IMG/VR virus record: IMGVR_UViG_3300029305_001467
Coordinates: 1 to 64,000 of that record
Strand: one strand, 5' to 3'
Length of the DNA stretch: 64,000 nt
DNA from: a virus
Taxonomy: Duplodnaviria > Caudoviricetes
Shown here: piece after piece, positions 1 to 64,000 of the stretch
Numbering within the stretch: the first letter of the stretch is position 1
Layout of the letters: each line of letters starts with the position of its first letter
Program-made: the position numbers and the translations under genes
Notes under the pieces: generated by a model
Seen by the model: the letters and a program-made list of their open reading frames with translations, nothing else
What the model was told of the DNA's origin: nothing
Database searches by the model: none

Positions 1-3000
1 CTTATTCGTTCTGCAAATGGTGCTGTAATAAGCGAGACCCAAAAGGCTGCCGCATTAAAGGCTAGTACTGTTGCTGCAAAAGCACAAGCCGTAGCATTAA
101 AAGGTGTAGCAATTGCTGGTAACATGTTGTTAGGCATTGGCGTATCAATGCTTATTAGTTCTGTTATTAAAGGTATTGATAATTACATTCACCGTATAGA
201 TAACGCCAGAGAAGCTATTACGGAAATTTCTTCTGAAATAAAAGAAGTGAATGATACATTTAATAATACGAGCAAAACAGTTTCAGATATTTCTAGACGT
301 TTTGCCCAATTATCCCAAGGTGTTAATCAAATCACTGGGTCGAATAAATCTTTAAATACTGAAGAATATGAAGAGTTTTTATCTTTAAATAATCAGATTG
401 CAGAACTCTTCCCTTCTCTTCCGAAGATTTATAACGAGAATGGGCAAGCAATTGTTCAGCTTACTGGTGATGTAGATGGCATTGTCGGTTCTTTGCAACA
501 CCTAGTAGATGTGGAACGTGATTTGGCAAACCAGCAACTCGCCGATAAAATGCCGGAGTTATTTTCTAATCTTAAGATTAGTTCTAAAGATTATGATAAA
601 GACTTAACATACCTTCAAAACAAAAAAGATGCGATGACTAATGTTGTCGGAGATTTTAATAAAGATATGTTAAAGGCTGCTATCAACAGCAAAGAAACAT
701 TTAAGGTACATGGAGATAATGCTGCACAAATTGTAGAGTTATCAAAGTTGTATGACTATGCTTTTGAAGCCTTAGACATTAGCTTACTCAGAACTTCTCC
801 AAACGAGTTTGCAGTTAACGGTTTGGATAAATACAAGATAATTGATTTACAGTCCTCAGAAGATATAGACGAAGAGATAGAACGTGCATTTAATTATGCC
901 GTTGATAAGTATGGGGAAGAATACAACTTATCATATGATAAGGTGGTCTCTCAAATTACTACAATCAATAATAGTAAGAGTTCAGAATATGATAACTTCA
1001 AGCAATCCTTATTTGCATGGTTAAATACAAATTCTGGCTCCGGATATAGCATGATGACCGATAATCTTCAAGCAAGTATACAGACGATTATTGGATCTTT
1101 AGATTTTGGATCTCTGATGAAAGAGTATACTACGCCAGAAGAATTCCAAAACTATATTTTAAATCATATTGTATATCCAATTAGAGATGATGGCTCTGTG
1201 CAAGATGCAATCAACAGCTTATTTTCAACTGATTTCTCAAAGATGTCTTTTAAAGATGCTGATGCAATGGTAAATGAGTTAATTAACGTAATTGCAAAAG
1301 CATTAGATAGAGACCCATTAGAATTAAAAGTTTCTCTTGGATTTGGTAGTTACGAAGATATAAAATCTTCAATGGCTGATATTGCTAAAAGAAAAGTGAA
1401 TGCACCTGACGGTTATTTCTTTGATTACAATCAAGAAGCAGAATATAATCGTATAAAGGATGAATTGCAAGAATATGCTCAACAATATTCTATTGATACA
1501 CAAGAAGAAATCGCATTGTTTAATAAAGCAATGCAAGATGCAGAGGATAATGTTGAAAAAGCAATTGAGATTTATCTTGCTAAAAAAGAAGAAAATAGAC
1601 AGCTTCTTATCACAGAAGAATCTCTCAAGCAAGCTAAAACCTACCGTGACGAACTCGGCAAGCTCTATGATGCTCTCGCACTACTCCGTTCCGGTAACGC
1701 TACCGCTTCTGACATTTATGGTTTTGTAGAGGAGTTTCCTGGATTATCTGAGTATGTTGGAGACCTTGACCTTCTCGAAGAGAAGATTCAGGAATTAGTC
1801 AATGAAAGACTTGTTTCATTAAGAGAGCAGTTTAATGGAGCTATAAGTGAAGAGGCGTTAAAACGTTTAGCTGAATACTCTGTAAAACAAGAAGCTGTTG
1901 TTAGTTCTATTGATGCTACCACGGATGCTCTTAACACACTTGTTTCTGCATATAAAAATGTCTCTGATGCAATGGAACAGTATAACCAAAGTGGATTTAT
2001 TTCATTAGAGTTGCTTGAATCAATTATGTCTATGAAGCCAGAATATCTAGGATCTTTATTAGATGAATGGAATAATATAGAAAACGCAACCGATGCATAT
2101 AAAGCTTATATGAAAGTTCGGTTGATGGACTATATTACAACCGCAAGACAGCAATCCAATGATGACCGTAGGGAATTTCAAGCACAGTTTCACGAAGATG
2201 GTGATAGGGATAAGTACGATAAAGCAGTAGAAGCTTCTATTGATGCTTTAGCTGCAAAAGAAAAGTTTGTAGTTGGTATATTAGAGAATTTTGATGAATG
2301 GTTTGGGAATTTAACATCTGCTACTTCTTCTACAGAAAACACCTTTGACTGGATTGAAGTAAAAATCAATAACATCAAAGAGGCTATTGAAGAACTCAAA
2401 GAGACCGCAGACGACCCATTTGTTTCTTGGGCTGATAGAGGTTCTGCGCTTCAAGATGTAATTGACCGTCTTGAAAGTGATAAAGCTGATTACTTAAAGG
2501 CGTATGATGCTTATGTAGCAGAGATGGGAAAAGTTGGTCTTGGTCAAAATTATATTGACCTAATTGCTGGCGATAAGGATAAATTCAATATTGATACCTT
2601 CAAGGATGACCCTAATTACGATAAGATTCAAAAGTATCAAGAGTTATATGAGAAGGCTCAAGAAGCAAAGAAACTTGCAGATGGTACGGAAGACGAATTA
2701 AATTCCGGCATCCAAGATAACTTCGACCTTATCATCTCCGAGTTTGATTCTAAGCTCTCTCACTATGAAAATACTGCGAATCTGATTGAATCTAAATTAG
2801 CAAATGCAGAATCTAAAGGTTATATTGCTACACAGCAGTATTATCAAACTTTAAGAGGTATTGAAGAAGCAAAAAGAGTTGAGCTAAAGAACCAGTTAGA
2901 TGACCTCACACAAGCGTTTAATGAATCTGGATTAGAACCGGATTCTGAAGGGTGGTCTGAGCTTGTAAATAAGATTGAGGAAACAGAGCTTGCACTTCAA

Positions 3001-3468
3001 GAGTCTACCAATGCAATGCAAGATTTTAATAATGAAATCCGTCAGATAGATTGGGATTTATTTGATTTTGCTCGTGACCAAGAATCCAAACTTATGAACG
3101 AAGCCGACTTCATGATTGATTTACTTGACTCCGCTAAGATGTTTAGCGAAGCAAGTGAAATCACGGCTGAAGGCATGGCTACTATGGGACTTCATGCTCA
3201 GAACTACAATGCTTACCTTGAACAGTCTATTGATTATGCTAAAGAATTGGCACGTATTCAAGAAGAAGAATTGTCAGAAAATCCATATGATACAGATGCG
3301 TTAGAGAGATATAATTTGATGCTTGAGAAACGCCAAGAAAGCATACTTTCCGCTGAAGCAGAGAAGGAAGCTATCATCGACTTGGTGAGCGAGGGTATTG
3401 AGCTACAAAAAGAGAGTTTTGATGAACTTATAAGTCAATATACCGAAGCACTTGATATTCAAAAAGAT
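1..3468 (+). CDS. Tail tape measure protein, exon 1 (5' end outside window)
   Basis: Frame is open from base 1. Long Ala/Glu/Gln-rich helical protein upstream of Dit/Tal. Ends ...ALDIQKD at the intron 5' splice site. Confidence 0.9.
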
Positions 3469-5020
3469 TAAATAAATACATTTAGTCCGCTATATAACGA
3501 AAGTATATAGTGTATTGTTTTGAATTGCTGGAAACCCCTAAAGATATTTAAACTACAACATAGAGATGAAATATGCTCAAGTGTGAATGTTTGAAAATTA
3601 AATATATAGAAGACAGAACATCTAGTTTTACTAGGTGTTTTTATTTTGTCTAAAAATGGGAAATCAGCAGCCAAGTTCCGAACAGGAAAAGGTTCAACGA
3701 CCAGAGCTGAAATGCTCGTAGAGGGAAGTCCCTCGAAGTGGAACACACCTAAGTTTGTATATATAAATATGGTGAATAATATGGTCTGCACTTTGGTGAA
3801 AGCCAAAGAAAATTTACTTCTGTTAAGGAGAAGTAAAATCTATAGGGTTTAACGAACCTTATAAATAAAAAATTGTTTAGAAAAACTCAAGATAAGGGGG
3901 TGAAATATGGGTAAAAGAAAAACACATGAAGAGTATGTAGGAGAATTAAAAATAAAAAATCCTAACGTTGAAGTTTTAGGAATATATATAAATAATTATA
4001 CGCCTATATTACATTGTTGCAAAAAACATAATGTTAAGTGGAAAGCGTTTCCAGCTAGTATTTTACGGGGATGTGGGTGCAATGAATGCGGAAAAGAAAA
4101 AATAGGTTCTTCTCTTAGCAAGACGCATAAGCAATATGTAGAAGAATTGCATAATGTCAATTGTAATATTGTTGCTGTCGAAGAATATCGAGGCGCAAAC
4201 ACTCCAATATTACATAAATGTTTAATAGACGATTATGAATGGATGGCACGACCTGCGAATATTTTGTTTGGGAATGGTTGTCCAAAATGCGCAAATAAAT
4301 ATTCTATGACTCCTCAAGAATACAATGATAAATTAAAAGAAGTTAATCCAACTGTTGTTGCAATAGATGAGTTTATTAATATGAAAACTCCTATTGTACA
4401 CCGTTGTTTAAAACATAATATACAATGGTTGGTAACTCCATCAAGCACGTTACAAGGTTGTGGATGTTGGGAGTGTGGAAAAGAAAAAATAGGTAATCTA
4501 TTTAGAAGAACTCATGAAGAATATGTAAAAAAATTAGCAATAACTAATAAAGATATTATTGTTATTGAAGAATATATCAATGCAAATACTCCTATATTAC
4601 ATAAGTGTTTAATAGATGGTTGTGAATGGTGTGCAACTCCAGGACATATTCTTAGTGGTTGTGGTTGTCCTCAATGTTGTAAAAGTAAAGGTGAAAAAGA
4701 GATTGAGTCGTGGTTAAACAATAACGAAATTGAATATATACCTCAATATAGATTTACTGATTGTCGTGATAATAAACCTTTGCCTTTTGATTTTTATTTA
4801 CCTATGTATAATTGTTGTATCGAATACGATGGTGGACAACATTATAGACCCATTGATTATTTTGGCGGACAAGAATCCTTTGAAATAACAGTAAAACATG
4901 ACAATATGAAAAATGAATATTGTAAAAACAATGGTATACCTCTTCTTCGTATACCTTATTTTAAAAACATAGAAGAAGAATTGAACAATTTTTTATTTAT
5001 TTAATATAGTAACATAATGG
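3469..5020 (+). ncRNA. Group I intron (IA-like) in the tape measure gene
   Basis: P1 GATTAAAT/ATTTAGTC with U3468-G wobble. P AATTGCTGGAAA 3523-3534, Q AATCAGCAGCC 3662-3672, R GTTCAACGACCA 3692-3703, S AATATGGTCT 3778-3787. P7 GACCA/TGGTC, P7.1/P7.2 hairpins, P9 CTTTGGT-GAAA-GCCAAAG, terminal G5020. Splicing restores QKD|LYDYQRK in frame. Confidence 0.93.
3907..5004 (+). CDS. Intron-encoded homing endonuclease (4 Zn-ribbon repeats + Vsr/DUF559-like nuclease domain)
   Basis: Four repeats of T-H/P-E-E-Y...TPILHKC...W...P..L.G.GCxxC. C-terminal SKGEKEI...LPFDFYLP...IEYDGGQHY. Own SD (AAGGGGGTGA). Confidence 0.85.
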   Translation: MGKRKTHEEYVGELKIKNPNVEVLGIYINNYTPILHCCKKHNVKWKAFPASILRGCGCNECGKEKIGSSLSKTHKQYVEELHNVNCNIVAVEEYRGANTPILHKCLIDDYEWMARPANILFGNGCPKCANKYSMTPQEYNDKLKEVNPTVVAIDEFINMKTPIVHRCLKHNIQWLVTPSSTLQGCGCWECGKEKIGNLFRRTHEEYVKKLAITNKDIIVIEEYINANTPILHKCLIDGCEWCATPGHILSGCGCPQCCKSKGEKEIESWLNNNEIEYIPQYRFTDCRDNKPLPFDFYLPMYNCCIEYDGGQHYRPIDYFGGQESFEITVKHDNMKNEYCKNNGIPLLRIPYFKNIEEELNNFLFI

Positions 5021-6361
5021 TTATATGATTATCAAAGAAAGAATGCACAACAAGTTAAAAAGATTAGTTCCTTACAGAAACAGCTTGCTGCCTATAGCAA
5101 TGATACGTCTGACGAAGCTCGTGCAAAAGTTCAACAACTCAAAGTCCAGCTCAATGATGAGAAAGGTAATTTAGAGTCTGATAATTATGACAGATATATT
5201 TCCGATCAAAAAGAAATTTTATCTACTATTTCTGAGGATTACAATACAGCTTTAGATGCATATCTTGACGATACCGCAAAGGTAATATCTGACTCTATAG
5301 ATGCTGCTAATAGAAATGCTTCTAGCATTGGTAAAACAGTAACCAAAGCAACCAATGATGTTGGCTATGATGTTAGATATGCTTGGAATGATGAAAAAGG
5401 AGTGCTTGCTACTGAATTTAGTGGTGTTAAGGAGAATATCCAAACCAGTAACGATGTTCTTGGTGATATTAAAGACAATACCACTGGACTTATAGACGCA
5501 CAAAAAGCCGCAATCACAGAATCATTAAGTGGTTTAACTGATGAGAATAGTACCTTAAGCACAAGTATCAAGGGTATTCTTGAAGCTGTTCAAAGTATTG
5601 ATGGAAAGATGAACGGTCTTGGTAGTGGAGCTAATAACTCTAACGGAGAAACCGGTGGCGAAAAAGATCCAATCCCTAAGCCTACTACTCCTACCGGTGG
5701 CAAAAAAGAACCTGAGTCACCTAAAGATGATGACAGCTTTAGTAAAGGCGCAGTTCTTAAGAATGTAACAGGTAAGTGGTACGCTTCTTCTGATGGAACT
5801 GGCGCGAGTGGTTCTACTACTCCAGAGAAAGGTGCAGATGAATGGGTAATTGATAAGATTAACGATGGTTCGAAATATCCTTATCACATTATGAGTTATA
5901 AGAATGGTAAATTCACCGGCTCTGGTTGGGTAAAGAAAAATCAGCTTGCGTATAAGAACGGTACGAAGAAAGTAGGTTATGATCAAGTTGCATGGACGCA
6001 AGAGAATGGATTGGAATACATTATCAGACCTTCTGATGGCGCTATTCTTCATCCGGTTGCACAAGGGGATATGGTTCTTAATGCCGAAGCATCTAAACGT
6101 CTTTGGGAAGTATCTAACAACCCTATGCAGTTTATTAAGGATAATATGTCTACATCAATTCCTAGCACACCTACTAATAATGGAAATAACAATGTTGAAA
6201 ACAACATTCAGATGACCATCACTCTTCCGGGTGTATCAAATTATCAGGAATTTGTAACCAGATTACAATCTGATTCGAAATTTGAAAAGATGATTGTAGA
6301 TGTAACATCCAGTGCATTAACCGGTAATAATTCATTGTCGAAATACAGACATAAGTTTTAA
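5021..6361 (+). CDS. Tail tape measure protein, exon 2
   Basis: Frame is open from 5021 (LYDYQRKNAQQVKKISSLQKQLAAYSND...) into track ORF 5402-6361. C-terminal AWTQENGLEYIIRPSDGAIL is typical of these TMP C-termini. Confidence 0.9.
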   Translation, partial: LYDYQRKNAQQVKKISSLQKQLAAYSNDTSDEARAKVQQLKVQLNDEKGNLESDNYDRYISDQKEILSTISEDYNTALDAYLDDTAKVISDSIDAANRNASSIGKTVTKATNDVGYDVRYAWNDEKGVLATEFSGVKENIQTSNDVLGDIKDNTTGLIDAQKAAITESLSGLTDENSTLSTSIKGILEAVQSIDGKMNGLGSGANNSNGETGGEKDPIPKPTTPTGGKKEPESPKDDDSFSKGAVLKNVTGKWYASSDGTGASGSTTPEKGADEWVIDKINDGSKYPYHIMSYKNGKFTGSGWVKKNQLAYKNGTKKVGYDQVAWTQENGLEYIIRPSDGAILHPVAQGDMVLNAEASKRLWEVSNNPMQFIKDNMSTSIPSTPTNNGNNNVENNIQMTITLPGVSNYQEFVTRLQSDSKFEKMIVDVTSSALTGNNSLSKYRHKF

Positions 6362-6366
6362 ACGAT

Positions 6367-6396
6367 TAAGAGCCTCGGAGAAATCTGAGGCTCTTA
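6367..6396 (+). other. 13-bp GAAA-tetraloop hairpin after TMP (no U-tract)
   Basis: TAAGAGCCTCGGA-GAAA-TCTGAGGCTCTTA. Confidence 0.6.
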
Positions 6397-6413
6397 GTAT
6401 TAAGGAGAGAAAT

Positions 6414-6662
6414 ATGAAAAAGGAAGATATTTTAAGAAAGCGAAACCTTCAATTGGTGCAAGAGGTCGAAGATTTAAAAACTGAATTGGAGCAATTAAAA
6501 GAAACAAATACCTCTTTAGAAACTAATATTTTAGTAGAGCATATTGAAAATATTAAAAACGAACTCTTCTCTTCCATTGAAGAAATTAACGAGTTGAAGG
6601 CAGAGTATCAATCTCTTATTGAAGAAATAAAAGAGTATCGTGATACTTTAAAGAATAATTAA
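6414..6662 (+). CDS. Small coiled-coil protein
   Basis: SD AAGGAG; heptad-rich 82 aa. Confidence 0.75.
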   Translation: MKKEDILRKRNLQLVQEVEDLKTELEQLKETNTSLETNILVEHIENIKNELFSSIEEINELKAEYQSLIEEIKEYRDTLKNN

Positions 6663-6697
6663 GTTTACATACAACTACAATAACGGAGGTGAAAAAC

Positions 6698-7504
6698 ATG
6701 TTAGTAACTGATTTTGAATATGATGGTTTACTTTTGAGTGACTTTGGTTGTATTATGTGTTCTTTTGATTCTACTGGATTACAGACTGTAACCAATGGCT
6801 CAAATATTACATTTAATACATCTCCTGTTCTTAAAGGCACAAAACATGTATTAACAGATACGAAATATGATGAGTGTCTTACTGTTCCACCATTTCAGAT
6901 CTGTAAAGATTTCTGTCTTTGTGAAACTCAGGAAGATACTTATTTTACTATAGAAGAACAAGCAAATTTAATGCGTTGGCTTAATAGGAAAGAGTTTTTG
7001 AAGTTCAAACTGGTTAAAGAAGGATATGAAAACATTTATTTCGAAGGAAGTTTTAATGTAAGTAAAATTATGTGGGGAGACAACTGTATTGGCATGGAAT
7101 TATCTCTCACTACCAATAGACCGTTTGGTTTATATGAAGTGGTCAAGAAAACATTTAGAGCTACTGCTGCCAACCACATGGAGATTTTTAAAGATATCTC
7201 TGATGAAATAGGTTATATTTATCCCGATGTAGAAATCACATGCACTACTGCTGGAGATTTAGTAATTCATAATACCATTGAGAACCGTGATACAGTGATT
7301 AAAAATTGTACTGCTGGTGAGGTAATTACAATGAAATATCCGGTAATCTCCTCTTCTGTTTCATCTCATAAGATTCAGAATGACTTTAACTACAATTTCT
7401 TTAGAATAGCCAATACATATAGAGAAAAGGGAAATAAGATTACGTTCTCATTGCCATGTACAATGAAGATTTCTTATAACCCGGTACGAAAGGTAGGGAT
7501 TTAA
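6698..7504 (+). CDS. Distal tail protein (Dit)-like
   Basis: Position after TMP, about 270 aa, N-terminal DFEYDG..LSDFG; ATG 6698 after GGAGGTG. Confidence 0.7.
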   Translation: MLVTDFEYDGLLLSDFGCIMCSFDSTGLQTVTNGSNITFNTSPVLKGTKHVLTDTKYDECLTVPPFQICKDFCLCETQEDTYFTIEEQANLMRWLNRKEFLKFKLVKEGYENIYFEGSFNVSKIMWGDNCIGMELSLTTNRPFGLYEVVKKTFRATAANHMEIFKDISDEIGYIYPDVEITCTTAGDLVIHNTIENRDTVIKNCTAGEVITMKYPVISSSVSSHKIQNDFNYNFFRIANTYREKGNKITFSLPCTMKISYNPVRKVGI

Positions 7505-10500
7505 ATGGGAATAAAATTGGACTTTGATTCACACGGTAACCCTCAAGCCCCTACCTTTGTATTAGCAACAAGAAATGGGACAAAGCTCGGTCAGATTAGT
7601 AATATTACCGATGAACGCTTAAAAGTTGGGATGAAAGACCCAGAGGGTTCTCTTACCGTACATAAGTATGAAGGTAAAGAGGTTATTCCTTATTGGGATG
7701 ACATCAAGGATTTTAAACTTATGTGGTGTAAAGAATCTGATGTGTGGTTTGAGATTAAGATTAATTCTACCCTCTCCGATGAAATAACTAAGCAGGTATC
7801 TTTACAGAGACTAGGGGAAGCAGAATTATCTCAGATTAAAGTATATGGTATGGAAGTAAATACCGAGGATGATATTCTTCGAGATGATTATGTTCAGCCG
7901 ACTTTATTTTACAATGAAGACAAGCCTACCGCTTCTCTCTTACATAGATTACTAGAGAAAGCACCGCATTATAGAATTAGACATGTTGATGAGCATTTAA
8001 AGGGTATTCAAAAGATTTTCTCGTTCAACGACAGGAGCTTAAAAGAATGCTTTGATGAGATTGAAGAATCTATGGACATCCTGTTTGTGTTCGAATCCAA
8101 GTCAAAAGAAGACGGAACACCTGACAGAACGATAGACGTATACGATCTTAAGAGTTATTGTAAGGACTGTGGTGCGAGGGGAAAGTTTGTAGATAAATGT
8201 TTAAATTGTTGTAGCGAAGACATCACTGAAGGATATGGTGTTGACACTACTATTTTTGTATCTCGTGAGGACTTGGGTAATGAGATTAACATTACAGTAA
8301 ATGCTGATGAGGTAAAGAACTGTTACCGTCTCGAAGGCGGTGATGAATTAATGACTGCTACCATCCGTAACTGTAATCCGAATGGTACGTCCTATATTTG
8401 GGACTTTTCAGAAGTTACAAAGAGAGATATGGATGCCAGTCTGGTTGAACTGATTGAGAGATACAAAGAAGATTACAACTATTATAAGGATTCTTATGTA
8501 TCAGACCTCTCTTCTGTTCCGGTATCTAGTTATAATGTCCTGGTTAATAAATACAACGCCACGAGCGAAGATTTAAAAGTGTCTAAGATTACAAGTCTTG
8601 TTGGTTACGCTCCTATTATGGAACACTACTATGACGCTATTGACCTTGCATTATATATTGAGTCCGGACTGTTACCAAATATTAATTTACAAGATACTAA
8701 TGCCCAGACCGAAGCTGCAAAGCTCACTACTTCTGCTTTATCTCCAGTTGCCGTTGTATCCAAGAAGTATATTACATTAGCCAATGCATCTACCGCTGTA
8801 TTGAATGCGGCTAAGATTGCATCTGACCCAAGATATCAGATTAAGGTGAACCAAGCAAGTCTTAATGGAACTACTTGGACAGGTAATTTTACGGTAACGA
8901 ACTATAGTGATGAGAAGGATACTTATGTATCTCCTACTATCAATGTAACGGTAAATGATGATTATACGAAATACATTGACCAAAAGCTTAAGAAGACTTT
9001 GTATAATAATACCAGAGGTAAATATGGAAGTATCACTCAGATGATAGATATGAATGTATCTACTTTCCAGAGTGAATTGAATAAGTATAATCTTACAGCT
9101 CTTAAATCATTTAATACTTGCTTTACAGAGTGTGTGAAGCTGCTTAGTGAACAGGGTATTGATAAGGAAGATGCAGATTTATATAACTCTGTGTATTTGC
9201 CAGTATATAACAAGATTGGTTATATTCAAGCCGAGATTGCAGAACGTGAAAATGAACTGGCAGTAGTAAACAATGTACAATCTAAGCTTTTAACTCTGAA
9301 ACAATATATAAATGATAAGTTGAATTTAGAAAAGTATCTCGGTACTGATAATTGGCTAGACTTCTGTGCTTACCGCAGAGAAGAAACTTTCTCTAACGGT
9401 AATTATATATCTGATTATCTGAGTAATAAAGAACTCTTCTCTCGTGCGGAAGAATTTACAGAAATGGCTGAGTACGAAATAAGCAAAGCTTCTAATTATA
9501 AGAATGAAATCTCTTCTACTCTGAGAAATTTACTTACTGTAAAAGAGTTTGCACCATTGGTTGATTATTTTGAATGTGGTAACTGGATTAGAGTTATTGA
9601 TGACGATGGAGAAGTTTATAAGCTTCGATTGATTGATTATGAAGTGAATTTTGAAAATCTCAACTCTCTCACCGTTACATTTAGTGATGTGGTAAGAACT
9701 ATTGATGGCTTAGAACCAGTACGAGAAATTCTTGTAAAGAGTTCTGATATCATCAATAACTATAACGCCGCATTGAATAAGACTAATAGTAATTTTGAAT
9801 CAATCAATGATAGTATGTCTGATATGATAACTGATTCAATGATTAATTCCGACCTCATCTTCGATTCTTCCGACGATTTAAAGGAAGATATTACGGAAAC
9901 TGTTGTAAGAATAGATAAGACGGATACTTCTCTTCGCTTATATGTCGGAGAGGTGCAGACCGGATTAAGTTCTCAGATAGAATTGACTGCAAGGCAAATT
10001 AGATCTGAAGTAAGTGATTTAAATAATTCATTATCTTCTCAGATTACACAAACTGCAAGTAGTATTAGACAAGAAGTAAATGATAGTGTTAACGGATTAA
10101 GTGCACAGATAGCGTTAAAGATTGATAAGAGTAAACTCGCTTCAGAGATAAATCTTATTGCTGATAATATTGTGTTATCTGGTAATACGACTTTTACAAA
10201 CGGTAGTAAAATACAGACATTGATTTCCAATGCACAATCTACTGCCAACTCCGCAGTATCGGCTGCTAGTTCTGCACAATCAACTGCAAATTCCGCTAGT
10301 TCTAGTGCTAGTTCGGTGTCTAGTGCTTTAGCCGCATATAAAAAAGATTGTGAGGATGGTAAAACAACCATTAGTGGTGGGTGTATTACTACTGGACTTA
10401 TATCTGCAAAATGTATAAGTGCTGATTATTTTACCACACAAGCGGAAAATGGCTCTGCTGGTTGGACGATAAAAAAACATTCTAGTGCCGATGACGCTTC

Positions 10501-10966
10501 TTATATTTGTGGTAATAACGCAATAAGTAATAATGTAGTCTTGAAAACTGGTGGTGATGTAGCATTTGCTTGCGGGCTTCCTACAAGTTATTATCCAGGT
10601 GTTTCAACCACTGGAGCGAAAGCTAGAATTTGGCATGATGGCTCAGTTGATTGTACTGGTGTTAGTTGTGGTGGAGAAATAATAAGTAGTTCATTAATTG
10701 CTGCTAATATTTATGTTGGTACGGAATATAGTTATTCACCAGTTGCTACTACTTCATATGTAATTAATAATTTTGCAAAGAAATCAGATATACCTACGTA
10801 TTCTATTCCAGATACAAGTCAGATTACTCCATCATTAACATCATCTGGAAATATTGACTTTGCAGGAAGCACAAATGCCGCAAGCGTAACTTATGTTCAG
10901 AATAACTTTGCTAGACAATCGGCACTTGAAGCTCTTGAAAGAAGAGTGGATGCGTTAGGGGGCTGA
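7505..10966 (+). CDS. Tail-associated hub/Tal-like minor structural protein
   Basis: Follows Dit. GNWIRV...YKLRLIDYEVNF...VTFSD hub motif, then SSQITQTA coiled-coil repeats and a spike-like C-terminus. Confidence 0.75.
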   Translation: MGIKLDFDSHGNPQAPTFVLATRNGTKLGQISNITDERLKVGMKDPEGSLTVHKYEGKEVIPYWDDIKDFKLMWCKESDVWFEIKINSTLSDEITKQVSLQRLGEAELSQIKVYGMEVNTEDDILRDDYVQPTLFYNEDKPTASLLHRLLEKAPHYRIRHVDEHLKGIQKIFSFNDRSLKECFDEIEESMDILFVFESKSKEDGTPDRTIDVYDLKSYCKDCGARGKFVDKCLNCCSEDITEGYGVDTTIFVSREDLGNEINITVNADEVKNCYRLEGGDELMTATIRNCNPNGTSYIWDFSEVTKRDMDASLVELIERYKEDYNYYKDSYVSDLSSVPVSSYNVLVNKYNATSEDLKVSKITSLVGYAPIMEHYYDAIDLALYIESGLLPNINLQDTNAQTEAAKLTTSALSPVAVVSKKYITLANASTAVLNAAKIASDPRYQIKVNQASLNGTTWTGNFTVTNYSDEKDTYVSPTINVTVNDDYTKYIDQKLKKTLYNNTRGKYGSITQMIDMNVSTFQSELNKYNLTALKSFNTCFTECVKLLSEQGIDKEDADLYNSVYLPVYNKIGYIQAEIAERENELAVVNNVQSKLLTLKQYINDKLNLEKYLGTDNWLDFCAYRREETFSNGNYISDYLSNKELFSRAEEFTEMAEYEISKASNYKNEISSTLRNLLTVKEFAPLVDYFECGNWIRVIDDDGEVYKLRLIDYEVNFENLNSLTVTFSDVVRTIDGLEPVREILVKSSDIINNYNAALNKTNSNFESINDSMSDMITDSMINSDLIFDSSDDLKEDITETVVRIDKTDTSLRLYVGEVQTGLSSQIELTARQIRSEVSDLNNSLSSQITQTASSIRQEVNDSVNGLSAQIALKIDKSKLASEINLIADNIVLSGNTTFTNGSKIQTLISNAQSTANSAVSAASSAQSTANSASSSASSVSSALAAYKKDCEDGKTTISGGCITTGLISAKCISADYFTTQAENGSAGWTIKKHSSADDASYICGNNAISNNVVLKTGGDVAFACGLPTSYYPGVSTTGAKARIWHDGSVDCTGVSCGGEIISSSLIAANIYVGTEYSYSPVATTSYVINNFAKKSDIPTYSIPDTSQITPSLTSSGNIDFAGSTNAASVTYVQNNFARQSALEALERRVDALGG

Positions 10967-11013
10967 TTATTTGTTTTTCAGATCAGATTTTGTAGGATTA
11001 AAAGGAGATTTTT

Positions 11014-11241
11014 ATGAATTTACAAATTAGAGAATTCGAACAAGCAATTATAAGATTTATTAATCAATCTGACCTTCCAATGGAGGTAATACGTTTGGCA
11101 ATTAAAGATGTATTTTATCAGGTTGATAATCTTGCTAATGCTGCTATTGATATGGAAATTCAACAGAAAAAAGAGCAAGAAGCTCAAGAAAATTTAGATG
11201 AAACGAATGATACACAAAATCAAGGAGAGGCTACTGAATAA
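11014..11241 (+). CDS. Hypothetical protein (tail module)
   Basis: SD AAGGAG, 75 aa. Confidence 0.75.
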   Translation: MNLQIREFEQAIIRFINQSDLPMEVIRLAIKDVFYQVDNLANAAIDMEIQQKKEQEAQENLDETNDTQNQGEATE

Positions 11242-11256
11242 GTAGCTTCTTCTTTT
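11227..11256 (+). terminator. Putative intrinsic terminator
   Basis: GAGGCTACT-GAATA-AGTAGCTTC followed by TTCTTTT. Confidence 0.5.
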
Positions 11257-11279
11257 CATTATTAGAAAGGGGGAAAGTT

Positions 11280-14249
11280 ATGTTTAATTGTTCATGTTAT
11301 GATATACATGGGAATACAATCAATGGCTTAACTCAATGGGACTTAAACCAAACTATTTATATAGAAGGACATGGTTTTACTACCCCACCAGAAATCCATT
11401 TTTGTAATAAAAATTCCGAAAAAGCTTTGATGGTTATGTCTGAAATTGAAGACGAGCTGTTAAAAGTAACAATTCCTAACCAATTACTTATCGAGCCTTA
11501 TACCATTACATTATATGTTTATATGGTAAACGGCGAAGATAAAAAGACAGTCGAATATACTCAGATTCCGGTCAAGGCTAGACCTATGCCAAGTAGCTTT
11601 GAGTATGTTGATAATATAGAAATTATTGCGTTGAACGAGCTTGCTGAGGAAATTAGAGCATTAAACGCACAGATTGCTTCAGCCGAAGAAGAAAGAGTCA
11701 CTGCTGAGTTAGCACGTTTCGAAGCCGAAGAAATCAGAATTGAAAATGAGAATGTTCGTATCGAGAACGAGGAAGCGAGACAGACAGCAGAGACTACTAG
11801 AGCAGAGAATGAAGAAGCTCGTGTAGAGACTGAAGCTAATAGAGTTGAAGCAGAAGCCTTAAGAGTTGAAGCAGAAACAGCTCGTGCTGAAGCAGAAACT
11901 ATCAGAAACGAAGCAGAACAAATTAGAATAGAAAATGAAGATTCTCGTATTCTTGCTGAAAATGAAAGAATTACTGCTGAAATTACTCGTGAGACTAATG
12001 AAACAAACAGAGTTCAAACCGAAACCATGAGAGAAGAAAATGAAGCAGAAAGAATCTCTGCCGAAGAAACAAGAATCGAAGCTGAAGAATCAAGAGTTAC
12101 TGCTGAGACTGAGAGAGATACTGCGGAACAAACTAGAATTGAAAATGAGGAAACTCGTATTGCTTCTGAGACAGAAAGACGGAATAAAGAGACTGTACGT
12201 ATCGAAGCAGAGACATTGCGTACTGATGCTGAGACTGCTAGATTAGAAGCGGAGGAAGTTCGTGTAGAAAATGAAGATGCACGTATTGAAGCTGAAACTG
12301 CTAGAGATGAAGCTGAAACTCTGAGAGCTTCTAATGAAGAAACAAGAGTTGAAAATGAGGATGCGAGAGTTGAAGCAGAAACAAATAGAAATGAAGCTGA
12401 AGCTATTCGTGTAGAGAATGAAGAAACAAGACAAGCACAAGAAGAAGCAAGAGAGACTGCTTCTGCTACTGCTGTTGAGAATGCTGAAAAAGCAACTGAT
12501 AGAGCCAATCTTGCTGCTGAAGCTTGCGAGAATATTGTAGCTGGCACAGGATTTATTTCTATTACTGAAAAGGGGATTCCAGGCGGTCTTGCTACTCTTG
12601 ACGATACTGGTAAAGTTCCTTTAGAACAACTTCCAGAAGGTATTGGTGGAGATGTAGTTCCAGAGGGTGTTACTTATATTAATTTTGATGCACCGGATGG
12701 TGAAGAAGTTGGAGACATTTTACCGGTAGATGCTGATACATTATCTGGTTATGGAATTGATCATTTTGCAACTTCTGATGAAGTGAACTTAAAGGCAGAT
12801 GGTCTTACTTATAGTAATAGTGTATTAAGCTTGATGAGTGGTGACGAGGAACTTGCAAGCGTAACTATTGTTGGCGGTTCTGGTTCTGGTGGTGGAGATG
12901 TTATTTTACCAAATAATGTGCTCTCTGCTTCTGATATGAGTGCTGCCGATATTGACACTCCAAACTTAGACGCTAGTACATTGGGTGGGCACGAACCTGA
13001 TTATTTTGCTACCAAGGAAGATTTAGAAAATCTTGGCTCTTCTACTGAGCTTAACAACATCATCAACGGCACAACCCAAGTCGGCAACGCCAAAACCCTT
13101 GACGGACACGAAGCGGAATATTTTTTTCAGAAGTCGGGTGGTGTTATTGACGGAGATGTTACGGTAGAAAAAGAAAACGGTCAAGTTGCGTTTTCTTTTA
13201 AAAACGGAAACCGAGAAATGGTGATTGTAGTAACCGAAAGCGGAACGTGCGGAGTGCTTGACCAAACAAATAAGGTTTGGCTGTGGAACTCCGAATTAAA
13301 CGGTACAACCAAGTTTTACGGTACGGCAAGCGGAAATTTACCGCTTAGTGGTGGAGGTACAGTGTCAAAGGCTGGTCGCTCTCCTATTGACCTTAAAAGC
13401 ACAAATTCAAATAATGTTACAACGCTTTATAGTGGACAAGATGGAACGCTTGGTGAGTTAGGCTTTATTGGCGCAAACAATCCAACTTTCCGAAATACTA
13501 GCGGAGCAAACAACACCCTTCTCCACACTGGCAATATGGCAAGTCATGTATTACCCATTAACGGCGACACTTTAAATGAGGGAAAAAGCGTATACGAAAA
13601 AGTAAACGGTAACGCTTCAAATGCGGTGTGGAACGGTTATCGTAATAATGATGGAACGGTGTTCGGTGGAATAGGCGCCTTTGCTTCAAACGGTAAAGTA
13701 CAGCATATTTTTATAGGTGCAGATGGTGAAACTTCTTACCGTAAGGCAAGCGGTTTGAGTATAACAAAAGATGCTATACAGTGGAAGGAAAAAGACCTTC
13801 TCCACACTGGCAACGTAGAAAACTACGCTGCAACCGTAGAAGAAGGCACGTTTACTTTATCAGTTACTCACGAAGGTGCAACTTATACACTCTCAGGGTA
13901 TAAATATATAAAAATAGGAAAGCTTGTATATCTATACGGAAAAAGTAAAGGCGATTCGTATGTATATTTGAAACCATCAGATACTACTTCTGCGTTCTAT
14001 CTTACTTTTAGTGGTATTCCTTTTGCATTTTCTAGTGAACATCAATCATTATCCAATTTGTTTTTTGGTAAAATAGCTTCGGCTGCACCTCTCGATGCCT
14101 TTATTGGGAAAGACACCAACTATATGTATTCTTTTACAGAAGGTGGCTCATCTTTTACAATTAATGCAAATGATATGAAATCAGAAGGATTTGTAATGTC
14201 TCAAGCCTATAACTACCCAATAAGTATGTTATATGTAACAAATGACTAA
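11280..14249 (+). CDS. Long tail fibre / upper-baseplate-type receptor-binding protein
   Basis: BppU-like N-terminus, about 280-aa E/R heptad stalk, D(A)xTLxGH..DYFAT repeats, C-terminal YIKIGKLVYLYG...FSGIPF head. Confidence 0.75.
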   Translation: MFNCSCYDIHGNTINGLTQWDLNQTIYIEGHGFTTPPEIHFCNKNSEKALMVMSEIEDELLKVTIPNQLLIEPYTITLYVYMVNGEDKKTVEYTQIPVKARPMPSSFEYVDNIEIIALNELAEEIRALNAQIASAEEERVTAELARFEAEEIRIENENVRIENEEARQTAETTRAENEEARVETEANRVEAEALRVEAETARAEAETIRNEAEQIRIENEDSRILAENERITAEITRETNETNRVQTETMREENEAERISAEETRIEAEESRVTAETERDTAEQTRIENEETRIASETERRNKETVRIEAETLRTDAETARLEAEEVRVENEDARIEAETARDEAETLRASNEETRVENEDARVEAETNRNEAEAIRVENEETRQAQEEARETASATAVENAEKATDRANLAAEACENIVAGTGFISITEKGIPGGLATLDDTGKVPLEQLPEGIGGDVVPEGVTYINFDAPDGEEVGDILPVDADTLSGYGIDHFATSDEVNLKADGLTYSNSVLSLMSGDEELASVTIVGGSGSGGGDVILPNNVLSASDMSAADIDTPNLDASTLGGHEPDYFATKEDLENLGSSTELNNIINGTTQVGNAKTLDGHEAEYFFQKSGGVIDGDVTVEKENGQVAFSFKNGNREMVIVVTESGTCGVLDQTNKVWLWNSELNGTTKFYGTASGNLPLSGGGTVSKAGRSPIDLKSTNSNNVTTLYSGQDGTLGELGFIGANNPTFRNTSGANNTLLHTGNMASHVLPINGDTLNEGKSVYEKVNGNASNAVWNGYRNNDGTVFGGIGAFASNGKVQHIFIGADGETSYRKASGLSITKDAIQWKEKDLLHTGNVENYAATVEEGTFTLSVTHEGATYTLSGYKYIKIGKLVYLYGKSKGDSYVYLKPSDTTSAFYLTFSGIPFAFSSEHQSLSNLFFGKIASAAPLDAFIGKDTNYMYSFTEGGSSFTINANDMKSEGFVMSQAYNYPISMLYVTND

Positions 14250-14275
14250 GAATGATAAAATAATAATTTAACCCG

Positions 14276-14308
14276 GAGAGCTTGTGTTGATTACACAAGC
14301 TCTCTTTT
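14276..14308 (+). terminator. Putative intrinsic terminator
   Basis: GAGAGCTTGTG...CACAAGCTCTC-TTTT. Confidence 0.65.
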
Positions 14309-14329
14309 AACATAAGAAAGGAGTAATGC

Positions 14330-15787
14330 ATGAGCATAAAAGGATATACAAGAGGCATACCTACGTATACCACTACTGAAGGCGATACATACGGTATGCT
14401 ATGCGAAACAAAAGAAAAATGTATTACTGATGACGATGGCATATCTCTTGAGAGTAAGCTGTCAGATATAAAAAGACAAATTGAAGAAGGCGTCTCTAAT
14501 AATGGTGGAGACGCTGATACGTTGGGTGGTCATAGTGCTGATTATTTTGCCACGGCAGATGACCTTTTAACGGTTGATGCCAAAACCCTTGACGGACACG
14601 GAGCGGAGTATTTTGCAAGCGCAGAAGAACTCGAACGCCTTACAGTTACACGTTATATCGGTTATAGCGAAGATGAAATAAACACTATTTATGAATCACT
14701 TAATACCAATGCGACAAATGGAGAATGGTATAGAGCGAGAGTACATCACGATATAGCTCATTCTGTTTTAGGCGGTGGAACGTGGTATGTAGAGGGTTAC
14801 AAACAGAGTAACACATACGCTTGGCAGAAAATAACGTGCTATAAACCAAAAGGGGCAAGGACTTATGGTCGTTCACTTAATGGTAGTACAACATGGTCGG
14901 AATGGACGGAAGATTTTACCACGGCTGGTGGTACGATTAACGGAAATACCTATGTAAAGCAAAGTGGCAGTGCTTCCGCACAGTTTGGTGTCGGAAACGA
15001 TACAAACGAAGTCAAGTTTGGTGTTTCGGGTGACGGTTTCACTTATTTTCAAGATGCTTTCGGAAACTTCATTGTAAGAAAGGCAGACGGCACGAGCACT
15101 TTTAACGGTACGGCAAGCGGAAATTTACCTAAGAGCGGCGGTACCATTGATGGTGGATTGTCGATAAAAACAAAGTATACACATAGTTATTTTGGTGAAC
15201 ACATCTATGAAACTAAATTTAATGAATCTAGTGTAAGTTTATTAAACGGAATTATCACCGCAGGTGGTAGTATTGGTGGTAATAAAGGATCTTTAATAAT
15301 TGACGGCGCAAACACTACTTTTAAATCTTATGTGACATTCGACTATAATCAGATTGGTTTTAAAAAGGCACCTGAAATATTGGGTACAAACGGTACAGTT
15401 ACGCTAGCAACTACAGAAACTGGTACATTTGATTTGACGTTTACATATAATAGTGTATCATATACGCTTTCTGGGTATAATTATTTGAAAGTAGGAAAAT
15501 TTGTGATGCTGTACGGTAGCTATGATTGGGCGGGGGATACTATAACCAAATCGGGTGGTACCGATATAACATTATCTGGATTACCATTTCCGATATATTC
15601 ACCAAATCAATTACACCCTGGTTACTTTATGTTTGCAACTGAATCTGTAAATGCACCAATACAACCTATAAATATAGGTACCAATAAAGTTTATGAAGTT
15701 TCTACCAATTCATTTAGTATTAGACAGGAGATAACATTCAAGCCAAATTATACATATTCTTTATTAGCAATGTATATAACGCAGTAA
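14330..15787 (+). CDS. Second tail fibre/RBP, paralogous to 11280-14249
   Basis: Shares ADTLGGH, AKTLDGH and GTASGNLP motifs and the C-terminal YLKVGKFVMLYG...LSGLPF head. Confidence 0.75.
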   Translation: MSIKGYTRGIPTYTTTEGDTYGMLCETKEKCITDDDGISLESKLSDIKRQIEEGVSNNGGDADTLGGHSADYFATADDLLTVDAKTLDGHGAEYFASAEELERLTVTRYIGYSEDEINTIYESLNTNATNGEWYRARVHHDIAHSVLGGGTWYVEGYKQSNTYAWQKITCYKPKGARTYGRSLNGSTTWSEWTEDFTTAGGTINGNTYVKQSGSASAQFGVGNDTNEVKFGVSGDGFTYFQDAFGNFIVRKADGTSTFNGTASGNLPKSGGTIDGGLSIKTKYTHSYFGEHIYETKFNESSVSLLNGIITAGGSIGGNKGSLIIDGANTTFKSYVTFDYNQIGFKKAPEILGTNGTVTLATTETGTFDLTFTYNSVSYTLSGYNYLKVGKFVMLYGSYDWAGDTITKSGGTDITLSGLPFPIYSPNQLHPGYFMFATESVNAPIQPINIGTNKVYEVSTNSFSIRQEITFKPNYTYSLLAMYITQ

Positions 15788-15807
15788 GGAAAGGAGATGA
15801 ATAACTT

Positions 15808-16269
15808 ATGGAAACATATAAAAAGAAATTAGTAACTATGCTTACTGCTGAAACTGTAAGTATCCTAACTCAACAGGTATATGATGAAGAAGTAACTGAA
15901 ACCATATACGAAACACAGACTGTGACTGAGACAGAAACTGTCTTTGAAAAACAAACTGTTGAAGAAAATGGTGAAACTAAAGAAATTGAAGTTCCTGTTG
16001 AGAAAGAAGTTACAAAAGAAGTTCAAGTACCAAAGGAAGTCACTATAACAAAACAAGTCCAAGTCGGTAGCAATCATCGTTGTGCTTATTCTAATACAAT
16101 AAGTGGACGGAACGCTCTTGTTGAAAAAGAGCCAGAACACATTGTTGCAGAAGTAATGGCAGTTTGGGGTTATGAACCAACTATAGAAGAGCCAGAGTTC
16201 GATGATACTTATGTTCCGGAACCGACTTTAAATGATATTGTCAACATTATGTTAGGATTGGAGGGATAA
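15808..16269 (+). CDS. Hypothetical protein (fibre-associated)
   Basis: SD AAGGAG; E/T/V-rich insert. Confidence 0.7.
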   Translation: METYKKKLVTMLTAETVSILTQQVYDEEVTETIYETQTVTETETVFEKQTVEENGETKEIEVPVEKEVTKEVQVPKEVTITKQVQVGSNHRCAYSNTISGRNALVEKEPEHIVAEVMAVWGYEPTIEEPEFDDTYVPEPTLNDIVNIMLGLEG

Positions 16270-16270
16270 T

Positions 16271-16696
16271 ATGGATAAGTTACAGATGGCAGAACAGTTT
16301 CGCAAAGCGTTACAGTTATTTATCCGTTCTTTATCTGATGAAGAAGCAATGGAAGTAGCTACTGTTTACCCGAAGTATGAAGTGGGAAAAAGCTATAAGC
16401 CAGATGACATTTTTAGTTATGGTGAAAACGGTGTAGGTGATCCTCAGTTGTATAGAGTAGAAATAGAGCATGTAAGTCAAGCAGATTGGATTCCGAGTGA
16501 GAATCGTACATTGTATACACCAATTGGCTTAACTGATGCTGGATATCCGATTTGGAGTAAGCCTACTGGTGGACATGATGCCTATGCAAATGGAGACATT
16601 GTAGAGTTTGAGGGAGAGCTTTATAAATCTATTATTGATGGAAATGTTTGGTCTCCTATTGAATATCCGCAAGGTTGGGAAAAGGTTGAAGCATAA
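16271..16696 (+). CDS. Small protein with tandem CBM5/12-like carbohydrate-binding repeats
   Basis: Y..G...Y....LY.V...H.SQ.DW.P and W..PTG.HDAY..GDIV...G..Y.S....NVWSP..YP.GW. Confidence 0.7.
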   Translation: MDKLQMAEQFRKALQLFIRSLSDEEAMEVATVYPKYEVGKSYKPDDIFSYGENGVGDPQLYRVEIEHVSQADWIPSENRTLYTPIGLTDAGYPIWSKPTGGHDAYANGDIVEFEGELYKSIIDGNVWSPIEYPQGWEKVEA

Positions 16697-16767
16697 CTGA
16701 ATAAAATAGTATTTTGATAGAGGGCATCTACTGCCCTCTTCCATTTTTATGAAAGGAGAAGACAATA

Positions 16768-17280
16768 ATGCAAGCAAAAATTGAAACATTAAAGGCGAAA
16801 AACGCTGATGACGAAGAATACCTTGTCTATCCTAGAACTTTAACAAGATGTGTTGTTGACGAAGAAGGCAATAATATTGATATTATATTAGAAAATATGG
16901 TGTCTGATATTACTGAAGGCACTTTGGATATAAACAGTGATAAGCCTATTTCTAACGGTGCTGTAGCAACAGAGTTGAATAATATCAATGACAGACTAGA
17001 TAATGCTACTGCGTCTCAGACTGTAGATGTTACTGTTAAGGCTTCTGATTGGCAAGGAGAATCTGCACCATATCATAATACTTTTAGTGTGGTTGGTGTT
17101 ACTGATACAACTGATGTAATTGTAATTCCAAAAACAGTATTAACAGTAGAACAAGAAAAGGCAATGTCAAAAGCAAAAATTCTTACAGGGCATCAAGGAT
17201 ATAACAACGTTGGTTTGTTTGCATATGGCAAGAAACCTACTATTGATTTACCTATCACTGTAATAATTAAGGGGGTGTAA
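16768..17280 (+). CDS. Tail-fibre-associated structural protein
   Basis: SDKPISNGAV linker and C-terminal KKPTIDLPITV motif seen in phage tail proteins. Confidence 0.6.
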   Translation: MQAKIETLKAKNADDEEYLVYPRTLTRCVVDEEGNNIDIILENMVSDITEGTLDINSDKPISNGAVATELNNINDRLDNATASQTVDVTVKASDWQGESAPYHNTFSVVGVTDTTDVIVIPKTVLTVEQEKAMSKAKILTGHQGYNNVGLFAYGKKPTIDLPITVIIKGV

Positions 17281-17281
17281 T

Positions 17282-18721
17282 ATGTCAGTAATAATTAGAT
17301 TGCCTCAAGGTGGTGGTTCTGATACTGATATGGTTACTGCTACCTCGGAAGATATTTTATTAGATAAGGTTGGTGTTGATACAGAAGGTGAGCCGATTAC
17401 TGGTACTATGCCTAATAACGGTGCTGTATCGCAATCCTTAAACGCTGGTGGTTCTTATACTATACCAAAGGGTTATCACGATGGTACTGGAAAAGTTACT
17501 GCGAATAGTTTAGCGAGCCAGACTCAAGCAACTGCTACTGCTAGTAATATTTTAAAAGATAAAACTGCATATGTAAGTGGTACAAAAATAACGGGTACTA
17601 TGGTAGATAATGGTGCAGTAAGTGCTTCTATAAACGCTGGTGGTTCATATACAATTCCAGCGGGATACCATAACGGTTCTGGTAAAATTACCGGTAATAG
17701 CCTTGCAAGTCAAACTGATGGTACTGCTACTGCATCTCAGATTTTAACTGGACAGACCGCTTATGTAGATGGTGTTAAAGTAACTGGTACTATGGCTAAC
17801 CAAGGTACAAAAACATCTTCATTAAACGCCGGAGGTTCTTACACTATACCCGCTGGATATCATAATGGTAGCGGCAAGATTACAGCTAATAGTTTAGCTA
17901 GTCAAACTGATGCAACCGCTACGGCTGCTCAGATTCTTAGTGGACAAACTGCATGGGTTAAAGGTACGAAACTTACTGGTTCTATGACTAGTAGAGGAGC
18001 TGTTACTATTACGCCTAGTACCTCAAACCAGACTATTGCGGCAGGTTATCATAATGGTTCTGGTTATGTAGTTGGAGATTCTGATTTGGTAGCTGGTAAT
18101 ATTAAAAAGGGTATAAATATTTTTGGTGTTGCTGGTACATATGAAGGAGCTGGAACTGGTAAATATTTAAAATATACAGAAACCTTAAGTCTTACTACTA
18201 GCGATACTACTAATCCTGATTATAATAATAGACCTCTCCAATTATATAATGCAAAAGTTACATTACCGGGTGGTTCTAGTAGTAGTGCAAGTTTTGTAAA
18301 TTCTGCAACAGCATATTTTGCCATTGTGAATGTTATTTTTACAAAAGACATGGTAAGTTATTCTGGTACTGGTGTAGCTGGAAACAAACAAACTATAAAG
18401 GTTGGTACAAAATATTTTATAAGATATCAAGATGGCAAGATGTATATCTATGCCAATTTTAGAGCCAGTAAAAGTGGAGTAGTTCCTGGAGATGCGAGTA
18501 CTGAAACAAATATAAGCAGTACAATCAATACAGATGGTTATGGCTATGGATGGAACTGGAACGGGAGAAATGGTGCTACATGCGAACCATATCTTTTGGC
18601 TACTGTTAGTGGAAGAACCACTACTCGTACTGCTACTACATATGGAACAAGTTATACTCCATATAAAAATGAAATTTCTAATGTAAGTGCTATTGCGCAA
18701 TATGAAATTTATGCATACTAA
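17282..18721 (+). CDS. Tail fibre protein with about 64-aa YTIPxGYHxGxG repeats
   Basis: Repeat units at 192-nt spacing (17441, 17633, 17825, partial fourth); unrelated C-terminal domain. Confidence 0.75.
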   Translation: MSVIIRLPQGGGSDTDMVTATSEDILLDKVGVDTEGEPITGTMPNNGAVSQSLNAGGSYTIPKGYHDGTGKVTANSLASQTQATATASNILKDKTAYVSGTKITGTMVDNGAVSASINAGGSYTIPAGYHNGSGKITGNSLASQTDGTATASQILTGQTAYVDGVKVTGTMANQGTKTSSLNAGGSYTIPAGYHNGSGKITANSLASQTDATATAAQILSGQTAWVKGTKLTGSMTSRGAVTITPSTSNQTIAAGYHNGSGYVVGDSDLVAGNIKKGINIFGVAGTYEGAGTGKYLKYTETLSLTTSDTTNPDYNNRPLQLYNAKVTLPGGSSSSASFVNSATAYFAIVNVIFTKDMVSYSGTGVAGNKQTIKVGTKYFIRYQDGKMYIYANFRASKSGVVPGDASTETNISSTINTDGYGYGWNWNGRNGATCEPYLLATVSGRTTTRTATTYGTSYTPYKNEISNVSAIAQYEIYAY

Positions 18722-18742
18722 TGAGACGAAAGGAGAATTTAA

Positions 18743-19318
18743 ATGAAAACTTTAGTAATTTATGATTCTGATGGAAGAATATATTATCAAGTTTCTGGTG
18801 ATTATGAGCTTCCGGGAGACGGTGTTCAATATTTAGAAGCAGACATCAATCCAAATTTGGATGTAATTAGAGCGGTTGATACTTCTGTAACACCTCACTC
18901 TCCTATTCTTATTCCTTTGATTGCTTTAAACTCAACACTGGAAGATTATAAAACAAGAATGATTGCCGAGTTAGAATATAATTTTGAGAACTATTTAAAC
19001 AATAATCCAATTGAATCTAATTGTCATGGTGGTGTTCCGGCGTTGTATACCATAACTAAGGAAAAGCAGTCTTTGCTTATACAAGAAATCATGCTTGCAG
19101 AAAGAAGTAAGTCTCTTGGTGTTGAGTATACCCCATCATGGAATGTACATCAATGTGCTGCGACCCAAGACTGGACGCTCGAAGAGTTATATCAATTAAG
19201 TTTTGAGATTTCAAACTTTGTTAAACCATTGGTCGCTGAGGAGCAAAGCATTGATTTTGAAATTCGTAACGCAGAAACTTTTGACGAATTATTGACAATA
19301 GACATAACCTTCGAATAA
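18743..19318 (+). CDS. Putative tail-fibre assembly/chaperone (DUF4376-like)
   Basis: MKTLVIYDSDGRIYY N-terminus; C-terminal WTLEELYQL...IRNAETFDELLTIDITF. Confidence 0.55.
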   Translation: MKTLVIYDSDGRIYYQVSGDYELPGDGVQYLEADINPNLDVIRAVDTSVTPHSPILIPLIALNSTLEDYKTRMIAELEYNFENYLNNNPIESNCHGGVPALYTITKEKQSLLIQEIMLAERSKSLGVEYTPSWNVHQCAATQDWTLEELYQLSFEISNFVKPLVAEEQSIDFEIRNAETFDELLTIDITFE

Positions 19319-19336
19319 GAATTGAGGTGAATAACT

Positions 19337-21448
19337 ATGGTAGAAAACATTAAAATAAGTGTTGTCATACCGGTTTATAATAATTCTGAAACCATAGAGA
19401 GATGCTTGGATTCAATATATTGTCAAACGTATAAAAATTATGAATGTATATTAGCAGATGATTGTTCTGATGTAGATTATTCTTATTTACAAGAAAAATA
19501 TCCGTCATTAATAATTGTTCGATTACCAAAAAACTCAGGAGCTGGTGTAGCAAGACAGTATGCTTTAGACAATACTGTTACTGGCGACTGGGTTATTTTT
19601 GTTGATTCTGATGATGAGTTATATAGCAGACTGGTTTTATCTAGTTTTGTTCATGTTATTAAGAGAAATCCTAGATTGAATTGTGTAAAAGGTAGATATA
19701 TATATAATGATGAACCTTATTATGAACATATGCGAAACATGGTTGTATTACATGGTATCTTTTATAATATTAAATTCTTAAAAGATAACAATATAAGATT
19801 CCATGATACGTTGAGATACCATGAAGACGTATATTTCAATACATTATGTAGATATATATCTGAAAAAAAATATGGAGACTCTTTTATTCGGCATGTGGAT
19901 ACTTATTATTATAGACAGAATGTAACAAAAGGATCTGTTACACAAAGACTCTATAATAATTTAGGATATTTTGAAGCGAATCTTAAATACGAAGTAGATA
20001 TGTATTTGGATGCAGTAAATAGATTAACAGACATTGTTTCCATTGAAGAAAAGAAGAAAATTCTTATGATTCCAGTATACAATTCTTTTTCATTGTTTTA
20101 TAACTTGATTGATAAAAAGGACAAGCATATTAGAGAAATGAATATGATAAAAGAATTGGCAAGAGTTTTTATAAGATTGGAAGAAGAGTTTGGGTTAAAT
20201 AAAAAACAAGATATTTTGGATTTATTCCATAAGGTGGAGAATAAGCCTGTTGTGACTAATATATCAAGTATAGTCCATTCTGCAAATGGAGAATCCGTGC
20301 AAGAAACATATTTAGAAAAGATTTGGTCTATGTATTTGTTCTATATGAACGGTAATCCAATTAAGAAAACCGAATGTGGCAACTCTCCTCTTTTAAGTAT
20401 TGTTTGCCCAGTGTACAACTCCAAAGGAATTATTCGAAACACATTAGATAAGCTGTATACAAATATAAATGCAGATTTGTGTGAAGTAATTCTTGTAAAT
20501 GATTGTTCGCCGGATGGAGATTATGATTATTTAAAGGAAAGTTACAAGAATTTAATTGTTGTAAATAATAGTTATAATATGGGTTATGCATGTTCTCGTC
20601 AAACTGGTGTTGATGTTGCAACTGGTAAATGGCTATTATTCCTTGACCATGATGACGAAATAACCGATGCGTTAATGCCTACTTTGATAAAATTAGAATA
20701 CTCCGATATGCCGTATCAATTACTGCATCTCGGAGTAAAGTTTTCTTATGTGAACAAAAAGAAGGATTACATTATTACAAGTGCTAATCCAGATTTGTTT
20801 CATGGAACTGTTTTTAATTTGAATTACATCAAAAATTTTGGTTTGAAATTCTTGCCGGAATTAAAATCTTCGGAAGATGTTTATTTCCATAGAACGATAT
20901 ATTCTTCTTTACAAGATAAATATTCCTTCTTAATTTTTAAAGATTATGATACTTGTATTTATATTTGGAATATTACTGGAGACAATCAAACCTCGATTAT
21001 GAAAAATAATCGTTGTTGGATGGAAGAAAATTATAATGATCATGTTCGAGCATATATCTCGGCTCTAAATTTCAATAAAGATATTTCTTTAGAATACAAG
21101 ATAAAAATATTATATCGTCTGTATTTTGAAGCATTGACTTTGAGTGATATTTGGAGCAAATATTCTTATAATTTTAGAACAGAAATATATGATGATATCC
21201 AGTTGATTACTGCTGAGTTGTACAAGTGTGGAGTAAAATCTGAAACCATTATTGACAACATGAAGCATAATATGGACGAAATAATAGCTGGTATTGCAAA
21301 CGCTATTCCACTTCAACTTTGTAATATAGTTGATAGAACTAATTTAAAAAGTGCATCAAAGAGTGAGTATGTAATAGATAGAACTATTAATAAAAAACTA
21401 ATTGAGTTGGCACAAGAACAAATGAAACTTTATGAAACCACGCTATAA
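19337..21448 (+). CDS. Tandem double GT2-family glycosyltransferase
   Basis: Two GT-A domains: SVVIPVYN...DDCS...ARQ...FVDSDD...HEDVYF and SIVCPVYN...NDCS...SRQ...FLDHDD...SEDVYF. Confidence 0.9.
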   Translation: MVENIKISVVIPVYNNSETIERCLDSIYCQTYKNYECILADDCSDVDYSYLQEKYPSLIIVRLPKNSGAGVARQYALDNTVTGDWVIFVDSDDELYSRLVLSSFVHVIKRNPRLNCVKGRYIYNDEPYYEHMRNMVVLHGIFYNIKFLKDNNIRFHDTLRYHEDVYFNTLCRYISEKKYGDSFIRHVDTYYYRQNVTKGSVTQRLYNNLGYFEANLKYEVDMYLDAVNRLTDIVSIEEKKKILMIPVYNSFSLFYNLIDKKDKHIREMNMIKELARVFIRLEEEFGLNKKQDILDLFHKVENKPVVTNISSIVHSANGESVQETYLEKIWSMYLFYMNGNPIKKTECGNSPLLSIVCPVYNSKGIIRNTLDKLYTNINADLCEVILVNDCSPDGDYDYLKESYKNLIVVNNSYNMGYACSRQTGVDVATGKWLLFLDHDDEITDALMPTLIKLEYSDMPYQLLHLGVKFSYVNKKKDYIITSANPDLFHGTVFNLNYIKNFGLKFLPELKSSEDVYFHRTIYSSLQDKYSFLIFKDYDTCIYIWNITGDNQTSIMKNNRCWMEENYNDHVRAYISALNFNKDISLEYKIKILYRLYFEALTLSDIWSKYSYNFRTEIYDDIQLITAELYKCGVKSETIIDNMKHNMDEIIAGIANAIPLQLCNIVDRTNLKSASKSEYVIDRTINKKLIELAQEQMKLYETTL

Positions 21449-21460
21449 GGAGGTGATAAT

Positions 21461-22483
21461 ATGGCAAGAATTACTGTAAAACCAACAGACACAATGACTA
21501 CTATTCAGAATGCTTTGAATAAATATGATGTTATTACGTTTCAGAAAGGTACTTACAAGATTACTAAGACCTTATCTATTCCTTCAAATAGAACTATATA
21601 TATGGATGGTGCTGTACTTAGAAGACACTGTAGTAAACCTGTATTTATGACCGCAGCTAACGAGAAAACTACCGGATACTTTGGTGCTTATAATATCAAA
21701 GTAATTGGTGGCACTATTGAAGGTATGAATGGTTCTAGTTACAAGTATACATCAAGTAACATGTTCCTACTCTTCCATTCTAGCAATGTAACTATATCTA
21801 ATGTTACTTTCTTAGATATTACCGGAAGTCATGCAATTGATATTGGTGGTTGCAAAGATACAAACATTATAGGGTGTAAGTTCCTCGGATATTGTACCAA
21901 CAATAAAGATTTCAGAGAATCTATTCAGATTGATTATGCTTATGAAGAAGGTATTCCATATTTCAAAGAAGGCTCTGCTTGTTACGATGATACGCATTGT
22001 GAAGGGGTAAACATCATCGGATGCGAGTTCGACAAGTCCCCTACATATAAATCTCAATATATTGCAATCGGTACTCATGCCCAAACTTCTACGGCTAATT
22101 ACCACAAAAACATTAATATCAAATACAATAAAGCTAATGGCAATGGTATCTCTCCGAAGTCACATGGCTTCTTTGTAAGATTGGTAAATATGAGAAATGT
22201 AAATATTATTGGGAATGTGGTGAATAACTATGGACGTTTCGTATTGATTGATAGTACACCAAGCACCTCTGCTAAGAATAAAGGGTGTAGGGATGTGCTA
22301 ATTGATAGCAATGTGATTCTAGACTCCAATGATAAATTTAAGGCAAGCAGTATATATGTGAATGCTACTACCACTAATAAAGCCGTAAACATCACTATTT
22401 CGAATAATGTATTTGACAAGGATGGGGCAACTTCATTCAAGAATTGTACCAATTTGATTCAGAAAAATAATGTTGCAAAATAG
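21461..22483 (+). CDS. Right-handed beta-helix (pectate-lyase-like) protein
   Basis: IQNALN...GTYKI..TL.I.S start; Asn/Ile ladders; HAIDIGG, ESIQID, IGTH motifs. Confidence 0.75.
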   Translation: MARITVKPTDTMTTIQNALNKYDVITFQKGTYKITKTLSIPSNRTIYMDGAVLRRHCSKPVFMTAANEKTTGYFGAYNIKVIGGTIEGMNGSSYKYTSSNMFLLFHSSNVTISNVTFLDITGSHAIDIGGCKDTNIIGCKFLGYCTNNKDFRESIQIDYAYEEGIPYFKEGSACYDDTHCEGVNIIGCEFDKSPTYKSQYIAIGTHAQTSTANYHKNINIKYNKANGNGISPKSHGFFVRLVNMRNVNIIGNVVNNYGRFVLIDSTPSTSAKNKGCRDVLIDSNVILDSNDKFKASSIYVNATTTNKAVNITISNNVFDKDGATSFKNCTNLIQKNNVAK

Positions 22484-22494
22484 GAGGCGGATAT

Positions 22495-22830
22495 ATGGCT
22501 AAAAAGAAGAAAAAGACGCAGACCCAAATAAAGAAGAAGCTGGAGTTTAGCAAGGTTATTTTTGTTTGCACTGCCATTTTATTTACTTTGGTCGTTATTG
22601 GATCTTTTGCTTTAATGTGGCATGTTGGAAGCACAGAAGCTTTAATATGCTTGATTTCTACCACCGGTGCAATGGTTACCACAGGAATTGCATTTTATTA
22701 TACTAAAGCAAAAGCCGAAAATCTTTTGCGTATAAGAAAAGAACATAATCTAACGATTCAGGAAGCAAAATCTGTTATTAACGCAGATTCTTCTTCTAGT
22801 GATGATATAACTTACGGCGAAGAAATGTAA
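22495..22830 (+). CDS. Holin-like membrane protein (2 TM)
   Basis: KKLEFSK + two hydrophobic helices + FYY.KAKAEN. Confidence 0.6.
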   Translation: MAKKKKKTQTQIKKKLEFSKVIFVCTAILFTLVVIGSFALMWHVGSTEALICLISTTGAMVTTGIAFYYTKAKAENLLRIRKEHNLTIQEAKSVINADSSSSDDITYGEEM

Positions 22831-22968
22831 TATGTAATGGCAACCTATTATGAGTTAAGGGCAACGTTTCTCTAATCTTTTGGAGGAAGATAAACTTCAT
22901 AATAGGTTGTTTTTCTTTGGTATGAGTTTATTATACACCAAATATTTAATGAATGAAAGGAGTAAATT

Positions 22969-23361
22969 ATGGATATTTTTTTGAACGGTGTTAAGAATTT
23001 TTTACAAATGATTAATGATAATTGGACAACTATCTTAGTAATTGCCGGTTTGGTGGTTGCTATTGTTAAGAAGACAAAAGATTGGATGGCTAAATCTGAA
23101 GAAGAAAAGATTGCTATTGCGAAGGAACAGATTAGTAATACTGTGCTGAAACTTATCACAAGTGCCGAATTGGAGTTTGGTGATTGGTCGAAAGCGGGTA
23201 GCATTAAGCGCAGCCAAGTTATTGATGAGATTTATACAAAGTATCCAATTCTCTCTAAGGTTGCAGACCAAGACGAGTTGATTACCTTTATTGACGAGGC
23301 AATTGATAATGCTCTTAAGACGCTTAGAGATGTTGTAGAACAGAATAAGGTTGTGGAGTAG
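22969..23361 (+). CDS. Holin (LL-H-like)
   Basis: N-terminal TM, AELEFG...G.IKRSQV, directly upstream of the endolysin. Confidence 0.65.
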   Translation: MDIFLNGVKNFLQMINDNWTTILVIAGLVVAIVKKTKDWMAKSEEEKIAIAKEQISNTVLKLITSAELEFGDWSKAGSIKRSQVIDEIYTKYPILSKVADQDELITFIDEAIDNALKTLRDVVEQNKVVE

Positions 23362-23409
23362 GTTTATATATAAGTAACTCAATGTAACGTATGAAAGGAA
23401 GTGAGGACA

Positions 23410-24567
23410 ATGGCAATAAGAATTTCACATGCAGTTTGTAGCGAAAATAACAGCAAATATGGGAAATTAGGAGATCAAACTACAAAAGAAGTAAGATTGG
23501 ATAATTGGTATAATGATGGATGGAACGTTGTACTTAGACCAAAAGATAAGACTAGGGCGGAAAGAATCGCAACTGCTATGGAGCAAGCTGCCAAAAACGA
23601 TAAGGTAGGATATACACAATCTCAAAGGGCTACGCTTTACACTGAGGCATTAAAGGTTGGGTTTGATATTAGTAAAATTAAAACTGCTTGTGGTTGTGAT
23701 TGCAGTTCTCTTGTGGCTGTTGCTGTTAACGCTTCGGGTATCACTGTATCAAAAGATATTTATACCGGCAATATGGTTAAGGCTCTTGTAGCTACCGGTG
23801 AATTTGAAAAGTTTACAGCAAAACAATACTTAAAAGAAGATTCTTATCTTAAACGTGGAGACATCCTTGTGCATGAAGGAAGTCATACTGCTGTTGTTTT
23901 AACTGATGGAGATAAAGCTAAGAAAGATTATGATTATGAGGATGTAGACAACTATGTATCTGTTACTGCTTTTTGGCTCAATGTACGTTCTGAGGAGAAT
24001 TCTAAGAGCAAGATTATTAAAGCTTTGAAGAAAGGAACAATGGTGCATATAACCAAAAAGAAAGGTGATTGGGGATATAGCTCAGAACATAAAGGATGGT
24101 TGAATTTAACTTATACAAAAAAAGATACAGTGCAACCAGTATCTCCATATGTGGCTTATACTATAACAACTGTAAACTTTAGAACAGAACCAAATAGTTC
24201 GTCTACAAAGACCGTAATTACAAAATTTAATAGGGGTCAGTACTTATTAATTACACAGACAAGAAATGATGGTTGGGTGTATGGAAAGACTAATATTAAT
24301 GGGATTGTAAAATGTGGATGGATTTTTAAAGATTATCTGAGTAAAGTTGAGTATAATAGTTTACGTAGGCGTAGAGTAACTGATGCAACAGGTCTAAACA
24401 TTCGTAGTGCAGATAATAATAAGGCATCTCTTTTAAAGACGATTCCTTACAACAAGGAATTTTATGTCATTGAGGATAGCTCTAGTTGGGGTCTCGTAGT
24501 TTATGAAGATACCATAGGATATAGTCATTTATCCAATAGTTATTCTGAGAAGACTTTTGATTTTTAG
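23410..24567 (+). CDS. Endolysin: NlpC/P60-type amidohydrolase + SH3b repeats
   Basis: DCSSLV...RGDILV...HTAV catalytic Cys/His; three LNVR/VNFR/LNIR...W..GW/Y SH3b units. Confidence 0.85.
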   Translation: MAIRISHAVCSENNSKYGKLGDQTTKEVRLDNWYNDGWNVVLRPKDKTRAERIATAMEQAAKNDKVGYTQSQRATLYTEALKVGFDISKIKTACGCDCSSLVAVAVNASGITVSKDIYTGNMVKALVATGEFEKFTAKQYLKEDSYLKRGDILVHEGSHTAVVLTDGDKAKKDYDYEDVDNYVSVTAFWLNVRSEENSKSKIIKALKKGTMVHITKKKGDWGYSSEHKGWLNLTYTKKDTVQPVSPYVAYTITTVNFRTEPNSSSTKTVITKFNRGQYLLITQTRNDGWVYGKTNINGIVKCGWIFKDYLSKVEYNSLRRRRVTDATGLNIRSADNNKASLLKTIPYNKEFYVIEDSSSWGLVVYEDTIGYSHLSNSYSEKTFDF

Positions 24568-24588
24568 TATCTCTATAGATATAATATT

Positions 24589-24626
24589 TAAGGGTAAGAG
24601 AATTTAATCTCTTACCCTTATTTTTT
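24589..24626 (+). terminator. Late-operon terminator
   Basis: TAAGGGTAAGAG-AATTTAAT-CTCTTACCCTTA-TTTTTT. Confidence 0.85.
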
Positions 24627-24658
24627 ACGATTTTTGAAAACTTGTAAAAATGTATTTT

Positions 24659-24997
24659 TGGTGTAAATTGGTGTAAAGCATAAATACACTTTTATAGGTT
24701 CTCAAAAATATTATCAAGACTCTTTTCAACTAAATAAAATGGTGTAAATTTGGTGTAAATATCGAGCTGTGTGTTTTAAGATTGGCTTAAAATAAGGGTT
24801 TAGGATAAAACGGATGACTTCCGAATTGAGTTAACAAACAAATCAATATATCCTCGCATATCTCCGCATATGTTGATTTTAAAGGGTTTCTTATAATTCA
24901 ACACTCTACATAACTTGGCATATCTACGCATATCTTTTAAAAATTTGGTGTAAATTTTGGTGTAAATGGTGTATTTTTTTGGAAGGCTTGGTGTAAA
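24659..24997. mobile_element. attP-like region with integrase arm-type repeats
   Basis: TGGTGTAAA direct repeats at 24659, 24669, 24740, 24751, 24946, 24958, 24989 (variant at 24967). GCATAT pairs 10 bp apart at 24856/24866 and 24918/24928. Immediately downstream of int. Confidence 0.8.
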
Positions 24998-26164
24998 TCA
25001 TCCGACACCCCTCATTACTCTGAAAAACTCCTCATTTACAAAATCATCCTCTACGCTAATATACACTCTTGCTGTGGTATTATAAGAACCATGTCCAACA
25101 ATCTTCTGTAATGCATGAGGGCTGATATTAAGTTCTGCCAATCTACTACAGAAGGTATGACGACAAGTATGACAAGTCACATTTGGAAGCTTGTCTTCGT
25201 GAGTATTGTTATAGCTTCTTGTAACTCTCTTTGCGTACTCATTCAATCTCGCTGGTAAAACCGGTAAACCGCTTCTTGTGTGAATGACAAATCCAGAATA
25301 CCCATCAACTTCCGTCTTAAACTTATAGGCATCAAAATATGTTTCCGCCTTTAAATCTTTTAACAGTTCATATAAATCATCTGATATAGGAACTCTTCTA
25401 ACACCTGCTTCTGTTTTGGTCGTATCAATATGATAGGTTGTTCTGCTTTTGTCATCCCCTAAAATAAACTGATGATCAACATTGATATATCTTTCTTTAA
25501 GATTAATATCATCCCATGTTAATCCAGTAACCTCTCCTACTCTCATACCTGTTAAGAACATAAGTTTGAAAGCAAGTAAATAATTTTTCCCTCCAAACAT
25601 GTTTTCAGCCGTTGTAAGAAAATCATCTGTTTCTCTTTTTGTTAAACCATCTTTTTTGTTGGTCTTCATATATGGTTCAATACAGCTATAAGCATAATTC
25701 CTTCTGATTAAATCATCTTCAAATGCCATGTTCAATGCCCCAGAAATATACTTATGAACACATTTTATTGTACCATTAGAATAACCTCCATCACTTAATT
25801 CTTTGTAAAATTTCGCAATATCTGATTTAACTATAGTTCTAATTTTCTTTTTGCCAATCCACTTTTTAGAAACCCATCTGTTGTATTCAGAACGATATTT
25901 GTGACGGGTTCTGTCTTTGATATTTGGATTTTGTTCTAGATAACGTTCAAAAAGTTGATTTAGAGTGAAGTCATTGCTGTATATTCCTAGATCAAGATTT
26001 TTACTTATTTCTTTCTCTTTTTTGCGCAATTCATCAAGAGTTTTGGCATATACACACTTTCGTTCACCATCTAAATCATTATAGCGAAACATATAGGTCA
26101 AATCTTTTCTTTGACTTTCACCTTTTACAAGAACCCTTCCTTTGTTATCTTTTCTTCTTTCCAT
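24998..26164 (-). CDS. int: Tyrosine integrase, Tn916 family
   Basis: N-terminal RRKDNKGRVL..GESQRKD arm-binding domain; catalytic TGMRVGE, HTCRHT, GH, VY. Confidence 0.93.
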   Translation of the reverse strand: MERRKDNKGRVLVKGESQRKDLTYMFRYNDLDGERKCVYAKTLDELRKKEKEISKNLDLGIYSNDFTLNQLFERYLEQNPNIKDRTRHKYRSEYNRWVSKKWIGKKKIRTIVKSDIAKFYKELSDGGYSNGTIKCVHKYISGALNMAFEDDLIRRNYAYSCIEPYMKTNKKDGLTKRETDDFLTTAENMFGGKNYLLAFKLMFLTGMRVGEVTGLTWDDINLKERYINVDHQFILGDDKSRTTYHIDTTKTEAGVRRVPISDDLYELLKDLKAETYFDAYKFKTEVDGYSGFVIHTRSGLPVLPARLNEYAKRVTRSYNNTHEDKLPNVTCHTCRHTFCSRLAELNISPHALQKIVGHGSYNTTARVYISVEDDFVNEEFFRVMRGVG

Positions 26165-26238
26165 ATATTCTCCTTTCCTATAGAAGAAAAGAGCCTTGAT
26201 ACCATATTATACCATATCAAGACTCTTCTTTTCAATTA

Positions 26239-26442
26239 TTACCATGTATTAATACTGTCTAAATATTCTTCAAACTTCTTGCGTTTAATTAGGCGGTGTG
26301 TTCCTTTGAACAAAACAAAATCACAACTTGGGTCATCTGTTCTTTCTCTGATGGCTTTTTCGCCTATTGAAAACAACGCAGAAGCTTCTTCTATGGTAAG
26401 ATTTATCTTCTCCCAAATTGGGATTTCTATTTTGTTTCCCAT
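26239..26442 (-). CDS. xis: Excisionase, Tn916 Xis family
   Basis: IPIWEKINLTIEEASALFSIGE...LIKRKKFEEYLD; ATG 26442 with GGAGG. Confidence 0.9.
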   Translation of the reverse strand: MGNKIEIPIWEKINLTIEEASALFSIGEKAIRERTDDPSCDFVLFKGTHRLIKRKKFEEYLDSINTW

Positions 26443-26485
26443 GATACGCCTCCAATCATTTGAAGTATTGACTTGTTTAGAAGAA

Positions 26486-27028
26486 TTATTCCTTTCTATC
26501 AGTCGATCCGAAACCACCATTTCTAATTCCATCTGCTTCGTCATCTTCTGTAATACCATACTGTAAGAAGACTCCCTGGGCAAACGCATCTCCTTGGCGA
26601 ACCTTAAACGACTTATCATCAAGTGTTTCGTTAGTCATCTTTAAAAAGATGTGACCTTCGTTATCAGAATTGTAGTAATCTGCGTCCACTACAGGAATCG
26701 TATTGTCATAACGCATACGATACTTAAATCCCAATCCGCTGCGAGGGAAACACATAAGAACACAATCATCATTCATCTTAGCTCTGATACCAGTAGGAAT
26801 TTTATTGGTCTTACCTGGTGGGAAGTTTAAATCATATGGAGAATAGAAATCGTACCCTGCTGAATAAGCAGTGCTACGCTTTGGTAACTTAATCTCATCA
26901 TAAATCTTCTTGATAACATTTTCTGTAGTGATACCATCAATTCCATTGATATCTAACCCAAAGGTATCAATAACATCTTTTCTAAACTGTTCATAACTAA
27001 CTTTTTCAAATTTTGCTACTCTTTTCAA
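26486..27028 (-). CDS. dut: Trimeric dUTPase
   Basis: SAGYDF, PRSGLG, VDADY, FAQG, RNGGFGST motifs. Confidence 0.95.
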   Translation of the reverse strand: MKRVAKFEKVSYEQFRKDVIDTFGLDINGIDGITTENVIKKIYDEIKLPKRSTAYSAGYDFYSPYDLNFPPGKTNKIPTGIRAKMNDDCVLMCFPRSGLGFKYRMRYDNTIPVVDADYYNSDNEGHIFLKMTNETLDDKSFKVRQGDAFAQGVFLQYGITEDDEADGIRNGGFGSTDRKE

Positions 27029-27283
27029 TTACTTCTTTCCTTTCTTTTGTAGTTCCTTTAAATCGTGTAATCCTTTCTTCCTGTCTACATATAACAATTC
27101 TGCTGCATGACTTCTTGAGAACAAAAATGTCTGCTTTGATTTAGCTTCAGTAGCAGAACAGTGGTCGGAATACACGTTTACAACCTTTAATTCTAATAGC
27201 TCATAATAGTCTACATTCTTCATTGCTCTGACATAATAAACAATATCATTCTTCTTCAACTTCTCATAATCTAAATCAGACAT
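27029..27283 (-). CDS. Hypothetical protein
   Basis: Track ORF, coupled to neighbours. Confidence 0.7.
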   Translation of the reverse strand: MSDLDYEKLKKNDIVYYVRAMKNVDYYELLELKVVNVYSDHCSATEAKSKQTFLFSRSHAAELLYVDRKKGLHDLKELQKKGKK

Positions 27284-27921
27284 TATAATCCCAACTCCTT
27301 ATTCAGATAAGATATATATTCCTTCCACTTGCCAATACTATGTATGTAAGTCTTACCACTCAAACCCTTCTTTGCCATATCAGCTTTAATATCATCCCAT
27401 GTATCCTTTTTGTTAATTAAGGATTTAATATATGCATTTGTTGTATGCGTAAGGGCTATGATATTGCTATTGCCTAATTTTTCAACGATAATCTTATATT
27501 CGGCTTGGTCTTCGTCTGGAATCTTATAAGACTTATTTTTAGGTAAATTCTTTGAACTGAATGGGCTGATATTAGCTCCACTTGTCTTAGGCTTAAGAAA
27601 TGGTTCTAAATCGTTCATATGTTTAGCATGGAAATTAAAGAATACTTCTGAGTCAGATTCTTTAATATTTGTAAGAACATTCTCTCCGAGCTTTTCTTTG
27701 ACTGCTCTTACAATATTTCTTCCTCTACCCTTAGATGGTATGTATGCTTGCAATATGCCTTGTCCAAGACTAAATACTCTAATATTGTGTTGACAATCTA
27801 TATACACATCAATATCTTCGAATGTTCCATCAAGCTTTCTACTGAACATATTTGAGCTTTGATCCCATTCGCATTTCAATCTGTAAATCCCTTTAAATTT
27901 TGTAGTTAAATAATTGGCTAT
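27283..27921 (-). CDS. Hypothetical protein (probable ATA start at 27921)
   Basis: In-frame extension of track ORF 27283-27879 to ATA-GCC-AAT-TAT after GGAGGGAG. Confidence 0.65.
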   Translation of the reverse strand: MANYLTTKFKGIYRLKCEWDQSSNMFSRKLDGTFEDIDVYIDCQHNIRVFSLGQGILQAYIPSKGRGRNIVRAVKEKLGENVLTNIKESDSEVFFNFHAKHMNDLEPFLKPKTSGANISPFSSKNLPKNKSYKIPDEDQAEYKIIVEKLGNSNIIALTHTTNAYIKSLINKKDTWDDIKADMAKKGLSGKTYIHSIGKWKEYISYLNKELGL

Positions 27922-28113
27922 TTTTCTCCCTCCTTCCTTTCTCCTTAAAATGCGTCTTTTATTGGCAAAATGACATCTAAAAGTGCTTGAAAATAAAGGG
28001 TTTTACGCTCCAAGTATTTTCGATAATCATCTCTTAAGACACCACGCATTGCAATTTCATACTGTTTTATCTCATTCTTAATAAAATCTGTTGCTTCTTG
28101 TAAAATCTTATCT

Positions 28114-28290
28114 TTACAGTTTGTAATATAAACCACAATGGCACTCACCACTTTCTTGCTCTCTAAATTCCTTACAAGGGCATTTCGTATCTGGTGTCTT
28201 ATCAATCCGACACGGACAGTAGCCACCATTCTCTTTTAGTTTTGTCAAGATTTCATTAACTAATTCTTTATCTTCGGATACTTTAATCAT
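28114..28290 (-). CDS. Ferredoxin:thioredoxin reductase catalytic-subunit-like protein (58 aa, not in ORF track)
   Basis: MIKVSEDKELVNEILTKLKENGGYCPCRIDKTPDTKCPCKEFREQESGECHCGLYYKL; CPC/CPC/CHC motifs; TAATG overlap with nrdG. Confidence 0.88.
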   Translation of the reverse strand: MIKVSEDKELVNEILTKLKENGGYCPCRIDKTPDTKCPCKEFREQESGECHCGLYYKL

Positions 28291-28763
28291 TAATTAATCC
28301 TTTCTGCGAATTGATTATCACTCGCCAAGTTTACTCCCAGAACTTTATCATAATGACTTTTTTGATTTGGGATATAGCGTCCAAACTTAACCACTATATT
28401 TGAAAATACAGAAATAGCTTTTATATAGTCTTGTATCTCTTCTTTGTAATATCCTGTATAAATTACTACATCGTCATCAGATATTTGTCTGAACCGAGAA
28501 ATCAACTCAAATAAATCTCCAAACGAATCAAATGGTTCTAACCCACCACACACTATAGATTTAGTGATATGATTACCAATATATCTTTCAATTACAGAAT
28601 CTACATCTACTTCAATGTTTTTTGCAGTAGCAAGTGTGCTATTTTGACACACTTGCATACCGCATTCTCTATCACATTTCCAACAACACTTAGGAAATAT
28701 GATAAACATGGAGGGTTTTTTGTAGTTTATGAAATCTTCATCTTGTATTCCTTTTAAAATCAT
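28290..28763 (-). CDS. nrdG: Anaerobic RNR activase (radical SAM)
   Basis: Cys cluster (C.WKC...C....CQN), GGLEP, VIYTGY, KFGRY, LASDNQ; adjacent to nrdD. Confidence 0.88.
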   Translation of the reverse strand: MILKGIQDEDFINYKKPSMFIIFPKCCWKCDRECGMQVCQNSTLATAKNIEVDVDSVIERYIGNHITKSIVCGGLEPFDSFGDLFELISRFRQISDDDVVIYTGYYKEEIQDYIKAISVFSNIVVKFGRYIPNQKSHYDKVLGVNLASDNQFAERIN

Positions 28764-30694
28764 AAAATCCCATCTTTCGAAGCAGCGTCATACCACTGTC
28801 TCTTATCAAATTCATTCTTGCGAATCTTCTGATAGCTACTTGTTGGAACATAGAAACCTACTACTCTACTATAAGTGTCATAGATTGGCTTACCACAATT
28901 CGGGCAATCCTTCGTCCCAATAAAAGCATGTCTATCCTCACAAATACTAATCTTAGTAGTAAATGCAAAGTAAATAACACCCTTGGATGCTACATAGTTC
29001 AACATATCCCACGCAACTTCATCGGTCGGGAATCTGTTCTGAATGTCAATATGTGCGATACATCCACCACCACACTTAGCATCAAACAGAGAACCTAAAC
29101 GACACTTTTCCTGAATAGTACATTTCTCCATAAGCGGAATCCACTGGTTAGAATAAATAAAGTACTTATTCTTCTCGAATAAAAGATTATCTGCTGTACA
29201 AATAACACCGGCACAGTTTTCAGCAGGAATCATTTCTACATTATACTTAAAGTCACATTCATACTCCTTAACAAAGCTATCCTTTACTTCATTAATTACC
29301 TCAAGGATTGAGGTAGCAAACTCAACTGCTTCATCGGAGTAAGACTTATTTCCAAACTCATCCGTATTGATAAGTTCAAATAAATCCATGACTTCGTAAA
29401 TGCCGATGCCACCAATGGTACAGAACTGCTTATCAAATTCTACTGCTCCATCCTGATAATTAGGAAGTAGACCCTTTTCGATGTTTCTCTTCAAAATGTG
29501 TCTCATGGAGTATAAAGCCTTACAATCAAGCATTACTCTATCTCTCAAAATATCAAGATACTTCTTCTTGTTAAACTTACTCTCATAGGCAATTCTTACA
29601 AGGTTAATTGTACTAACACGACAAGAGCCTACGGATAATGCAGTACCACCAATAGAGTTGATGAATGGATTTAACTCAGTGGTATCTGAGAGAAGTCTGC
29701 AACAATTAGACAAAACGCCAACATTATCACTTACAAAGAAGTTAGAATCAGACCACTTTCTGTTGTGGGAAGAACACCATCTTGCAAAATCTTCATCCTG
29801 GAACTTGCCATCCTTGTAAAGTAAACTGTAAGTTAAAATCGGATAAGTAAACATATTATGCTCTCTGATTTCACTTACAACTTCCATGAACACCTTCTGA
29901 CAATCAATTAGCTCTTCAATGCAGTCGATAGCGAATGTTCCATCTGGGAATTCTACTCCACCGAATAATGACTCAAGGTAGCATCTGTCGAAGATGGAAA
30001 TGTTGGTGAAGCTAGACTGATCAATTCTAAGGAATGGCTGATTAAGTCTATAGATAAACTTTTGGAAACACTGTCTCAAATAATAATCAGGAGACTTCAT
30101 ATAATATCCTTCTTCTACATCCTTCTTCCAAAAATAGTATGCCCATACAATTACATTTGGAAGCCCTACTGCGCCTGACTGACGGTTAGATAAGAATGAA
30201 ATAAATTCAATTACATTATCAAAATATGTAGTCAAGTGCTTTGGTGGCTGATGATTGTATCTATTTAAGAAGAACAATCCTTCAGTAGAAAGTCTTGTTA
30301 AATCGTTAGCCCAACAATACGGAAAGTAACTTGCAGTCGCAGAGTCATTGAGATAAAATCCCTTGCTAAACTCCTGTTCTAACCACTGCTTTGCAATTCT
30401 AAGTCCCCACTTCTTCTTCATTTCAAGGAAAATCTTATTAAGACCAAAGAGCTTGTCTGCACTCTTACCCTTTTCCGTCATGAAGCTACGAATATCTCTA
30501 TGGTTTGCATTAGCATTAGGGTCAATGCTAATATCTGCAAGAGTATCCTTTCTAACAAAATTATTAATAAACTCGGAATAATCTAACTGTGATGGATGAA
30601 CACCATTAATGTATTCGAAATCCTCACCATACTTCTTCTTTAAATCTTCAAGGCATCTTTCAAAATCCTTATTTAACTTAATGTTAATCTCCAA
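28760..30694 (-). CDS. nrdD: Class III anaerobic ribonucleotide reductase (no ATP cone)
   Basis: SNCCRL finger loop, IPAE, C-terminal Zn site and glycyl-radical SRVVGFY. Confidence 0.93.
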   Translation of the reverse strand: MEINIKLNKDFERCLEDLKKKYGEDFEYINGVHPSQLDYSEFINNFVRKDTLADISIDPNANANHRDIRSFMTEKGKSADKLFGLNKIFLEMKKKWGLRIAKQWLEQEFSKGFYLNDSATASYFPYCWANDLTRLSTEGLFFLNRYNHQPPKHLTTYFDNVIEFISFLSNRQSGAVGLPNVIVWAYYFWKKDVEEGYYMKSPDYYLRQCFQKFIYRLNQPFLRIDQSSFTNISIFDRCYLESLFGGVEFPDGTFAIDCIEELIDCQKVFMEVVSEIREHNMFTYPILTYSLLYKDGKFQDEDFARWCSSHNRKWSDSNFFVSDNVGVLSNCCRLLSDTTELNPFINSIGGTALSVGSCRVSTINLVRIAYESKFNKKKYLDILRDRVMLDCKALYSMRHILKRNIEKGLLPNYQDGAVEFDKQFCTIGGIGIYEVMDLFELINTDEFGNKSYSDEAVEFATSILEVINEVKDSFVKEYECDFKYNVEMIPAENCAGVICTADNLLFEKNKYFIYSNQWIPLMEKCTIQEKCRLGSLFDAKCGGGCIAHIDIQNRFPTDEVAWDMLNYVASKGVIYFAFTTKISICEDRHAFIGTKDCPNCGKPIYDTYSRVVGFYVPTSSYQKIRKNEFDKRQWYDAASKDGIL

Positions 30695-30707
30695 TATCCA
30701 ATCCTCC

Positions 30708-30908
30708 TTATAATGTGTTGACCCATTCAGCAGCCTTCGAAAAATCCATAACTTCTCCGTCTACTTCAAGCATTGGGACTGTTCGAAACCCCTTCTCTGT
30801 CATAATGTCAACATCAGTAATTTCTTCATAAACAACATCCTTATCATGAAGTTTCTTTTCTAATACTTTACACTTAGGACAGAACGTTGTGTATAAAACT
30901 ACCTTCAT
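30708..30908 (-). CDS. nrdH: Glutaredoxin-like NrdH redoxin
   Basis: CPKC active site, TVPMLEVDG. Confidence 0.8.
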   Translation of the reverse strand: MKVVLYTTFCPKCKVLEKKLHDKDVVYEEITDVDIMTEKGFRTVPMLEVDGEVMDFSKAAEWVNTL

Positions 30909-30998
30909 AAACTAAACCTCCTTTAAAAACTTTATATGTAAACGGTCAAATGACCAAATTTACCAATCTCCATGAAATGCCCAATTTAATACCAAAAA

Positions 30999-31229
30999 CT
31001 AGCGTATAAGGCTGAGAGAATCAATGATTCTAGCGTCACTTTCGCTTAAATTATAAAATTCGATGTCCAACTCGTTTTCCAAATCTAAACTGAAAATACC
31101 CATTAAACTCTTACCGTCAATAGTATACTTACCATGCTTGATAAGAATATCTCCACCTATCATCATCGCCTTAACAATGTACTGCTTAACTTCATCTACA
31201 TTGTTAAATCTAATCTTTGCTCTCATCAT
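30999..31229 (-). CDS. HPr-like protein 1
   Basis: IDGKSLMGIFSL (Ser46 signature); no His15 motif. Confidence 0.8.
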   Translation of the reverse strand: MMRAKIRFNNVDEVKQYIVKAMMIGGDILIKHGKYTIDGKSLMGIFSLDLENELDIEFYNLSESDARIIDSLSLIR

Positions 31230-31232
31230 TTT

Positions 31233-31415
31233 TTAATTATCCTCCTTTGTGTTTAATCTCCAATACATAATGCTATCATCTTTGTTAGCACATGTCTTTT
31301 TTCTCTGAATGCTTTCAACCATATATTCTTTATCACCCACATTTACAACAAGAAAACCATCTGGTTTATTAAGCAGCTCTCTTGCAAGCATGTGAGTGGT
31401 TGCAATGTAACTCAC
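31233..31415 (-). CDS. Hypothetical protein
   Basis: 60-aa ORF coupled to neighbours. Confidence 0.65.
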   Translation of the reverse strand: MSYIATTHMLARELLNKPDGFLVVNVGDKEYMVESIQRKKTCANKDDSIMYWRLNTKEDN

Positions 31416-31999
31416 TTAATACTTACTTCTCCTTTCAATCTTTTCAAATAAGCATGAACTGCTCTCCAATTGTCTAATCTGATACCTTCCCAATCTTCAT
31501 TCCAAGAATACTTTTCTCCAAAACAAATGTTAACCAAAGCATTACTTGTTTTTAGGTTAGAACTTGAGTCATCAATAAAAATACCAGTTCTCATCTCAGC
31601 AACATGACTCTTATCCTTATATTCCTTCATGTTGACTCCAATAAATCCACAGAACGGTAAGTTCTTCTCAATCCAAATCTGCTTTGCTCTAAGGTTGGGA
31701 CTGTAACCAGATGAAACGATTGTGATGTTGTAATCTTCACTTAATTCTTCTAAAATTTCTTTTGCATTTGGCATAAATTCCAACTTATCAAAGAATCTCT
31801 GTTGATTAAAATATGTATTGATATATTCCGGTGTCGCACATTCTAATTCTTTAAAATCCCATGTATTAATACTTCTCCAATCAACATGCTTGAATTTCTT
31901 GTAATATAGGAAATCTTCGTGATAACAGTCACAGATAGCTTTGATGTTTTGTACTATTACACCGTCAAAATCCACAAAAATATTATTCTTACTTAATAT
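31412..31999 (-). CDS. HAD-family 5'(3')-deoxyribonucleotidase (probable ATA start)
   Basis: DFDGV motif I, IFIDD motif IV; SD GGGTGAG before ATA 31999. Confidence 0.85.
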   Translation of the reverse strand: MLSKNNIFVDFDGVIVQNIKAICDCYHEDFLYYKKFKHVDWRSINTWDFKELECATPEYINTYFNQQRFFDKLEFMPNAKEILEELSEDYNITIVSSGYSPNLRAKQIWIEKNLPFCGFIGVNMKEYKDKSHVAEMRTGIFIDDSSSNLKTSNALVNICFGEKYSWNEDWEGIRLDNWRAVHAYLKRLKGEVSIK

Positions 32000-32564
32000 T
32001 TCTCTCACCCTTTCTTTCATTTGCAGAAACAAACTGAATTGTATCAGCTAATTCTTCAATTGACTTATTGCCATTATTTTCAATAAAGTAATCTACTTCA
32101 TTAAGAATGCCATTGAAGTCACGCTTATCTGCCCTCATCCTTCTTCTAGCTTCCTTACGATTATCACCACGTTCTTTTAATCTCTTTTTAAGAACAGACT
32201 TTTTTGCTTTTATATAAAAGGAAACAAAATCTAACCCCTTAATCTTTTTAATCGCTCTAAGACCATCTGGATTTAGAATGATTACAGTGTTGTCTGGTGC
32301 ATTCTTAAGGTCTTCTAAAGCAGTACCGTAATATACAGTACCCATATTTGCAGTGTTATAAGAAGTTGTTTCGGCAAATTCTTCCTTAAGTTCTTTTGTT
32401 AAAAAATCTCCTAGCGATACAAAGTGGTAGGCAATGCCGTTCACCTCTCCATCTCTAGGGAGTCTGGTAGTATACGTAACAATAGAGTTCATACCTCTTT
32501 TAATAAGTTCTTTTTTAATTGTGTCTTTTCCTGATGCACTTCGCCCCACTAACACCGTAATCAT
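31989..32564 (-). CDS. gmk: Guanylate kinase-like nucleotide kinase
   Basis: GRSASGKD P-loop; TYTTRLPRDGEVNGIAYHFVS. Confidence 0.88.
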   Translation of the reverse strand: MITVLVGRSASGKDTIKKELIKRGMNSIVTYTTRLPRDGEVNGIAYHFVSLGDFLTKELKEEFAETTSYNTANMGTVYYGTALEDLKNAPDNTVIILNPDGLRAIKKIKGLDFVSFYIKAKKSVLKKRLKERGDNRKEARRRMRADKRDFNGILNEVDYFIENNGNKSIEELADTIQFVSANERKGERNIK

Positions 32565-33136
32565 TATTCATCCTCCATTCCTAAACATAACTCCTTAAAA
32601 TAAGGAAGTCTTTCAATCTGTTTACAAAATTCTTTCCACTCAGGTAATCTGTGATTGCATCTTTGATGATAAATCGTCTTCAACTGTCTATAATTAGTTG
32701 TCATTGCAGCAGTCAGTTTAAAGCCACAAGGATTCGAATATAACAATCTAAGATAGTCCTCTGAATCTCCTGTTTCGTTGTACTTATCCTTTAACTCATT
32801 CATAATGGCAATGATGCGCTTGTCCGTATACTCGCTGTACTGATTATCCAAATCAAACTTCGCAATGCGGTGCATGGTAGACTGGCTGGAAATGAAATCA
32901 AGGAAATGATAACGCTCCGCCTCTGTCCATGCCTTTACCGTAAAGGTCAAATCAAACTGTACGATAATACCGGTTAAGAATTGGTCATGACCACTACCAG
33001 GTCTTGCATTGCCAAGTTTATAAGTGCGTGGTACGATGTCACCGTTTAACTCATCTACTGTAGTTGCCATTGGGAACTTACTTCCTCTTACCGAATTTTC
33101 TAAGCCATAAACATGTACATTTGTCATTACACTCAT
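32564..33136 (-). CDS. Divergent ThyX-like (flavin-dependent thymidylate synthase fold) protein
   Basis: GHDQFL...W.EAERYHF.....SQSTMH...NYRQLK.IY.QR..HRLPEW pattern in a nucleotide-metabolism cluster. Confidence 0.6.
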   Translation of the reverse strand: MSVMTNVHVYGLENSVRGSKFPMATTVDELNGDIVPRTYKLGNARPGSGHDQFLTGIIVQFDLTFTVKAWTEAERYHFLDFISSQSTMHRIAKFDLDNQYSEYTDKRIIAIMNELKDKYNETGDSEDYLRLLYSNPCGFKLTAAMTTNYRQLKTIYHQRCNHRLPEWKEFCKQIERLPYFKELCLGMEDE

Positions 33137-33379
33137 TTATTTCACCTCGTATCTTTCCATAAGCCAAGCAAACTCATTAATAGCTTCTGTGTTATCAGAT
33201 AAAAGTCTTACCTTTAAAACCTTATTCCTATCCAAAGAACATACGCCAATTAAAGACTTTGCATCAATTACCTTGCTCCCATCAATTAAATCTACATCAT
33301 CATGAAATGCAGTCACTACTCCAATGAAGTCTGTAATATCTTCTGGTGTCTTCAACTTAATCTTAATTTCATTCTTCAC
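33137..33379 (-). CDS. HPr-like protein 2
   Basis: IDAKSLIGVCSL (Ser46 signature); no His15 motif. Confidence 0.8.
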   Translation of the reverse strand: MKNEIKIKLKTPEDITDFIGVVTAFHDDVDLIDGSKVIDAKSLIGVCSLDRNKVLKVRLLSDNTEAINEFAWLMERYEVK

Positions 33380-33382
33380 TTT

Positions 33383-34120
33383 CTAAAATTCCTCTACTTT
33401 CTCATAAACTATTACTTCTTCTACTTGTGGCTTCCATTCTTCGCAAACATTTGATACATCACCTGTAGTTCTTACCTTGTTAATTATGTAATCCATATCT
33501 ACAACAAACTCCACAAGAGAACCATCAAAACAAACTCTGTTGGTAGCGTCCGTATGTATATCTTGTTTCTGATCCGCAAGAATACAAGGTATTACTTCTC
33601 CATTCTCTAAGATAATATCTACATAAGTACCGATTGTTTTTGCGTATGCACTACCTAATGCAACACAATATCTTCCATTTACTTGTCTAATACCATGAGT
33701 GCTAGTATATGCAATCTGTTGCATTTTATACTGTCTGCTTGTTTTAGATGTAATTGCTTTGTAAGACATATAACTTTTTCTAGTGTTTTCCGGAGCATTA
33801 GGATATCTTGTAAACTTTAATTCTTCTCTTAATTCCAATTTATCCTTATTTTCCTCAAGCATGTCATTCACAATATTATCTATGATTGTTTGATATTCTT
33901 CGGATAAATCATCTTTTGATACATTACTAATTAAAGAATTAATATCAATTTTATCCTCTACAACAGCCATAGTTGGTTTTGGGGGTGGTGTTGATTCTAC
34001 AATATCTTCTTTGTCGCACGTCAAACAAAATGCTTTTTTAGGTGCGCCTACAGATGGTAATAATATAAATGCAACTAACACCCACATTGCAGAAACAATT
34101 ATTCTTTTACTTTTTTTCAT
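33383..34120 (-). CDS. Membrane-anchored/exported protein with 3D/DPBB-like cell-wall-enzyme domain
   Basis: N-terminal basic + hydrophobic segment; GRYCVALGS...IGT.VDI.L.NG..I.CI.AD.K...EFVVD. Confidence 0.55.
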   Translation of the reverse strand: MKKSKRIIVSAMWVLVAFILLPSVGAPKKAFCLTCDKEDIVESTPPPKPTMAVVEDKIDINSLISNVSKDDLSEEYQTIIDNIVNDMLEENKDKLELREELKFTRYPNAPENTRKSYMSYKAITSKTSRQYKMQQIAYTSTHGIRQVNGRYCVALGSAYAKTIGTYVDIILENGEVIPCILADQKQDIHTDATNRVCFDGSLVEFVVDMDYIINKVRTTGDVSNVCEEWKPQVEEVIVYEKVEEF

Positions 34121-34346
34121 GGATTCCTCGCTTGTTTTTATGTTTGGTGTGTTTGTTATTCTTCTTTGATGCGCCAACATCAATTGAAGAATTTGAGTTT
34201 GGTGTAAATTCTAATAAATCGTATGTAGTGTGCTTGTTTGTATAACCACATGTACACACTTGGGTTACCATCTTGCCTTTTGAACTATACTCAGTATAAG
34301 AATCCATATACTGATGACAATTTGGGCATTGCGTCACATTAGTCAC
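34107..34346 (-). CDS. Small Zn-ribbon protein
   Basis: CPNC...CTCG. Confidence 0.65.
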   Translation of the reverse strand: MTNVTQCPNCHQYMDSYTEYSSKGKMVTQVCTCGYTNKHTTYDLLEFTPNSNSSIDVGASKKNNKHTKHKNKRGIHEKK

Positions 34347-34376
34347 CTCATTTCTAATCTCCTTAAAAGTCCAAAT

Positions 34377-36677
34377 CTAAGAAGCCTCTTTAAGATTTTT
34401 ACACGTTTCCTTTATCAGTCTTTGCATAAATGTGTTTCTTGTAAAGTTTGCTTTCTTTTTAACCGCTAGATTTACAGTATCCACATTTCCTAAATGAAAA
34501 CATTTCTCTTTCATTCTTGTGAGTCCAACATATATCAAATTGGAATTCAACATATATGTATGACTCTGTGGAGTTAGCAAAATTACTACTTTAATAGAAC
34601 TGCCCTGGGATTTATGGATTGTAATACAATATCCTAGTCCAACCATCTGCATATCGTTCCTATAATATTTCACTGTCACACCATCAAAATCAATCAGTAG
34701 GTAGTTCTGAAAAACATCCTTTACAATACCTGTTTCTCCGTTTGCTATGAAAGTTTCTTTTAAATCATCATCGCTATAATCAAAGAAATCTTCGCCTATA
34801 AATAACTGCGCATGATAATTGTTCACGTTTTGGATTACCAAATCACCTTTATAATAAACAGCATCTCCAACTTTCATACACTCAGAACTTCCATAATTAG
34901 GATTTGCTACTTTCTGTATTGCATTGTTTATAAATAAAGTTCCGACATCACCTTTTTTGTAAGCAGTTAGCACTTGAATATCTTCAGCTTTATAACCTTG
35001 GCTAAGTAACTTACTATACAATCCTACTGCGTTTTTCACCATTATATCGCTACCAATGTTTACAAACGCATAATCTTTATTTGCCCCAAACCATGTAAAT
35101 TGATTATGCACTCCATGCAAATATTCTTTGCAAAAACGAACATCCGTAGCAACCTTCATTAATCCACCTTCACCATAACGAAATACTTTTGTAAGCGTTA
35201 CTGTTGGCATAATGTTAGATTCCATAAAATCATGTAATAGGTTTCCACATGATACAGAAGGCAACTGTGCATTATCGCCTATTAAAAGTAATTTTGTTCT
35301 TTTGAAATCAACTGCATCCAATATTCTTTTAAATAAGAAGATGTCTGCCATAGAGAACTCATCAATCAGCAAAGCATCGCAATCCAATTTGTGCTCTTCG
35401 TTATATGTCCACGTATCAGGTGGCATATACCCAAGCCCCCTATGTATTGTAGTAGCTTGTTCTTTTGTATAATCAGATAAAACTTTTGCAGCTTTGCCGG
35501 TTGGAGAAAATAATCTGAATGATTTATTATTATCTTTCAGCATGTTGATGACTGCTTGTGTTGAAAATGATTTTCCTGTTCCACCTGCGCCGTTCAAAAT
35601 GCATACATTATATCTACAAATATTTTTTACGATTTCTAATTGTTCATCAGATAATTCGCATCCATTAACAATACGATACTTGGTATAATCGAAATCCCAT
35701 CTGTTATCCGTATTGGCAAGTCCTTCAACTATTCTCTCTGCTATATACTTCTCTATTTCATATGTGCTTTTTAATGAAACAATCATTGATTCTTTATCAT
35801 AATAAATACTTTCATGTTTCATACATTCAACAAAATGATTCGAACAAGCTGGAACTAACTTCATACATTGATTTCTAAGGTCATTGATGGACATAAGTGT
35901 ATGTCCGTCTTCTTCATTTTTCTCAAGTAGATGTAACATGCAGGATAAACATCTATGTTTACTTGTTCTAAGTTCAGTTTCAAACTCTATAATTGAAGAC
36001 TTCCCATTCTTAACATTTTCTTTTGATACTTTCTCAAGCTCTAATAAAATACTATCGGCAGTTATGAATCCTACTCTAGCCAATCCACATAGGCATTTAT
36101 ATGGATCTTCTCTTAGTTTCTTTTTAATCATTGTTATAGATGTGTATTTTTCGTATAACTTTTTAAGCATTGGGAGGCTTAGTAATCCTTGAAACTCCAT
36201 TACCAACTCTGCTAAACAGAAATTTTCAACAATCTTGTTTTTGATAATATTAAAAGTATATTCCTTAATTCCGTGTAACTTATTAAGGTCTATATCGCCA
36301 AGATTATTGTTCATTACCCTATCAACTATGTCTGGATAAACTTTGTATAATGTTTGAGCTTGATTCAATGTGAGAATTTCTTGAAGGAAAACATACATAT
36401 CAGAAGCTGTTTGCGGTTTGTTCCTTCTTATATTAAGAACTTTATAACTGTAACCATATTTTGTATTTTGCTCTACAGCCTTAATTTCATATTCAATTCC
36501 AACTCCTAATTCATGAATCTCGCCAGTTATAGTTGCGTTTCCATACTTGGTAAATTTAATTTCTGGGTAGATGTCTTTGTCAACATCTACCGCATAAATC
36601 TTATAATCTCCACCATCATATGTTTGCCTTACAATTCTTCCTTTAAACAATACCTCTTTTTCATCTTTATTCTTCAA
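34377..36677 (-). CDS. RecD2-like SF1 helicase
   Basis: GAGGTGKS, IDEFSM, GDNAQLPSV, TIHKSQGS, YVGLTR. Confidence 0.92.
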   Translation of the reverse strand: MKNKDEKEVLFKGRIVRQTYDGGDYKIYAVDVDKDIYPEIKFTKYGNATITGEIHELGVGIEYEIKAVEQNTKYGYSYKVLNIRRNKPQTASDMYVFLQEILTLNQAQTLYKVYPDIVDRVMNNNLGDIDLNKLHGIKEYTFNIIKNKIVENFCLAELVMEFQGLLSLPMLKKLYEKYTSITMIKKKLREDPYKCLCGLARVGFITADSILLELEKVSKENVKNGKSSIIEFETELRTSKHRCLSCMLHLLEKNEEDGHTLMSINDLRNQCMKLVPACSNHFVECMKHESIYYDKESMIVSLKSTYEIEKYIAERIVEGLANTDNRWDFDYTKYRIVNGCELSDEQLEIVKNICRYNVCILNGAGGTGKSFSTQAVINMLKDNNKSFRLFSPTGKAAKVLSDYTKEQATTIHRGLGYMPPDTWTYNEEHKLDCDALLIDEFSMADIFLFKRILDAVDFKRTKLLLIGDNAQLPSVSCGNLLHDFMESNIMPTVTLTKVFRYGEGGLMKVATDVRFCKEYLHGVHNQFTWFGANKDYAFVNIGSDIMVKNAVGLYSKLLSQGYKAEDIQVLTAYKKGDVGTLFINNAIQKVANPNYGSSECMKVGDAVYYKGDLVIQNVNNYHAQLFIGEDFFDYSDDDLKETFIANGETGIVKDVFQNYLLIDFDGVTVKYYRNDMQMVGLGYCITIHKSQGSSIKVVILLTPQSHTYMLNSNLIYVGLTRMKEKCFHLGNVDTVNLAVKKKANFTRNTFMQRLIKETCKNLKEAS

Positions 36678-39600
36678 TTACTTTATCACCTCATAATCGG
36701 TCAATATATCCTCTATCTCGTCTGTTACAGTCCATTCGCCATTTATAAGTTTGCGCTTGAATTCTTTGCTAAATTCTTTGATTCTCAATACTGAATATAA
36801 TCCAAATGGATATTCCTTGAAAATCTTACCTTGTTTTATTCTAGAACGTATCTCTTCACCAGTCTTAATGTTTCTCGCAATAAATCTTGGCTTACTCACA
36901 TCCTTTCCTTGAATAAAGTCTGTTATAATATAATATTCTCCATTCGCTTTTGGATTTGTGTAAGTAATATACTCAAGGTATTCTTTTTCAAATTTTACAT
37001 GCTCGATAATTCCCATTGGTTTGTTTTCAAGCTTTTTGACCAGTTCAGAAATTAAACCAAGATTATCTATTTCTTTATATAAAGCTGCTGTTTCCTTATT
37101 AGAATACTTCTTCATAAGAAATTCAGTAAGACCTAATTCTTCAAGCTTGTCCTTTTTAATCTGTTTGCAAGAAGAAAACTTATCGTAAACATCTATTATA
37201 TTGATAAGATACTTGTTTTCTCCAAACTCCTTAAAGAAATTCAATCCTGTCAAAATTGATAGTTGTCTTGAGTTCACAGATGTTTTGGTCTTAATGTCTT
37301 TCAACAATTCTACAAACGATCCATACTTATTTTTCGATAATTCATAGAGTTCATCTGCAATCTGTGTATTACAATATTTAATAGAAGAGATACCTTTGTA
37401 TATAGTATTATTCTCTTTATCCATCGCATAATCAGAGCCAGACTTCCCAAATTTTATAGACTCTAATTTAATATCAAAGTATGATAACTCTCCAATCAAA
37501 TTTGCAGTACGTTCCATATCATCACTGTACAAGGAAAGAACTACTGTAAAATATTCTAATGGATAATGAGATTTTAAATACGCTCCATATAAAGAGTCTA
37601 TGGCTACACTAAGAGCATGCGATGCGTTAAAGGAATAACGTGCTGCATCCTCTACCACTTTCCATGTTTCTTCAAATCCTTTTTCTTTCCCTACATTCTT
37701 AATCCAACCTTCAATGAGCTTAGATTTGAGTTCTTGTAATTCTTCTTCTTTAAACTTTTTCTTTGCTATCTTCTTGATAATGTCGTATGTGCCTTTTTCT
37801 TCAATACCAAGCCATACGAGGTATGCCATTATAGACTCTTGATAAAGAAGATAATGGAAAGAGTCGGTTAGTAATTCATCTAGTTCTCCTACTCCTGTAG
37901 AATATGGCAGTCTATCAAGAAAATTATTTAACAAACTTGCAAATCCTGGTCGAATCGCAGCTACCCATGCAGAAAGTTCTGCCAAGGACTTAGGTTTATA
38001 TCTCATAATCAACTGCTTACCCAAGTCTGAATCTGCTTGATTAATAGTTGTTGTTAATCCTTTTTCATAGATATCCCATACTTTATCGTCACAGTTATTT
38101 ACTAATGTAGCAATATCATCAATTGGTCTACCGATTAACTTATAGGTCTTATCAATAATATCGTATACTTTAACTGTAAGAAGGTCGTTCTTAAGATATT
38201 TATATACGTCGCAATTGTAACCATCCATAGCACAGCAGATAACGTCCCCTACTTTAATCAATCCTACTTCCTCTGAAATAGGATTATTAGAAAGAAGGAA
38301 TGAACATGGAGATGGTGCTACTGATTCAACTACTCCTCTAAACACTTTGCTATTTTCTAATTCAATAGCCCATTTCTTATTATCTGTCTTAAATTGTTCA
38401 TCAGTATAATCCTTATCGCCTAACAATTTTGCAACTTCGTCATACTCGTCAATTGCATATCCTCTAGCCTTACACCACAATCTAAAAGCAGAAGAACGTT
38501 GCAATGGCTTAAATGCAACCATATAATAGATTCCATCTTCTCCTAAAATATCTTTAGAAGCTTGAATTGCTGGTTCTACGTTGGCAAAATTGAGGTCGAT
38601 ATCCGGGAGGCTGCGACTGGATAGAATACGTTCTGCACTCATAAATCGTGTAGGATATAGCTTTGTAGGTGCTTTAATTCTATCGACTTCTGTAAGTCCT
38701 AAAAGATTATTTATCAAGAATGATACAGCAGATCCTCTACCGGAACGTGTTAATACTGCATTATATTTATTGACTGCTCTATTAATAATCATATGGTCTA
38801 GAACAAAGTAATCAGCCATACCACAATTCTTTACAATATCCACTTCGTAATAAATGGCATCAGTATATTCTTTTACTCTTTTAGGGTTCGTTTTTTTCTT
38901 CTTATCCTTCCATGCTCTAGAAATAATCTCTCTTAACACCTTGTCACTATCTTCATTTGAGAAGCCATCACCTAACTCTTCTTTGATGAACTCATTGGGA
39001 ACTTTAGGAATCTTAAATTCTTTATCTGTATATATTGGTTCTGCGTTATCAAATATCAGCGTATTATCTAAAGCTTCTTTTGCTTGTTCTGGTGTTAATA
39101 TACCTTGTTTTCTATATCTGTCCAAAATCGTATCATAATCAGGATAATCCAATATGAATCCACTTTCTTCTTCATAGAAAATACCCTTTGCTTTCAAAAA
39201 CAAATCTCTATAATATGAATCCGATTCATATATGTAATGACTATCGTTTGCATGGATCAATGGAATATCATACTTCTCATGCATAAACAAAAGCATCTTA
39301 TTATATGTCATTTGAATTGGAGTTTTATGGCTCTGCACTTCCAAATAAAAGTTCTTACCAAAGTGTTGTTTTACCGGAATCAAAAAGTTATCCAACCATG
39401 TTGTATCAATAATATCATTACCCTTTTCATCTTTTCTAGGGAAAGCAGTTGATAATCTACCTGCTACACAGGCAGTAGTAACAATAGTATCAGTAGGAGT
39501 TAGAGATAATAATTCCTTTAATCCAATTCTAGGTTTATAATAAAATCCTTCAGTATTAGCAATAGACATGATTTTATTGATTTCATATCTTGCTCTTTTA

Positions 39601-39878
39601 GTCATTCCAACTAATACAATATGGTATGATTTACGGTCTGTTTTATCTGAAATATTATCAACATAATATGCTTCCACACTGTAAATTGGATTTAAATTAT
39701 ACTTTTCGCATAGAGTTTGTGCTTCATATAAATTACCTTGAAACCCATGTTCGCCAGTAAAATAAGTAGTATGACCTAATTCAACAGCTCTTTGCATGTA
39801 TGCTTCTGGTGAAGTAACAGTATCAAGTGTTCTTAAGTTGGAATAATATGTGTGTTTATGATAATTGTTATATCTCAA
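36678..39878 (-). CDS. dnaE: DNA polymerase III alpha subunit
   Basis: PHP domain (HKHTYYS, NDSHY), SGRGSA, PDIDL, YSFNASHA. Confidence 0.95.
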   Translation of the reverse strand: MRYNNYHKHTYYSNLRTLDTVTSPEAYMQRAVELGHTTYFTGEHGFQGNLYEAQTLCEKYNLNPIYSVEAYYVDNISDKTDRKSYHIVLVGMTKRARYEINKIMSIANTEGFYYKPRIGLKELLSLTPTDTIVTTACVAGRLSTAFPRKDEKGNDIIDTTWLDNFLIPVKQHFGKNFYLEVQSHKTPIQMTYNKMLLFMHEKYDIPLIHANDSHYIYESDSYYRDLFLKAKGIFYEEESGFILDYPDYDTILDRYRKQGILTPEQAKEALDNTLIFDNAEPIYTDKEFKIPKVPNEFIKEELGDGFSNEDSDKVLREIISRAWKDKKKKTNPKRVKEYTDAIYYEVDIVKNCGMADYFVLDHMIINRAVNKYNAVLTRSGRGSAVSFLINNLLGLTEVDRIKAPTKLYPTRFMSAERILSSRSLPDIDLNFANVEPAIQASKDILGEDGIYYMVAFKPLQRSSAFRLWCKARGYAIDEYDEVAKLLGDKDYTDEQFKTDNKKWAIELENSKVFRGVVESVAPSPCSFLLSNNPISEEVGLIKVGDVICCAMDGYNCDVYKYLKNDLLTVKVYDIIDKTYKLIGRPIDDIATLVNNCDDKVWDIYEKGLTTTINQADSDLGKQLIMRYKPKSLAELSAWVAAIRPGFASLLNNFLDRLPYSTGVGELDELLTDSFHYLLYQESIMAYLVWLGIEEKGTYDIIKKIAKKKFKEEELQELKSKLIEGWIKNVGKEKGFEETWKVVEDAARYSFNASHALSVAIDSLYGAYLKSHYPLEYFTVVLSLYSDDMERTANLIGELSYFDIKLESIKFGKSGSDYAMDKENNTIYKGISSIKYCNTQIADELYELSKNKYGSFVELLKDIKTKTSVNSRQLSILTGLNFFKEFGENKYLINIIDVYDKFSSCKQIKKDKLEELGLTEFLMKKYSNKETAALYKEIDNLGLISELVKKLENKPMGIIEHVKFEKEYLEYITYTNPKANGEYYIITDFIQGKDVSKPRFIARNIKTGEEIRSRIKQGKIFKEYPFGLYSVLRIKEFSKEFKRKLINGEWTVTDEIEDILTDYEVIK

Positions 39879-39889
39879 TCTATCACCTC

Positions 39890-41080
39890 TTATAGATTAT
39901 TTAGCCAAGACATATCTTCGTCTCCACTATCATTCTTCTCTTTTGTGTCAGAGCCAACACCACCAAAAAAGCTACCATCGTCCTTTTGTGCGGCAAGCTT
40001 GTCTAAATATAATTTGTAAGGTTTATGTAAATTCGGAGAATATGCACACAATGTAGCAAAGTAATAACTCTGTTTTTCCACTTGTTCTGGTGTGTCAAAA
40101 AAGATTTTTTCAGCATTCTCAATATCAATCATTCTTTCGACTTCATATTTTTCTTCCTTCTCAATAATTTCATCAATAGTATTGATAATTTCCGTAGTCC
40201 ATCTTTCAATAAGTTCATTAGTTAAATCAACACAAACAATGCAATCATGGAACTTATACTTTTCTCGAACATCATTTGGAAGACATTTAATATCATTTGT
40301 TTGTTCTAACATATCAAGATACTCAATTAACTTATCTTCATACCCAAGCTTCTTCAGCCACATCTTCGCACTGGTTTGAAGTTTGTTACCAATCTCACAT
40401 CTGTCGATTTCTCTAGTAGTCCATTTACCATTTGCTTGTTCGCAATCAACTTTTACATACTTTAAGAAGTTCCAACAAATCTTAATCTTTTCGTATGGAA
40501 TACCCATCTGATGTAAACCAATTGCATACACCACTAACTGACCACATTCATTTAATGCCTTATCACCTTTATATATACTAGATGTCTTCCAATCTAATAT
40601 ATTGAAGCATCCATCATCATCTTTAAAACAAACGTCTATATAACCTTGAAATACATTTTTACCAATCAGCACACTAATAAATCGTTCAATTTCAACCTTA
40701 TGTGGAATCATAATATGGTTATTAAAGAAATGCTTTAAATTCTTATAATACTTATCAGAAATCTTCTTATTCTTTTCAGAGTCATTTCTATCAAACTTAA
40801 GCTCTGCAATACCGGCAGTCATCCACGCATCTTCAAATTCGTCATCCATATCTTCATATTTACTTTTACCTAAATATAAATTTTCCATAATTTCATGAGC
40901 CATTCCGCCGGTAACTGTATAAATACAATCTTGTCTGTCTTCGTTTTTGTTCGCTATATATTTAAGAAAATACTCATATTGACTGTTATGATATGAGTTA
41001 AATCTACTCCATGACCATAAACGGTCAACCCCATACTTCCTCTTAATTTCTTCTAACTCTTCACCAGTTTTTCTTCCCAT
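39890..41080 (-). CDS. PD-(D/E)xK (RecB/Cas4-like) exonuclease
   Basis: WSWSR, G..AH, E, GYID, LDWKT, QL..Y. Confidence 0.85.
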   Translation of the reverse strand: MGRKTGEELEEIKRKYGVDRLWSWSRFNSYHNSQYEYFLKYIANKNEDRQDCIYTVTGGMAHEIMENLYLGKSKYEDMDDEFEDAWMTAGIAELKFDRNDSEKNKKISDKYYKNLKHFFNNHIMIPHKVEIERFISVLIGKNVFQGYIDVCFKDDDGCFNILDWKTSSIYKGDKALNECGQLVVYAIGLHQMGIPYEKIKICWNFLKYVKVDCEQANGKWTTREIDRCEIGNKLQTSAKMWLKKLGYEDKLIEYLDMLEQTNDIKCLPNDVREKYKFHDCIVCVDLTNELIERWTTEIINTIDEIIEKEEKYEVERMIDIENAEKIFFDTPEQVEKQSYYFATLCAYSPNLHKPYKLYLDKLAAQKDDGSFFGGVGSDTKEKNDSGDEDMSWLNNL

Positions 41081-42171
41081 TAAGCACCTACTTTCTCTAA
41101 ACTTTTAACGTATTTCTTATGTTCTTCGTAATCGTATATAATCCTATATTCCATCAAAAACTCAAATATCTTATTTGACGCATCTGCTGGACTATCTTTA
41201 TCTCCTAACAAATCATATTTGTCCCATATATAGGACACTTTTCTAATTCCATAAAATTTCTCACAGCAATGTCTTATATGGTCAATATCAATATCTTTAT
41301 CAAAAGCAATGATAATTTCACAGTTCAATCCAATGAGAATCTTCACTTGCTCATCTGATATCTCATGTCCACTAACAGCAACACCAGTACTATCATTTAA
41401 ACTATCTCTTTTTAATACGGATTTTTCCGCCTCATAGACAGTCACATATCCTTTTTTCTCGATATATTCTTTATTCTCCCAAAGACCAAATAAATTCAAC
41501 TGTTTCGGATATCCTGGTGTTATAAAATATTTCTTAATATCAAACATCTCATAATTTTCAACAGATGTTCTCATATTAAAACCAAGAAGTTCGCCTGTAA
41601 GCCAATATCTTAATGGAATTACATTTCTTTTGAACTTATAACTGTATGCCAATCCAAACTTCTTAACACTCCAAGGCATAATTCCTTCTCTGAAGAAGTC
41701 TATATGCACATGAGGAACAAAGTCTTGCAATTCAGACTCATCTAACACTTGAAAGTCAAGTACATTTTGTTTTTTCTTTCTTCCTTTGACCTTTTTAAAA
41801 ATATAAAGAGGGTCAACCACTTCCTTCTTCTCCTCTTTTTTCTTCATAGTCAAAGGTATTCCTAATAATTTATGTAAATATTTGACCGTATCAAAGAATG
41901 AGAAATTCTTATCATCCAGGCTCTTGTTATACTGAACTAATGTGAGTAAGTCTGCATTCTCATCAAATTCTTTTTCTCTCGTATAATTTTTGCAATTTAA
42001 ATATTCGTTATTCTTAATATTGATAGCAGCTTTATTATCGCCATTACAATTAGAACAACTATAATACTCTTTTGTTGGGTGGTACACTATATGACCGCAC
42101 CCAATCTCATTTAAAATAAATTCAATTTTACCTTCTTGAAAAATGTATTTTTTAAGTTCAAGAACGGTCAT
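41080..42171 (-). CDS. DNA primase (TOPRIM)
   Basis: VYEAEKS and IIAFDKD TOPRIM motifs; adjacent to helicase. Confidence 0.85.
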   Translation of the reverse strand: MTVLELKKYIFQEGKIEFILNEIGCGHIVYHPTKEYYSCSNCNGDNKAAINIKNNEYLNCKNYTREKEFDENADLLTLVQYNKSLDDKNFSFFDTVKYLHKLLGIPLTMKKKEEKKEVVDPLYIFKKVKGRKKKQNVLDFQVLDESELQDFVPHVHIDFFREGIMPWSVKKFGLAYSYKFKRNVIPLRYWLTGELLGFNMRTSVENYEMFDIKKYFITPGYPKQLNLFGLWENKEYIEKKGYVTVYEAEKSVLKRDSLNDSTGVAVSGHEISDEQVKILIGLNCEIIIAFDKDIDIDHIRHCCEKFYGIRKVSYIWDKYDLLGDKDSPADASNKIFEFLMEYRIIYDYEEHKKYVKSLEKVGA

Positions 42172-42185
42172 ATATTTTCACCACC

Positions 42186-43694
42186 TTAAAAATCTACTGG
42201 AACATTTGTGATACCAACTTCTTTCATAACATTTCTAGACATGTCATGAGAAAATACTACTTGGTATCTATTGGCAGAACCCTCTCGGTTCTTAATAATA
42301 AACGCAATCTGATAATGTACATCCTTATCTAGTTTAACTGGTATCTTTGTTTTACCATTCTTGCCTTCAAGCCTATATACTTTTAATTCTCTTTTCTCTC
42401 CCGTATATTCGTCATCATATAAATCACGGATCATAATGCAAGTAGAGGCTGGGTCAATAATGTTTTTAGACATACCAATATTATCTTGTGTGTAATATCT
42501 CTGCTTAACACTACCTTTTGCTAATTGGAACGTAATAAGAATATGTAAATTCTTCGATTCAGGCTTAATAACATCGTTGATTTCTACCATATTCTGTTGC
42601 ATTTCCAACCATGATTTATCACTTACATCACCTGCGTCCATCTTAAATGTGTCAAGAATAAAATATTTTACACCCATGCTTGCATATTTCTTAATTGTTT
42701 TAATCGCAGTCTTAGTCTTATATCTCTCAAACGGAATTACTGTTATCAAATGATTTTGTGTTTGTTCCACTATCCAATCAGCAGCTTTATATAATAGTGC
42801 TTTCGTATTATCTTGATAATGACCATCTCTCAAAATATGTTTCTGAACATCTTCTTTTATGATGTTATTTGCAACATAAATAATAAGTTCTCTTTGCCAC
42901 TTTTCAATTCCATCCTCATTGACCATAACTACAACTCGTTCTTTTTCTTTAATTGCAGTTGGAATAGTTGCGTTACGAGCAAAAGTTGATTTACCAACGT
43001 TGCTAAGTCCACCTACCAATGTAATAGAACCAAGATATTGACCACCGGTTTCTTTTGTTATGATATCCATATTGTTATATGGTAAACCTATAGCTAAACC
43101 CTCATTGAGTTTTTCAATTAAATCATAAATACCATGTGAAATATCGTAGCTCTTTACATCACAGTCCACATTAACAAAAATGTCGTTTATGAATGCTTCC
43201 CATTCATTGTAAATTTCTTCAGCAGTCATATCACAATAATCACTAAGTCTGTCTTTTACCGGACATCCACGCTTTGCAAGTTTTATTACACTATTCCATT
43301 TTCTAAGCTCTTGAATGTATCCATAAAGATTTTCAGTCTTAACATATGCACCAGCATTTATAATTGTATCGTAACCACCATATTCCTCATATTTATTTCT
43401 TAACTTTGAGTGTTTTTCAAGATATAGTCCAACGGTGATATCATCCAAAGACCCTTTCTTTTCAATCTTTACAATATCATTTGCTATCGTCCAATAAACT
43501 TTCCAAATGTTATTATTGAACTCATCTAAACTAAGATTTGTTTCAAATATAGCATCCGGATTCTTGTACAATATACTTACAATATTAGCTTCGCATCCTT
43601 CTTTGTACTCGTTGACCTTCTTAATAGCATCAATTAATTCTTCTTCGAAGGCTGTTAACTTTTTGCCTTTTGTAGTTTTTGTTGCTGTAGCTAT
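42186..43694 (-). CDS. DnaB-like replicative helicase (probable ATA start at 43694)
   Basis: GGLSNVGKST Walker A, ILDTFK, TFQL, IKNREG. Confidence 0.88.
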   Translation of the reverse strand: MATATKTTKGKKLTAFEEELIDAIKKVNEYKEGCEANIVSILYKNPDAIFETNLSLDEFNNNIWKVYWTIANDIVKIEKKGSLDDITVGLYLEKHSKLRNKYEEYGGYDTIINAGAYVKTENLYGYIQELRKWNSVIKLAKRGCPVKDRLSDYCDMTAEEIYNEWEAFINDIFVNVDCDVKSYDISHGIYDLIEKLNEGLAIGLPYNNMDIITKETGGQYLGSITLVGGLSNVGKSTFARNATIPTAIKEKERVVVMVNEDGIEKWQRELIIYVANNIIKEDVQKHILRDGHYQDNTKALLYKAADWIVEQTQNHLITVIPFERYKTKTAIKTIKKYASMGVKYFILDTFKMDAGDVSDKSWLEMQQNMVEINDVIKPESKNLHILITFQLAKGSVKQRYYTQDNIGMSKNIIDPASTCIMIRDLYDDEYTGEKRELKVYRLEGKNGKTKIPVKLDKDVHYQIAFIIKNREGSANRYQVVFSHDMSRNVMKEVGITNVPVDF

Positions 43695-43707
43695 AACATT
43701 CACCGCC

Positions 43708-44169
43708 TTACCACAATTCATTTAGTCGCTTGTTTTTTAATTCTTCTGTCTTCTTTTGATATGAACCGCCACTATGAGATAAATTACTTGTGTCCATAGA
43801 TTTAATATTCTCCTCAGTCTTTTTAGCTTTGTTTACTCTTGAATAAACATCATTAATATTGTTTTCAACTATCTTGCATATATAGTTAAACTTATAGGAT
43901 TCATTATCAAAAGTTCTGTTTGCCAAAGCACTCATAATTGATGGTTTGCAAATTTGGAAAGTATATAATATGATTTCATAGGAGTAATCGGCTTTATCCT
44001 CTATGCTCTTATTCTCTATATACTTCCCTTTCGTCAACCCTTTTAGTCTTAATACAAGACTAGAAGGAATTGACTGAGAATCATCATATAAGAGTATTTC
44101 TTTTTTTACATATTGATACAGTTTATCCCACTGCTCTTTTTCAATACTCGTCATTTTATTGCTTCTCAA
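43708..44169 (-). CDS. Hypothetical replication-module protein
   Basis: TTG start after GGAGG; between Sak4-like ATPase and helicase. Confidence 0.75.
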   Translation of the reverse strand: MRSNKMTSIEKEQWDKLYQYVKKEILLYDDSQSIPSSLVLRLKGLTKGKYIENKSIEDKADYSYEIILYTFQICKPSIMSALANRTFDNESYKFNYICKIVENNINDVYSRVNKAKKTEENIKSMDTSNLSHSGGSYQKKTEELKNKRLNELW

Positions 44170-44190
44170 TTCAATTCCTCCTTCGTTTTA

Positions 44191-45327
44191 TTAAATCAAT
44201 ACTAATACTTTCTTAGCATCCTCGATGTTATCAATCATAGTCGGATTATCATAGCCAAGTTCCTTTGCCTTCGCAATAATTGGCTTAATCTTATCCATAT
44301 CGGACTTGTTTGCCTTAATATAATCCGTAATCTTACTTACAACATCTTCAAGCTTCTTGGTTTCCTTTTTATCCTTTTCAGCCTTGGCAATTTCCTTTAA
44401 TCTCTCAGCTTCTTCAGCTTCTTGTTCCTTTTTAACATCTTCTACATCTCTATTACTCTTATCAAGTTCGTTCTTGATTGCATCTGTAATTGCCTTAATA
44501 AGAGCATCAGGTGTAAATTCAATCTCTGGAACAATATCTGCGAATCTACTTTTACTATCAATAGAGTAAGAATCATCTCTAAATGTAATCTTTCTGCTTT
44601 CCTTTGCAATTACACCCTTTGTAACATCTTTGCCCTTGTTGTCCTTCTTACCAGTCTTCTCTTGAACAATCTCTCTATCAATAGAAGCCACACCTAAGAA
44701 ATGAAGTTTGGTCTTAATTGCATTGAAATCTCTCATAGACATATTGGTTGTTAAAGAAGTCCACTTCTGTCCGGTAGAAACATCTTCTTGTTCACGTTGC
44801 TTAACATGACCAATAATAATAAAAGAAACTCCAACCTTCTTTAGACTCCAAAGCTTCTCAAGTACAATTTCGGTAGCCTTATCTTCACCTGCCATATACC
44901 CACCAAAAGCTGCCTTAATGGACTTAACTGGCTTCTCTGGGTTTTCTCTGTTATGCATTCTAATTACTTCTGGTTTTGCAATTTCAATCAACTGGTCATA
45001 TGTGTCAATAATTACCGTTCTTAATAATGGGTATTCCGTTGTCTTATTATCAATGATGTCGTCTACTAAATCTTCAAATCCGATAGAGTTTGAAAACTCA
45101 TCGTAATCAGCAGACCATTCTGGACAATTAATATAATTAATTCCATTGATTGCATCTGCACCATCTTCCTTGCCACATTCTAAAAACAAGTAACCATCAT
45201 TAGAACCAGTAAGCTTCTCACACATTTCTTTGATAATAGTTGTCTTGCCGATACCGCTTTCTCCAATTAATCCGATGTTATAAGCTAATGGATCAATTTT
45301 TACTACATTTTTCTTACCGTATGCCAT
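44191..45327 (-). CDS. AAA_24/Sak4-like ATPase
   Basis: GESGIGKTT, IIDT, IIGH, SKSR. Confidence 0.8.
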   Translation of the reverse strand: MAYGKKNVVKIDPLAYNIGLIGESGIGKTTIIKEMCEKLTGSNDGYLFLECGKEDGADAINGINYINCPEWSADYDEFSNSIGFEDLVDDIIDNKTTEYPLLRTVIIDTYDQLIEIAKPEVIRMHNRENPEKPVKSIKAAFGGYMAGEDKATEIVLEKLWSLKKVGVSFIIIGHVKQREQEDVSTGQKWTSLTTNMSMRDFNAIKTKLHFLGVASIDREIVQEKTGKKDNKGKDVTKGVIAKESRKITFRDDSYSIDSKSRFADIVPEIEFTPDALIKAITDAIKNELDKSNRDVEDVKKEQEAEEAERLKEIAKAEKDKKETKKLEDVVSKITDYIKANKSDMDKIKPIIAKAKELGYDNPTMIDNIEDAKKVLVLI

Positions 45328-46078
45328 TGTTATTTATCCTTTCTTCATACAATTTTTGTGAGTTGTTATAAGAATGCTCTTTATAATACTTCTCCTCTGC
45401 ATCTTTTCTTAATTTACATGCAACAGAAAAACTATCCGACCTTCCTAAATATGTGTATTTTTTGTTTATATTAATATTTGCTTCCCATATATTGTCTCTG
45501 CTATGGAATCTTACACCAGTAACTCCAGAGGTGCTATTTTTCTGAATAACTTTGTTTGTATTGTTTTCGCTTCTACTTACTTTCCTCAAGTTTAATTTCC
45601 GATTATCGAATTTATTTTCCGTTTTTATGTGGTCTATATCATATTCATTAAGAAAATCATCCATAACAAGTTTGTGTAAACCAATCTCTTTGCCATCAAT
45701 TTTTGCTACAAAATACTTATGATGTTTATACCAACAATAATCTTTAATTTTTTCGTAATCTTCTAAATCAAACCAAAATTCTTCGCCTTTTAAGGTATAT
45801 CCGATTCCGTATTTGTCTAATAAACAATACCTATTATTCTTTTTATTTTTACGAGACATTCTAGTAGAAGCCTCTTCTTTAACACAATAAGTACATCTCC
45901 ATAATTTCCCAGTTGTAAAATCAGATGTAGAACCAATTACATTATTGTGTCTACCGCAATCACAAGATGCTTTCCACATGTGTTTTTTGTTTCCGCCGGA
46001 AGTATAATGGTCATCGAGCATTTCTATAATTTTTAATTTACCAAATTCTTCTCCTAAAATATTTTTAAATTTAGGCAT
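45314..46078 (-). CDS. Free-standing HNH endonuclease with AP2-like domain
   Basis: DIDHI....DNRKLNLR; SGVTGV....W.A.I....YLG. Confidence 0.88.
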   Translation of the reverse strand: MPKFKNILGEEFGKLKIIEMLDDHYTSGGNKKHMWKASCDCGRHNNVIGSTSDFTTGKLWRCTYCVKEEASTRMSRKNKKNNRYCLLDKYGIGYTLKGEEFWFDLEDYEKIKDYCWYKHHKYFVAKIDGKEIGLHKLVMDDFLNEYDIDHIKTENKFDNRKLNLRKVSRSENNTNKVIQKNSTSGVTGVRFHSRDNIWEANININKKYTYLGRSDSFSVACKLRKDAEEKYYKEHSYNNSQKLYEERINNNGIR

Positions 46079-46090
46079 TGTTCTCCTTAG

Positions 46091-46114
46091 TGTAGCCCCA
46101 ATTAAGGGGCTACG
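46091..46114. other. GC-rich hairpin after ssb (possible terminator/attenuator)
   Basis: TGTAGCCCC-AATTAA-GGGGCTACG. Confidence 0.5.
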
Positions 46115-46124
46115 TTATAAAATT

Positions 46125-47309
46125 TTACAGATTGTTTAACCAATCATTATCATCTCCGGAAACTACTTCATCATCAGCATCTTCAACATCAGACTCTGTT
46201 TCCTCTTCTTCTACTTCGTCATCAGAAGCAAGCATAAAATCAAGAATCAAATCTTCTTCTTCGTACTTCTTTTCAACCTTCTGAATAGTAGGAGTTTTAT
46301 TACCTTCCTTATCCTCTACCATTTTAATGAGAGGCTTTCTAATTACCATTCTCTTTTCTCTTCCTGAACTTACCGTACACTTTGCAAGTGCTTCTTCTAA
46401 GGTAAATACTCCGATGGCAATAAGAGCTTTGATATCATCTGGGATATCATCTTCTGTCGCAGTAATTACTGATCCACCTTCAATCAAATCACCTTCAAAG
46501 GTAGCTTCAGTAACTCCCTTCTGTACCTTGAATACCTTTTCAACAACCTTCTTTACAATCTCAGGATTGGACAAATCAAGTTCATACTCAAAAGTCTTAT
46601 CATAAGGAATATTACACTTTACTTCCTTGCCCTTGTATTCCTTAACATAATCAAGAACCTTTGCATAAATCGGGAGGATACCAGTGTCTTTATCTGCCTT
46701 TCCTACGCTATCCTTAGTGAGAAGCATAGTCTGAGTAAATCTAGCTGCATACTTACTACTATCATCAACCTTAGAAAGAACGATGCTATTGATTTCCTTC
46801 TTAACTTGTACATTATCGTTATATGTAGAATACTTAAGATTACCCTTTACATTCACAACCATACCATCTTCAAGATTCTCATTAATATAAGCAATCATAT
46901 CGTATGGGGTAAGGAACTTCTTATAATAAACCTTATTATTCTTGTCCTTCTCAAGACCGACAGTTAAGAAACACAAATCACCAACAGTTTCAAGAATAGA
47001 ATCATCGAATCTATCATCCCAATCAATAGTGAACTTGTTATCGAAATCATCCTTTCCGTCTGCGTCCTTACCATGAACGTAAACAACATTATCTCTTTCC
47101 TCTCCATATCCACCCATAAGTTCTGCATAAACAGTTCCACAGGTTTCACCACAGAAAATTCCAAGATTCAAGCTGTTATAAACCCAATCGGAACTCGTAG
47201 ACTTCTCATTCAACTTATAGGTATAATCGTTAACCTTTGCTTCTCCAATAAGCTGAAAAGTGTTTGACCAATTCTTCTTTTCTAAAATCTTCTTTTCCTT
47301 CTTTGCCAT
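46125..47309 (-). CDS. Putative single-stranded DNA-binding protein
   Basis: OB-fold-like segments (F.LIG; V.VKGNL.YS.YN), very acidic tail ending DWLNNL, upstream of the Sak4-like gene. Confidence 0.65.
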   Translation of the reverse strand: MAKKEKKILEKKNWSNTFQLIGEAKVNDYTYKLNEKSTSSDWVYNSLNLGIFCGETCGTVYAELMGGYGEERDNVVYVHGKDADGKDDFDNKFTIDWDDRFDDSILETVGDLCFLTVGLEKDKNNKVYYKKFLTPYDMIAYINENLEDGMVVNVKGNLKYSTYNDNVQVKKEINSIVLSKVDDSSKYAARFTQTMLLTKDSVGKADKDTGILPIYAKVLDYVKEYKGKEVKCNIPYDKTFEYELDLSNPEIVKKVVEKVFKVQKGVTEATFEGDLIEGGSVITATEDDIPDDIKALIAIGVFTLEEALAKCTVSSGREKRMVIRKPLIKMVEDKEGNKTPTIQKVEKKYEEEDLILDFMLASDDEVEEEETESDVEDADDEVVSGDDNDWLNNL

Positions 47310-47358
47310 TTAAAAATAGCCTCCTTATATTTAAAATATTTTTGGTAACATATAATCA

Positions 47359-47457
47359 ACAGTTCTTTCGAACCGATAACATAGAGTAACTTTATGTACA
47401 AATCTATGTTTAATGGCGTTTTAGAGCGTAAAAGCTCAAGGGTGTGCCATGTCACCC
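47359..47457 (-). promoter_or_regulatory. Structured 5' leader of ssb with pseudoknot
   Basis: mRNA GGGUG-ACAUGGCA-CACCC; loop AUGGC pairs with downstream GCCAU; further hairpins GAGC/GCUC, AACAUAGA/UCUAUGUU, CGGUUC-GAAA-GAACUG. Confidence 0.55.
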
Positions 47458-47566
47458 AACAAATAAAACCCTATTCTTTTTAATCAACTGGAATTTAATT
47501 AAGCTATGTTTTATGTTTGTTTTAAGTATTACTTCTCTGTTTGATGGTTCGCCAAAACCATTTTGT

Positions 47567-48346
47567 TCAAACAGAATTTTGTTCTGCAATTTGGTTACTA
47601 TTGATGCAAGAAAATTCTCCAAAATATTGATTTTCTGCTCGCTCTCTAACTTTAATTGCTTCTTCTAAATCAGTAAAATAACCCAACCTGATTCGTTGAT
47701 AATTTTTATCTATGTACGTTTCCCATTTACTTATTGCTTTATTCCAACTGATTCCTTTGTGCCCACTAGAATAGTTATTGGAATTATCTTTGTTACAATT
47801 ATTCTGTTGAATGGTACTTATACGAAGATTAGATTTTCGATTATCTACTCGATTTCTATTAATGTGGTCAATACATTCTTCTCTATTTACTTTCATAATG
47901 TATCTATGTAGTGCATAAGCACTTTTGCCATTATGTGAAGTTACAATGTATCCGCTTGTTAGGTTTTCTCTCCAACAAAAGTCTTTAATTAATTCATAAT
48001 CTTCTTTATCAAACATGAACGGTTTGTTGGTATTGCTTGTATAACCTACGCCATATTCAAATGATTTCAAATCATATACATTATACTTCTTTGAATCAAA
48101 ACCATTTGTCTTGATTGTTTTCTTGCCAATATCGCTTGCTATTTCTTTTTTTAAACAACCACATGATTTAGTAAGTCCTCTTTTTAAACTGTTTCCAATA
48201 ACATCAATTTCTGTATGTTGGTCACACGAACACTTACAGTGCCATCTAACAAATTTCTGTCCAGATGGAGATGTGTAGTCGCTTGCACGATACATTACAG
48301 TTAATCTACCAAATGTTTTACCTGTTAAATCAATAAATCTACTTAT
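47567..48346 (-). CDS. Free-standing HNH endonuclease with AP2-like domain (probable ATA start)
   Basis: Extension gives (M)SRFIDLTGKTFGRLTV; W.C.C.C...SCGC; IDHINRNRVDNRKSNLR; RLGYF. Confidence 0.88.
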   Translation of the reverse strand: MSRFIDLTGKTFGRLTVMYRASDYTSPSGQKFVRWHCKCSCDQHTEIDVIGNSLKRGLTKSCGCLKKEIASDIGKKTIKTNGFDSKKYNVYDLKSFEYGVGYTSNTNKPFMFDKEDYELIKDFCWRENLTSGYIVTSHNGKSAYALHRYIMKVNREECIDHINRNRVDNRKSNLRISTIQQNNCNKDNSNNYSSGHKGISWNKAISKWETYIDKNYQRIRLGYFTDLEEAIKVRERAENQYFGEFSCINSNQIAEQNSV

Positions 48347-48353
48347 CTTTTAA

Positions 48354-48584
48354 TCACCTCTTTACCCATTCTTCAAAGGTCATACCTTCAATTATCATAA
48401 ATTCTGACCAGCTTCCTACATCCAATCTTAATCTACCTCTGTCATCTTCACAGACATTCATGTAGTAGCTTTTGAAATTATGATCTTCAAGAAACTTATT
48501 AATCTCCTTAATCGCTTCTTCTTTAGTCTGTGGTTCTGCAATAACTCTTTCTTCTCCACGACTGTTTTGGAATAATAGTCTCAT
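48354..48584 (-). CDS. Hypothetical protein
   Basis: Track ORF; DVGSWSEF motif. Confidence 0.7.
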   Translation of the reverse strand: MRLLFQNSRGEERVIAEPQTKEEAIKEINKFLEDHNFKSYYMNVCEDDRGRLRLDVGSWSEFMIIEGMTFEEWVKR

Positions 48585-48589
48585 AAATA

Positions 48590-48817
48590 TTACTTCTCCT
48601 TCTTCTTTTCAGAAAAGTCACAGCATGAATATCTATAACATCCATGTAATGAACAATCATTACTTATTTGACATCCCACATCATTATTTCTATCTTCCTT
48701 ATCTTTATCTTCGCAAAGTTTCTTATATGCTTTCATAAATCTTGTGTGCATATTTTTGTATGGTCTTTTGTCTAATTCTCTAAAGACCTCTTGCGCATAA
48801 TCTTCTGGAAAGCCCAT
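48590..48817 (-). CDS. Hypothetical protein
   Basis: ATG after GGAGGTG. Confidence 0.65.
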   Translation of the reverse strand: MGFPEDYAQEVFRELDKRPYKNMHTRFMKAYKKLCEDKDKEDRNNDVGCQISNDCSLHGCYRYSCCDFSEKKKEK

Positions 48818-48854
48818 ATTCACCTCCTAAAATGCCAATAAAATAAGAATTTAA

Positions 48855-49289
48855 TTACTTCAACAACATATAGATGCCAAGTGGATAATAAATGTAATCT
48901 AACACAATGTTAAATAAGAAAATCCATCTGTGGAACTGCTTATCGTTAATTTCTGCTTCCAATTCGAATACACTGTTAAATTCCTTGATTAATGTTCTCA
49001 TTGCAATTACACAAGTAAGAATCTGTAATGCAGACAAGATAATAAACAATGTCGTTCCGATGCTGCATCCTAATACTGCATAGAAAATAATCAAGAATAA
49101 TTCGAACAACAACGTCAGAAAAAATGCCAAACTCTTAACTAAATCTGTGATTTGTTCTTCCTTTTCTTTTAACTCTGACTTACTTTTTCTTATGTTCTTC
49201 AACCACAACTTCTTATTTAATTCTCTTGGTGTATTCTTAATTCTGTGCAATAATAGTAAGAATAAAATAGCTAATGCAATAATCTTCAT
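48855..49289 (-). CDS. Multi-pass membrane protein
   Basis: About four hydrophobic segments. Confidence 0.75.
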   Translation of the reverse strand: MKIIALAILFLLLLHRIKNTPRELNKKLWLKNIRKSKSELKEKEEQITDLVKSLAFFLTLLFELFLIIFYAVLGCSIGTTLFIILSALQILTCVIAMRTLIKEFNSVFELEAEINDKQFHRWIFLFNIVLDYIYYPLGIYMLLK

Positions 49290-49307
49290 GTATTACTTCT
49301 CCTTTAC

Positions 49308-49706
49308 CTAGTCAATAGTTTCTACATTAATCGGAATCCACATATTCGGATTGAAGTTCAGTGTGTACTTATACTTGGAAACCGCATTGTCCCCCAAATT
49401 TAAATCCTCTACTACGTAGGTCACATTATCACTAAGTCCAACAAAGTGCTTTACATAAGTACCATTATCTTCAACAATAATCTCAAGCTGGTTGTCTGCC
49501 ATATCCGCAGTAATCGACAACTTACCAGTCATCTGGAATAGCACATCGCCCTCGATGCAGTTAATAACTGTGAGCTGACGAACAATATTGAAATTATCTG
49601 CTTCTTGAGAAAGATTGTATGATACTCTAGCTGCCTCTGTCTGACAACCGGCAAGACCTACAACCATAAAGGCTGCTACTAACAATGTTGCTAACTTCTT
49701 CTTCAT
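49308..49706 (-). CDS. Lipoprotein
   Basis: MKKKLATLLVAAFMVVGLAG-C lipobox; SD AAAGGAG. Confidence 0.8.
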   Translation of the reverse strand: MKKKLATLLVAAFMVVGLAGCQTEAARVSYNLSQEADNFNIVRQLTVINCIEGDVLFQMTGKLSITADMADNQLEIIVEDNGTYVKHFVGLSDNVTYVVEDLNLGDNAVSKYKYTLNFNPNMWIPINVETID

Positions 49707-49749
49707 ATTATTCTCCTTTCTTTTCACCATGAAATCGTACTTCTATTAC

Positions 49750-50061
49750 TTATAAAAGTGTAGCCAATTTCTTCGCTAAGATTTCCTTTGCATTCTTTTC
49801 AATAGCTTCCTCAATGGTCTTCTCTGTTTTCTGCTTCACAAAATTATCTAAAGTTGTGCCGTTGATTTTTCTTGAATCATCCCAATAGCTACCATTAATT
49901 AAAGCGTCAACTCTTTTTTCTACAATTCTTACAATAGTATCATCTAAATGTTTTAATACAAGTTGTTCTGCATACTTGTCCATAGCAATCTTAACCTTTT
50001 CTTCTAACTCAGCATTTTCGATTGATACATTCAAAATCATCTTTGGTTCTGACTTCTTCAT
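49750..50061 (-). CDS. Hypothetical protein
   Basis: SD GGAGG. Confidence 0.7.
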   Translation of the reverse strand: MKKSEPKMILNVSIENAELEEKVKIAMDKYAEQLVLKHLDDTIVRIVEKRVDALINGSYWDDSRKINGTTLDNFVKQKTEKTIEEAIEKNAKEILAKKLATLL

Positions 50062-50084
50062 TTTATATCCTCCAATTTAACTTC

Positions 50085-50330
50085 TTACACATACCTTGAC
50101 TCAAAACCACCAGCGTACTTAATCTTATACGGTTCTGGCTCTTCATCTTGCCACGGCATCCACGCTAAGATCCCATCCCAATCAAAATAACCTAGTCCCT
50201 TACAATAATTAATCGACTGAACCCAAACTTCTCCCATTCCACCTCTTGTAACCCAAACTTCACCAGTTTTTTCCGGCATGATAGGAGCAACACCGCAATC
50301 TACCGGAATCCATACTCCACTCTGTACCAT
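50085..50330 (-). CDS. DUF551-like small protein
   Basis: WIPV...ILAWMPW...PEPYK. Confidence 0.6.
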   Translation of the reverse strand: MVQSGVWIPVDCGVAPIMPEKTGEVWVTRGGMGEVWVQSINYCKGLGYFDWDGILAWMPWQDEEPEPYKIKYAGGFESRYV

Positions 50331-50373
50331 CCGTTATCACCTCTTCTCACTTTAAAAGATAAATTCTATTGAC

Positions 50374-51426
50374 TCACTTCTTACTTCTCTCTTTTGACTT
50401 CATCATTTCATAAAACTTTACATATTCTCTCGTATAAGCATAGCTATCAGAGAAAATATTATTTACTGCAATATATAGCTTTGGTTCGTGTTCCTTAATT
50501 ACTGCTAATTCGAACTCAAAGTCTCTACCAAACGGGCAACCAGCACAACCAGTTCTAGTCAACCCATATTCGGTATAACACTTACTATGAGTAACAATAT
50601 AATTTTCTTCATAATCAACTTTGTCTTCGTTTACATACCAAAATAAAGGTCTATAATTATCACAAGTACCACCCTCGTCAAAGCAACTCTTATACGAAGT
50701 TCCTCTAATTCCACCTTCAGCTTTTCTTACTCCAAAGATATTTAAGTCATATCCTTCGTATTCAACCAACTTATGTAAGACATCTTTCTTTGCATATTTG
50801 CAACACTTTGATGATATTTTGAATTTAGGTGGACTATTAACCATGAATTCTTTCAAATATTTATTGTAATCAATATTGAATCGTATCGACTCATTGGCAT
50901 TACACCACCACATCAAAGCCCCCTTGCAACCAACCCAATCTTGCTTCTTTTCATTCCATTTACAATACTTTTTAAGCAACACATCTAATGGTTCATCTTC
51001 CCATTGAAACCCATGACGTTGCAATCTATCAATCATTTCGGATGCATTCTTTGATATGAATGGTTGTCCATAAGTGCGACAACTTGTAGGAATTGGAACT
51101 ATTGCTTTATATGGCTTAATTGTTATACCATACTTTTCTTCTAAAAACTTTAAATGGTCTTTAGTTGCTTGATATTCCAAACCAGTATCAAACCAAACAT
51201 ACTCAACTATATTTCTCTGATCACATTGCCAAACTATATCTATCATTACATCACTATCAGAGCCACCAGACACAGCACAAACAATCTTTTCGTACTTTGG
51301 ACTGTTTATCTTTGACCACGCTCTAACAATGTTGTCTCCAATGGTAGGATTTTTTGGACACCTTTCCAATAACTCATTAATGTCTTTTGGTTTAGTTAAA
51401 TTTATACTTTTATGGTGTAGTTGCAA
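50374..51426 (-). CDS. PAPS-reductase-family protein with Fe-S motifs
   Basis: SGGSDS PP-loop, FDTGLEY, KCC, GVRKAEG, RTGCAGCP. Confidence 0.88.
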   Translation of the reverse strand: MQLHHKSINLTKPKDINELLERCPKNPTIGDNIVRAWSKINSPKYEKIVCAVSGGSDSDVMIDIVWQCDQRNIVEYVWFDTGLEYQATKDHLKFLEEKYGITIKPYKAIVPIPTSCRTYGQPFISKNASEMIDRLQRHGFQWEDEPLDVLLKKYCKWNEKKQDWVGCKGALMWWCNANESIRFNIDYNKYLKEFMVNSPPKFKISSKCCKYAKKDVLHKLVEYEGYDLNIFGVRKAEGGIRGTSYKSCFDEGGTCDNYRPLFWYVNEDKVDYEENYIVTHSKCYTEYGLTRTGCAGCPFGRDFEFELAVIKEHEPKLYIAVNNIFSDSYAYTREYVKFYEMMKSKERSKK

Positions 51427-51554
51427 ATACCCTTAAAAGTAGCTACTTGAAGATTATTGGAAAGGAGTCAAGCAAGTAATTCTAGATAATTGACTGTATA
51501 CAGCCTTGCAAATAAAGTATTTTGCAAGATAAAGATAAAAGTATAATTTTCTTG

Positions 51555-51971
51555 TTAAACACCTATCTTAATAAAAGAACCATTGTGACCTCTTACCTTA
51601 CCTTGTCTCATCCGATATAAAATATCACTTAACATATTCTCCATCTGAGTAAAGTCACCACTAAACATGCTTCCAGTAGTTTTAATCTCATATTGAAACT
51701 CAAGTTCATCATCAGTAGGCACAACCGGTCTTCTCATATATGTAACAGTACCCTTTGGAACTTTAATTCCGGTATATTTATCACAATAATCAGTCTGTAA
51801 AACCTTTAGCCATTCTTGACAGTTTTTGTTATACTTACTCATTTTTACACCGTCTACAGTAAAATATCCGATGTAATCATAATCAATGTAAACGAACTTG
51901 TTCACCACAAGAAGAACACCATCAGTCACTCGATACAGATCCTGGTATTCAGTTTCTGCTAAAATTTCTAT
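51555..51971 (-). CDS. Hypothetical protein (probable ATA start)
   Basis: GGAGGTG-ATATCA-ATA. Confidence 0.7.
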   Translation of the reverse strand: MEILAETEYQDLYRVTDGVLLVVNKFVYIDYDYIGYFTVDGVKMSKYNKNCQEWLKVLQTDYCDKYTGIKVPKGTVTYMRRPVVPTDDELEFQYEIKTTGSMFSGDFTQMENMLSDILYRMRQGKVRGHNGSFIKIGV

Positions 51972-52093
51972 TGATATCACCTCCAATATCTCGATAAAAT
52001 TAGGCTTTCATTGCCATCATTAATCACTTATTACTTCTCTTTTTATTCTTGGAATTCCGTTTATGTTTGTGTGTGCAGCGTCGCCAAACGCTT

Positions 52094-52276
52094 TTACTTA
52101 ATTTTATTCATATATTCTTCCATAAACTTTAAACGAACAGCTTCATCAAAAACTTTTGAAAGAAAATCTATATATTCTTCCTTCGCTTCATTAATATCAT
52201 CCGTACTAATATGAATCTCAGTTTCTGGAAACTCTGTTATGATATTATACATCTCACCATCATAAGTAATTTTCAT
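52094..52276 (-). CDS. Hypothetical protein
   Basis: SD AAAGGA. Confidence 0.65.
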   Translation of the reverse strand: MKITYDGEMYNIITEFPETEIHISTDDINEAKEEYIDFLSKVFDEAVRLKFMEEYMNKIK

Positions 52277-52325
52277 ATTTGCGTCCTTTCAAATTTTCTT
52301 GATAAATCCGAAATTTTAACAGGAT

Positions 52326-52799
52326 TTATTCAAAATTAACTGCGCCATTTTGTCTTGCGTAATTAAATGCTTCCATCCAATCTTCGTACTTTCTAATAAA
52401 CCAATCATCGTTTATTGCCTTTGAATATTCGATAGCATCTTTATGGTTGTTCTTGAAATCATCATATAATTTCTGTGCTAATACACTACCAATAACGCCC
52501 TCATTATCAGCAAAATCAATCAACTCTTGGAACGCTACATCTCCTCTAAAATTTTCTAAATCATCTCTCCATCTGTTATATCCACTATAAGAACCTGCTG
52601 GAAAGCTATACACATCCTCAAATTCATAAACACAATTACTTTCTACTGGATAACCCTTACCTTTCCAAATAGATTCCGACCAATCCATACTTGCACCAGG
52701 CAACCACTGATTATCATAATCTTCTGGATAGCCATCAGAATCTAAAATAGGATTTTCTACTTTTCTTAAATTTTTAAATGCTCTAATATCTAAACCCAT
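52326..52799 (-). CDS. Conserved-type phage protein (MGLDI...)
   Basis: ATG after AAAGGAGTG; GSYSGY..WR, F.D.EG.I. Confidence 0.75.
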   Translation of the reverse strand: MGLDIRAFKNLRKVENPILDSDGYPEDYDNQWLPGASMDWSESIWKGKGYPVESNCVYEFEDVYSFPAGSYSGYNRWRDDLENFRGDVAFQELIDFADNEGVIGSVLAQKLYDDFKNNHKDAIEYSKAINDDWFIRKYEDWMEAFNYARQNGAVNFE

Positions 52800-52841
52800 A
52801 TGTACTTCACTCCTTTCAATTTTCTCCATAGAACCCCAGAT

Positions 52842-53135
52842 TTAAGTATGCTCACGATAATTTTTACCAATATACAATGGTTCTGAGTGACCATAAACAG
52901 AGGTTGGTAATTCATTCTTTGCAAGTTCGTAATAACAAAACCATTTACCGTTATGACATTTTAAATCTTTTGACAAATCTACATCATATATCTTCTTAAT
53001 ATTTTCAATCCAGTTATTATATATTTCTTCGTCTGTATTTCCGAAAGCCACTGAATGATACATCCATCCACTCCAACCTTCAGAACCCATTTCACAAGTT
53101 GAAACTAAATACACTAACCATGTTTTCTTTTCTAT
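52842..53135 (-). CDS. Hypothetical protein (probable ATA start)
   Basis: GAGGTG-ATTCAA-ATA; the longer track start would overlap ORF 53146-53304. Confidence 0.65.
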   Translation of the reverse strand: MEKKTWLVYLVSTCEMGSEGWSGWMYHSVAFGNTDEEIYNNWIENIKKIYDVDLSKDLKCHNGKWFCYYELAKNELPTSVYGHSEPLYIGKNYREHT

Positions 53136-53145
53136 TTGAATCACC

Positions 53146-53304
53146 TCAATTCTTTTCAGTAAGTTTCTTATATAACTTGTCTGCTTCATCTTCAGTAAAT
53201 ACCTTTACAATTTCCATACTATCATTAGTTTTACGACTAACCATCAATACAGAAATATCTTTCTGATATTTACCTTCATAAGCAATTGTTAAAACATCTT
53301 CCAT
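53146..53304 (-). CDS. Hypothetical 52-aa protein (not in track)
   Basis: MEDVLTIAYEGKYQKD...; SD GGAG. Confidence 0.6.
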   Translation of the reverse strand: MEDVLTIAYEGKYQKDISVLMVSRKTNDSMEIVKVFTEDEADKLYKKLTEKN

Positions 53305-53325
53305 ATAATTACTTCTCCACTTAAT

Positions 53326-53604
53326 TTAAAAACCACCTTGTAAACCACTCCAATCGGTATTACAATCTCTATAGGCTTCACTCTTAGCTTCTCTGATTGC
53401 TTCCTTGACAACACCAAGAGATAAAATATCTTTCTTTAACCTCTTATTCTCTTTTCTTAGTCGTTCAAGTTCTGACTGTTCTGAGCCAACCTGATGTTCT
53501 AATTCGTAAACATACCTACGCAACATTCTACCTTGCTTGTTTTCATCCTTTTCTTCTACAATTTCTCTCCATCTTTCAGAAGTTGGTTCTACATCATATG
53601 CCAT
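53326..53604 (-). CDS. Hypothetical coiled-coil protein
   Basis: SD GAGGTG. Confidence 0.7.
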   Translation of the reverse strand: MAYDVEPTSERWREIVEEKDENKQGRMLRRYVYELEHQVGSEQSELERLRKENKRLKKDILSLGVVKEAIREAKSEAYRDCNTDWSGLQGGF

Positions 53605-53638
53605 ATTCTCACCTCAATTCCACCTTAAAACGTTTGAT

Positions 53639-53926
53639 TTATTGTTTTTCTTTCACAATATCAAAGAACTTGTATGTCTTATTTAACTCATTGAATCTAT
53701 TAACGATTACTGTATGTCCTATCAAATCTAATTTATCTTTACCAAACTTCATTACAATATGACACACATGTAAATCACTTAGCATATGTACAGGAATTAA
53801 AGTGCCATCTTCTTTCTCCCAATAATACTTTTCACTATTTGCAATTGTTTTATTTTTATCACAATCTTCTCGCCAATCATTGCTCATAAATTCTCCTTTC
53901 AGACCACCATGAAATCCCCGTTTCAT
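53639..53926 (-). CDS. Hypothetical protein
   Basis: Track ORF; stop lies inside a junction motif. Confidence 0.65.
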   Translation of the reverse strand: MKRGFHGGLKGEFMSNDWREDCDKNKTIANSEKYYWEKEDGTLIPVHMLSDLHVCHIVMKFGKDKLDLIGHTVIVNRFNELNKTYKFFDIVKEKQ

Positions 53927-53928
53927 CG

Positions 53929-54327
53929 TTATGCATACTGCTCGTCAGTAAACCCAATCAAATAATCATACTTTTTTACATCTCTCATTACAATGATTAC
54001 ATGTATTCTATTCTCTGTTTCGCAATACAATATACGGCTATCTCTTCTACAGTGCTTTGCGGTGCTTTCGATTTCATACTTAATTATCCCATTTACATCT
54101 TCTTGGGTGTAATCCCATACCCCTTCTTCAACTGGGTCTTGCCAACAGTTATGATACAATCCTTCGCAGCAATATGACCATAAGCACATATATGGTTGCT
54201 TGTACTTCTTTAATAACTCAAGTAGCCTCTTTTTGGATATGTATTTGAACTGTAAGTCCAGGCAGAAGATATCTGAATATTGCTTCTTTGCATAGTTGAG
54301 AACCTTGTATCTTTCTTTACGTTTCAT
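53929..54327 (-). CDS. Hypothetical protein
   Basis: Track ORF. Confidence 0.7.
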   Translation of the reverse strand: MKRKERYKVLNYAKKQYSDIFCLDLQFKYISKKRLLELLKKYKQPYMCLWSYCCEGLYHNCWQDPVEEGVWDYTQEDVNGIIKYEIESTAKHCRRDSRILYCETENRIHVIIVMRDVKKYDYLIGFTDEQYA

Positions 54328-55086
54328 TTAATCAAACCACTCCTTCCTTACTTTTACATATTCTCTATAGTAAGGATAATAAGTTGTTGTTCCCGTCTGT
54401 TTTTCACACCACTTATTAAGAAATTCTTGAAGTTCGCCTTCGTCACAAATATTCTCTCTTGCATCATCGTGTAGTTCATCACATGCATTTTCAATGATAC
54501 TTTCTGCATCCAGTGACATCTTAATTTCTTCGCAGTTCCATAATACCTTTGGAATACGTTCTTCAAAGTAATCATCGAAATTCCTATCATGTTCCTCTTC
54601 TTCATCTAAATACAAGTCCCACCAATAATCTATAAATTCACCTATATCTGCAAAATATTTACCTGATTCTTCATCATACATATAATAAGAAGCATTCTGA
54701 ATTTCAATCTCTTTAGCCTTATTGATAGTTTCTTGATACTTAATTCTTTTTTCTTCGTTCCGTTGCTCTCTAAAATCATCGCAATTGCAAGTGTTTGTAC
54801 CCTTAGATAATATTCTTCCGCAGAATTTACAAGTTTTCAGTCTGCCAAAATAGCACGTTGGACACAGTGTAAAATATTCATTATTGTACCAGTCTAACTT
54901 AAAAGGCTTTTCTATATCATCCTCTTTAATGCCAAACCGGTAATCTTGCCTAATAATACCCAACCCACTACAAACAGGACAAATAATCTCATCGTCCTGC
55001 AAATCTTTTTTTAATGTATCTGGAAGAATTCTCATGAGTTCGTCTACTGTATTCAATGATATATGTTTGATAACTAACACCTCCAT
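54328..55086 (-). CDS. Zn-finger protein
   Basis: CPVC.G.G, CPTC..G, CKFC, CNC. Confidence 0.75.
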   Translation of the reverse strand: MEVLVIKHISLNTVDELMRILPDTLKKDLQDDEIICPVCSGLGIIRQDYRFGIKEDDIEKPFKLDWYNNEYFTLCPTCYFGRLKTCKFCGRILSKGTNTCNCDDFREQRNEEKRIKYQETINKAKEIEIQNASYYMYDEESGKYFADIGEFIDYWWDLYLDEEEEHDRNFDDYFEERIPKVLWNCEEIKMSLDAESIIENACDELHDDARENICDEGELQEFLNKWCEKQTGTTTYYPYYREYVKVRKEWFD

Positions 55087-55232
55087 CTGAACAATTTCTT
55101 AATCTTATCCCATCTTTGTTTCCTTAAATACTTCTCACATCTGCCACCATATATCTTGCAGATATCGTTATCACATTGCCGGCACATCGAGTTAGAGTAA
55201 TGCTTCTCTATATTTTTTACTAAAATGCTCAT
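55074..55232 (-). CDS. Small Cys-rich protein
   Basis: MSILVK... after GAGGAG. Confidence 0.55.
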   Translation of the reverse strand: MSILVKNIEKHYSNSMCRQCDNDICKIYGGRCEKYLRKQRWDKIKKLFRWRC

Positions 55233-55246
55233 AAGCCATCTTCTCC

Positions 55247-55762
55247 TCAATCCCACAAATGATAATAGAACAATGAAAACAGCTTCATGAAGGCGTTCTT
55301 ATTCTGAGTCATTACAGAATTGATTCTCTTATAATCCTCAATTGTACGGCAGCTAATCTCATAATCGTCATCCTCAATGTTTTTGCCATAAATCTGTTTT
55401 TCTACATATTCTTCATCCATCATGTGTAAATGATAAATCATCGTCTTATATATTAGTTCTGTATACTCTTCATCAAAATGTTCTTCTGGAAACAACTTAA
55501 CCAGCTCATCATGATGTTTGCTCTCCACCGGAATAGTGAGGTATGCATGTCCATATTTGATAAAATCCTCTAAGATTCTTATCATTTTTCTGCGAAACAT
55601 CTCAAAGAACTCAAACATGTCAACATCATCATACCCATACCACGCCCTGCGCCAAGCGTATTTTAATTCCCATCGAAGATTTCTGAAAAAATATCTAAGA
55701 CTTGATTTTCTCTTTTTTCTGTTTTTCAAGAAATCCTTCAATCCTAAATCAAAATCATCTAT
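55247..55762 (-). CDS. Hypothetical protein ending HLWD (probable ATA start)
   Basis: AWRRAWYGYDD...LWD; GTGAGGT-ATATAAC-ATA. Confidence 0.7.
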   Translation of the reverse strand: MDDFDLGLKDFLKNRKKRKSSLRYFFRNLRWELKYAWRRAWYGYDDVDMFEFFEMFRRKMIRILEDFIKYGHAYLTIPVESKHHDELVKLFPEEHFDEEYTELIYKTMIYHLHMMDEEYVEKQIYGKNIEDDDYEISCRTIEDYKRINSVMTQNKNAFMKLFSLFYYHLWD

Positions 55763-55803
55763 GTTATATACCTCACTTTCTCCTTAAAACACAGGATTTA
55801 TTG

Positions 55804-55980
55804 TTACTTAATTGACAACCCCTCAATCTTTTTAATTGCATCTTCTAACCCTTCGCAGTAAGATTCGTTTAATTCCATCTCTTCTTCATCAAATTCATCT
55901 CGTAAGGCAGAACTCTTTGTCTCCGCCAAACAAAAATTCAAAAGTGCGATAGCTTCTTTCTTAAAATTCTCTGCTGTCAT
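55804..55980 (-). CDS. Hypothetical protein
   Basis: Single gene between junction motifs 55784 and 56000. Confidence 0.65.
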   Translation of the reverse strand: MTAENFKKEAIALLNFCLAETKSSALRDEFDEEEMELNESYCEGLEDAIKKIEGLSIK

Positions 55981-56016
55981 ATTCTTCTCCAATCTCTCTT
56001 TAAATCATTTCTTTCA

Positions 56017-56370
56017 TCAAGTAAAATATTCTTCTACTTCTTCAAATCCATTATATCCACAACCTTCCGGTAATGGCTTAATTGTCAAACTGCATAAAAA
56101 CTTTAAAATTTTTTTACAATCATCAATAGAATTAACCTTATTTATATTCAATTCATAACATCTATAACTTTTAGATGGTATAAATAAATTCAAAATATCA
56201 GCAGCTTGTGTTTGAGATTCTTCCTTTGTGTGTTCAAACGCTCTAAGTTCATCTTTTCCGAGCCACTTGACCCACGCGCCACAATCACTACAGTACAAAC
56301 CAGTGTTATTACCTTTTGGTGCTGTATGTAATTCAGTACTACCACACTTAGTACAACAGTTCTGATACAT
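56017..56370 (-). CDS. Zn-ribbon protein
   Basis: CTKCG...LYCSDCGAWVKW. Confidence 0.75.
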   Translation of the reverse strand: MYQNCCTKCGSTELHTAPKGNNTGLYCSDCGAWVKWLGKDELRAFEHTKEESQTQAADILNLFIPSKSYRCYELNINKVNSIDDCKKILKFLCSLTIKPLPEGCGYNGFEEVEEYFT

Positions 56371-56402
56371 TATTATTCTCCTTTCTCCTTAGAACCAAGA
56401 TT

Positions 56403-56789
56403 TCATTTGATAATTCCTCTTACCTTAACTCTCTTCCCACAATGCTGACAGAAATCTCCTCCATATAAAATCAACGGATACGTAGAAGCTCCACAATTCG
56501 GACAGACGTATGTACCATCTTCATGTTTATAAATTGCTTCTTGTTCTACATCTCTGTCAATTAAAGCTCTAACTCTACTTGTATCTTCTCCAAAATGTAA
56601 ACCTAATTCTTCAAGCTGGATGATTGCCAAATCTCTTTCCCATATGTATTGGTCAAGCACACCTAATGCAGAAATAGCAGTATTAATTGCATCTTCACGG
56701 AACGAATCAATTTCAATATCACAACAATCTCTCATCGCAGCTACTTCTAAAATATTTTTCAGTTCGTCTTTTGCTTGATGATTCATCAT
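56403..56789 (-). CDS. Zn-ribbon protein
   Basis: AINTAISAL...CPNCG...FCQHCGKR. Confidence 0.75.
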   Translation of the reverse strand: MMNHQAKDELKNILEVAAMRDCCDIEIDSFREDAINTAISALGVLDQYIWERDLAIIQLEELGLHFGEDTSRVRALIDRDVEQEAIYKHEDGTYVCPNCGASTYPLILYGGDFCQHCGKRVKVRGIIK

Positions 56790-56821
56790 ACTATCACCTC
56801 TTTCTTGATGAAACTCTGGTT

Positions 56822-57145
56822 CTAACAGTCTACAATATGTACAGTTGCAATATGCTTGGATTCACCATCCAAAGGTTCACCAACCATTCTATATGTCTCA
56901 AAAGTAACATATGGAATCATCTCTTTTGCTAAATCTATACACAGAGTCTCTTGGATTGGTTTACGCCATTCTTCTTCATCGTGACGACTTATACATGTAG
57001 CAGTAATGGTTCTAATTTTCTTAGTAAGAACATCTAATTTTAAATTCTCTTCTACTTTATAACTCTGTTGTTTAATTACTTCTGCTTTCAACTCTTCAAT
57101 CTCTTTAAGCAACTGTTTTCTCGATTTTCTTTTCTTAAAAAACAT
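56822..57145 (-). CDS. Hypothetical protein
   Basis: SD AGGAGG. Confidence 0.7.
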   Translation of the reverse strand: MFFKKRKSRKQLLKEIEELKAEVIKQQSYKVEENLKLDVLTKKIRTITATCISRHDEEEWRKPIQETLCIDLAKEMIPYVTFETYRMVGEPLDGESKHIATVHIVDC

Positions 57146-57155
57146 CTTTATCCTC

Positions 57156-57437
57156 CTAGCAAGTTATCTTTGGTAAGTTTAAAGTACAATTGCAAATACC
57201 ACTGCCACCATTTCCAGGATTAGCACCACACTTTATACACGGATCTTTTTGAAAGCAATCCATAGTCGCATAAGGGCTTTCATTCTCTACAAACGGTACT
57301 CTTACAATTTGTTCTCTCTGTCCTTCCCAAGTCCAACCACAATTGTAACATTCTTTTCTTGGAATTGGTGGGTTGGTACAGATAACGGAATCAACTAAGT
57401 CATGTCCACACTTAGGACAAGTTTCTATAACAATCAT
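57156..57437 (-). CDS. Cys-rich Zn-binding protein
   Basis: CPKCG, CYNCGW, NGGSGICNCTL. Confidence 0.75.
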   Translation of the reverse strand: MIVIETCPKCGHDLVDSVICTNPPIPRKECYNCGWTWEGQREQIVRVPFVENESPYATMDCFQKDPCIKCGANPGNGGSGICNCTLNLPKITC

Positions 57438-57607
57438 TCTCTATTTACTCCTTCTCTGTAAGATATCTTATCGTTAACTTCTTCCTTTGGAAACGAATCA
57501 ATCATTGCTATCACATGAGCTAATGAAACATAATCTCTATTCACTACCGGTTGATTCAATAACCCCAAACACTCTTTTAAACAATTAATATCCACAATGT
57601 ATTTCAT
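57434..57607 (-). CDS. Hypothetical 57-aa protein (not in track)
   Basis: MKYIVDINCLKECL...; SD GGAGGAGG; ATGA overlap. Confidence 0.6.
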   Translation of the reverse strand: MKYIVDINCLKECLGLLNQPVVNRDYVSLAHVIAMIDSFPKEEVNDKISYREGVNRE

Positions 57608-57621
57608 ACCCTCCTCCTAAA

Positions 57622-57786
57622 CTATTCATCTCTCAGTTCTTCTAACAATTTAATAGCCTTATTACACAACTCGACCCAACTTAATTTGTGATACTCCGAA
57701 TATAAAAGATTACCGCCTATATATCTCGAATCTATCTCTGTAATTACTTTACATAATTCATCAGTTCCAAAACGTTCTTCTTCCAT
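57622..57786 (-). CDS. Hypothetical 54-aa protein (not in track)
   Basis: MEEERFGTDELCKV...; SD AAGGAG. Confidence 0.6.
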   Translation of the reverse strand: MEEERFGTDELCKVITEIDSRYIGGNLLYSEYHKLSWVELCNKAIKLLEELRDE

Positions 57787-57815
57787 AACTAATTTCTCCT
57801 TATGAAATGCTGCTT

Positions 57816-58073
57816 TTATCGTCTGTAGTACATTCGATATTTAATTATTTCTTCAAATCTAATAGGATATCTTTCTGTAAGATATTCCATCCATTCATCT
57901 TCAGTTAAATACTCTAAAATTTCTTCAAGTTCTGGAAGGCTGCTGATTATGTAATCCTTGATATCATATGGATCTCGAATATCAGAATCGTAGCACAAAC
58001 CTAAAATGTACTTAAAATTATATTTATCAAGTTCTTCTGAAGCCATTTTCGCATCTTCATCGTATTCGAACAT
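57816..58073 (-). CDS. Hypothetical acidic protein
   Basis: Single gene between junction motifs 57802 and 58089. Confidence 0.7.
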   Translation of the reverse strand: MFEYDEDAKMASEELDKYNFKYILGLCYDSDIRDPYDIKDYIISSLPELEEILEYLTEDEWMEYLTERYPIRFEEIIKYRMYYRR

Positions 58074-58097
58074 TATTCATTTCCTCCCATGAAAGTG

Positions 58098-58601
58098 TTA
58101 TTTTATTGGGTCTTCTGCTACCTCAAACTTAATCGGTAGCAATGCCGTTGTTCTTCTTTTCATCCACGGTTTTTCTTCTGTTGCGAACTCATCACCATAT
58201 TCCTGACAGAGAACAATGTCTCCTATTGTATATTTAAAGTGATGAGTGTTAAAGCATTCTTCGTCATCCGGAACCTTGGTTAATACTGCTGTGTTATATG
58301 TCTGACAGGATAACACCTTATATAAAACATCTTGCATCGCTTCAAAATCAAAAATCAAAGTTCCGTCATTTGCATTTCTACTCATTGAAAAATAATTAAA
58401 ATCTGCTTCTGGGTCATAGCAAATATTTGCAACTTGATGCTCACTATTGCCAACAGTAATACCAGTTTCTAAAGCTCTTGATTCATACATCTTTTCAAAA
58501 ATATCAACTGGATTATACTCGACCATTGATTCGTATTTGCATTTTGATAAACCGGTATCTCCATCGGAAATTCTTTGTTTAATATAATCTAATGACTTTA
58601 T
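58098..58601 (-). CDS. Hypothetical protein (probable ATA start)
   Basis: GTGAGGT-AAATT-ATA, in frame with the track ORF. Confidence 0.7.
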   Translation of the reverse strand: MKSLDYIKQRISDGDTGLSKCKYESMVEYNPVDIFEKMYESRALETGITVGNSEHQVANICYDPEADFNYFSMSRNANDGTLIFDFEAMQDVLYKVLSCQTYNTAVLTKVPDDEECFNTHHFKYTIGDIVLCQEYGDEFATEEKPWMKRRTTALLPIKFEVAEDPIK

Positions 58602-58604
58602 AAT

Positions 58605-58835
58605 TTACCTCACTTCCTCTAAAGTGTCTTCAATTATCCATGCTAATTCATGAAAGTGATTGTTTTTGTTTAAAATGCCTTCAATCTCACCATCTTTATT
58701 TTTCACCAAATAACCAGTAACCCAACAACCGTTGGCTGGTCTTTTTGCTCTGAAAAATTCAGCACTAACTTCACGATTCGCTTTACAATACGTGCAAGTC
58801 TGTTCTGAACGAAAACATAAATTATTACAACCCAT
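58605..58835 (-). CDS. YopX-like fragment protein
   Basis: FFRAKR..NG.WV.GYL resembles the YopX N-terminus. Confidence 0.55.
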   Translation of the reverse strand: MGCNNLCFRSEQTCTYCKANREVSAEFFRAKRPANGCWVTGYLVKNKDGEIEGILNKNNHFHELAWIIEDTLEEVR

Positions 58836-58869
58836 AATTACCTCACAATAGAACTTTGTTTTTATCTGC

Positions 58870-59058
58870 TTAACACAAAGCTTCTATCTCTTCATCCGAA
58901 ACACAGTCACATTCAATCGCACAATCAAAATGTTCACTCAGAAGTCCGAGCCAGTCATGTTCTGAAATACTATGACCGGAAGCCCATACAGTACCGTTTA
59001 CTTCAAGAATCTGCCAATCTCCAGATTCGCAATTTATTAACTTAACAACATTATCCAT
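58870..59058 (-). CDS. Hypothetical protein
   Basis: Track ORF. Confidence 0.65.
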   Translation of the reverse strand: MDNVVKLINCESGDWQILEVNGTVWASGHSISEHDWLGLLSEHFDCAIECDCVSDEEIEALC

Positions 59059-59093
59059 ATCTTTTTATCCCCTTTAGATGTTAATTTTATTGT

Positions 59094-59243
59094 TTATTCC
59101 ATTTCATCAAGTATTGCTTTAATATCTTCAATATAATCAAACGCAGTGTTTCTACCATCTACACCGTAAAATATTTCTGCGATATCATATATATTTTCTA
59201 ATTGATTTAGAATAAGATTCTTTACATCTTCCTTTACATCCAT
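59094..59243 (-). CDS. Hypothetical protein
   Basis: ATG after GGAGGT. Confidence 0.6.
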   Translation of the reverse strand: MDVKEDVKNLILNQLENIYDIAEIFYGVDGRNTAFDYIEDIKAILDEME

Positions 59244-59272
59244 TTCTTTAACCTCCGAATAAAATATTAGTT

Positions 59273-59569
59273 TCAACGGTATATCTTGGGTAATTTTTTA
59301 AATGCGATAACATCATCTCTTTCGCATAACTTGTCGTGCCATATCTGTTTCTTTATGGGTTGTTCAATGATGTTTACGCCATATCCATATACCTCATACT
59401 CTTGAAAAACATTTGAACGTCTATTGTCTTTCCAAACTTCTCTTACCTCATCCCAAAATAAATCCATTACATATGCTTGTCCCGGTTCTTCTCCATATCT
59501 AATGGAACAAATATACCAGCCACGTTTCTTTGGTTTGTGTTTAGGATAAGGCTTCCATCTATTAAACAT
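59273..59569 (-). CDS. DUF551-like small protein
   Basis: W.PYP..KP...G.Y....VIAF..LP..Y. Confidence 0.6.
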   Translation of the reverse strand: MFNRWKPYPKHKPKKRGWYICSIRYGEEPGQAYVMDLFWDEVREVWKDNRRSNVFQEYEVYGYGVNIIEQPIKKQIWHDKLCERDDVIAFKKLPKIYR

Positions 59570-59609
59570 TATTTATTCCTCCCGATAAAAGCAAAATTCA
59601 ATTGTTATT

Positions 59610-59990
59610 TTATTCAGGTTTACCTACAATATCTTCATCTGTCCAAGTATCGTTTTTAAAATTTTCTCTACACTTTTCAATACATTCTAACTTTGAATCA
59701 GATTTATTGACATAAACCTTTGGTGTCTGAAATTCGCAATAGTGACATTTTAATTGTGCAGATGATGCTCCAACTCCACTACTTGCAAACACATATAAAC
59801 CACTGTTGCAATATGGACATAAATATAGTTCTTTTTCTATGTCTACATCCTTTTCTTTGCTTGTTACTTTGACATCTATATTATCTAACTTGGTATTTAT
59901 GGTATTAATCCTTGCATGTAAAAGTCCATTAGATGCAATCCATATAATTACCATTACAATTAGTACAATATCTGTTATGTTTTTCTTCAT
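59610..59990 (-). CDS. Membrane-anchored Zn-finger protein (Lar-like CxxC pair)
   Basis: N-terminal TM; LCPYC...KCHYC. Confidence 0.6.
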   Translation of the reverse strand: MKKNITDIVLIVMVIIWIASNGLLHARINTINTKLDNIDVKVTSKEKDVDIEKELYLCPYCNSGLYVFASSGVGASSAQLKCHYCEFQTPKVYVNKSDSKLECIEKCRENFKNDTWTDEDIVGKPE

Positions 59991-60024
59991 TTTCTACCTC
60001 CAAAATCTAAATAAAAGAGTTGTT

Positions 60025-60510
60025 TTATTTAGTCTTCATCTGCTCTCTAAATTCATTAACATAATCATAAATACTTGCATGTGTCCAACTTCTTGTTTCA
60101 CTACTTAAATGCAATCCATTATTTTTCTTTGCTTTTTCGTGAAGAAAATTAGCAAATTCATTTACTGCATAATCTCTTTCGTTAGCACAATCACACTTCC
60201 ATGAGGTACATCCTGCACAATCTTCGCATTTAGATTCTTCCGTTTGAAATTTTCTTTTAAACTCATCTTCACTATATGAAAACCACATCGGATATCCATA
60301 AGTATCACTTTCTTCGACCCACCATCCATATTGAAATTCTCTTGACACATGAACCATATCATAAGCATGTACTTCCACTGCTTTATCAGTAACTTCTACT
60401 GTTATATAATCTTGGTCATAGTTTGGATATGCTTCTTTCAAGAACTCTTCATAATTATCCTTTGTAAGATAAATACACCTATATTGACTATTTAATATAC
60501 ATTTCTTCAT
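60025..60510 (-). CDS. Hypothetical protein
   Basis: Single gene between junction motifs 60011 and 60529. Confidence 0.7.
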   Translation of the reverse strand: MKKCILNSQYRCIYLTKDNYEEFLKEAYPNYDQDYITVEVTDKAVEVHAYDMVHVSREFQYGWWVEESDTYGYPMWFSYSEDEFKRKFQTEESKCEDCAGCTSWKCDCANERDYAVNEFANFLHEKAKKNNGLHLSSETRSWTHASIYDYVNEFREQMKTK

Positions 60511-60548
60511 CTTCTACCACCTCTCCTAATGAATTGAAAATTTCATGG

Positions 60549-60770
60549 CTATTCCACCTTTACCTTAATATCGTTTGACAGACCACTTGTAGCCAAAATA
60601 ATCTTTGCTACCTTTTCTGCATTACAATCTCTTATTAATGCTTTTGCTAAATCTAATTCAAAGAATTTTGCTTTGTCATTAAAGCTTTTTATAATAATTC
60701 CATCATATTCTTCTCGATGATTTAGCCATCCTTCAAATTCATCTAAACACTGTCTAATATTCTCAAACAT
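60549..60770 (-). CDS. Hypothetical protein
   Basis: Track ORF. Confidence 0.65.
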   Translation of the reverse strand: MFENIRQCLDEFEGWLNHREEYDGIIIKSFNDKAKFFELDLAKALIRDCNAEKVAKIILATSGLSNDIKVKVE

Positions 60771-60774
60771 TCAA

Positions 60775-61206
60775 TCACCATACCTTATCAAATCTAAATT
60801 CTCCATCTCTAGTGTTATATTCTGCCAATCTAAATCGCCCAGCAGAAACTAATCCTTCTCTAAAGCCATACCTCTTAGCCCACTTCTTATTAATTCTCTT
60901 CTTTCTATGTCTGCGAACTTGAACTGTTCCTTTAACTTTCATATCAAATTCAGGACTTTTATAAACCAAAGGATTATAAAGAATAGCATCTAATACGTCT
61001 TGATCCCATTTTGTTTTTGCTTCAAAAGTAGCTTCAGTAGGTACATGTCCACTCACAGATATAGGTAACTCTTCTTCAGCAGACAACAACGGCATCTCTA
61101 ACACTGCAGCCTGGATGCCATCCATCTTAAAGCTCCGTCCAGTTTCTTTATCTTCAATAGAAACAGAACGGAAAGTGCATTCACCAACATTAAACATTCC
61201 GTACAT
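60775..61206 (-). CDS. Hypothetical protein with RRHRKKRINKKWAKRYG basic motif (possibly tail-tube-like N-terminus)
   Basis: SD GGAGG; see findings. Confidence 0.65.
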   Translation of the reverse strand: MYGMFNVGECTFRSVSIEDKETGRSFKMDGIQAAVLEMPLLSAEEELPISVSGHVPTEATFEAKTKWDQDVLDAILYNPLVYKSPEFDMKVKGTVQVRRHRKKRINKKWAKRYGFREGLVSAGRFRLAEYNTRDGEFRFDKVW

Positions 61207-61233
61207 TATTTATCCTCCGAATTATCTAACTTT

Positions 61234-61611
61234 CTAAAAACTATATGTGTTTTTAATAAAACTCTCTTCTGCCTTCAAAGCATCAATCATTACTCTCTTT
61301 AAATGCTCGTCCGTTACAACATAACAAACGTCATCCGGAACATTGTAATCTGCCAAAAAATAAGTTAATGGATTCATTAAATGTTGCTCAATAACAGCTA
61401 ACTTTGTTTTTGGACTACACATGATTACAGTTGAGTTCTTGTCTGTATACTCTTTAAAATCTTTAATTGCATTGAGAATCTGTTGTGCATTAATAGGCTC
61501 TATAGATTTGTTCGTAACGAAAGTATTGAACAACCATTTATTATCTTCTTTTTCTTGTTTGATTCTTTCTTCATATATTTTTTGATTTACTTTATCAAAA
61601 AGATTATTCAT
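61234..61611 (-). CDS. Hypothetical protein (capsid A-domain-like pattern)
   Basis: ATG after GGAGGTGG; see findings. Confidence 0.65.
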   Translation of the reverse strand: MNNLFDKVNQKIYEERIKQEKEDNKWLFNTFVTNKSIEPINAQQILNAIKDFKEYTDKNSTVIMCSPKTKLAVIEQHLMNPLTYFLADYNVPDDVCYVVTDEHLKRVMIDALKAEESFIKNTYSF

Positions 61612-61864
61612 TAGCCACCTCCGGGAATATCTCAAATTCTACACAAGTTGCCACACGATGAGGATTGTTGTAATCGATATCTACAGGAATGCCCAATATA
61701 GTATTAGGTTCATCCTCATGATCATGATGAGGCACAAATACTCCTTCAGTTAATCGTGCAATTATTTCTTCTCCAAGAATAATTTTATTTGGTCTTATGT
61801 TGTAGTTATATTCCAATGTGTCAATACTGGTACGAAGGGACTTGATAATATCTTCTGCTCTCAT
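61604..61864 (-). CDS. Hypothetical protein (capsid A-domain-like pattern)
   Basis: PNKIILG...TILGIPV. Confidence 0.7.
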   Translation of the reverse strand: MRAEDIIKSLRTSIDTLEYNYNIRPNKIILGEEIIARLTEGVFVPHHDHEDEPNTILGIPVDIDYNNPHRVATCVEFEIFPEVANE

Positions 61865-61888
61865 TAGTTCTCCTTGTTCGATTGTTTC

Positions 61889-62179
61889 TTATCTAATTTC
61901 TACTTCTCCATATGCTAAATCATTATTTTCAAATATTTTATAACCATTATATAATCCGCAACTTCCACCTTTACCAAGAGTAATAAATCTTAAGGCAACT
62001 TCGTTAAGCAGATTAACTTTAACATCATACTTTGATACTTTGTTTGCTATAGAAGCAATAGTATCTTTGCTCATGAAAATATATGGACGAACTTCACCAG
62101 TTACTATAGAATATTCATCAATACCTTTATCTAACTTTTCCAAATCTAGTTCTTTAATTATTGAAAACTTCTTACTCAT
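61889..62179 (-). CDS. Hypothetical protein (capsid A-domain-like pattern)
   Basis: PYIFMS..T...YNGYKI..NNDL.YGEV. Confidence 0.7.
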   Translation of the reverse strand: MSKKFSIIKELDLEKLDKGIDEYSIVTGEVRPYIFMSKDTIASIANKVSKYDVKVNLLNEVALRFITLGKGGSCGLYNGYKIFENNDLAYGEVEIR

Positions 62180-62204
62180 ATAACCTCCTGTTAAAATTGA
62201 TATT

Positions 62205-62453
62205 TTATTCTGTATAAATCGTATTCATTATTTGTGCATATGCGAGACCATCTCGATCCAAACTTATACTCACATCAAATACTTCTTCACTGTCCAAGAT
62301 TAAAAATTTCAACATGATATCATCTTTAAGCGGTTTCATTTTACTTGCATATTCAAAACAATAATTTATTACTTCTTTAAAAGAATGAAATGTTAAGTCA
62401 GCAGATATTAACTTTCTACTACCTTTTTCTCTGATTAATTTTTCAATTACCAT
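62205..62453 (-). CDS. Hypothetical protein
   Basis: Track ORF. Confidence 0.65.
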   Translation of the reverse strand: MVIEKLIREKGSRKLISADLTFHSFKEVINYCFEYASKMKPLKDDIMLKFLILDSEEVFDVSISLDRDGLAYAQIMNTIYTE

Positions 62454-62455
62454 AT

Positions 62456-62656
62456 TTATTCTCCATCAAACTGATTTTGATTTACTGCATAATACTTAAA
62501 AACGAATTCACCAACCTCTGCCGAAGTTGAGTAATGATAGATGTAATATCCCGCTTTCTTCTTTTCTTCAATTTCTTTTTCAGCGCAATCCATCAATTCA
62601 TCATACTTATTACTTCTCAGCTCTATGTTTTCTATTCTTCTTATCAAGTAACTCAC
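62456..62656 (-). CDS. Hypothetical protein
   Basis: Track ORF. Confidence 0.55.
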   Translation of the reverse strand: MSYLIRRIENIELRSNKYDELMDCAEKEIEEKKKAGYYIYHYSTSAEVGEFVFKYYAVNQNQFDGE

Positions 62657-62999
62657 CTATCCTTATATTGACTTTTATTTTTCTTTCTTCATAACACTTC
62701 TTTGCTCGCTCAAACAAATCAATAGTGTCCCCATTTAGAGCTGCATTAAAGTTATAATAGCAACCACCTCTGTTATATCCTTTAATTGTTTCCTTGCTAT
62801 ATTCAATTGCATGTTTATCATCTGTCCAGCCACTTACATCTATTGAACCTGCCAAATAGTTACCACATTCGCACTTATAATGTCTTATGGGTCTACCATA
62901 CCCATCTCGCACATTCGTAATAGTTTCTTCTCCCTTGTATGGATTATCATTTCTGATTTCTTCCTTGTTGCATTCCGGGCAATAAAATAATCTACTCAT
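62610..62999 (-). CDS. Zn-ribbon protein
   Basis: CPEC...CECG. Confidence 0.7.
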   Translation of the reverse strand: MSRLFYCPECNKEEIRNDNPYKGEETITNVRDGYGRPIRHYKCECGNYLAGSIDVSGWTDDKHAIEYSKETIKGYNRGGCYYNFNAALNGDTIDLFERAKKCYEERKIKVNIRIGELLDKKNRKHRAEK

Positions 63000-63029
63000 A
63001 ATTCACCTCTCAATAAAACGGTACTTCTA

Positions 63030-63275
63030 TTAGTTTGCCCAAAGTCTAATTCCACGTTCTTCACATAACATTCCAAGAAAACTACTTCTTTCACATAAAT
63101 CCTTTTCATACTCTTCTCTTTCTTGGATGTCTACCAAATCATATCCAAGTTCATACATCCGTTCCGTTTGACTACCTAAAGAATCAAAAGCAACTTCGTA
63201 ATACTCATCTTCTAACTCTTTATCAGTTACAGATGCGGCCCATTTAATAATTGCATCTCGTTCAGATTTCTTCAT
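63030..63275 (-). CDS. Hypothetical protein
   Basis: SD AAGGAGG. Confidence 0.7.
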   Translation of the reverse strand: MKKSERDAIIKWAASVTDKELEDEYYEVAFDSLGSQTERMYELGYDLVDIQEREEYEKDLCERSSFLGMLCEERGIRLWAN

Positions 63276-63286
63276 TGGTATCCTCC

Positions 63287-63496
63287 TTACTTATCCAACA
63301 GCCAATCCAACTCATCAACAATATCATTCAATTCTTCGTTATCCTTTGTATATAAATCAGCGATTTCTTTATCTGTCATTTGATATCCAAGATAATCCCA
63401 ACCATTAACTATAAATTCTCTATAAGTTTCTGTGTTAGTTGCTCCTTCTAAACAATCACAAATTCTTCTATCTAAGTTATCTTTAATATTCTCCAT
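63287..63496 (-). CDS. Hypothetical protein
   Basis: MENIKD... after GGAAGG. Confidence 0.65.
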   Translation of the reverse strand: MENIKDNLDRRICDCLEGATNTETYREFIVNGWDYLGYQMTDKEIADLYTKDNEELNDIVDELDWLLDK

Positions 63497-63509
63497 AACA
63501 ACCTTCCCT

Positions 63510-63656
63510 TTAATAACCAACTCTCACAACCGACACAATGCCATATTCTTCTTCATAATCTAAATTGTCTAGTGCGTCACTGGGCGTTTCACCCTCATGA
63601 ATTACCGTATAACCATTCTCAAAAACTATAATCCATTTATAAACAAGTCTTCCCAT
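63510..63656 (-). CDS. Hypothetical 48-aa protein (not in track)
   Basis: MGRLVYKWIIVFENGYTVIHEGETPSDALD...; SD GGAGGT. Confidence 0.6.
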   Translation of the reverse strand: MGRLVYKWIIVFENGYTVIHEGETPSDALDNLDYEEEYGIVSVVRVGY

Positions 63657-63837
63657 CGTTACCTCCATATATAATCTCTTTAACTTTTTCTATTATTTCT
63701 AAGAAATATTTACGTCCCATTCTAGGAGGATAACATACATATATATTATCTTTATTCTCTATCTCTTTTATAATTTCTTTCTGAATTGGAAGTAACTTAA
63801 TATTGAACTTCTGCTCTACAAATTCTATACAATCCAT
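63637..63837 (-). CDS. Small protein resembling the terminase large-subunit N-terminus
   Basis: FVE..F.IKL.P.QK.I...Y....R.G.KYFL. Confidence 0.6.
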   Translation of the reverse strand: MDCIEFVEQKFNIKLLPIQKEIIKEIENKDNIYVCYPPRMGRKYFLEIIEKVKEIIYGGNDGKTCL

Positions 63838-63931
63838 GTTATCCTCCTTTCTCCATGAAACTGATGTTTTATCGGGAAAATCGACCTCTGAAACCCTTGA
63901 AAATAAAGGGTTTCAGAAAGCCAACTTCCAA

Positions 63932-64000
63932 TTAACCTAACATTTTCATAAAATCTTCTTCTGAAATAACCGGAATTCCCAATTCTCTTGCTTTTTTGTT
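63932..64000 (-). CDS. ligA: NAD-dependent DNA ligase, C-terminal BRCT end (partial)
   Basis: ...NKKARELGIPVISEEDFMKMLG* is a typical LigA BRCT ending; only 22 codons are visible. Confidence 0.7.
   Translation of the reverse strand, partial: NKKARELGIPVISEEDFMKMLG

Follow-up and report, generated by a model that had tools for sequence, protein, structure and literature searches.

Phage genomes are mosaics whose breakpoints lie at gene boundaries, and the long-standing question of how they arise has two classical answers: conserved linkers, or random illegitimate recombination followed by selection. In the PeSL of T4-type phages and in the Botstein 'linker' model, modules are proposed to swap at short intergenic elements while the genes stay unbroken (PMC2839356). 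The early/accessory region of a large temperate gut Clostridia phage carries an array of 18-bp elements at its gene junctions. What are these elements, and do they have a part in the exchange of the genes between them?

The Junction Motif and Its Extent

The strict site pattern is WTRRAW-N6-WTYYAW (18 bp). The window, which covers the opening 64 kb of a phage record of 100.5 kb, contains 30 strict matches, compared with 9.87 ± 2.9 in dinucleotide shuffles (maximum 19), and 24 of the 30 fall in minus-strand intergenic gaps between 27.9 and 63.9 kb. The array continues beyond the window up to the end of the record. The whole record has 71 strict matches, 67 of them in the minus-strand region from 26 to 100.5 kb, and the tail-gene region (1–24.5 kb) shows chance-level matches only. 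When the spacing was varied in the minus-strand early region, N6 gave 67 matches and the other spacings within N0–N12 gave 5–17; the swapped order WTYYAW-N6-WTRRAW showed no excess in the same control (9 matches). The signal comes from non-ORF DNA, with 56 matches at N6 vs. 0–11 at other spacings. Within ORFs, the 11 matches at N6 are background (5–14 elsewhere). The extended consensus is C-R-ATRRAA-(T-N4-R)-TTYYAT-N-G, and T2, A5, and T14 are invariant even where the weight matrix tolerates change. A first-pass annotation had reported 24 copies, a number that our intergenic matches reproduce. Its example coordinates are all correct and, with the motif enriched over both shuffles and other spacings, its observation as a whole is confirmed. 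The junction sites of the window are listed below; G004 and L118 are comparison phages.

27945..27962, minus strand: junction site, strict; replication/nucleotide module; preceded by a degenerate copy of the 63.9-kb hairpin
30972..30989, minus strand: junction site, strict; pattern match
34363..34380, minus strand: junction site; arm contains the stop codon of a RecD-like helicase gene
48838..48855, minus strand: junction site, one deviant arm position; PWM scan
49729..49746, minus strand: junction site; strict pattern match
50352..50369, minus strand: junction site; strict pattern match
51994..52011, minus strand: junction site; strict pattern match
52302..52319, minus strand: junction site; core common to G004 and L118, collinear
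52828..52845, minus strand: junction site; core and leader common to G004 and L118; both flanking genes differ
53625..53642, minus strand: junction site; core and leader common to G004 and L118; both flanking genes differ
53909..53926, minus strand: junction site overlapping an ORF start; core in G004 by loose pattern, outside the collinear pairs
55784..55801, minus strand: junction site; core common to G004 and L118
56000..56017, minus strand: junction site; core common to G004 and L118
56389..56406, minus strand: junction site; core common to G004 and L118
56808..56825, minus strand: junction site; core common to G004 and L118
57802..57819, minus strand: junction site; strict pattern match
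58089..58106, minus strand: junction site; strict pattern match
58848..58865, minus strand: junction site; strict pattern match
59259..59276, minus strand: junction site; core in L118 with one substitution, order kept
59585..59602, minus strand: junction site, one deviant arm position; core common to L118
60011..60028, minus strand: junction site; core common to G004
60529..60546, minus strand: junction site; core common to G004 and L118
62191..62208, minus strand: junction site; strict pattern match
63013..63030, minus strand: junction site; strict pattern match
63855..63872, minus strand: junction site directly after a terminator-like hairpin; core in L118 with one substitution

The two arms have mirror-image base frequencies and a palindromic consensus, and the dyad symmetry is seen again in the match counts of the two strands (69 and 65). 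Counts of Watson-Crick plus G-U pairs equal the independence expectation at every arm pair, without the compensatory changes of an RNA hairpin, and A-C mismatches occur as often as chance predicts (12 and 6, against 11.8 and 5.6 expected). The arms therefore vary independently, as had been claimed before, and the absent covariation supports the earlier preference for a protein-type DNA site over an RNA stem. Palindromic arms that do not covary point to double-stranded DNA sites, probably bound by a two-fold symmetric protein, and not to RNA hairpins.

Cores Are Conserved by Position

No 6-bp core is duplicated among the 69 sites of the phage, in agreement with the previous remark that all spacers differ. 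The cores were compared with those of two related phages (ligase identity, 72% and 83%), G004 and L118. G004 shares 26 identical cores with the phage (0.96 expected) and all 26 are collinear, whereas order shuffles average 7.7 and never exceed 12. L118 shares 9 cores with the phage and 10 with G004 (about 1 or fewer expected in each case), and these are also collinear without exception (9/9 and 10/10). A footprint was obtained from identity at 28 collinear orthologous site pairs vs. random site pairs. Core identity is 0.97 vs. 0.29, a value of 0.97 that is biased because orthologous sites were partly recognised via their cores; the collinearity test is free of this bias. Arms, leaders, and flanks are no more similar at orthologous than at random site pairs (5′ arm, 0.76 vs. 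0.72; 3′ arm, 0.85 vs. 0.77; leader, 0.46 vs. 0.39; flanks, 0.33–0.35 vs. 0.31). The first scan gave 24 identical cores, 4 with a one-base difference, and 15 unmatched; neutral drift at the ~25% nucleotide divergence of the ligase would leave about one identical core for every two one-base-different cores. No other part of a site is as well conserved as its core, an argument that the identity of the core is important.

The genes between the sites have been replaced to a large extent. Translated similarity was found in 5 of 27 intervals between orthologous sites and was not detectable in the other 22, and some junctions are 93–97% identical over 34–42 nt with unrelated genes on both sides. Because the cores are syntenic while the intervening genes are unrelated, the sites are tied to gene replacement. 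Some addresses also keep the leader as far as the ribosome-binding site while carrying a different gene, which places some breakpoints outside the core. The two homologous small genes found among the three phages occupy different slots, an arrangement not expected from address-restricted exchange alone. In a relative group with 93–100% identical genomes, a 2-gene insert lies between directly repeated copies of core plus 3′ arm, and one address joins at least 4 different left flanks to 3 different right flanks. In a relative group with a looser motif, breakpoints are ~1.5-fold enriched at motif-bearing vs. other junctions. Contigs of six faecal runs held no structural variants of the phage itself. 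The slots of the small genes, the breakpoints outside the core, and the ~1.5-fold enrichment stand against the crossover reading given below.

The Sites as Candidate Crossover Points

We give a probability of about one half to the reading, made from sequence comparison, that the sites are position-specific crossover points with tyrosine-recombinase geometry, used for ordered cassette exchange between phages. The fixed N6 and the mirror-image arm frequencies correspond to the inverted arms around 6–8 bp of a simple tyrosine-recombinase core. Each unique 6-bp core would act as a position-specific address. In a reaction of the tyrosine-recombinase type, with two inverted arms around a 6-bp overlap, strand exchange would take place inside the core and only between sites with the same core, i.e., at one and the same junction of two related phages that infect a cell together. 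Everything to one side of that junction would then be exchanged, with genes left unbroken and their order unchanged; unique cores would prevent deletions within one genome, and selection for exchange would keep the cores constant. The fuller version, in which ~70 heterospecific recombination sites use their unique cores as addresses and co-infecting relatives reassort cassettes while keeping gene order, is put forward more tentatively.

The loxP, FRT, and dif sites have two inverted arms around a 6–8 bp overlap and recombine only with partners whose overlap is identical. In laboratory cassette exchange with heterospecific spacers, sites that differ in their spacers do not react with each other. 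Unlike these systems, the arms here are short (6–9 bp) and degenerate, ~70 different spacers occur in one natural genome, and both the enzyme and the reaction are putative. If true, recombinase-mediated cassette exchange would have a natural counterpart in the array, and the long-postulated phage 'linker' sequences would have a molecular form; should a recombinase be involved, the array would also supply dozens of mutually orthogonal sites of natural origin. Sites that are conserved by position and core, while nearly everything between them is replaced, allow the linker idea to be tested directly within a single system.

Gene Placement and the Regulatory Alternative

The sites delimit units of 1–5 genes. 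About 49 of them end 11–28 nt 5′ of the next start codon, which bears out the earlier description of sites near one gene's end and upstream of the next. Genome-wide, the stop codon of the upstream ORF lies at arm positions 2–4 in 19 of ~59 cases, and 64% of upstream ORFs are in the reading frame of this stop-in-arm register. The nine stop-in-arm cases reported previously check out by coordinate. The sites immediately precede ribosome-binding sites, and a GAGA/GGAG block often follows the site even where the real ribosome-binding site is farther downstream. Sigma-70-type promoter signals show no excess (74 predicted vs. 85 expected). Over the 18 kb scanned, one strong minus-strand hairpin adjoins a site.

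63885..63919, minus strand: terminator-like hairpin with a 14-bp stem, after the DNA ligase gene and immediately upstream of a site; conserved in G004

At 63.9 kb, the site is the sole element between this strong hairpin and the next gene and may therefore be needed for expression. The first-pass annotation had named a dispersed operator for a dimeric regulator as its alternative, and this is still the main rival. In its present form, which we hold to be rather unlikely, the site is a regulatory dyad (operator, roadblock, or promoter-type) for a dimeric phage or host protein, and junction exchange is a by-product. Each small transcription/translation unit would be controlled, in a manner resembling stoperators or SPBRE-MrpR, and exchange would proceed by ordinary homologous or microhomology recombination with the 15–45 nt junction blocks as linkers, as has been proposed for PeSLs. 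Besides the 63.9-kb arrangement and the position before ribosome-binding sites, often with the GAGA/GGAG block after, it is favoured by motif variants that are present throughout the phage family, by leaders conserved with the core at some addresses, and, in a relative group, by breakpoints located at start codons and ribosome-binding sites as well. Recognition of the arms by a regulator does not explain why unique cores are better conserved across phages than arms, leaders, and the best-conserved gene. The missing sigma-70-type signal and a geometry unlike that of a -35/-10 promoter also stand against it, as does a dyad that lacks direction in an array whose genes share one orientation. Even under regulation, an explanation is required for why the unique 6-bp centres are so strictly conserved.

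Precedents for the regulatory alternative are found in PeSL (PMC2839356) and SPBRE/MrpR (PMC10516654). Like PeSL, the sites are short conserved intergenic elements that flank small accessory genes in hyperplastic early regions. PeSL differ in having a sigma-70-like promoter plus a GC-rich stem-loop, in sharing one common sequence, and in their presumed use of homologous recombination; the sites here are 18-bp dyads without a stem, each with a unique, position-conserved core, and the promoter counts and the single site-adjacent hairpin in 18 kb do not provide a promoter and terminator stem-loop per element. Cluster A stoperators and the 17-bp repeats of mycobacteriophage Cluster O (PMC4351075) are similar in that dozens of short protein-type sites lie in intergenic gaps along long operons. 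These Cluster A and O repeats have a constant sequence, the centre being mostly TTT/AAA in Cluster O, and the authors of the Cluster O study found few if any repeats at breakpoints of insertions, deletions, or rearrangements (PMC4351075). Stoperators are asymmetric and oriented, unlike the present sites with their near-equal strand counts. SPBRE of SPbeta comprises ~ten promoter-associated sites with one 15-bp motif, bound by the MrpR repressor, which has a tyrosine-recombinase fold but has lost catalytic residues (PMC10516654). It is likewise a repeated intergenic element of a large Firmicutes prophage bound by a recombinase-fold protein. In contrast, there are ~70 gene-junction sites here and the candidate recombinase retains all catalytic residues.

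Recombinases and the Integron-Like Reading

The 100.5-kb record encodes two tyrosine recombinases, and no serine recombinase was found in it. One of the two tyrosine recombinases is an integrase.

24998..26164, minus strand: Tn916/Tn1549-type tyrosine integrase (PHROG integrase 1.4e-65; PDB 6emy Tn1549 Int 4e-36)

This enzyme is probably the integrase of the prophage and not the partner of the sites. The second, P0001, lies mid-array and looks catalytically intact, judged by R-K-HxxR-H-Y being kept in 6/6 homologues. Co-occurrence of recombinase and motif is inconsistent: P0001 has 54–60% identity in phages without the strict motif but only 33% in G004, and G034, with ~50 sites, lacks it.

The first-pass annotation had read the array as integron-like capture and shuffling, in which a Tn916-type integrase recombines non-identical cores. 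Part of this cassette interpretation is retained, i.e., protein-type double-stranded DNA sites at cassette boundaries and gene replacement; the integron-like form and the arbitrary cores are not, and we consider the full version very improbable. It has in its favour the Tn916/Tn1549-family integrase and the stop codons within arms at cassette boundaries (19/~59). As in integron attC arrays, each cassette boundary has one site, stop codons frequently fall within it, the cassettes lack recognisable own sigma-70 promoters, and a tyrosine recombinase is the expected enzyme. However, attC sites are 57–141 bp, act as a folded single strand with paired arms, and recombine with attI via IntI regardless of position. 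Because the arms here do not covary, these 18–22 bp sites are not attC-type folded sites, and the order of their cores is conserved. The IntI-type model TIGR02249 (cut-off 265 bits) gave a best score of 34.6 bits for the integrase at 24998..26164 and 17.7 bits for the G004 recombinase, with no hit for P0001, so that none of them is an IntI-type integrase. The Tn1549 target consensus TTTT-N6-AAAA has a T-rich arm, a 5–7 bp crossover region, and an A-rich arm (PMC5871717). The sites here are A-rich and then T-rich, and the opposite polarity is not enriched, as seen with the swapped order. Free exchange between different cores would scramble their order, yet the cores, the best-conserved part of the sites, are strictly collinear in three phages.

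An RNA-level signal, i.e., an AU-rich hairpin or translational operator between cistrons, is less probable still: the element does lie on the transcribed strand between stop codon and ribosome-binding site, but its arms show no covariation and tolerate A-C mismatches at the expected frequency, an A-rich and a U-rich arm whose frequencies mirror each other cannot form a pair of equal RNA half-sites, and core conservation is left without explanation.

The 157-bp Module

Two sites enclose a 157-bp module whose inner segment has a homologue in G004.

51396..51413, minus strand: module right-end site; strict motif; core reverse-complementary to the left-end core
51414..51534, no strand assigned: module inner segment; orientation relative to the gene array opposite to that of the G004 homologue (blastn)
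51535..51552, minus strand: module left-end site; variant, arm position 2 deviant

The local alignment score of the inner segment against G004 is 49 in inverted and 13 in the same orientation. G004 carries the module at a different array position, which leaves in-place inversion as a candidate reading. The paired cores are mutually reverse-complementary in both phages, although they differ by 2 nt from one phage to the other; a conserved long stem could also account for this pairing. Together with the shared, collinear cores of the array, the reverse-complementary module cores are consistent with partner sites having the same overlap.

Phage Genome and Relatives

The window covers the opening 64 kb of a 100.5-kb IMG/VR record, whose completeness CheckV puts at 62%. 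Plus-strand tail genes, including the tape measure, occupy 1-24.5 kb, and all genes beyond about 26 kb, up to the record's end, lie on the minus strand. This minus-strand region encodes an anaerobic ribonucleotide reductase, a RecD-like helicase, a DnaE-type polymerase, a DnaB-like helicase, an NAD ligase, a PD-(D/E)XK nuclease, C5 methyltransferases and approximately 100 small ORFs. A nucleotide search of a phage collection returned no match. Among named phages, protein search places it closest to Clostridium phage c-st and C. difficile phiCD211, with DnaE 50-55% identical, and the top genome match is a gut Eubacteriales MAG (70%). DNA of the phage is present in animal faecal metagenomes, and a ligase-based search led to many related phages of 130-200 kb. 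An HNH/homing-endonuclease ORF (3907-5004) sits between two parts of the tape-measure frame, at 124-3471 and 5402-6361 (window 3469-5402).

The Junction Motif

Many early genes on the minus strand are separated by an 18-bp palindrome, WTRRAW-N6-WTYYAW, in which two inverted arms surround a 6-bp core. The first-pass annotation had reported this motif at gene junctions, and the counts bear it out. There are 30 matches in the window vs 9.9 +/- 2.9 in shuffles, and 67 of the 71 matches in the record fall in the minus-strand region. When the gap between the arms was varied from 0 to 12, the N6 spacing gave 67 matches and every other spacing 5-17, while swapping the order of the arms left only 9. 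The signal is intergenic: outside ORFs, N6 has 56 matches vs 0-11 at other spacings, whereas inside ORFs its count equals background. With a weight matrix derived from these matches, 69 sites are found in the early region, and the tail-gene region gives chance-level counts. The end of a site lies 11-28 nt upstream of the next start codon, and junctions that lack a site are mostly those of overlapping or tightly coupled genes.

Eleven non-coding early-region matches have a 5-nt gap and are possibly variant sites; the remaining non-N6 gaps give 0-4. In record 26-100.5 kb, 38 of 59 upstream ORFs (64%) share the frame in which the TRR of the arm is a stop codon; the stop is exactly this TRR in 19 and lies two codons earlier in 11. 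The array also holds, outside the window at record 69724-71606, two neighbouring C5 cytosine methyltransferase genes and two proteins with GmrSD_N/ParB-like nuclease domains.

Nature of the Site

The base frequencies of the two arms are mirror images. The consensus extends to a C two bases 5' and a G two bases 3' of the site, the outer core positions are skewed (first T/C, last A/G), and positions 2, 5 and 14 are invariant even where the weight matrix allows variation. A selected RNA or DNA hairpin is excluded, because Watson-Crick and G-U pair counts equal the independent-column expectation at every would-be stem pair and A-C mismatches between the arms are not avoided. On the same grounds, the site fits double-stranded DNA that would be read by a two-fold symmetric protein.

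Sigma-70-type promoters show no enrichment (74 vs 85 expected). One strong terminator-like hairpin lies directly upstream of the 63.9-kb site. It belongs to a 69-nt stretch of hairpin, junction site and leader that is repeated at 79% identity (window 27935-28003 and 63845-63914), with the hairpin degenerate at 27.9 kb and intact at 63.9 kb. The hairpin-site-leader stretch is kept in a related phage, the G004 type, beside another gene. A GAGA/GGAG block immediately follows the motif (positions 19-23), even where a working ribosome-binding site is found 8-15 nt further on; this block may be an extension of the dyad, with C before the site and G after it.

Core Order and Conservation Between Phages

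Dense occurrence of the strict motif is confined to three lineages, namely this phage, G034 and the G004 type (ligase 72% identical to that of this phage; represented by four overlapping IMG/VR fragments), and to L118, an 8.4-kb metagenome contig of a related phage (ligase 83% identical). The remaining lineages have looser relatives of the motif. A search of viral contigs with the junction pattern returned the four G004-type fragments and nothing else.

This phage and G004 share 26 identical 6-bp cores where 0.96 are expected, and all 26 are collinear (order shuffles: mean 7.7, maximum 12). The pairs of L118 with this phage and with G004 have collinear cores in 9 of 9 and 10 of 10 cases, respectively. 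Downstream of the ligase, these three phages carry subsets of a single ordered series of cores. Almost none of the genes between these shared cores are related across the three phages, and the only two small genes that are homologous occupy different slots. G034 carries the same motif and is no replicate of the synteny test, because its cores are shared with this phage only at chance level.

Conservation at the 28 collinear site pairs is concentrated in the core. Core identity is 0.97 vs 0.29 at random site pairs, a figure that is biased because cores were partly used to recognise orthologues; collinearity and the ratio of identical to one-off cores (24:4) are independent of that bias. Identity at collinear vs random pairs is 0.76 and 0.85 vs 0.72 and 0.77 in the arms, 0.46 vs 0.39 in the leader and 0.33-0.35 vs 0.31 in the flanks. 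Translated similarity is found in just 5 of 27 intervals. Two junctions retain 93-97% identity across 34-42 nt, with unrelated genes to either side. Within the genome every core is unique, with 0 duplicates among 69. Yet cores have stayed constant across phages over the time in which degenerate arm positions were randomised and most neighbouring genes exchanged for others.

Sites as Proposed Crossover Points

Constancy of unique cores is not predicted by a function confined to the arms; it is predicted by one in which a site must match its counterpart in another genome. Simple tyrosine-recombinase sites, such as those of Cre, Flp, Xer and lambda, consist of two inverted arms around an overlap that both partners must share. 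The junction sites have this geometry, with a 6-bp overlap. Because unique cores stay constant across phages and the geometry is that of tyrosine-recombinase sites, we read the junction sites as putative address-tagged crossover points, at which exchange would occur between related phages wherever cores match.

Further observations agree with this reading. In a 157-bp module (51396-51552), the sites at the two ends have cores that are mutual reverse complements. The cores of its G004 homologue are likewise reverse-complementary, though two core positions differ between the phages, and the inner segments of the two modules point in opposite directions along the array. The outer flanks are too diverged for orienting, and in-place inversion is not supported by the comparison because the module sits at another array position in G004. 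A direct repeat of core and 3' arm encloses a two-gene insert in a related group whose genomes are nearly identical; in that group, one address is joined to several different left and right flanks.

Homologous recombination across junction blocks of 13-45 nt could produce much of the pattern, and the same mechanism has been proposed for PeSLs, the promoter/stem-loop elements of T4-type phages (PMC2839356). Not every breakpoint falls in the core; some are at a ribosome-binding site or start codon. In G012-type relatives, breakpoints are only weakly in excess at loosely defined sites, and the counts are pseudo-replicated. The dyad may have a regulatory role, which could coexist with one in recombination.

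The first-pass annotation had proposed an integron-like cassette array and cited Tn916-type recombination of non-identical cores. Its view of the sites as cassette boundaries where recombination occurs gains support; the two specific forms do not hold. A Tn916-type mechanism is rejected because the arm polarity is wrong (the swapped order is the one with 9 matches) and the cores are strictly collinear. The integron analogy fails because both enzyme and site type differ.

Candidate Recombinases

The phage records hold tyrosine recombinases, and no serine recombinase was found in the records searched. Two genes of this phage are relevant:

24998-26164, minus strand: integrase of the Tn916/Tn1549 type
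Record 88477-89505: array recombinase (P0001), a tyrosine recombinase lying among the sites

Six homologues of the array recombinase keep the full set of catalytic residues. The presence of tyrosine recombinases, one of them catalytically complete and within the array, agrees with the crossover reading. The distribution of the array recombinase does not follow that of the motif: some phages that lack the strict motif encode close orthologues, and the gene is missing from G034, which carries the motif. At a mean pLDDT of 47.5, the structural model of this recombinase is too low in confidence for fold comparison, and a sequence search against the PDB gave nothing significant. The SPbeta element SPBRE with its recombinase-fold repressor MrpR (PMC10516654) is an analogy only, because the candidate protein here has intact catalytic residues.

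Metagenome Reads

In four faecal DNA runs, contigs were compared with 46-64 kb, and those of the phage itself are identical to the window. Apparent joints in these runs have sides of 20-34 nt that derive from junction sequences of a co-occurring relative. A second, related phage is present in the same faecal samples (runs X1-X6; window 49298-49719) as a contig of about 132 kb at a depth of 20-32, and the depth of this phage in the shared samples is about 5. The co-occurring phage looks like the G004 type.

Follow-up and report, generated by a model that had tools for sequence, protein, structure and literature searches.

What do three adjacent small genes near the end of this window encode, and what use might a phage have for them? 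The window, the 64-kb stretch of DNA that was analyzed, is the beginning of one virus contig from IMG/VR, which is 100.5 kb long and has a GC content of ∼33%. The completeness of the contig was estimated at 62% with CheckV, which places the whole phage at ∼160 kb. The three open reading frames (ORFs), designated A, B, and C, are 86 to 125 aa long and are located on the minus strand. In an initial annotation, each of them had been likened to an isolated A-domain of the HK97-fold major capsid protein and considered a candidate immune decoy.

The contig begins with tail genes on the plus strand, and its start cuts into the tape-measure gene. Assemblies of the same phage other than this contig also break inside this gene, and a search for its relatives in IMG/VR found none. 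From the integrase to the end of the contig all genes are carried on the minus strand, and they include those for the anaerobic ribonucleotide reductase NrdD, a RecD-like helicase, a DNA polymerase, an exonuclease, a DnaB-like helicase, Sak4, and a PAPS-reductase-like protein. Beyond the replication-type genes, small ORFs occupy tens of kilobases. Genes A, B, and C sit there, ahead of the replication module in transcriptional order and on the strand opposite to the tail genes. Their neighbors in the window are small uncharacterized ORFs. The combination of an integrase and NrdD in a genome of ∼160 kb suggests that this large phage is temperate and infects an anaerobic host with a low GC content. 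The three genes may be expressed early, as judged only from their position and strand. The proposal that they belong to one cassette bounded by motifs (positions 60529 to 62191) was not borne out: no repeat or motif marks such a cassette, and only short, chance-like repeats were found. A scan for promoters and terminators gave background levels only.

Positions of genes and sites on the contig (window, positions 1 to 64,000)
Feature	Position	Strand	Evidence or remark
Tail genes (tape measure, tail spike, lysin)	1-24.5 kb	+	contig start cuts into tape measure
Tape-measure gene	1-3471	+	cut by contig start
HNH/homing endonuclease gene	3907-5004		directly after tape measure
Tyrosine integrase	24998-26164		
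Anaerobic ribonucleotide reductase NrdD	28760-30694	-	
Gene C, 125 aa from ATG	61234-61611	-	ORF; Shine-Dalgarno GGAGG at 61622-61618
B stop (TAA)/C start (ATG), 8-nt overlap, ATGAATAA	61604-61611	-	read from sequence
Gene B, 86 aa	61604-61864	-	ORF; Shine-Dalgarno AAGGAGA at 61875-61869
Gene A, 96 aa	61889-62179	-	ORF; Shine-Dalgarno AGGAGG at 62189-62184
97-aa ORF	85714-86007	-	beyond the window

All three Shine-Dalgarno sites lie 6 to 9 nt upstream of the respective start codons; for C there is also an upstream TTG, which would give a protein of 133 aa. Homologs of the same size were found for each gene, exclusively in metagenomes. The A family shares 40 to 53% identity and has invariant termini, the B family (A2) comprises 8 sequences with 56 to 92% identity, and the C family (A6) comprises 12 sequences with 23 to 86% identity. 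An exhaustive HMM search with the C family added just three small homologs; two low-complexity giant proteins that were also matched were treated as spurious. Comparison with relatives gave dN/dS values of 0.19 to 0.20 for B and 0.24 to 0.25 for C, which indicates purifying selection. Because each ORF has its own ribosome binding site and a family of same-length homologs, and because B and C are under purifying selection, these ORFs are real, selected genes rather than debris. The three minus-strand ORFs and the peptides that the initial annotation quoted from them were thus confirmed.

The stop codon of B overlaps the start codon of C by 8 nt, and the same overlap is repeated in two related contigs (L007, positions 9254 to 9261; L008, positions 952 to 959). 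This arrangement suggests that B and C are translationally coupled, and the two proteins possibly form a complex. A and B share one reading frame, with a single TAA and 8 codons between them, and the summed length of the three proteins, 307 aa, is capsid-like, as would be expected if the three ORFs had arisen by the decay or splitting of one capsid gene. Such an origin is highly improbable. Each ORF has a separate ribosome binding site and start, and each is conserved separately at the same length (40 to 90% identity) under purifying selection. Furthermore, A and B correspond to one and the same domain of the capsid protein rather than to successive parts of it, and no fused A-B homolog was found among proteins 0.55 to 1.75 times the length of the query. 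Each ORF also occurs without the others in other phages: C is present without A or B in a related contig (L003) and in three IMG/VR phages, an A homolog occurs alone in another contig (L022), and a B homolog in a third (L006) has a different downstream partner. Thus, the three genes are independent modules.

The partner in L006 (positions 5191 to 5571) is a protein of 126 aa, encoded downstream of a B homolog with 58% identity. It resembles a member of the C family (P0024) only in the first ∼21 residues, 16 of 21 of which are identical, and the rest is unrelated. Judged from the two sequences, this looks like a module swap in which the N-terminal helix was kept.

The similarity to capsid proteins is clearest for A. 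A model of A was obtained with AlphaFold2 from an alignment of 9 sequences (pLDDT, 75.6; pTM, 0.68). It consists of a strand (residues 3 to 6), a helix (13 to 27), a second strand (34 to 36), and a second helix (38 to 49), followed by a disordered loop (51 to 65) and three further strands (73 to 77, 80 to 84, and 92 to 95). When the model was compared to 48,161 PDB representatives in an exhaustive VIA-align search, 48 of the best 50 matches were HK97-fold chains, and in a second structure search the top rows were HK97-fold chains without exception (44 of 44). Every HK97-fold match aligns with A over its own A-domain, starting about halfway along the capsid protein, and the alignment uses up all of A (model residues 1 to 96). 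The matches include the SrpI encapsulin (6X8M; VIA-align, 6.3), the capsid of mycobacteriophage Douge (8ZDH; 6.1), the A-domain encapsulin PF0899 (2PK8; 6.0, with an rmsd of 2.8 Å over 69 residues), HK97 gp5 residues 239 to 327 (1OHG; 5.7, with an rmsd of 3.4 Å over 75 residues), T4 gp24 (1YUE; 5.5), and phage G gp27 (6WKK; 4.7). The model has the same topology and packing as the A-domain of HK97-fold capsids and encapsulins (clan CL0373; for example, 1OHG, 1YUE, 6WKK, and 6X8M). Two helices on a sheet of four to five strands, arranged as (strand)-helix-strand-helix-strand-strand-strand and superposable on capsid A-domains, place A in the HK97 A-domain structural class. On the basis of this model, A is very probably a free-standing A (axial) domain of the HK97 capsid fold, with two helices packed on a five-stranded sheet.

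For B, the ESM Atlas holds a model of the exact sequence (pLDDT, 0.64). The 30 models nearest to it include clusters of the capsid families PF05065, PF25209, and PF17236, with TM scores by query of 0.68 to 0.73 over residues 1 to 81; a DUF2396 cluster (TM score, 0.71) is likewise among these 30. In five of the eight members of the B family there is a weak match to phrog_1005, annotated as major head protein, at positions 154 to 190 of its 315 positions; the best of these matches, to member P0014, has an E value of 0.02. One member of the family also weakly matches phrog_29. Taken with the predicted structure, these matches indicate that B probably shares the A-domain fold.

The assignment is less straightforward for C. 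The AlphaFold2 model of C is confident (pLDDT, 86.4) and consists of a 32-residue N-terminal helix, a helix (residues 42 to 59), a strand (61 to 65), a short helix (67 to 75), two strands (83 to 87 and 96 to 98), and a 22-residue C-terminal helix. The best match in the PDB with Foldseek was not significant (E value, 0.26; FliH and the V-ATPase stalk). No significant match was found in BFVD, where two capsids were among the weak rows, or in the wide VIA-align and pdb_via structure searches. The long N- and C-terminal helices dominate such searches. The elements of the core follow one another as in the first half of an A-domain, and the indications from sequence are consistent with this. The ESM language-model neighbors of C include clusters of the SrpI encapsulin, the P2 capsid, and SU10_MCP (0.86 to 0.87). 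Two members of the C family also match the SU10_MCP profile (PF17236). The match of P0026 (E value, 1.2e-3; 18.9 bits compared to a curated cutoff of 24.1) is the best to any capsid family and still below the cutoff, and that of P0028 has an E value of 0.085; the two matches place the same C-family strand ∼25 profile positions apart, so that at least one of them is unreliable. A complete phage (G001) encodes both a homolog of C and a capsid protein of the PF25209 type. Residues 42 to 106 of the C profile align with residues 146 to 214 of this capsid protein with 30% identity over 64 columns (E value, 0.057), and the HMM score was reached by 29 of 2,000 shuffled capsids. In its model, C comprises a helix-strand-helix core and two strands, flanked by a long helix on either side. 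It might tentatively be assigned the A-domain fold, though only in part, a reading that we consider rather doubtful. Predicted structures had been named in the initial annotation as the check on its A-domain assignment. That assignment held for A, through the AlphaFold2 model and its HK97 matches, and is made probable for B by the ESM model; for C, the confident model returned no significant fold match, and the assignment found no support at the structure level.

The three proteins have no mutual similarity detectable by BLASTP. Nevertheless, the common pattern of a helix, a hydrophobic strand, and a second helix, which had drawn attention to these genes, is real. In a profile comparison with hhalign, residues 10 to 49 of A aligned with residues 39 to 78 of C with a score of 19.7, compared to 11.1 ± 1.9 for column shuffles, and this score was reached by 0 of 100 shuffles. 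The A-B and B-C profile comparisons were not above column shuffles, and yet MAFFT aligns the A and B families along their entire length. The sequence pattern of helix, hydrophobic strand, helix, and G-x-P-V-type strand is also like that of the HK97-fold capsid families. Further paralogs were not found by HMM in the 100.5-kb contig. A 97-aa ORF beyond the window gave a weak, nonsignificant match to all three family HMMs (E values, 0.6 to 1); from these scores, it may represent either a diverged fourth member or noise.

At the sequence level, family membership was not reached by A, B, or C in Pfam or PHROGs at either default or lax thresholds, and all three fall below the cutoff of every HK97-fold capsid family. 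The proteins themselves had no capsid match in these databases; the weak capsid matches come from family members, including one of the A family (P0021) with phrog_544, also annotated as major head protein (E value, 0.27). A tblastn search of 50,697 GenBank phage records with the three proteins returned nothing, PDB sequence profiles returned nothing relevant, and the A and B HMMs did not significantly match two capsids of the PF25209 type. Nonetheless, the weak sequence matches of the three families are strikingly often to capsid families.

One explanation for these results is that the likeness reflects a small alpha/beta sandwich of a generic kind or a modeling bias, so that A, B, and C would be ordinary ORFan early proteins, linked to capsids by neither evolution nor function. 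This appears quite unlikely, and of the three proteins it would apply especially to C. HK97-fold chains are a small minority of the structure library, and yet they account for nearly all of the best matches to A, all on the same domain. The ESM model of B, which was made independently, is close to capsids as well, and for C, capsid families are indicated by three methods unrelated to one another.

Free-standing A-domains have a cellular precedent. Andreas and Giessen defined the Family 4 "A-domain encapsulins" (DUF1884, PF08967; ∼100 aa; 2PK8), which are found in hyperthermophilic archaea and a few Bacteroidetes, are encoded beside enzymes, and have no established function (PMC8346489). In thermophiles they form a two-gene operon downstream of hydrogenase, OsmC, GAPDH, or DeoC (PMC8346489). 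Like these proteins, A is a stand-alone A-domain of ∼100 aa, superposable on 2PK8 from Pyrococcus furiosus, which it matches as well as it matches any capsid. In contrast to Family 4, A, B, and C have no sequence match to PF08967: in a Pfam search, none was found at an E value of ≤10 for any member of families A1, A2, and A4. Furthermore, the Family 4 proteins are cellular and encoded downstream of enzymes, whereas A, B, and C belong to the accessory genes of a phage with a low GC content and have no fixed enzyme partner. In the literature searched, all reports of free-standing A-domains concern cellular proteins, namely, the Family 4 encapsulins, and none deals with A-domains encoded by phages. 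Here, a probable A-domain-only protein is encoded in the accessory region of a phage.

The role proposed for the Family 4 proteins, which adjoin enzymes, raises the alternative that the A-domain was reused in this phage as a small module that binds an enzyme of the phage or the host or serves it as an adaptor, with no capsid mimicry. Genes of an RNA-repair type, HAD_SAK_2 and Tpt1, are located near family members in relatives. The differences from Family 4 just described, however, weigh against such a role, as no constant enzyme neighbor accompanies the genes, those in the window being small uncharacterized ORFs, and the PF08967 match is absent. In addition, the function of Family 4 is itself unproven. 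We consider this alternative somewhat unlikely.

In the related contigs, a Tpt1/KptA RNA 2'-phosphotransferase gene (L022, positions 2978 to 3547; E value, 4e-54 to 7KW8) lies two genes after the A homolog. HAD_SAK_2 genes lie directly before the B-C pair in L008 (positions 150 to 671) and before the C homolog in L003 (positions 9267 to 9782).

HK97-fold capsid proteins present the A-domain in the context of an N-arm, E-loop, P-domain, and spine helix. A, B, and C lack all of these at their length of 86 to 125 aa, and they are encoded in a nonstructural region. With the P-domain, E-loop, and N-arm missing, none of them can be a shell subunit, as the initial annotation had concluded from their length. 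They differ in this respect from Ccm of SaPIbov5 (PDB 7RWZ), a capsid-fold paralog that acts in interference, which has the full-length HK97 fold and coassembles into shells, whereas A, B, and C are single-domain proteins or smaller. Interference with assembly could also take another form, in which miniature A-domains attach to full-length capsid proteins at the A-domain interface, whether these capsid proteins belong to the phage itself or to a coinfecting phage or satellite. Capsomers would then be capped or poisoned, resulting in superinfection or antisatellite competition or in control of the timing of assembly. This explanation is unlikely in our estimation, and the placement of the three genes among nonstructural genes argues against a part in the morphogenesis of the phage itself. 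No head genes were found on the 100.5-kb contig; PF05065, PF17236, and PF25209 were all absent in a profile search. The capsid gene of the phage therefore lies outside the contig.

The explanation that we favor, tentatively and on the basis of predicted structures, is that A, B, and C are immune mimics of unassembled capsid protein; even so, it is somewhat unlikely to be correct as it stands. Three Avs immune families (Avs7/8/10 type) were recently reported to grip the A-domain by its capsomer-forming face. According to the proposed mechanism, A, B, and C would be separate small, soluble accessory proteins expressed from the nonstructural (replication- or early-side) strand of a low-GC phage of ∼160 kb. 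As soluble proteins that do not assemble, they would display the capsomer-forming face of the capsid A-domain and occupy a partner that normally grips this face. The leading candidate for this partner would be a capsid-sensing immune protein of the host, which would be bound nonproductively. Known capsid sensors switch on upon target binding. A simple decoy that titrates the sensor, as initially envisaged, is therefore problematic, and a mimic would have to bind without activating. In a broader and unlikely form of the proposal, early-expressed, nonassembling A-domains of large phages would either block the sensor pocket of Avs7/8/10-type proteins nonproductively or cap the capsomers of rivals, with B and C acting as a translationally coupled heterodimer.

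Because Avs families are reported to grip the A-domain face, A, B, and C are cheap and well-defined candidates for a test of capsid mimicry, which would ask whether such mimics serve phages to counter capsid sensing or the capsids of rivals. If so, these proteins would represent a new class of counterdefense or competition through structural-protein mimicry. Even if they are not mimics, they would indicate that the A-domain can be an autonomous folding unit that is reused by viruses.
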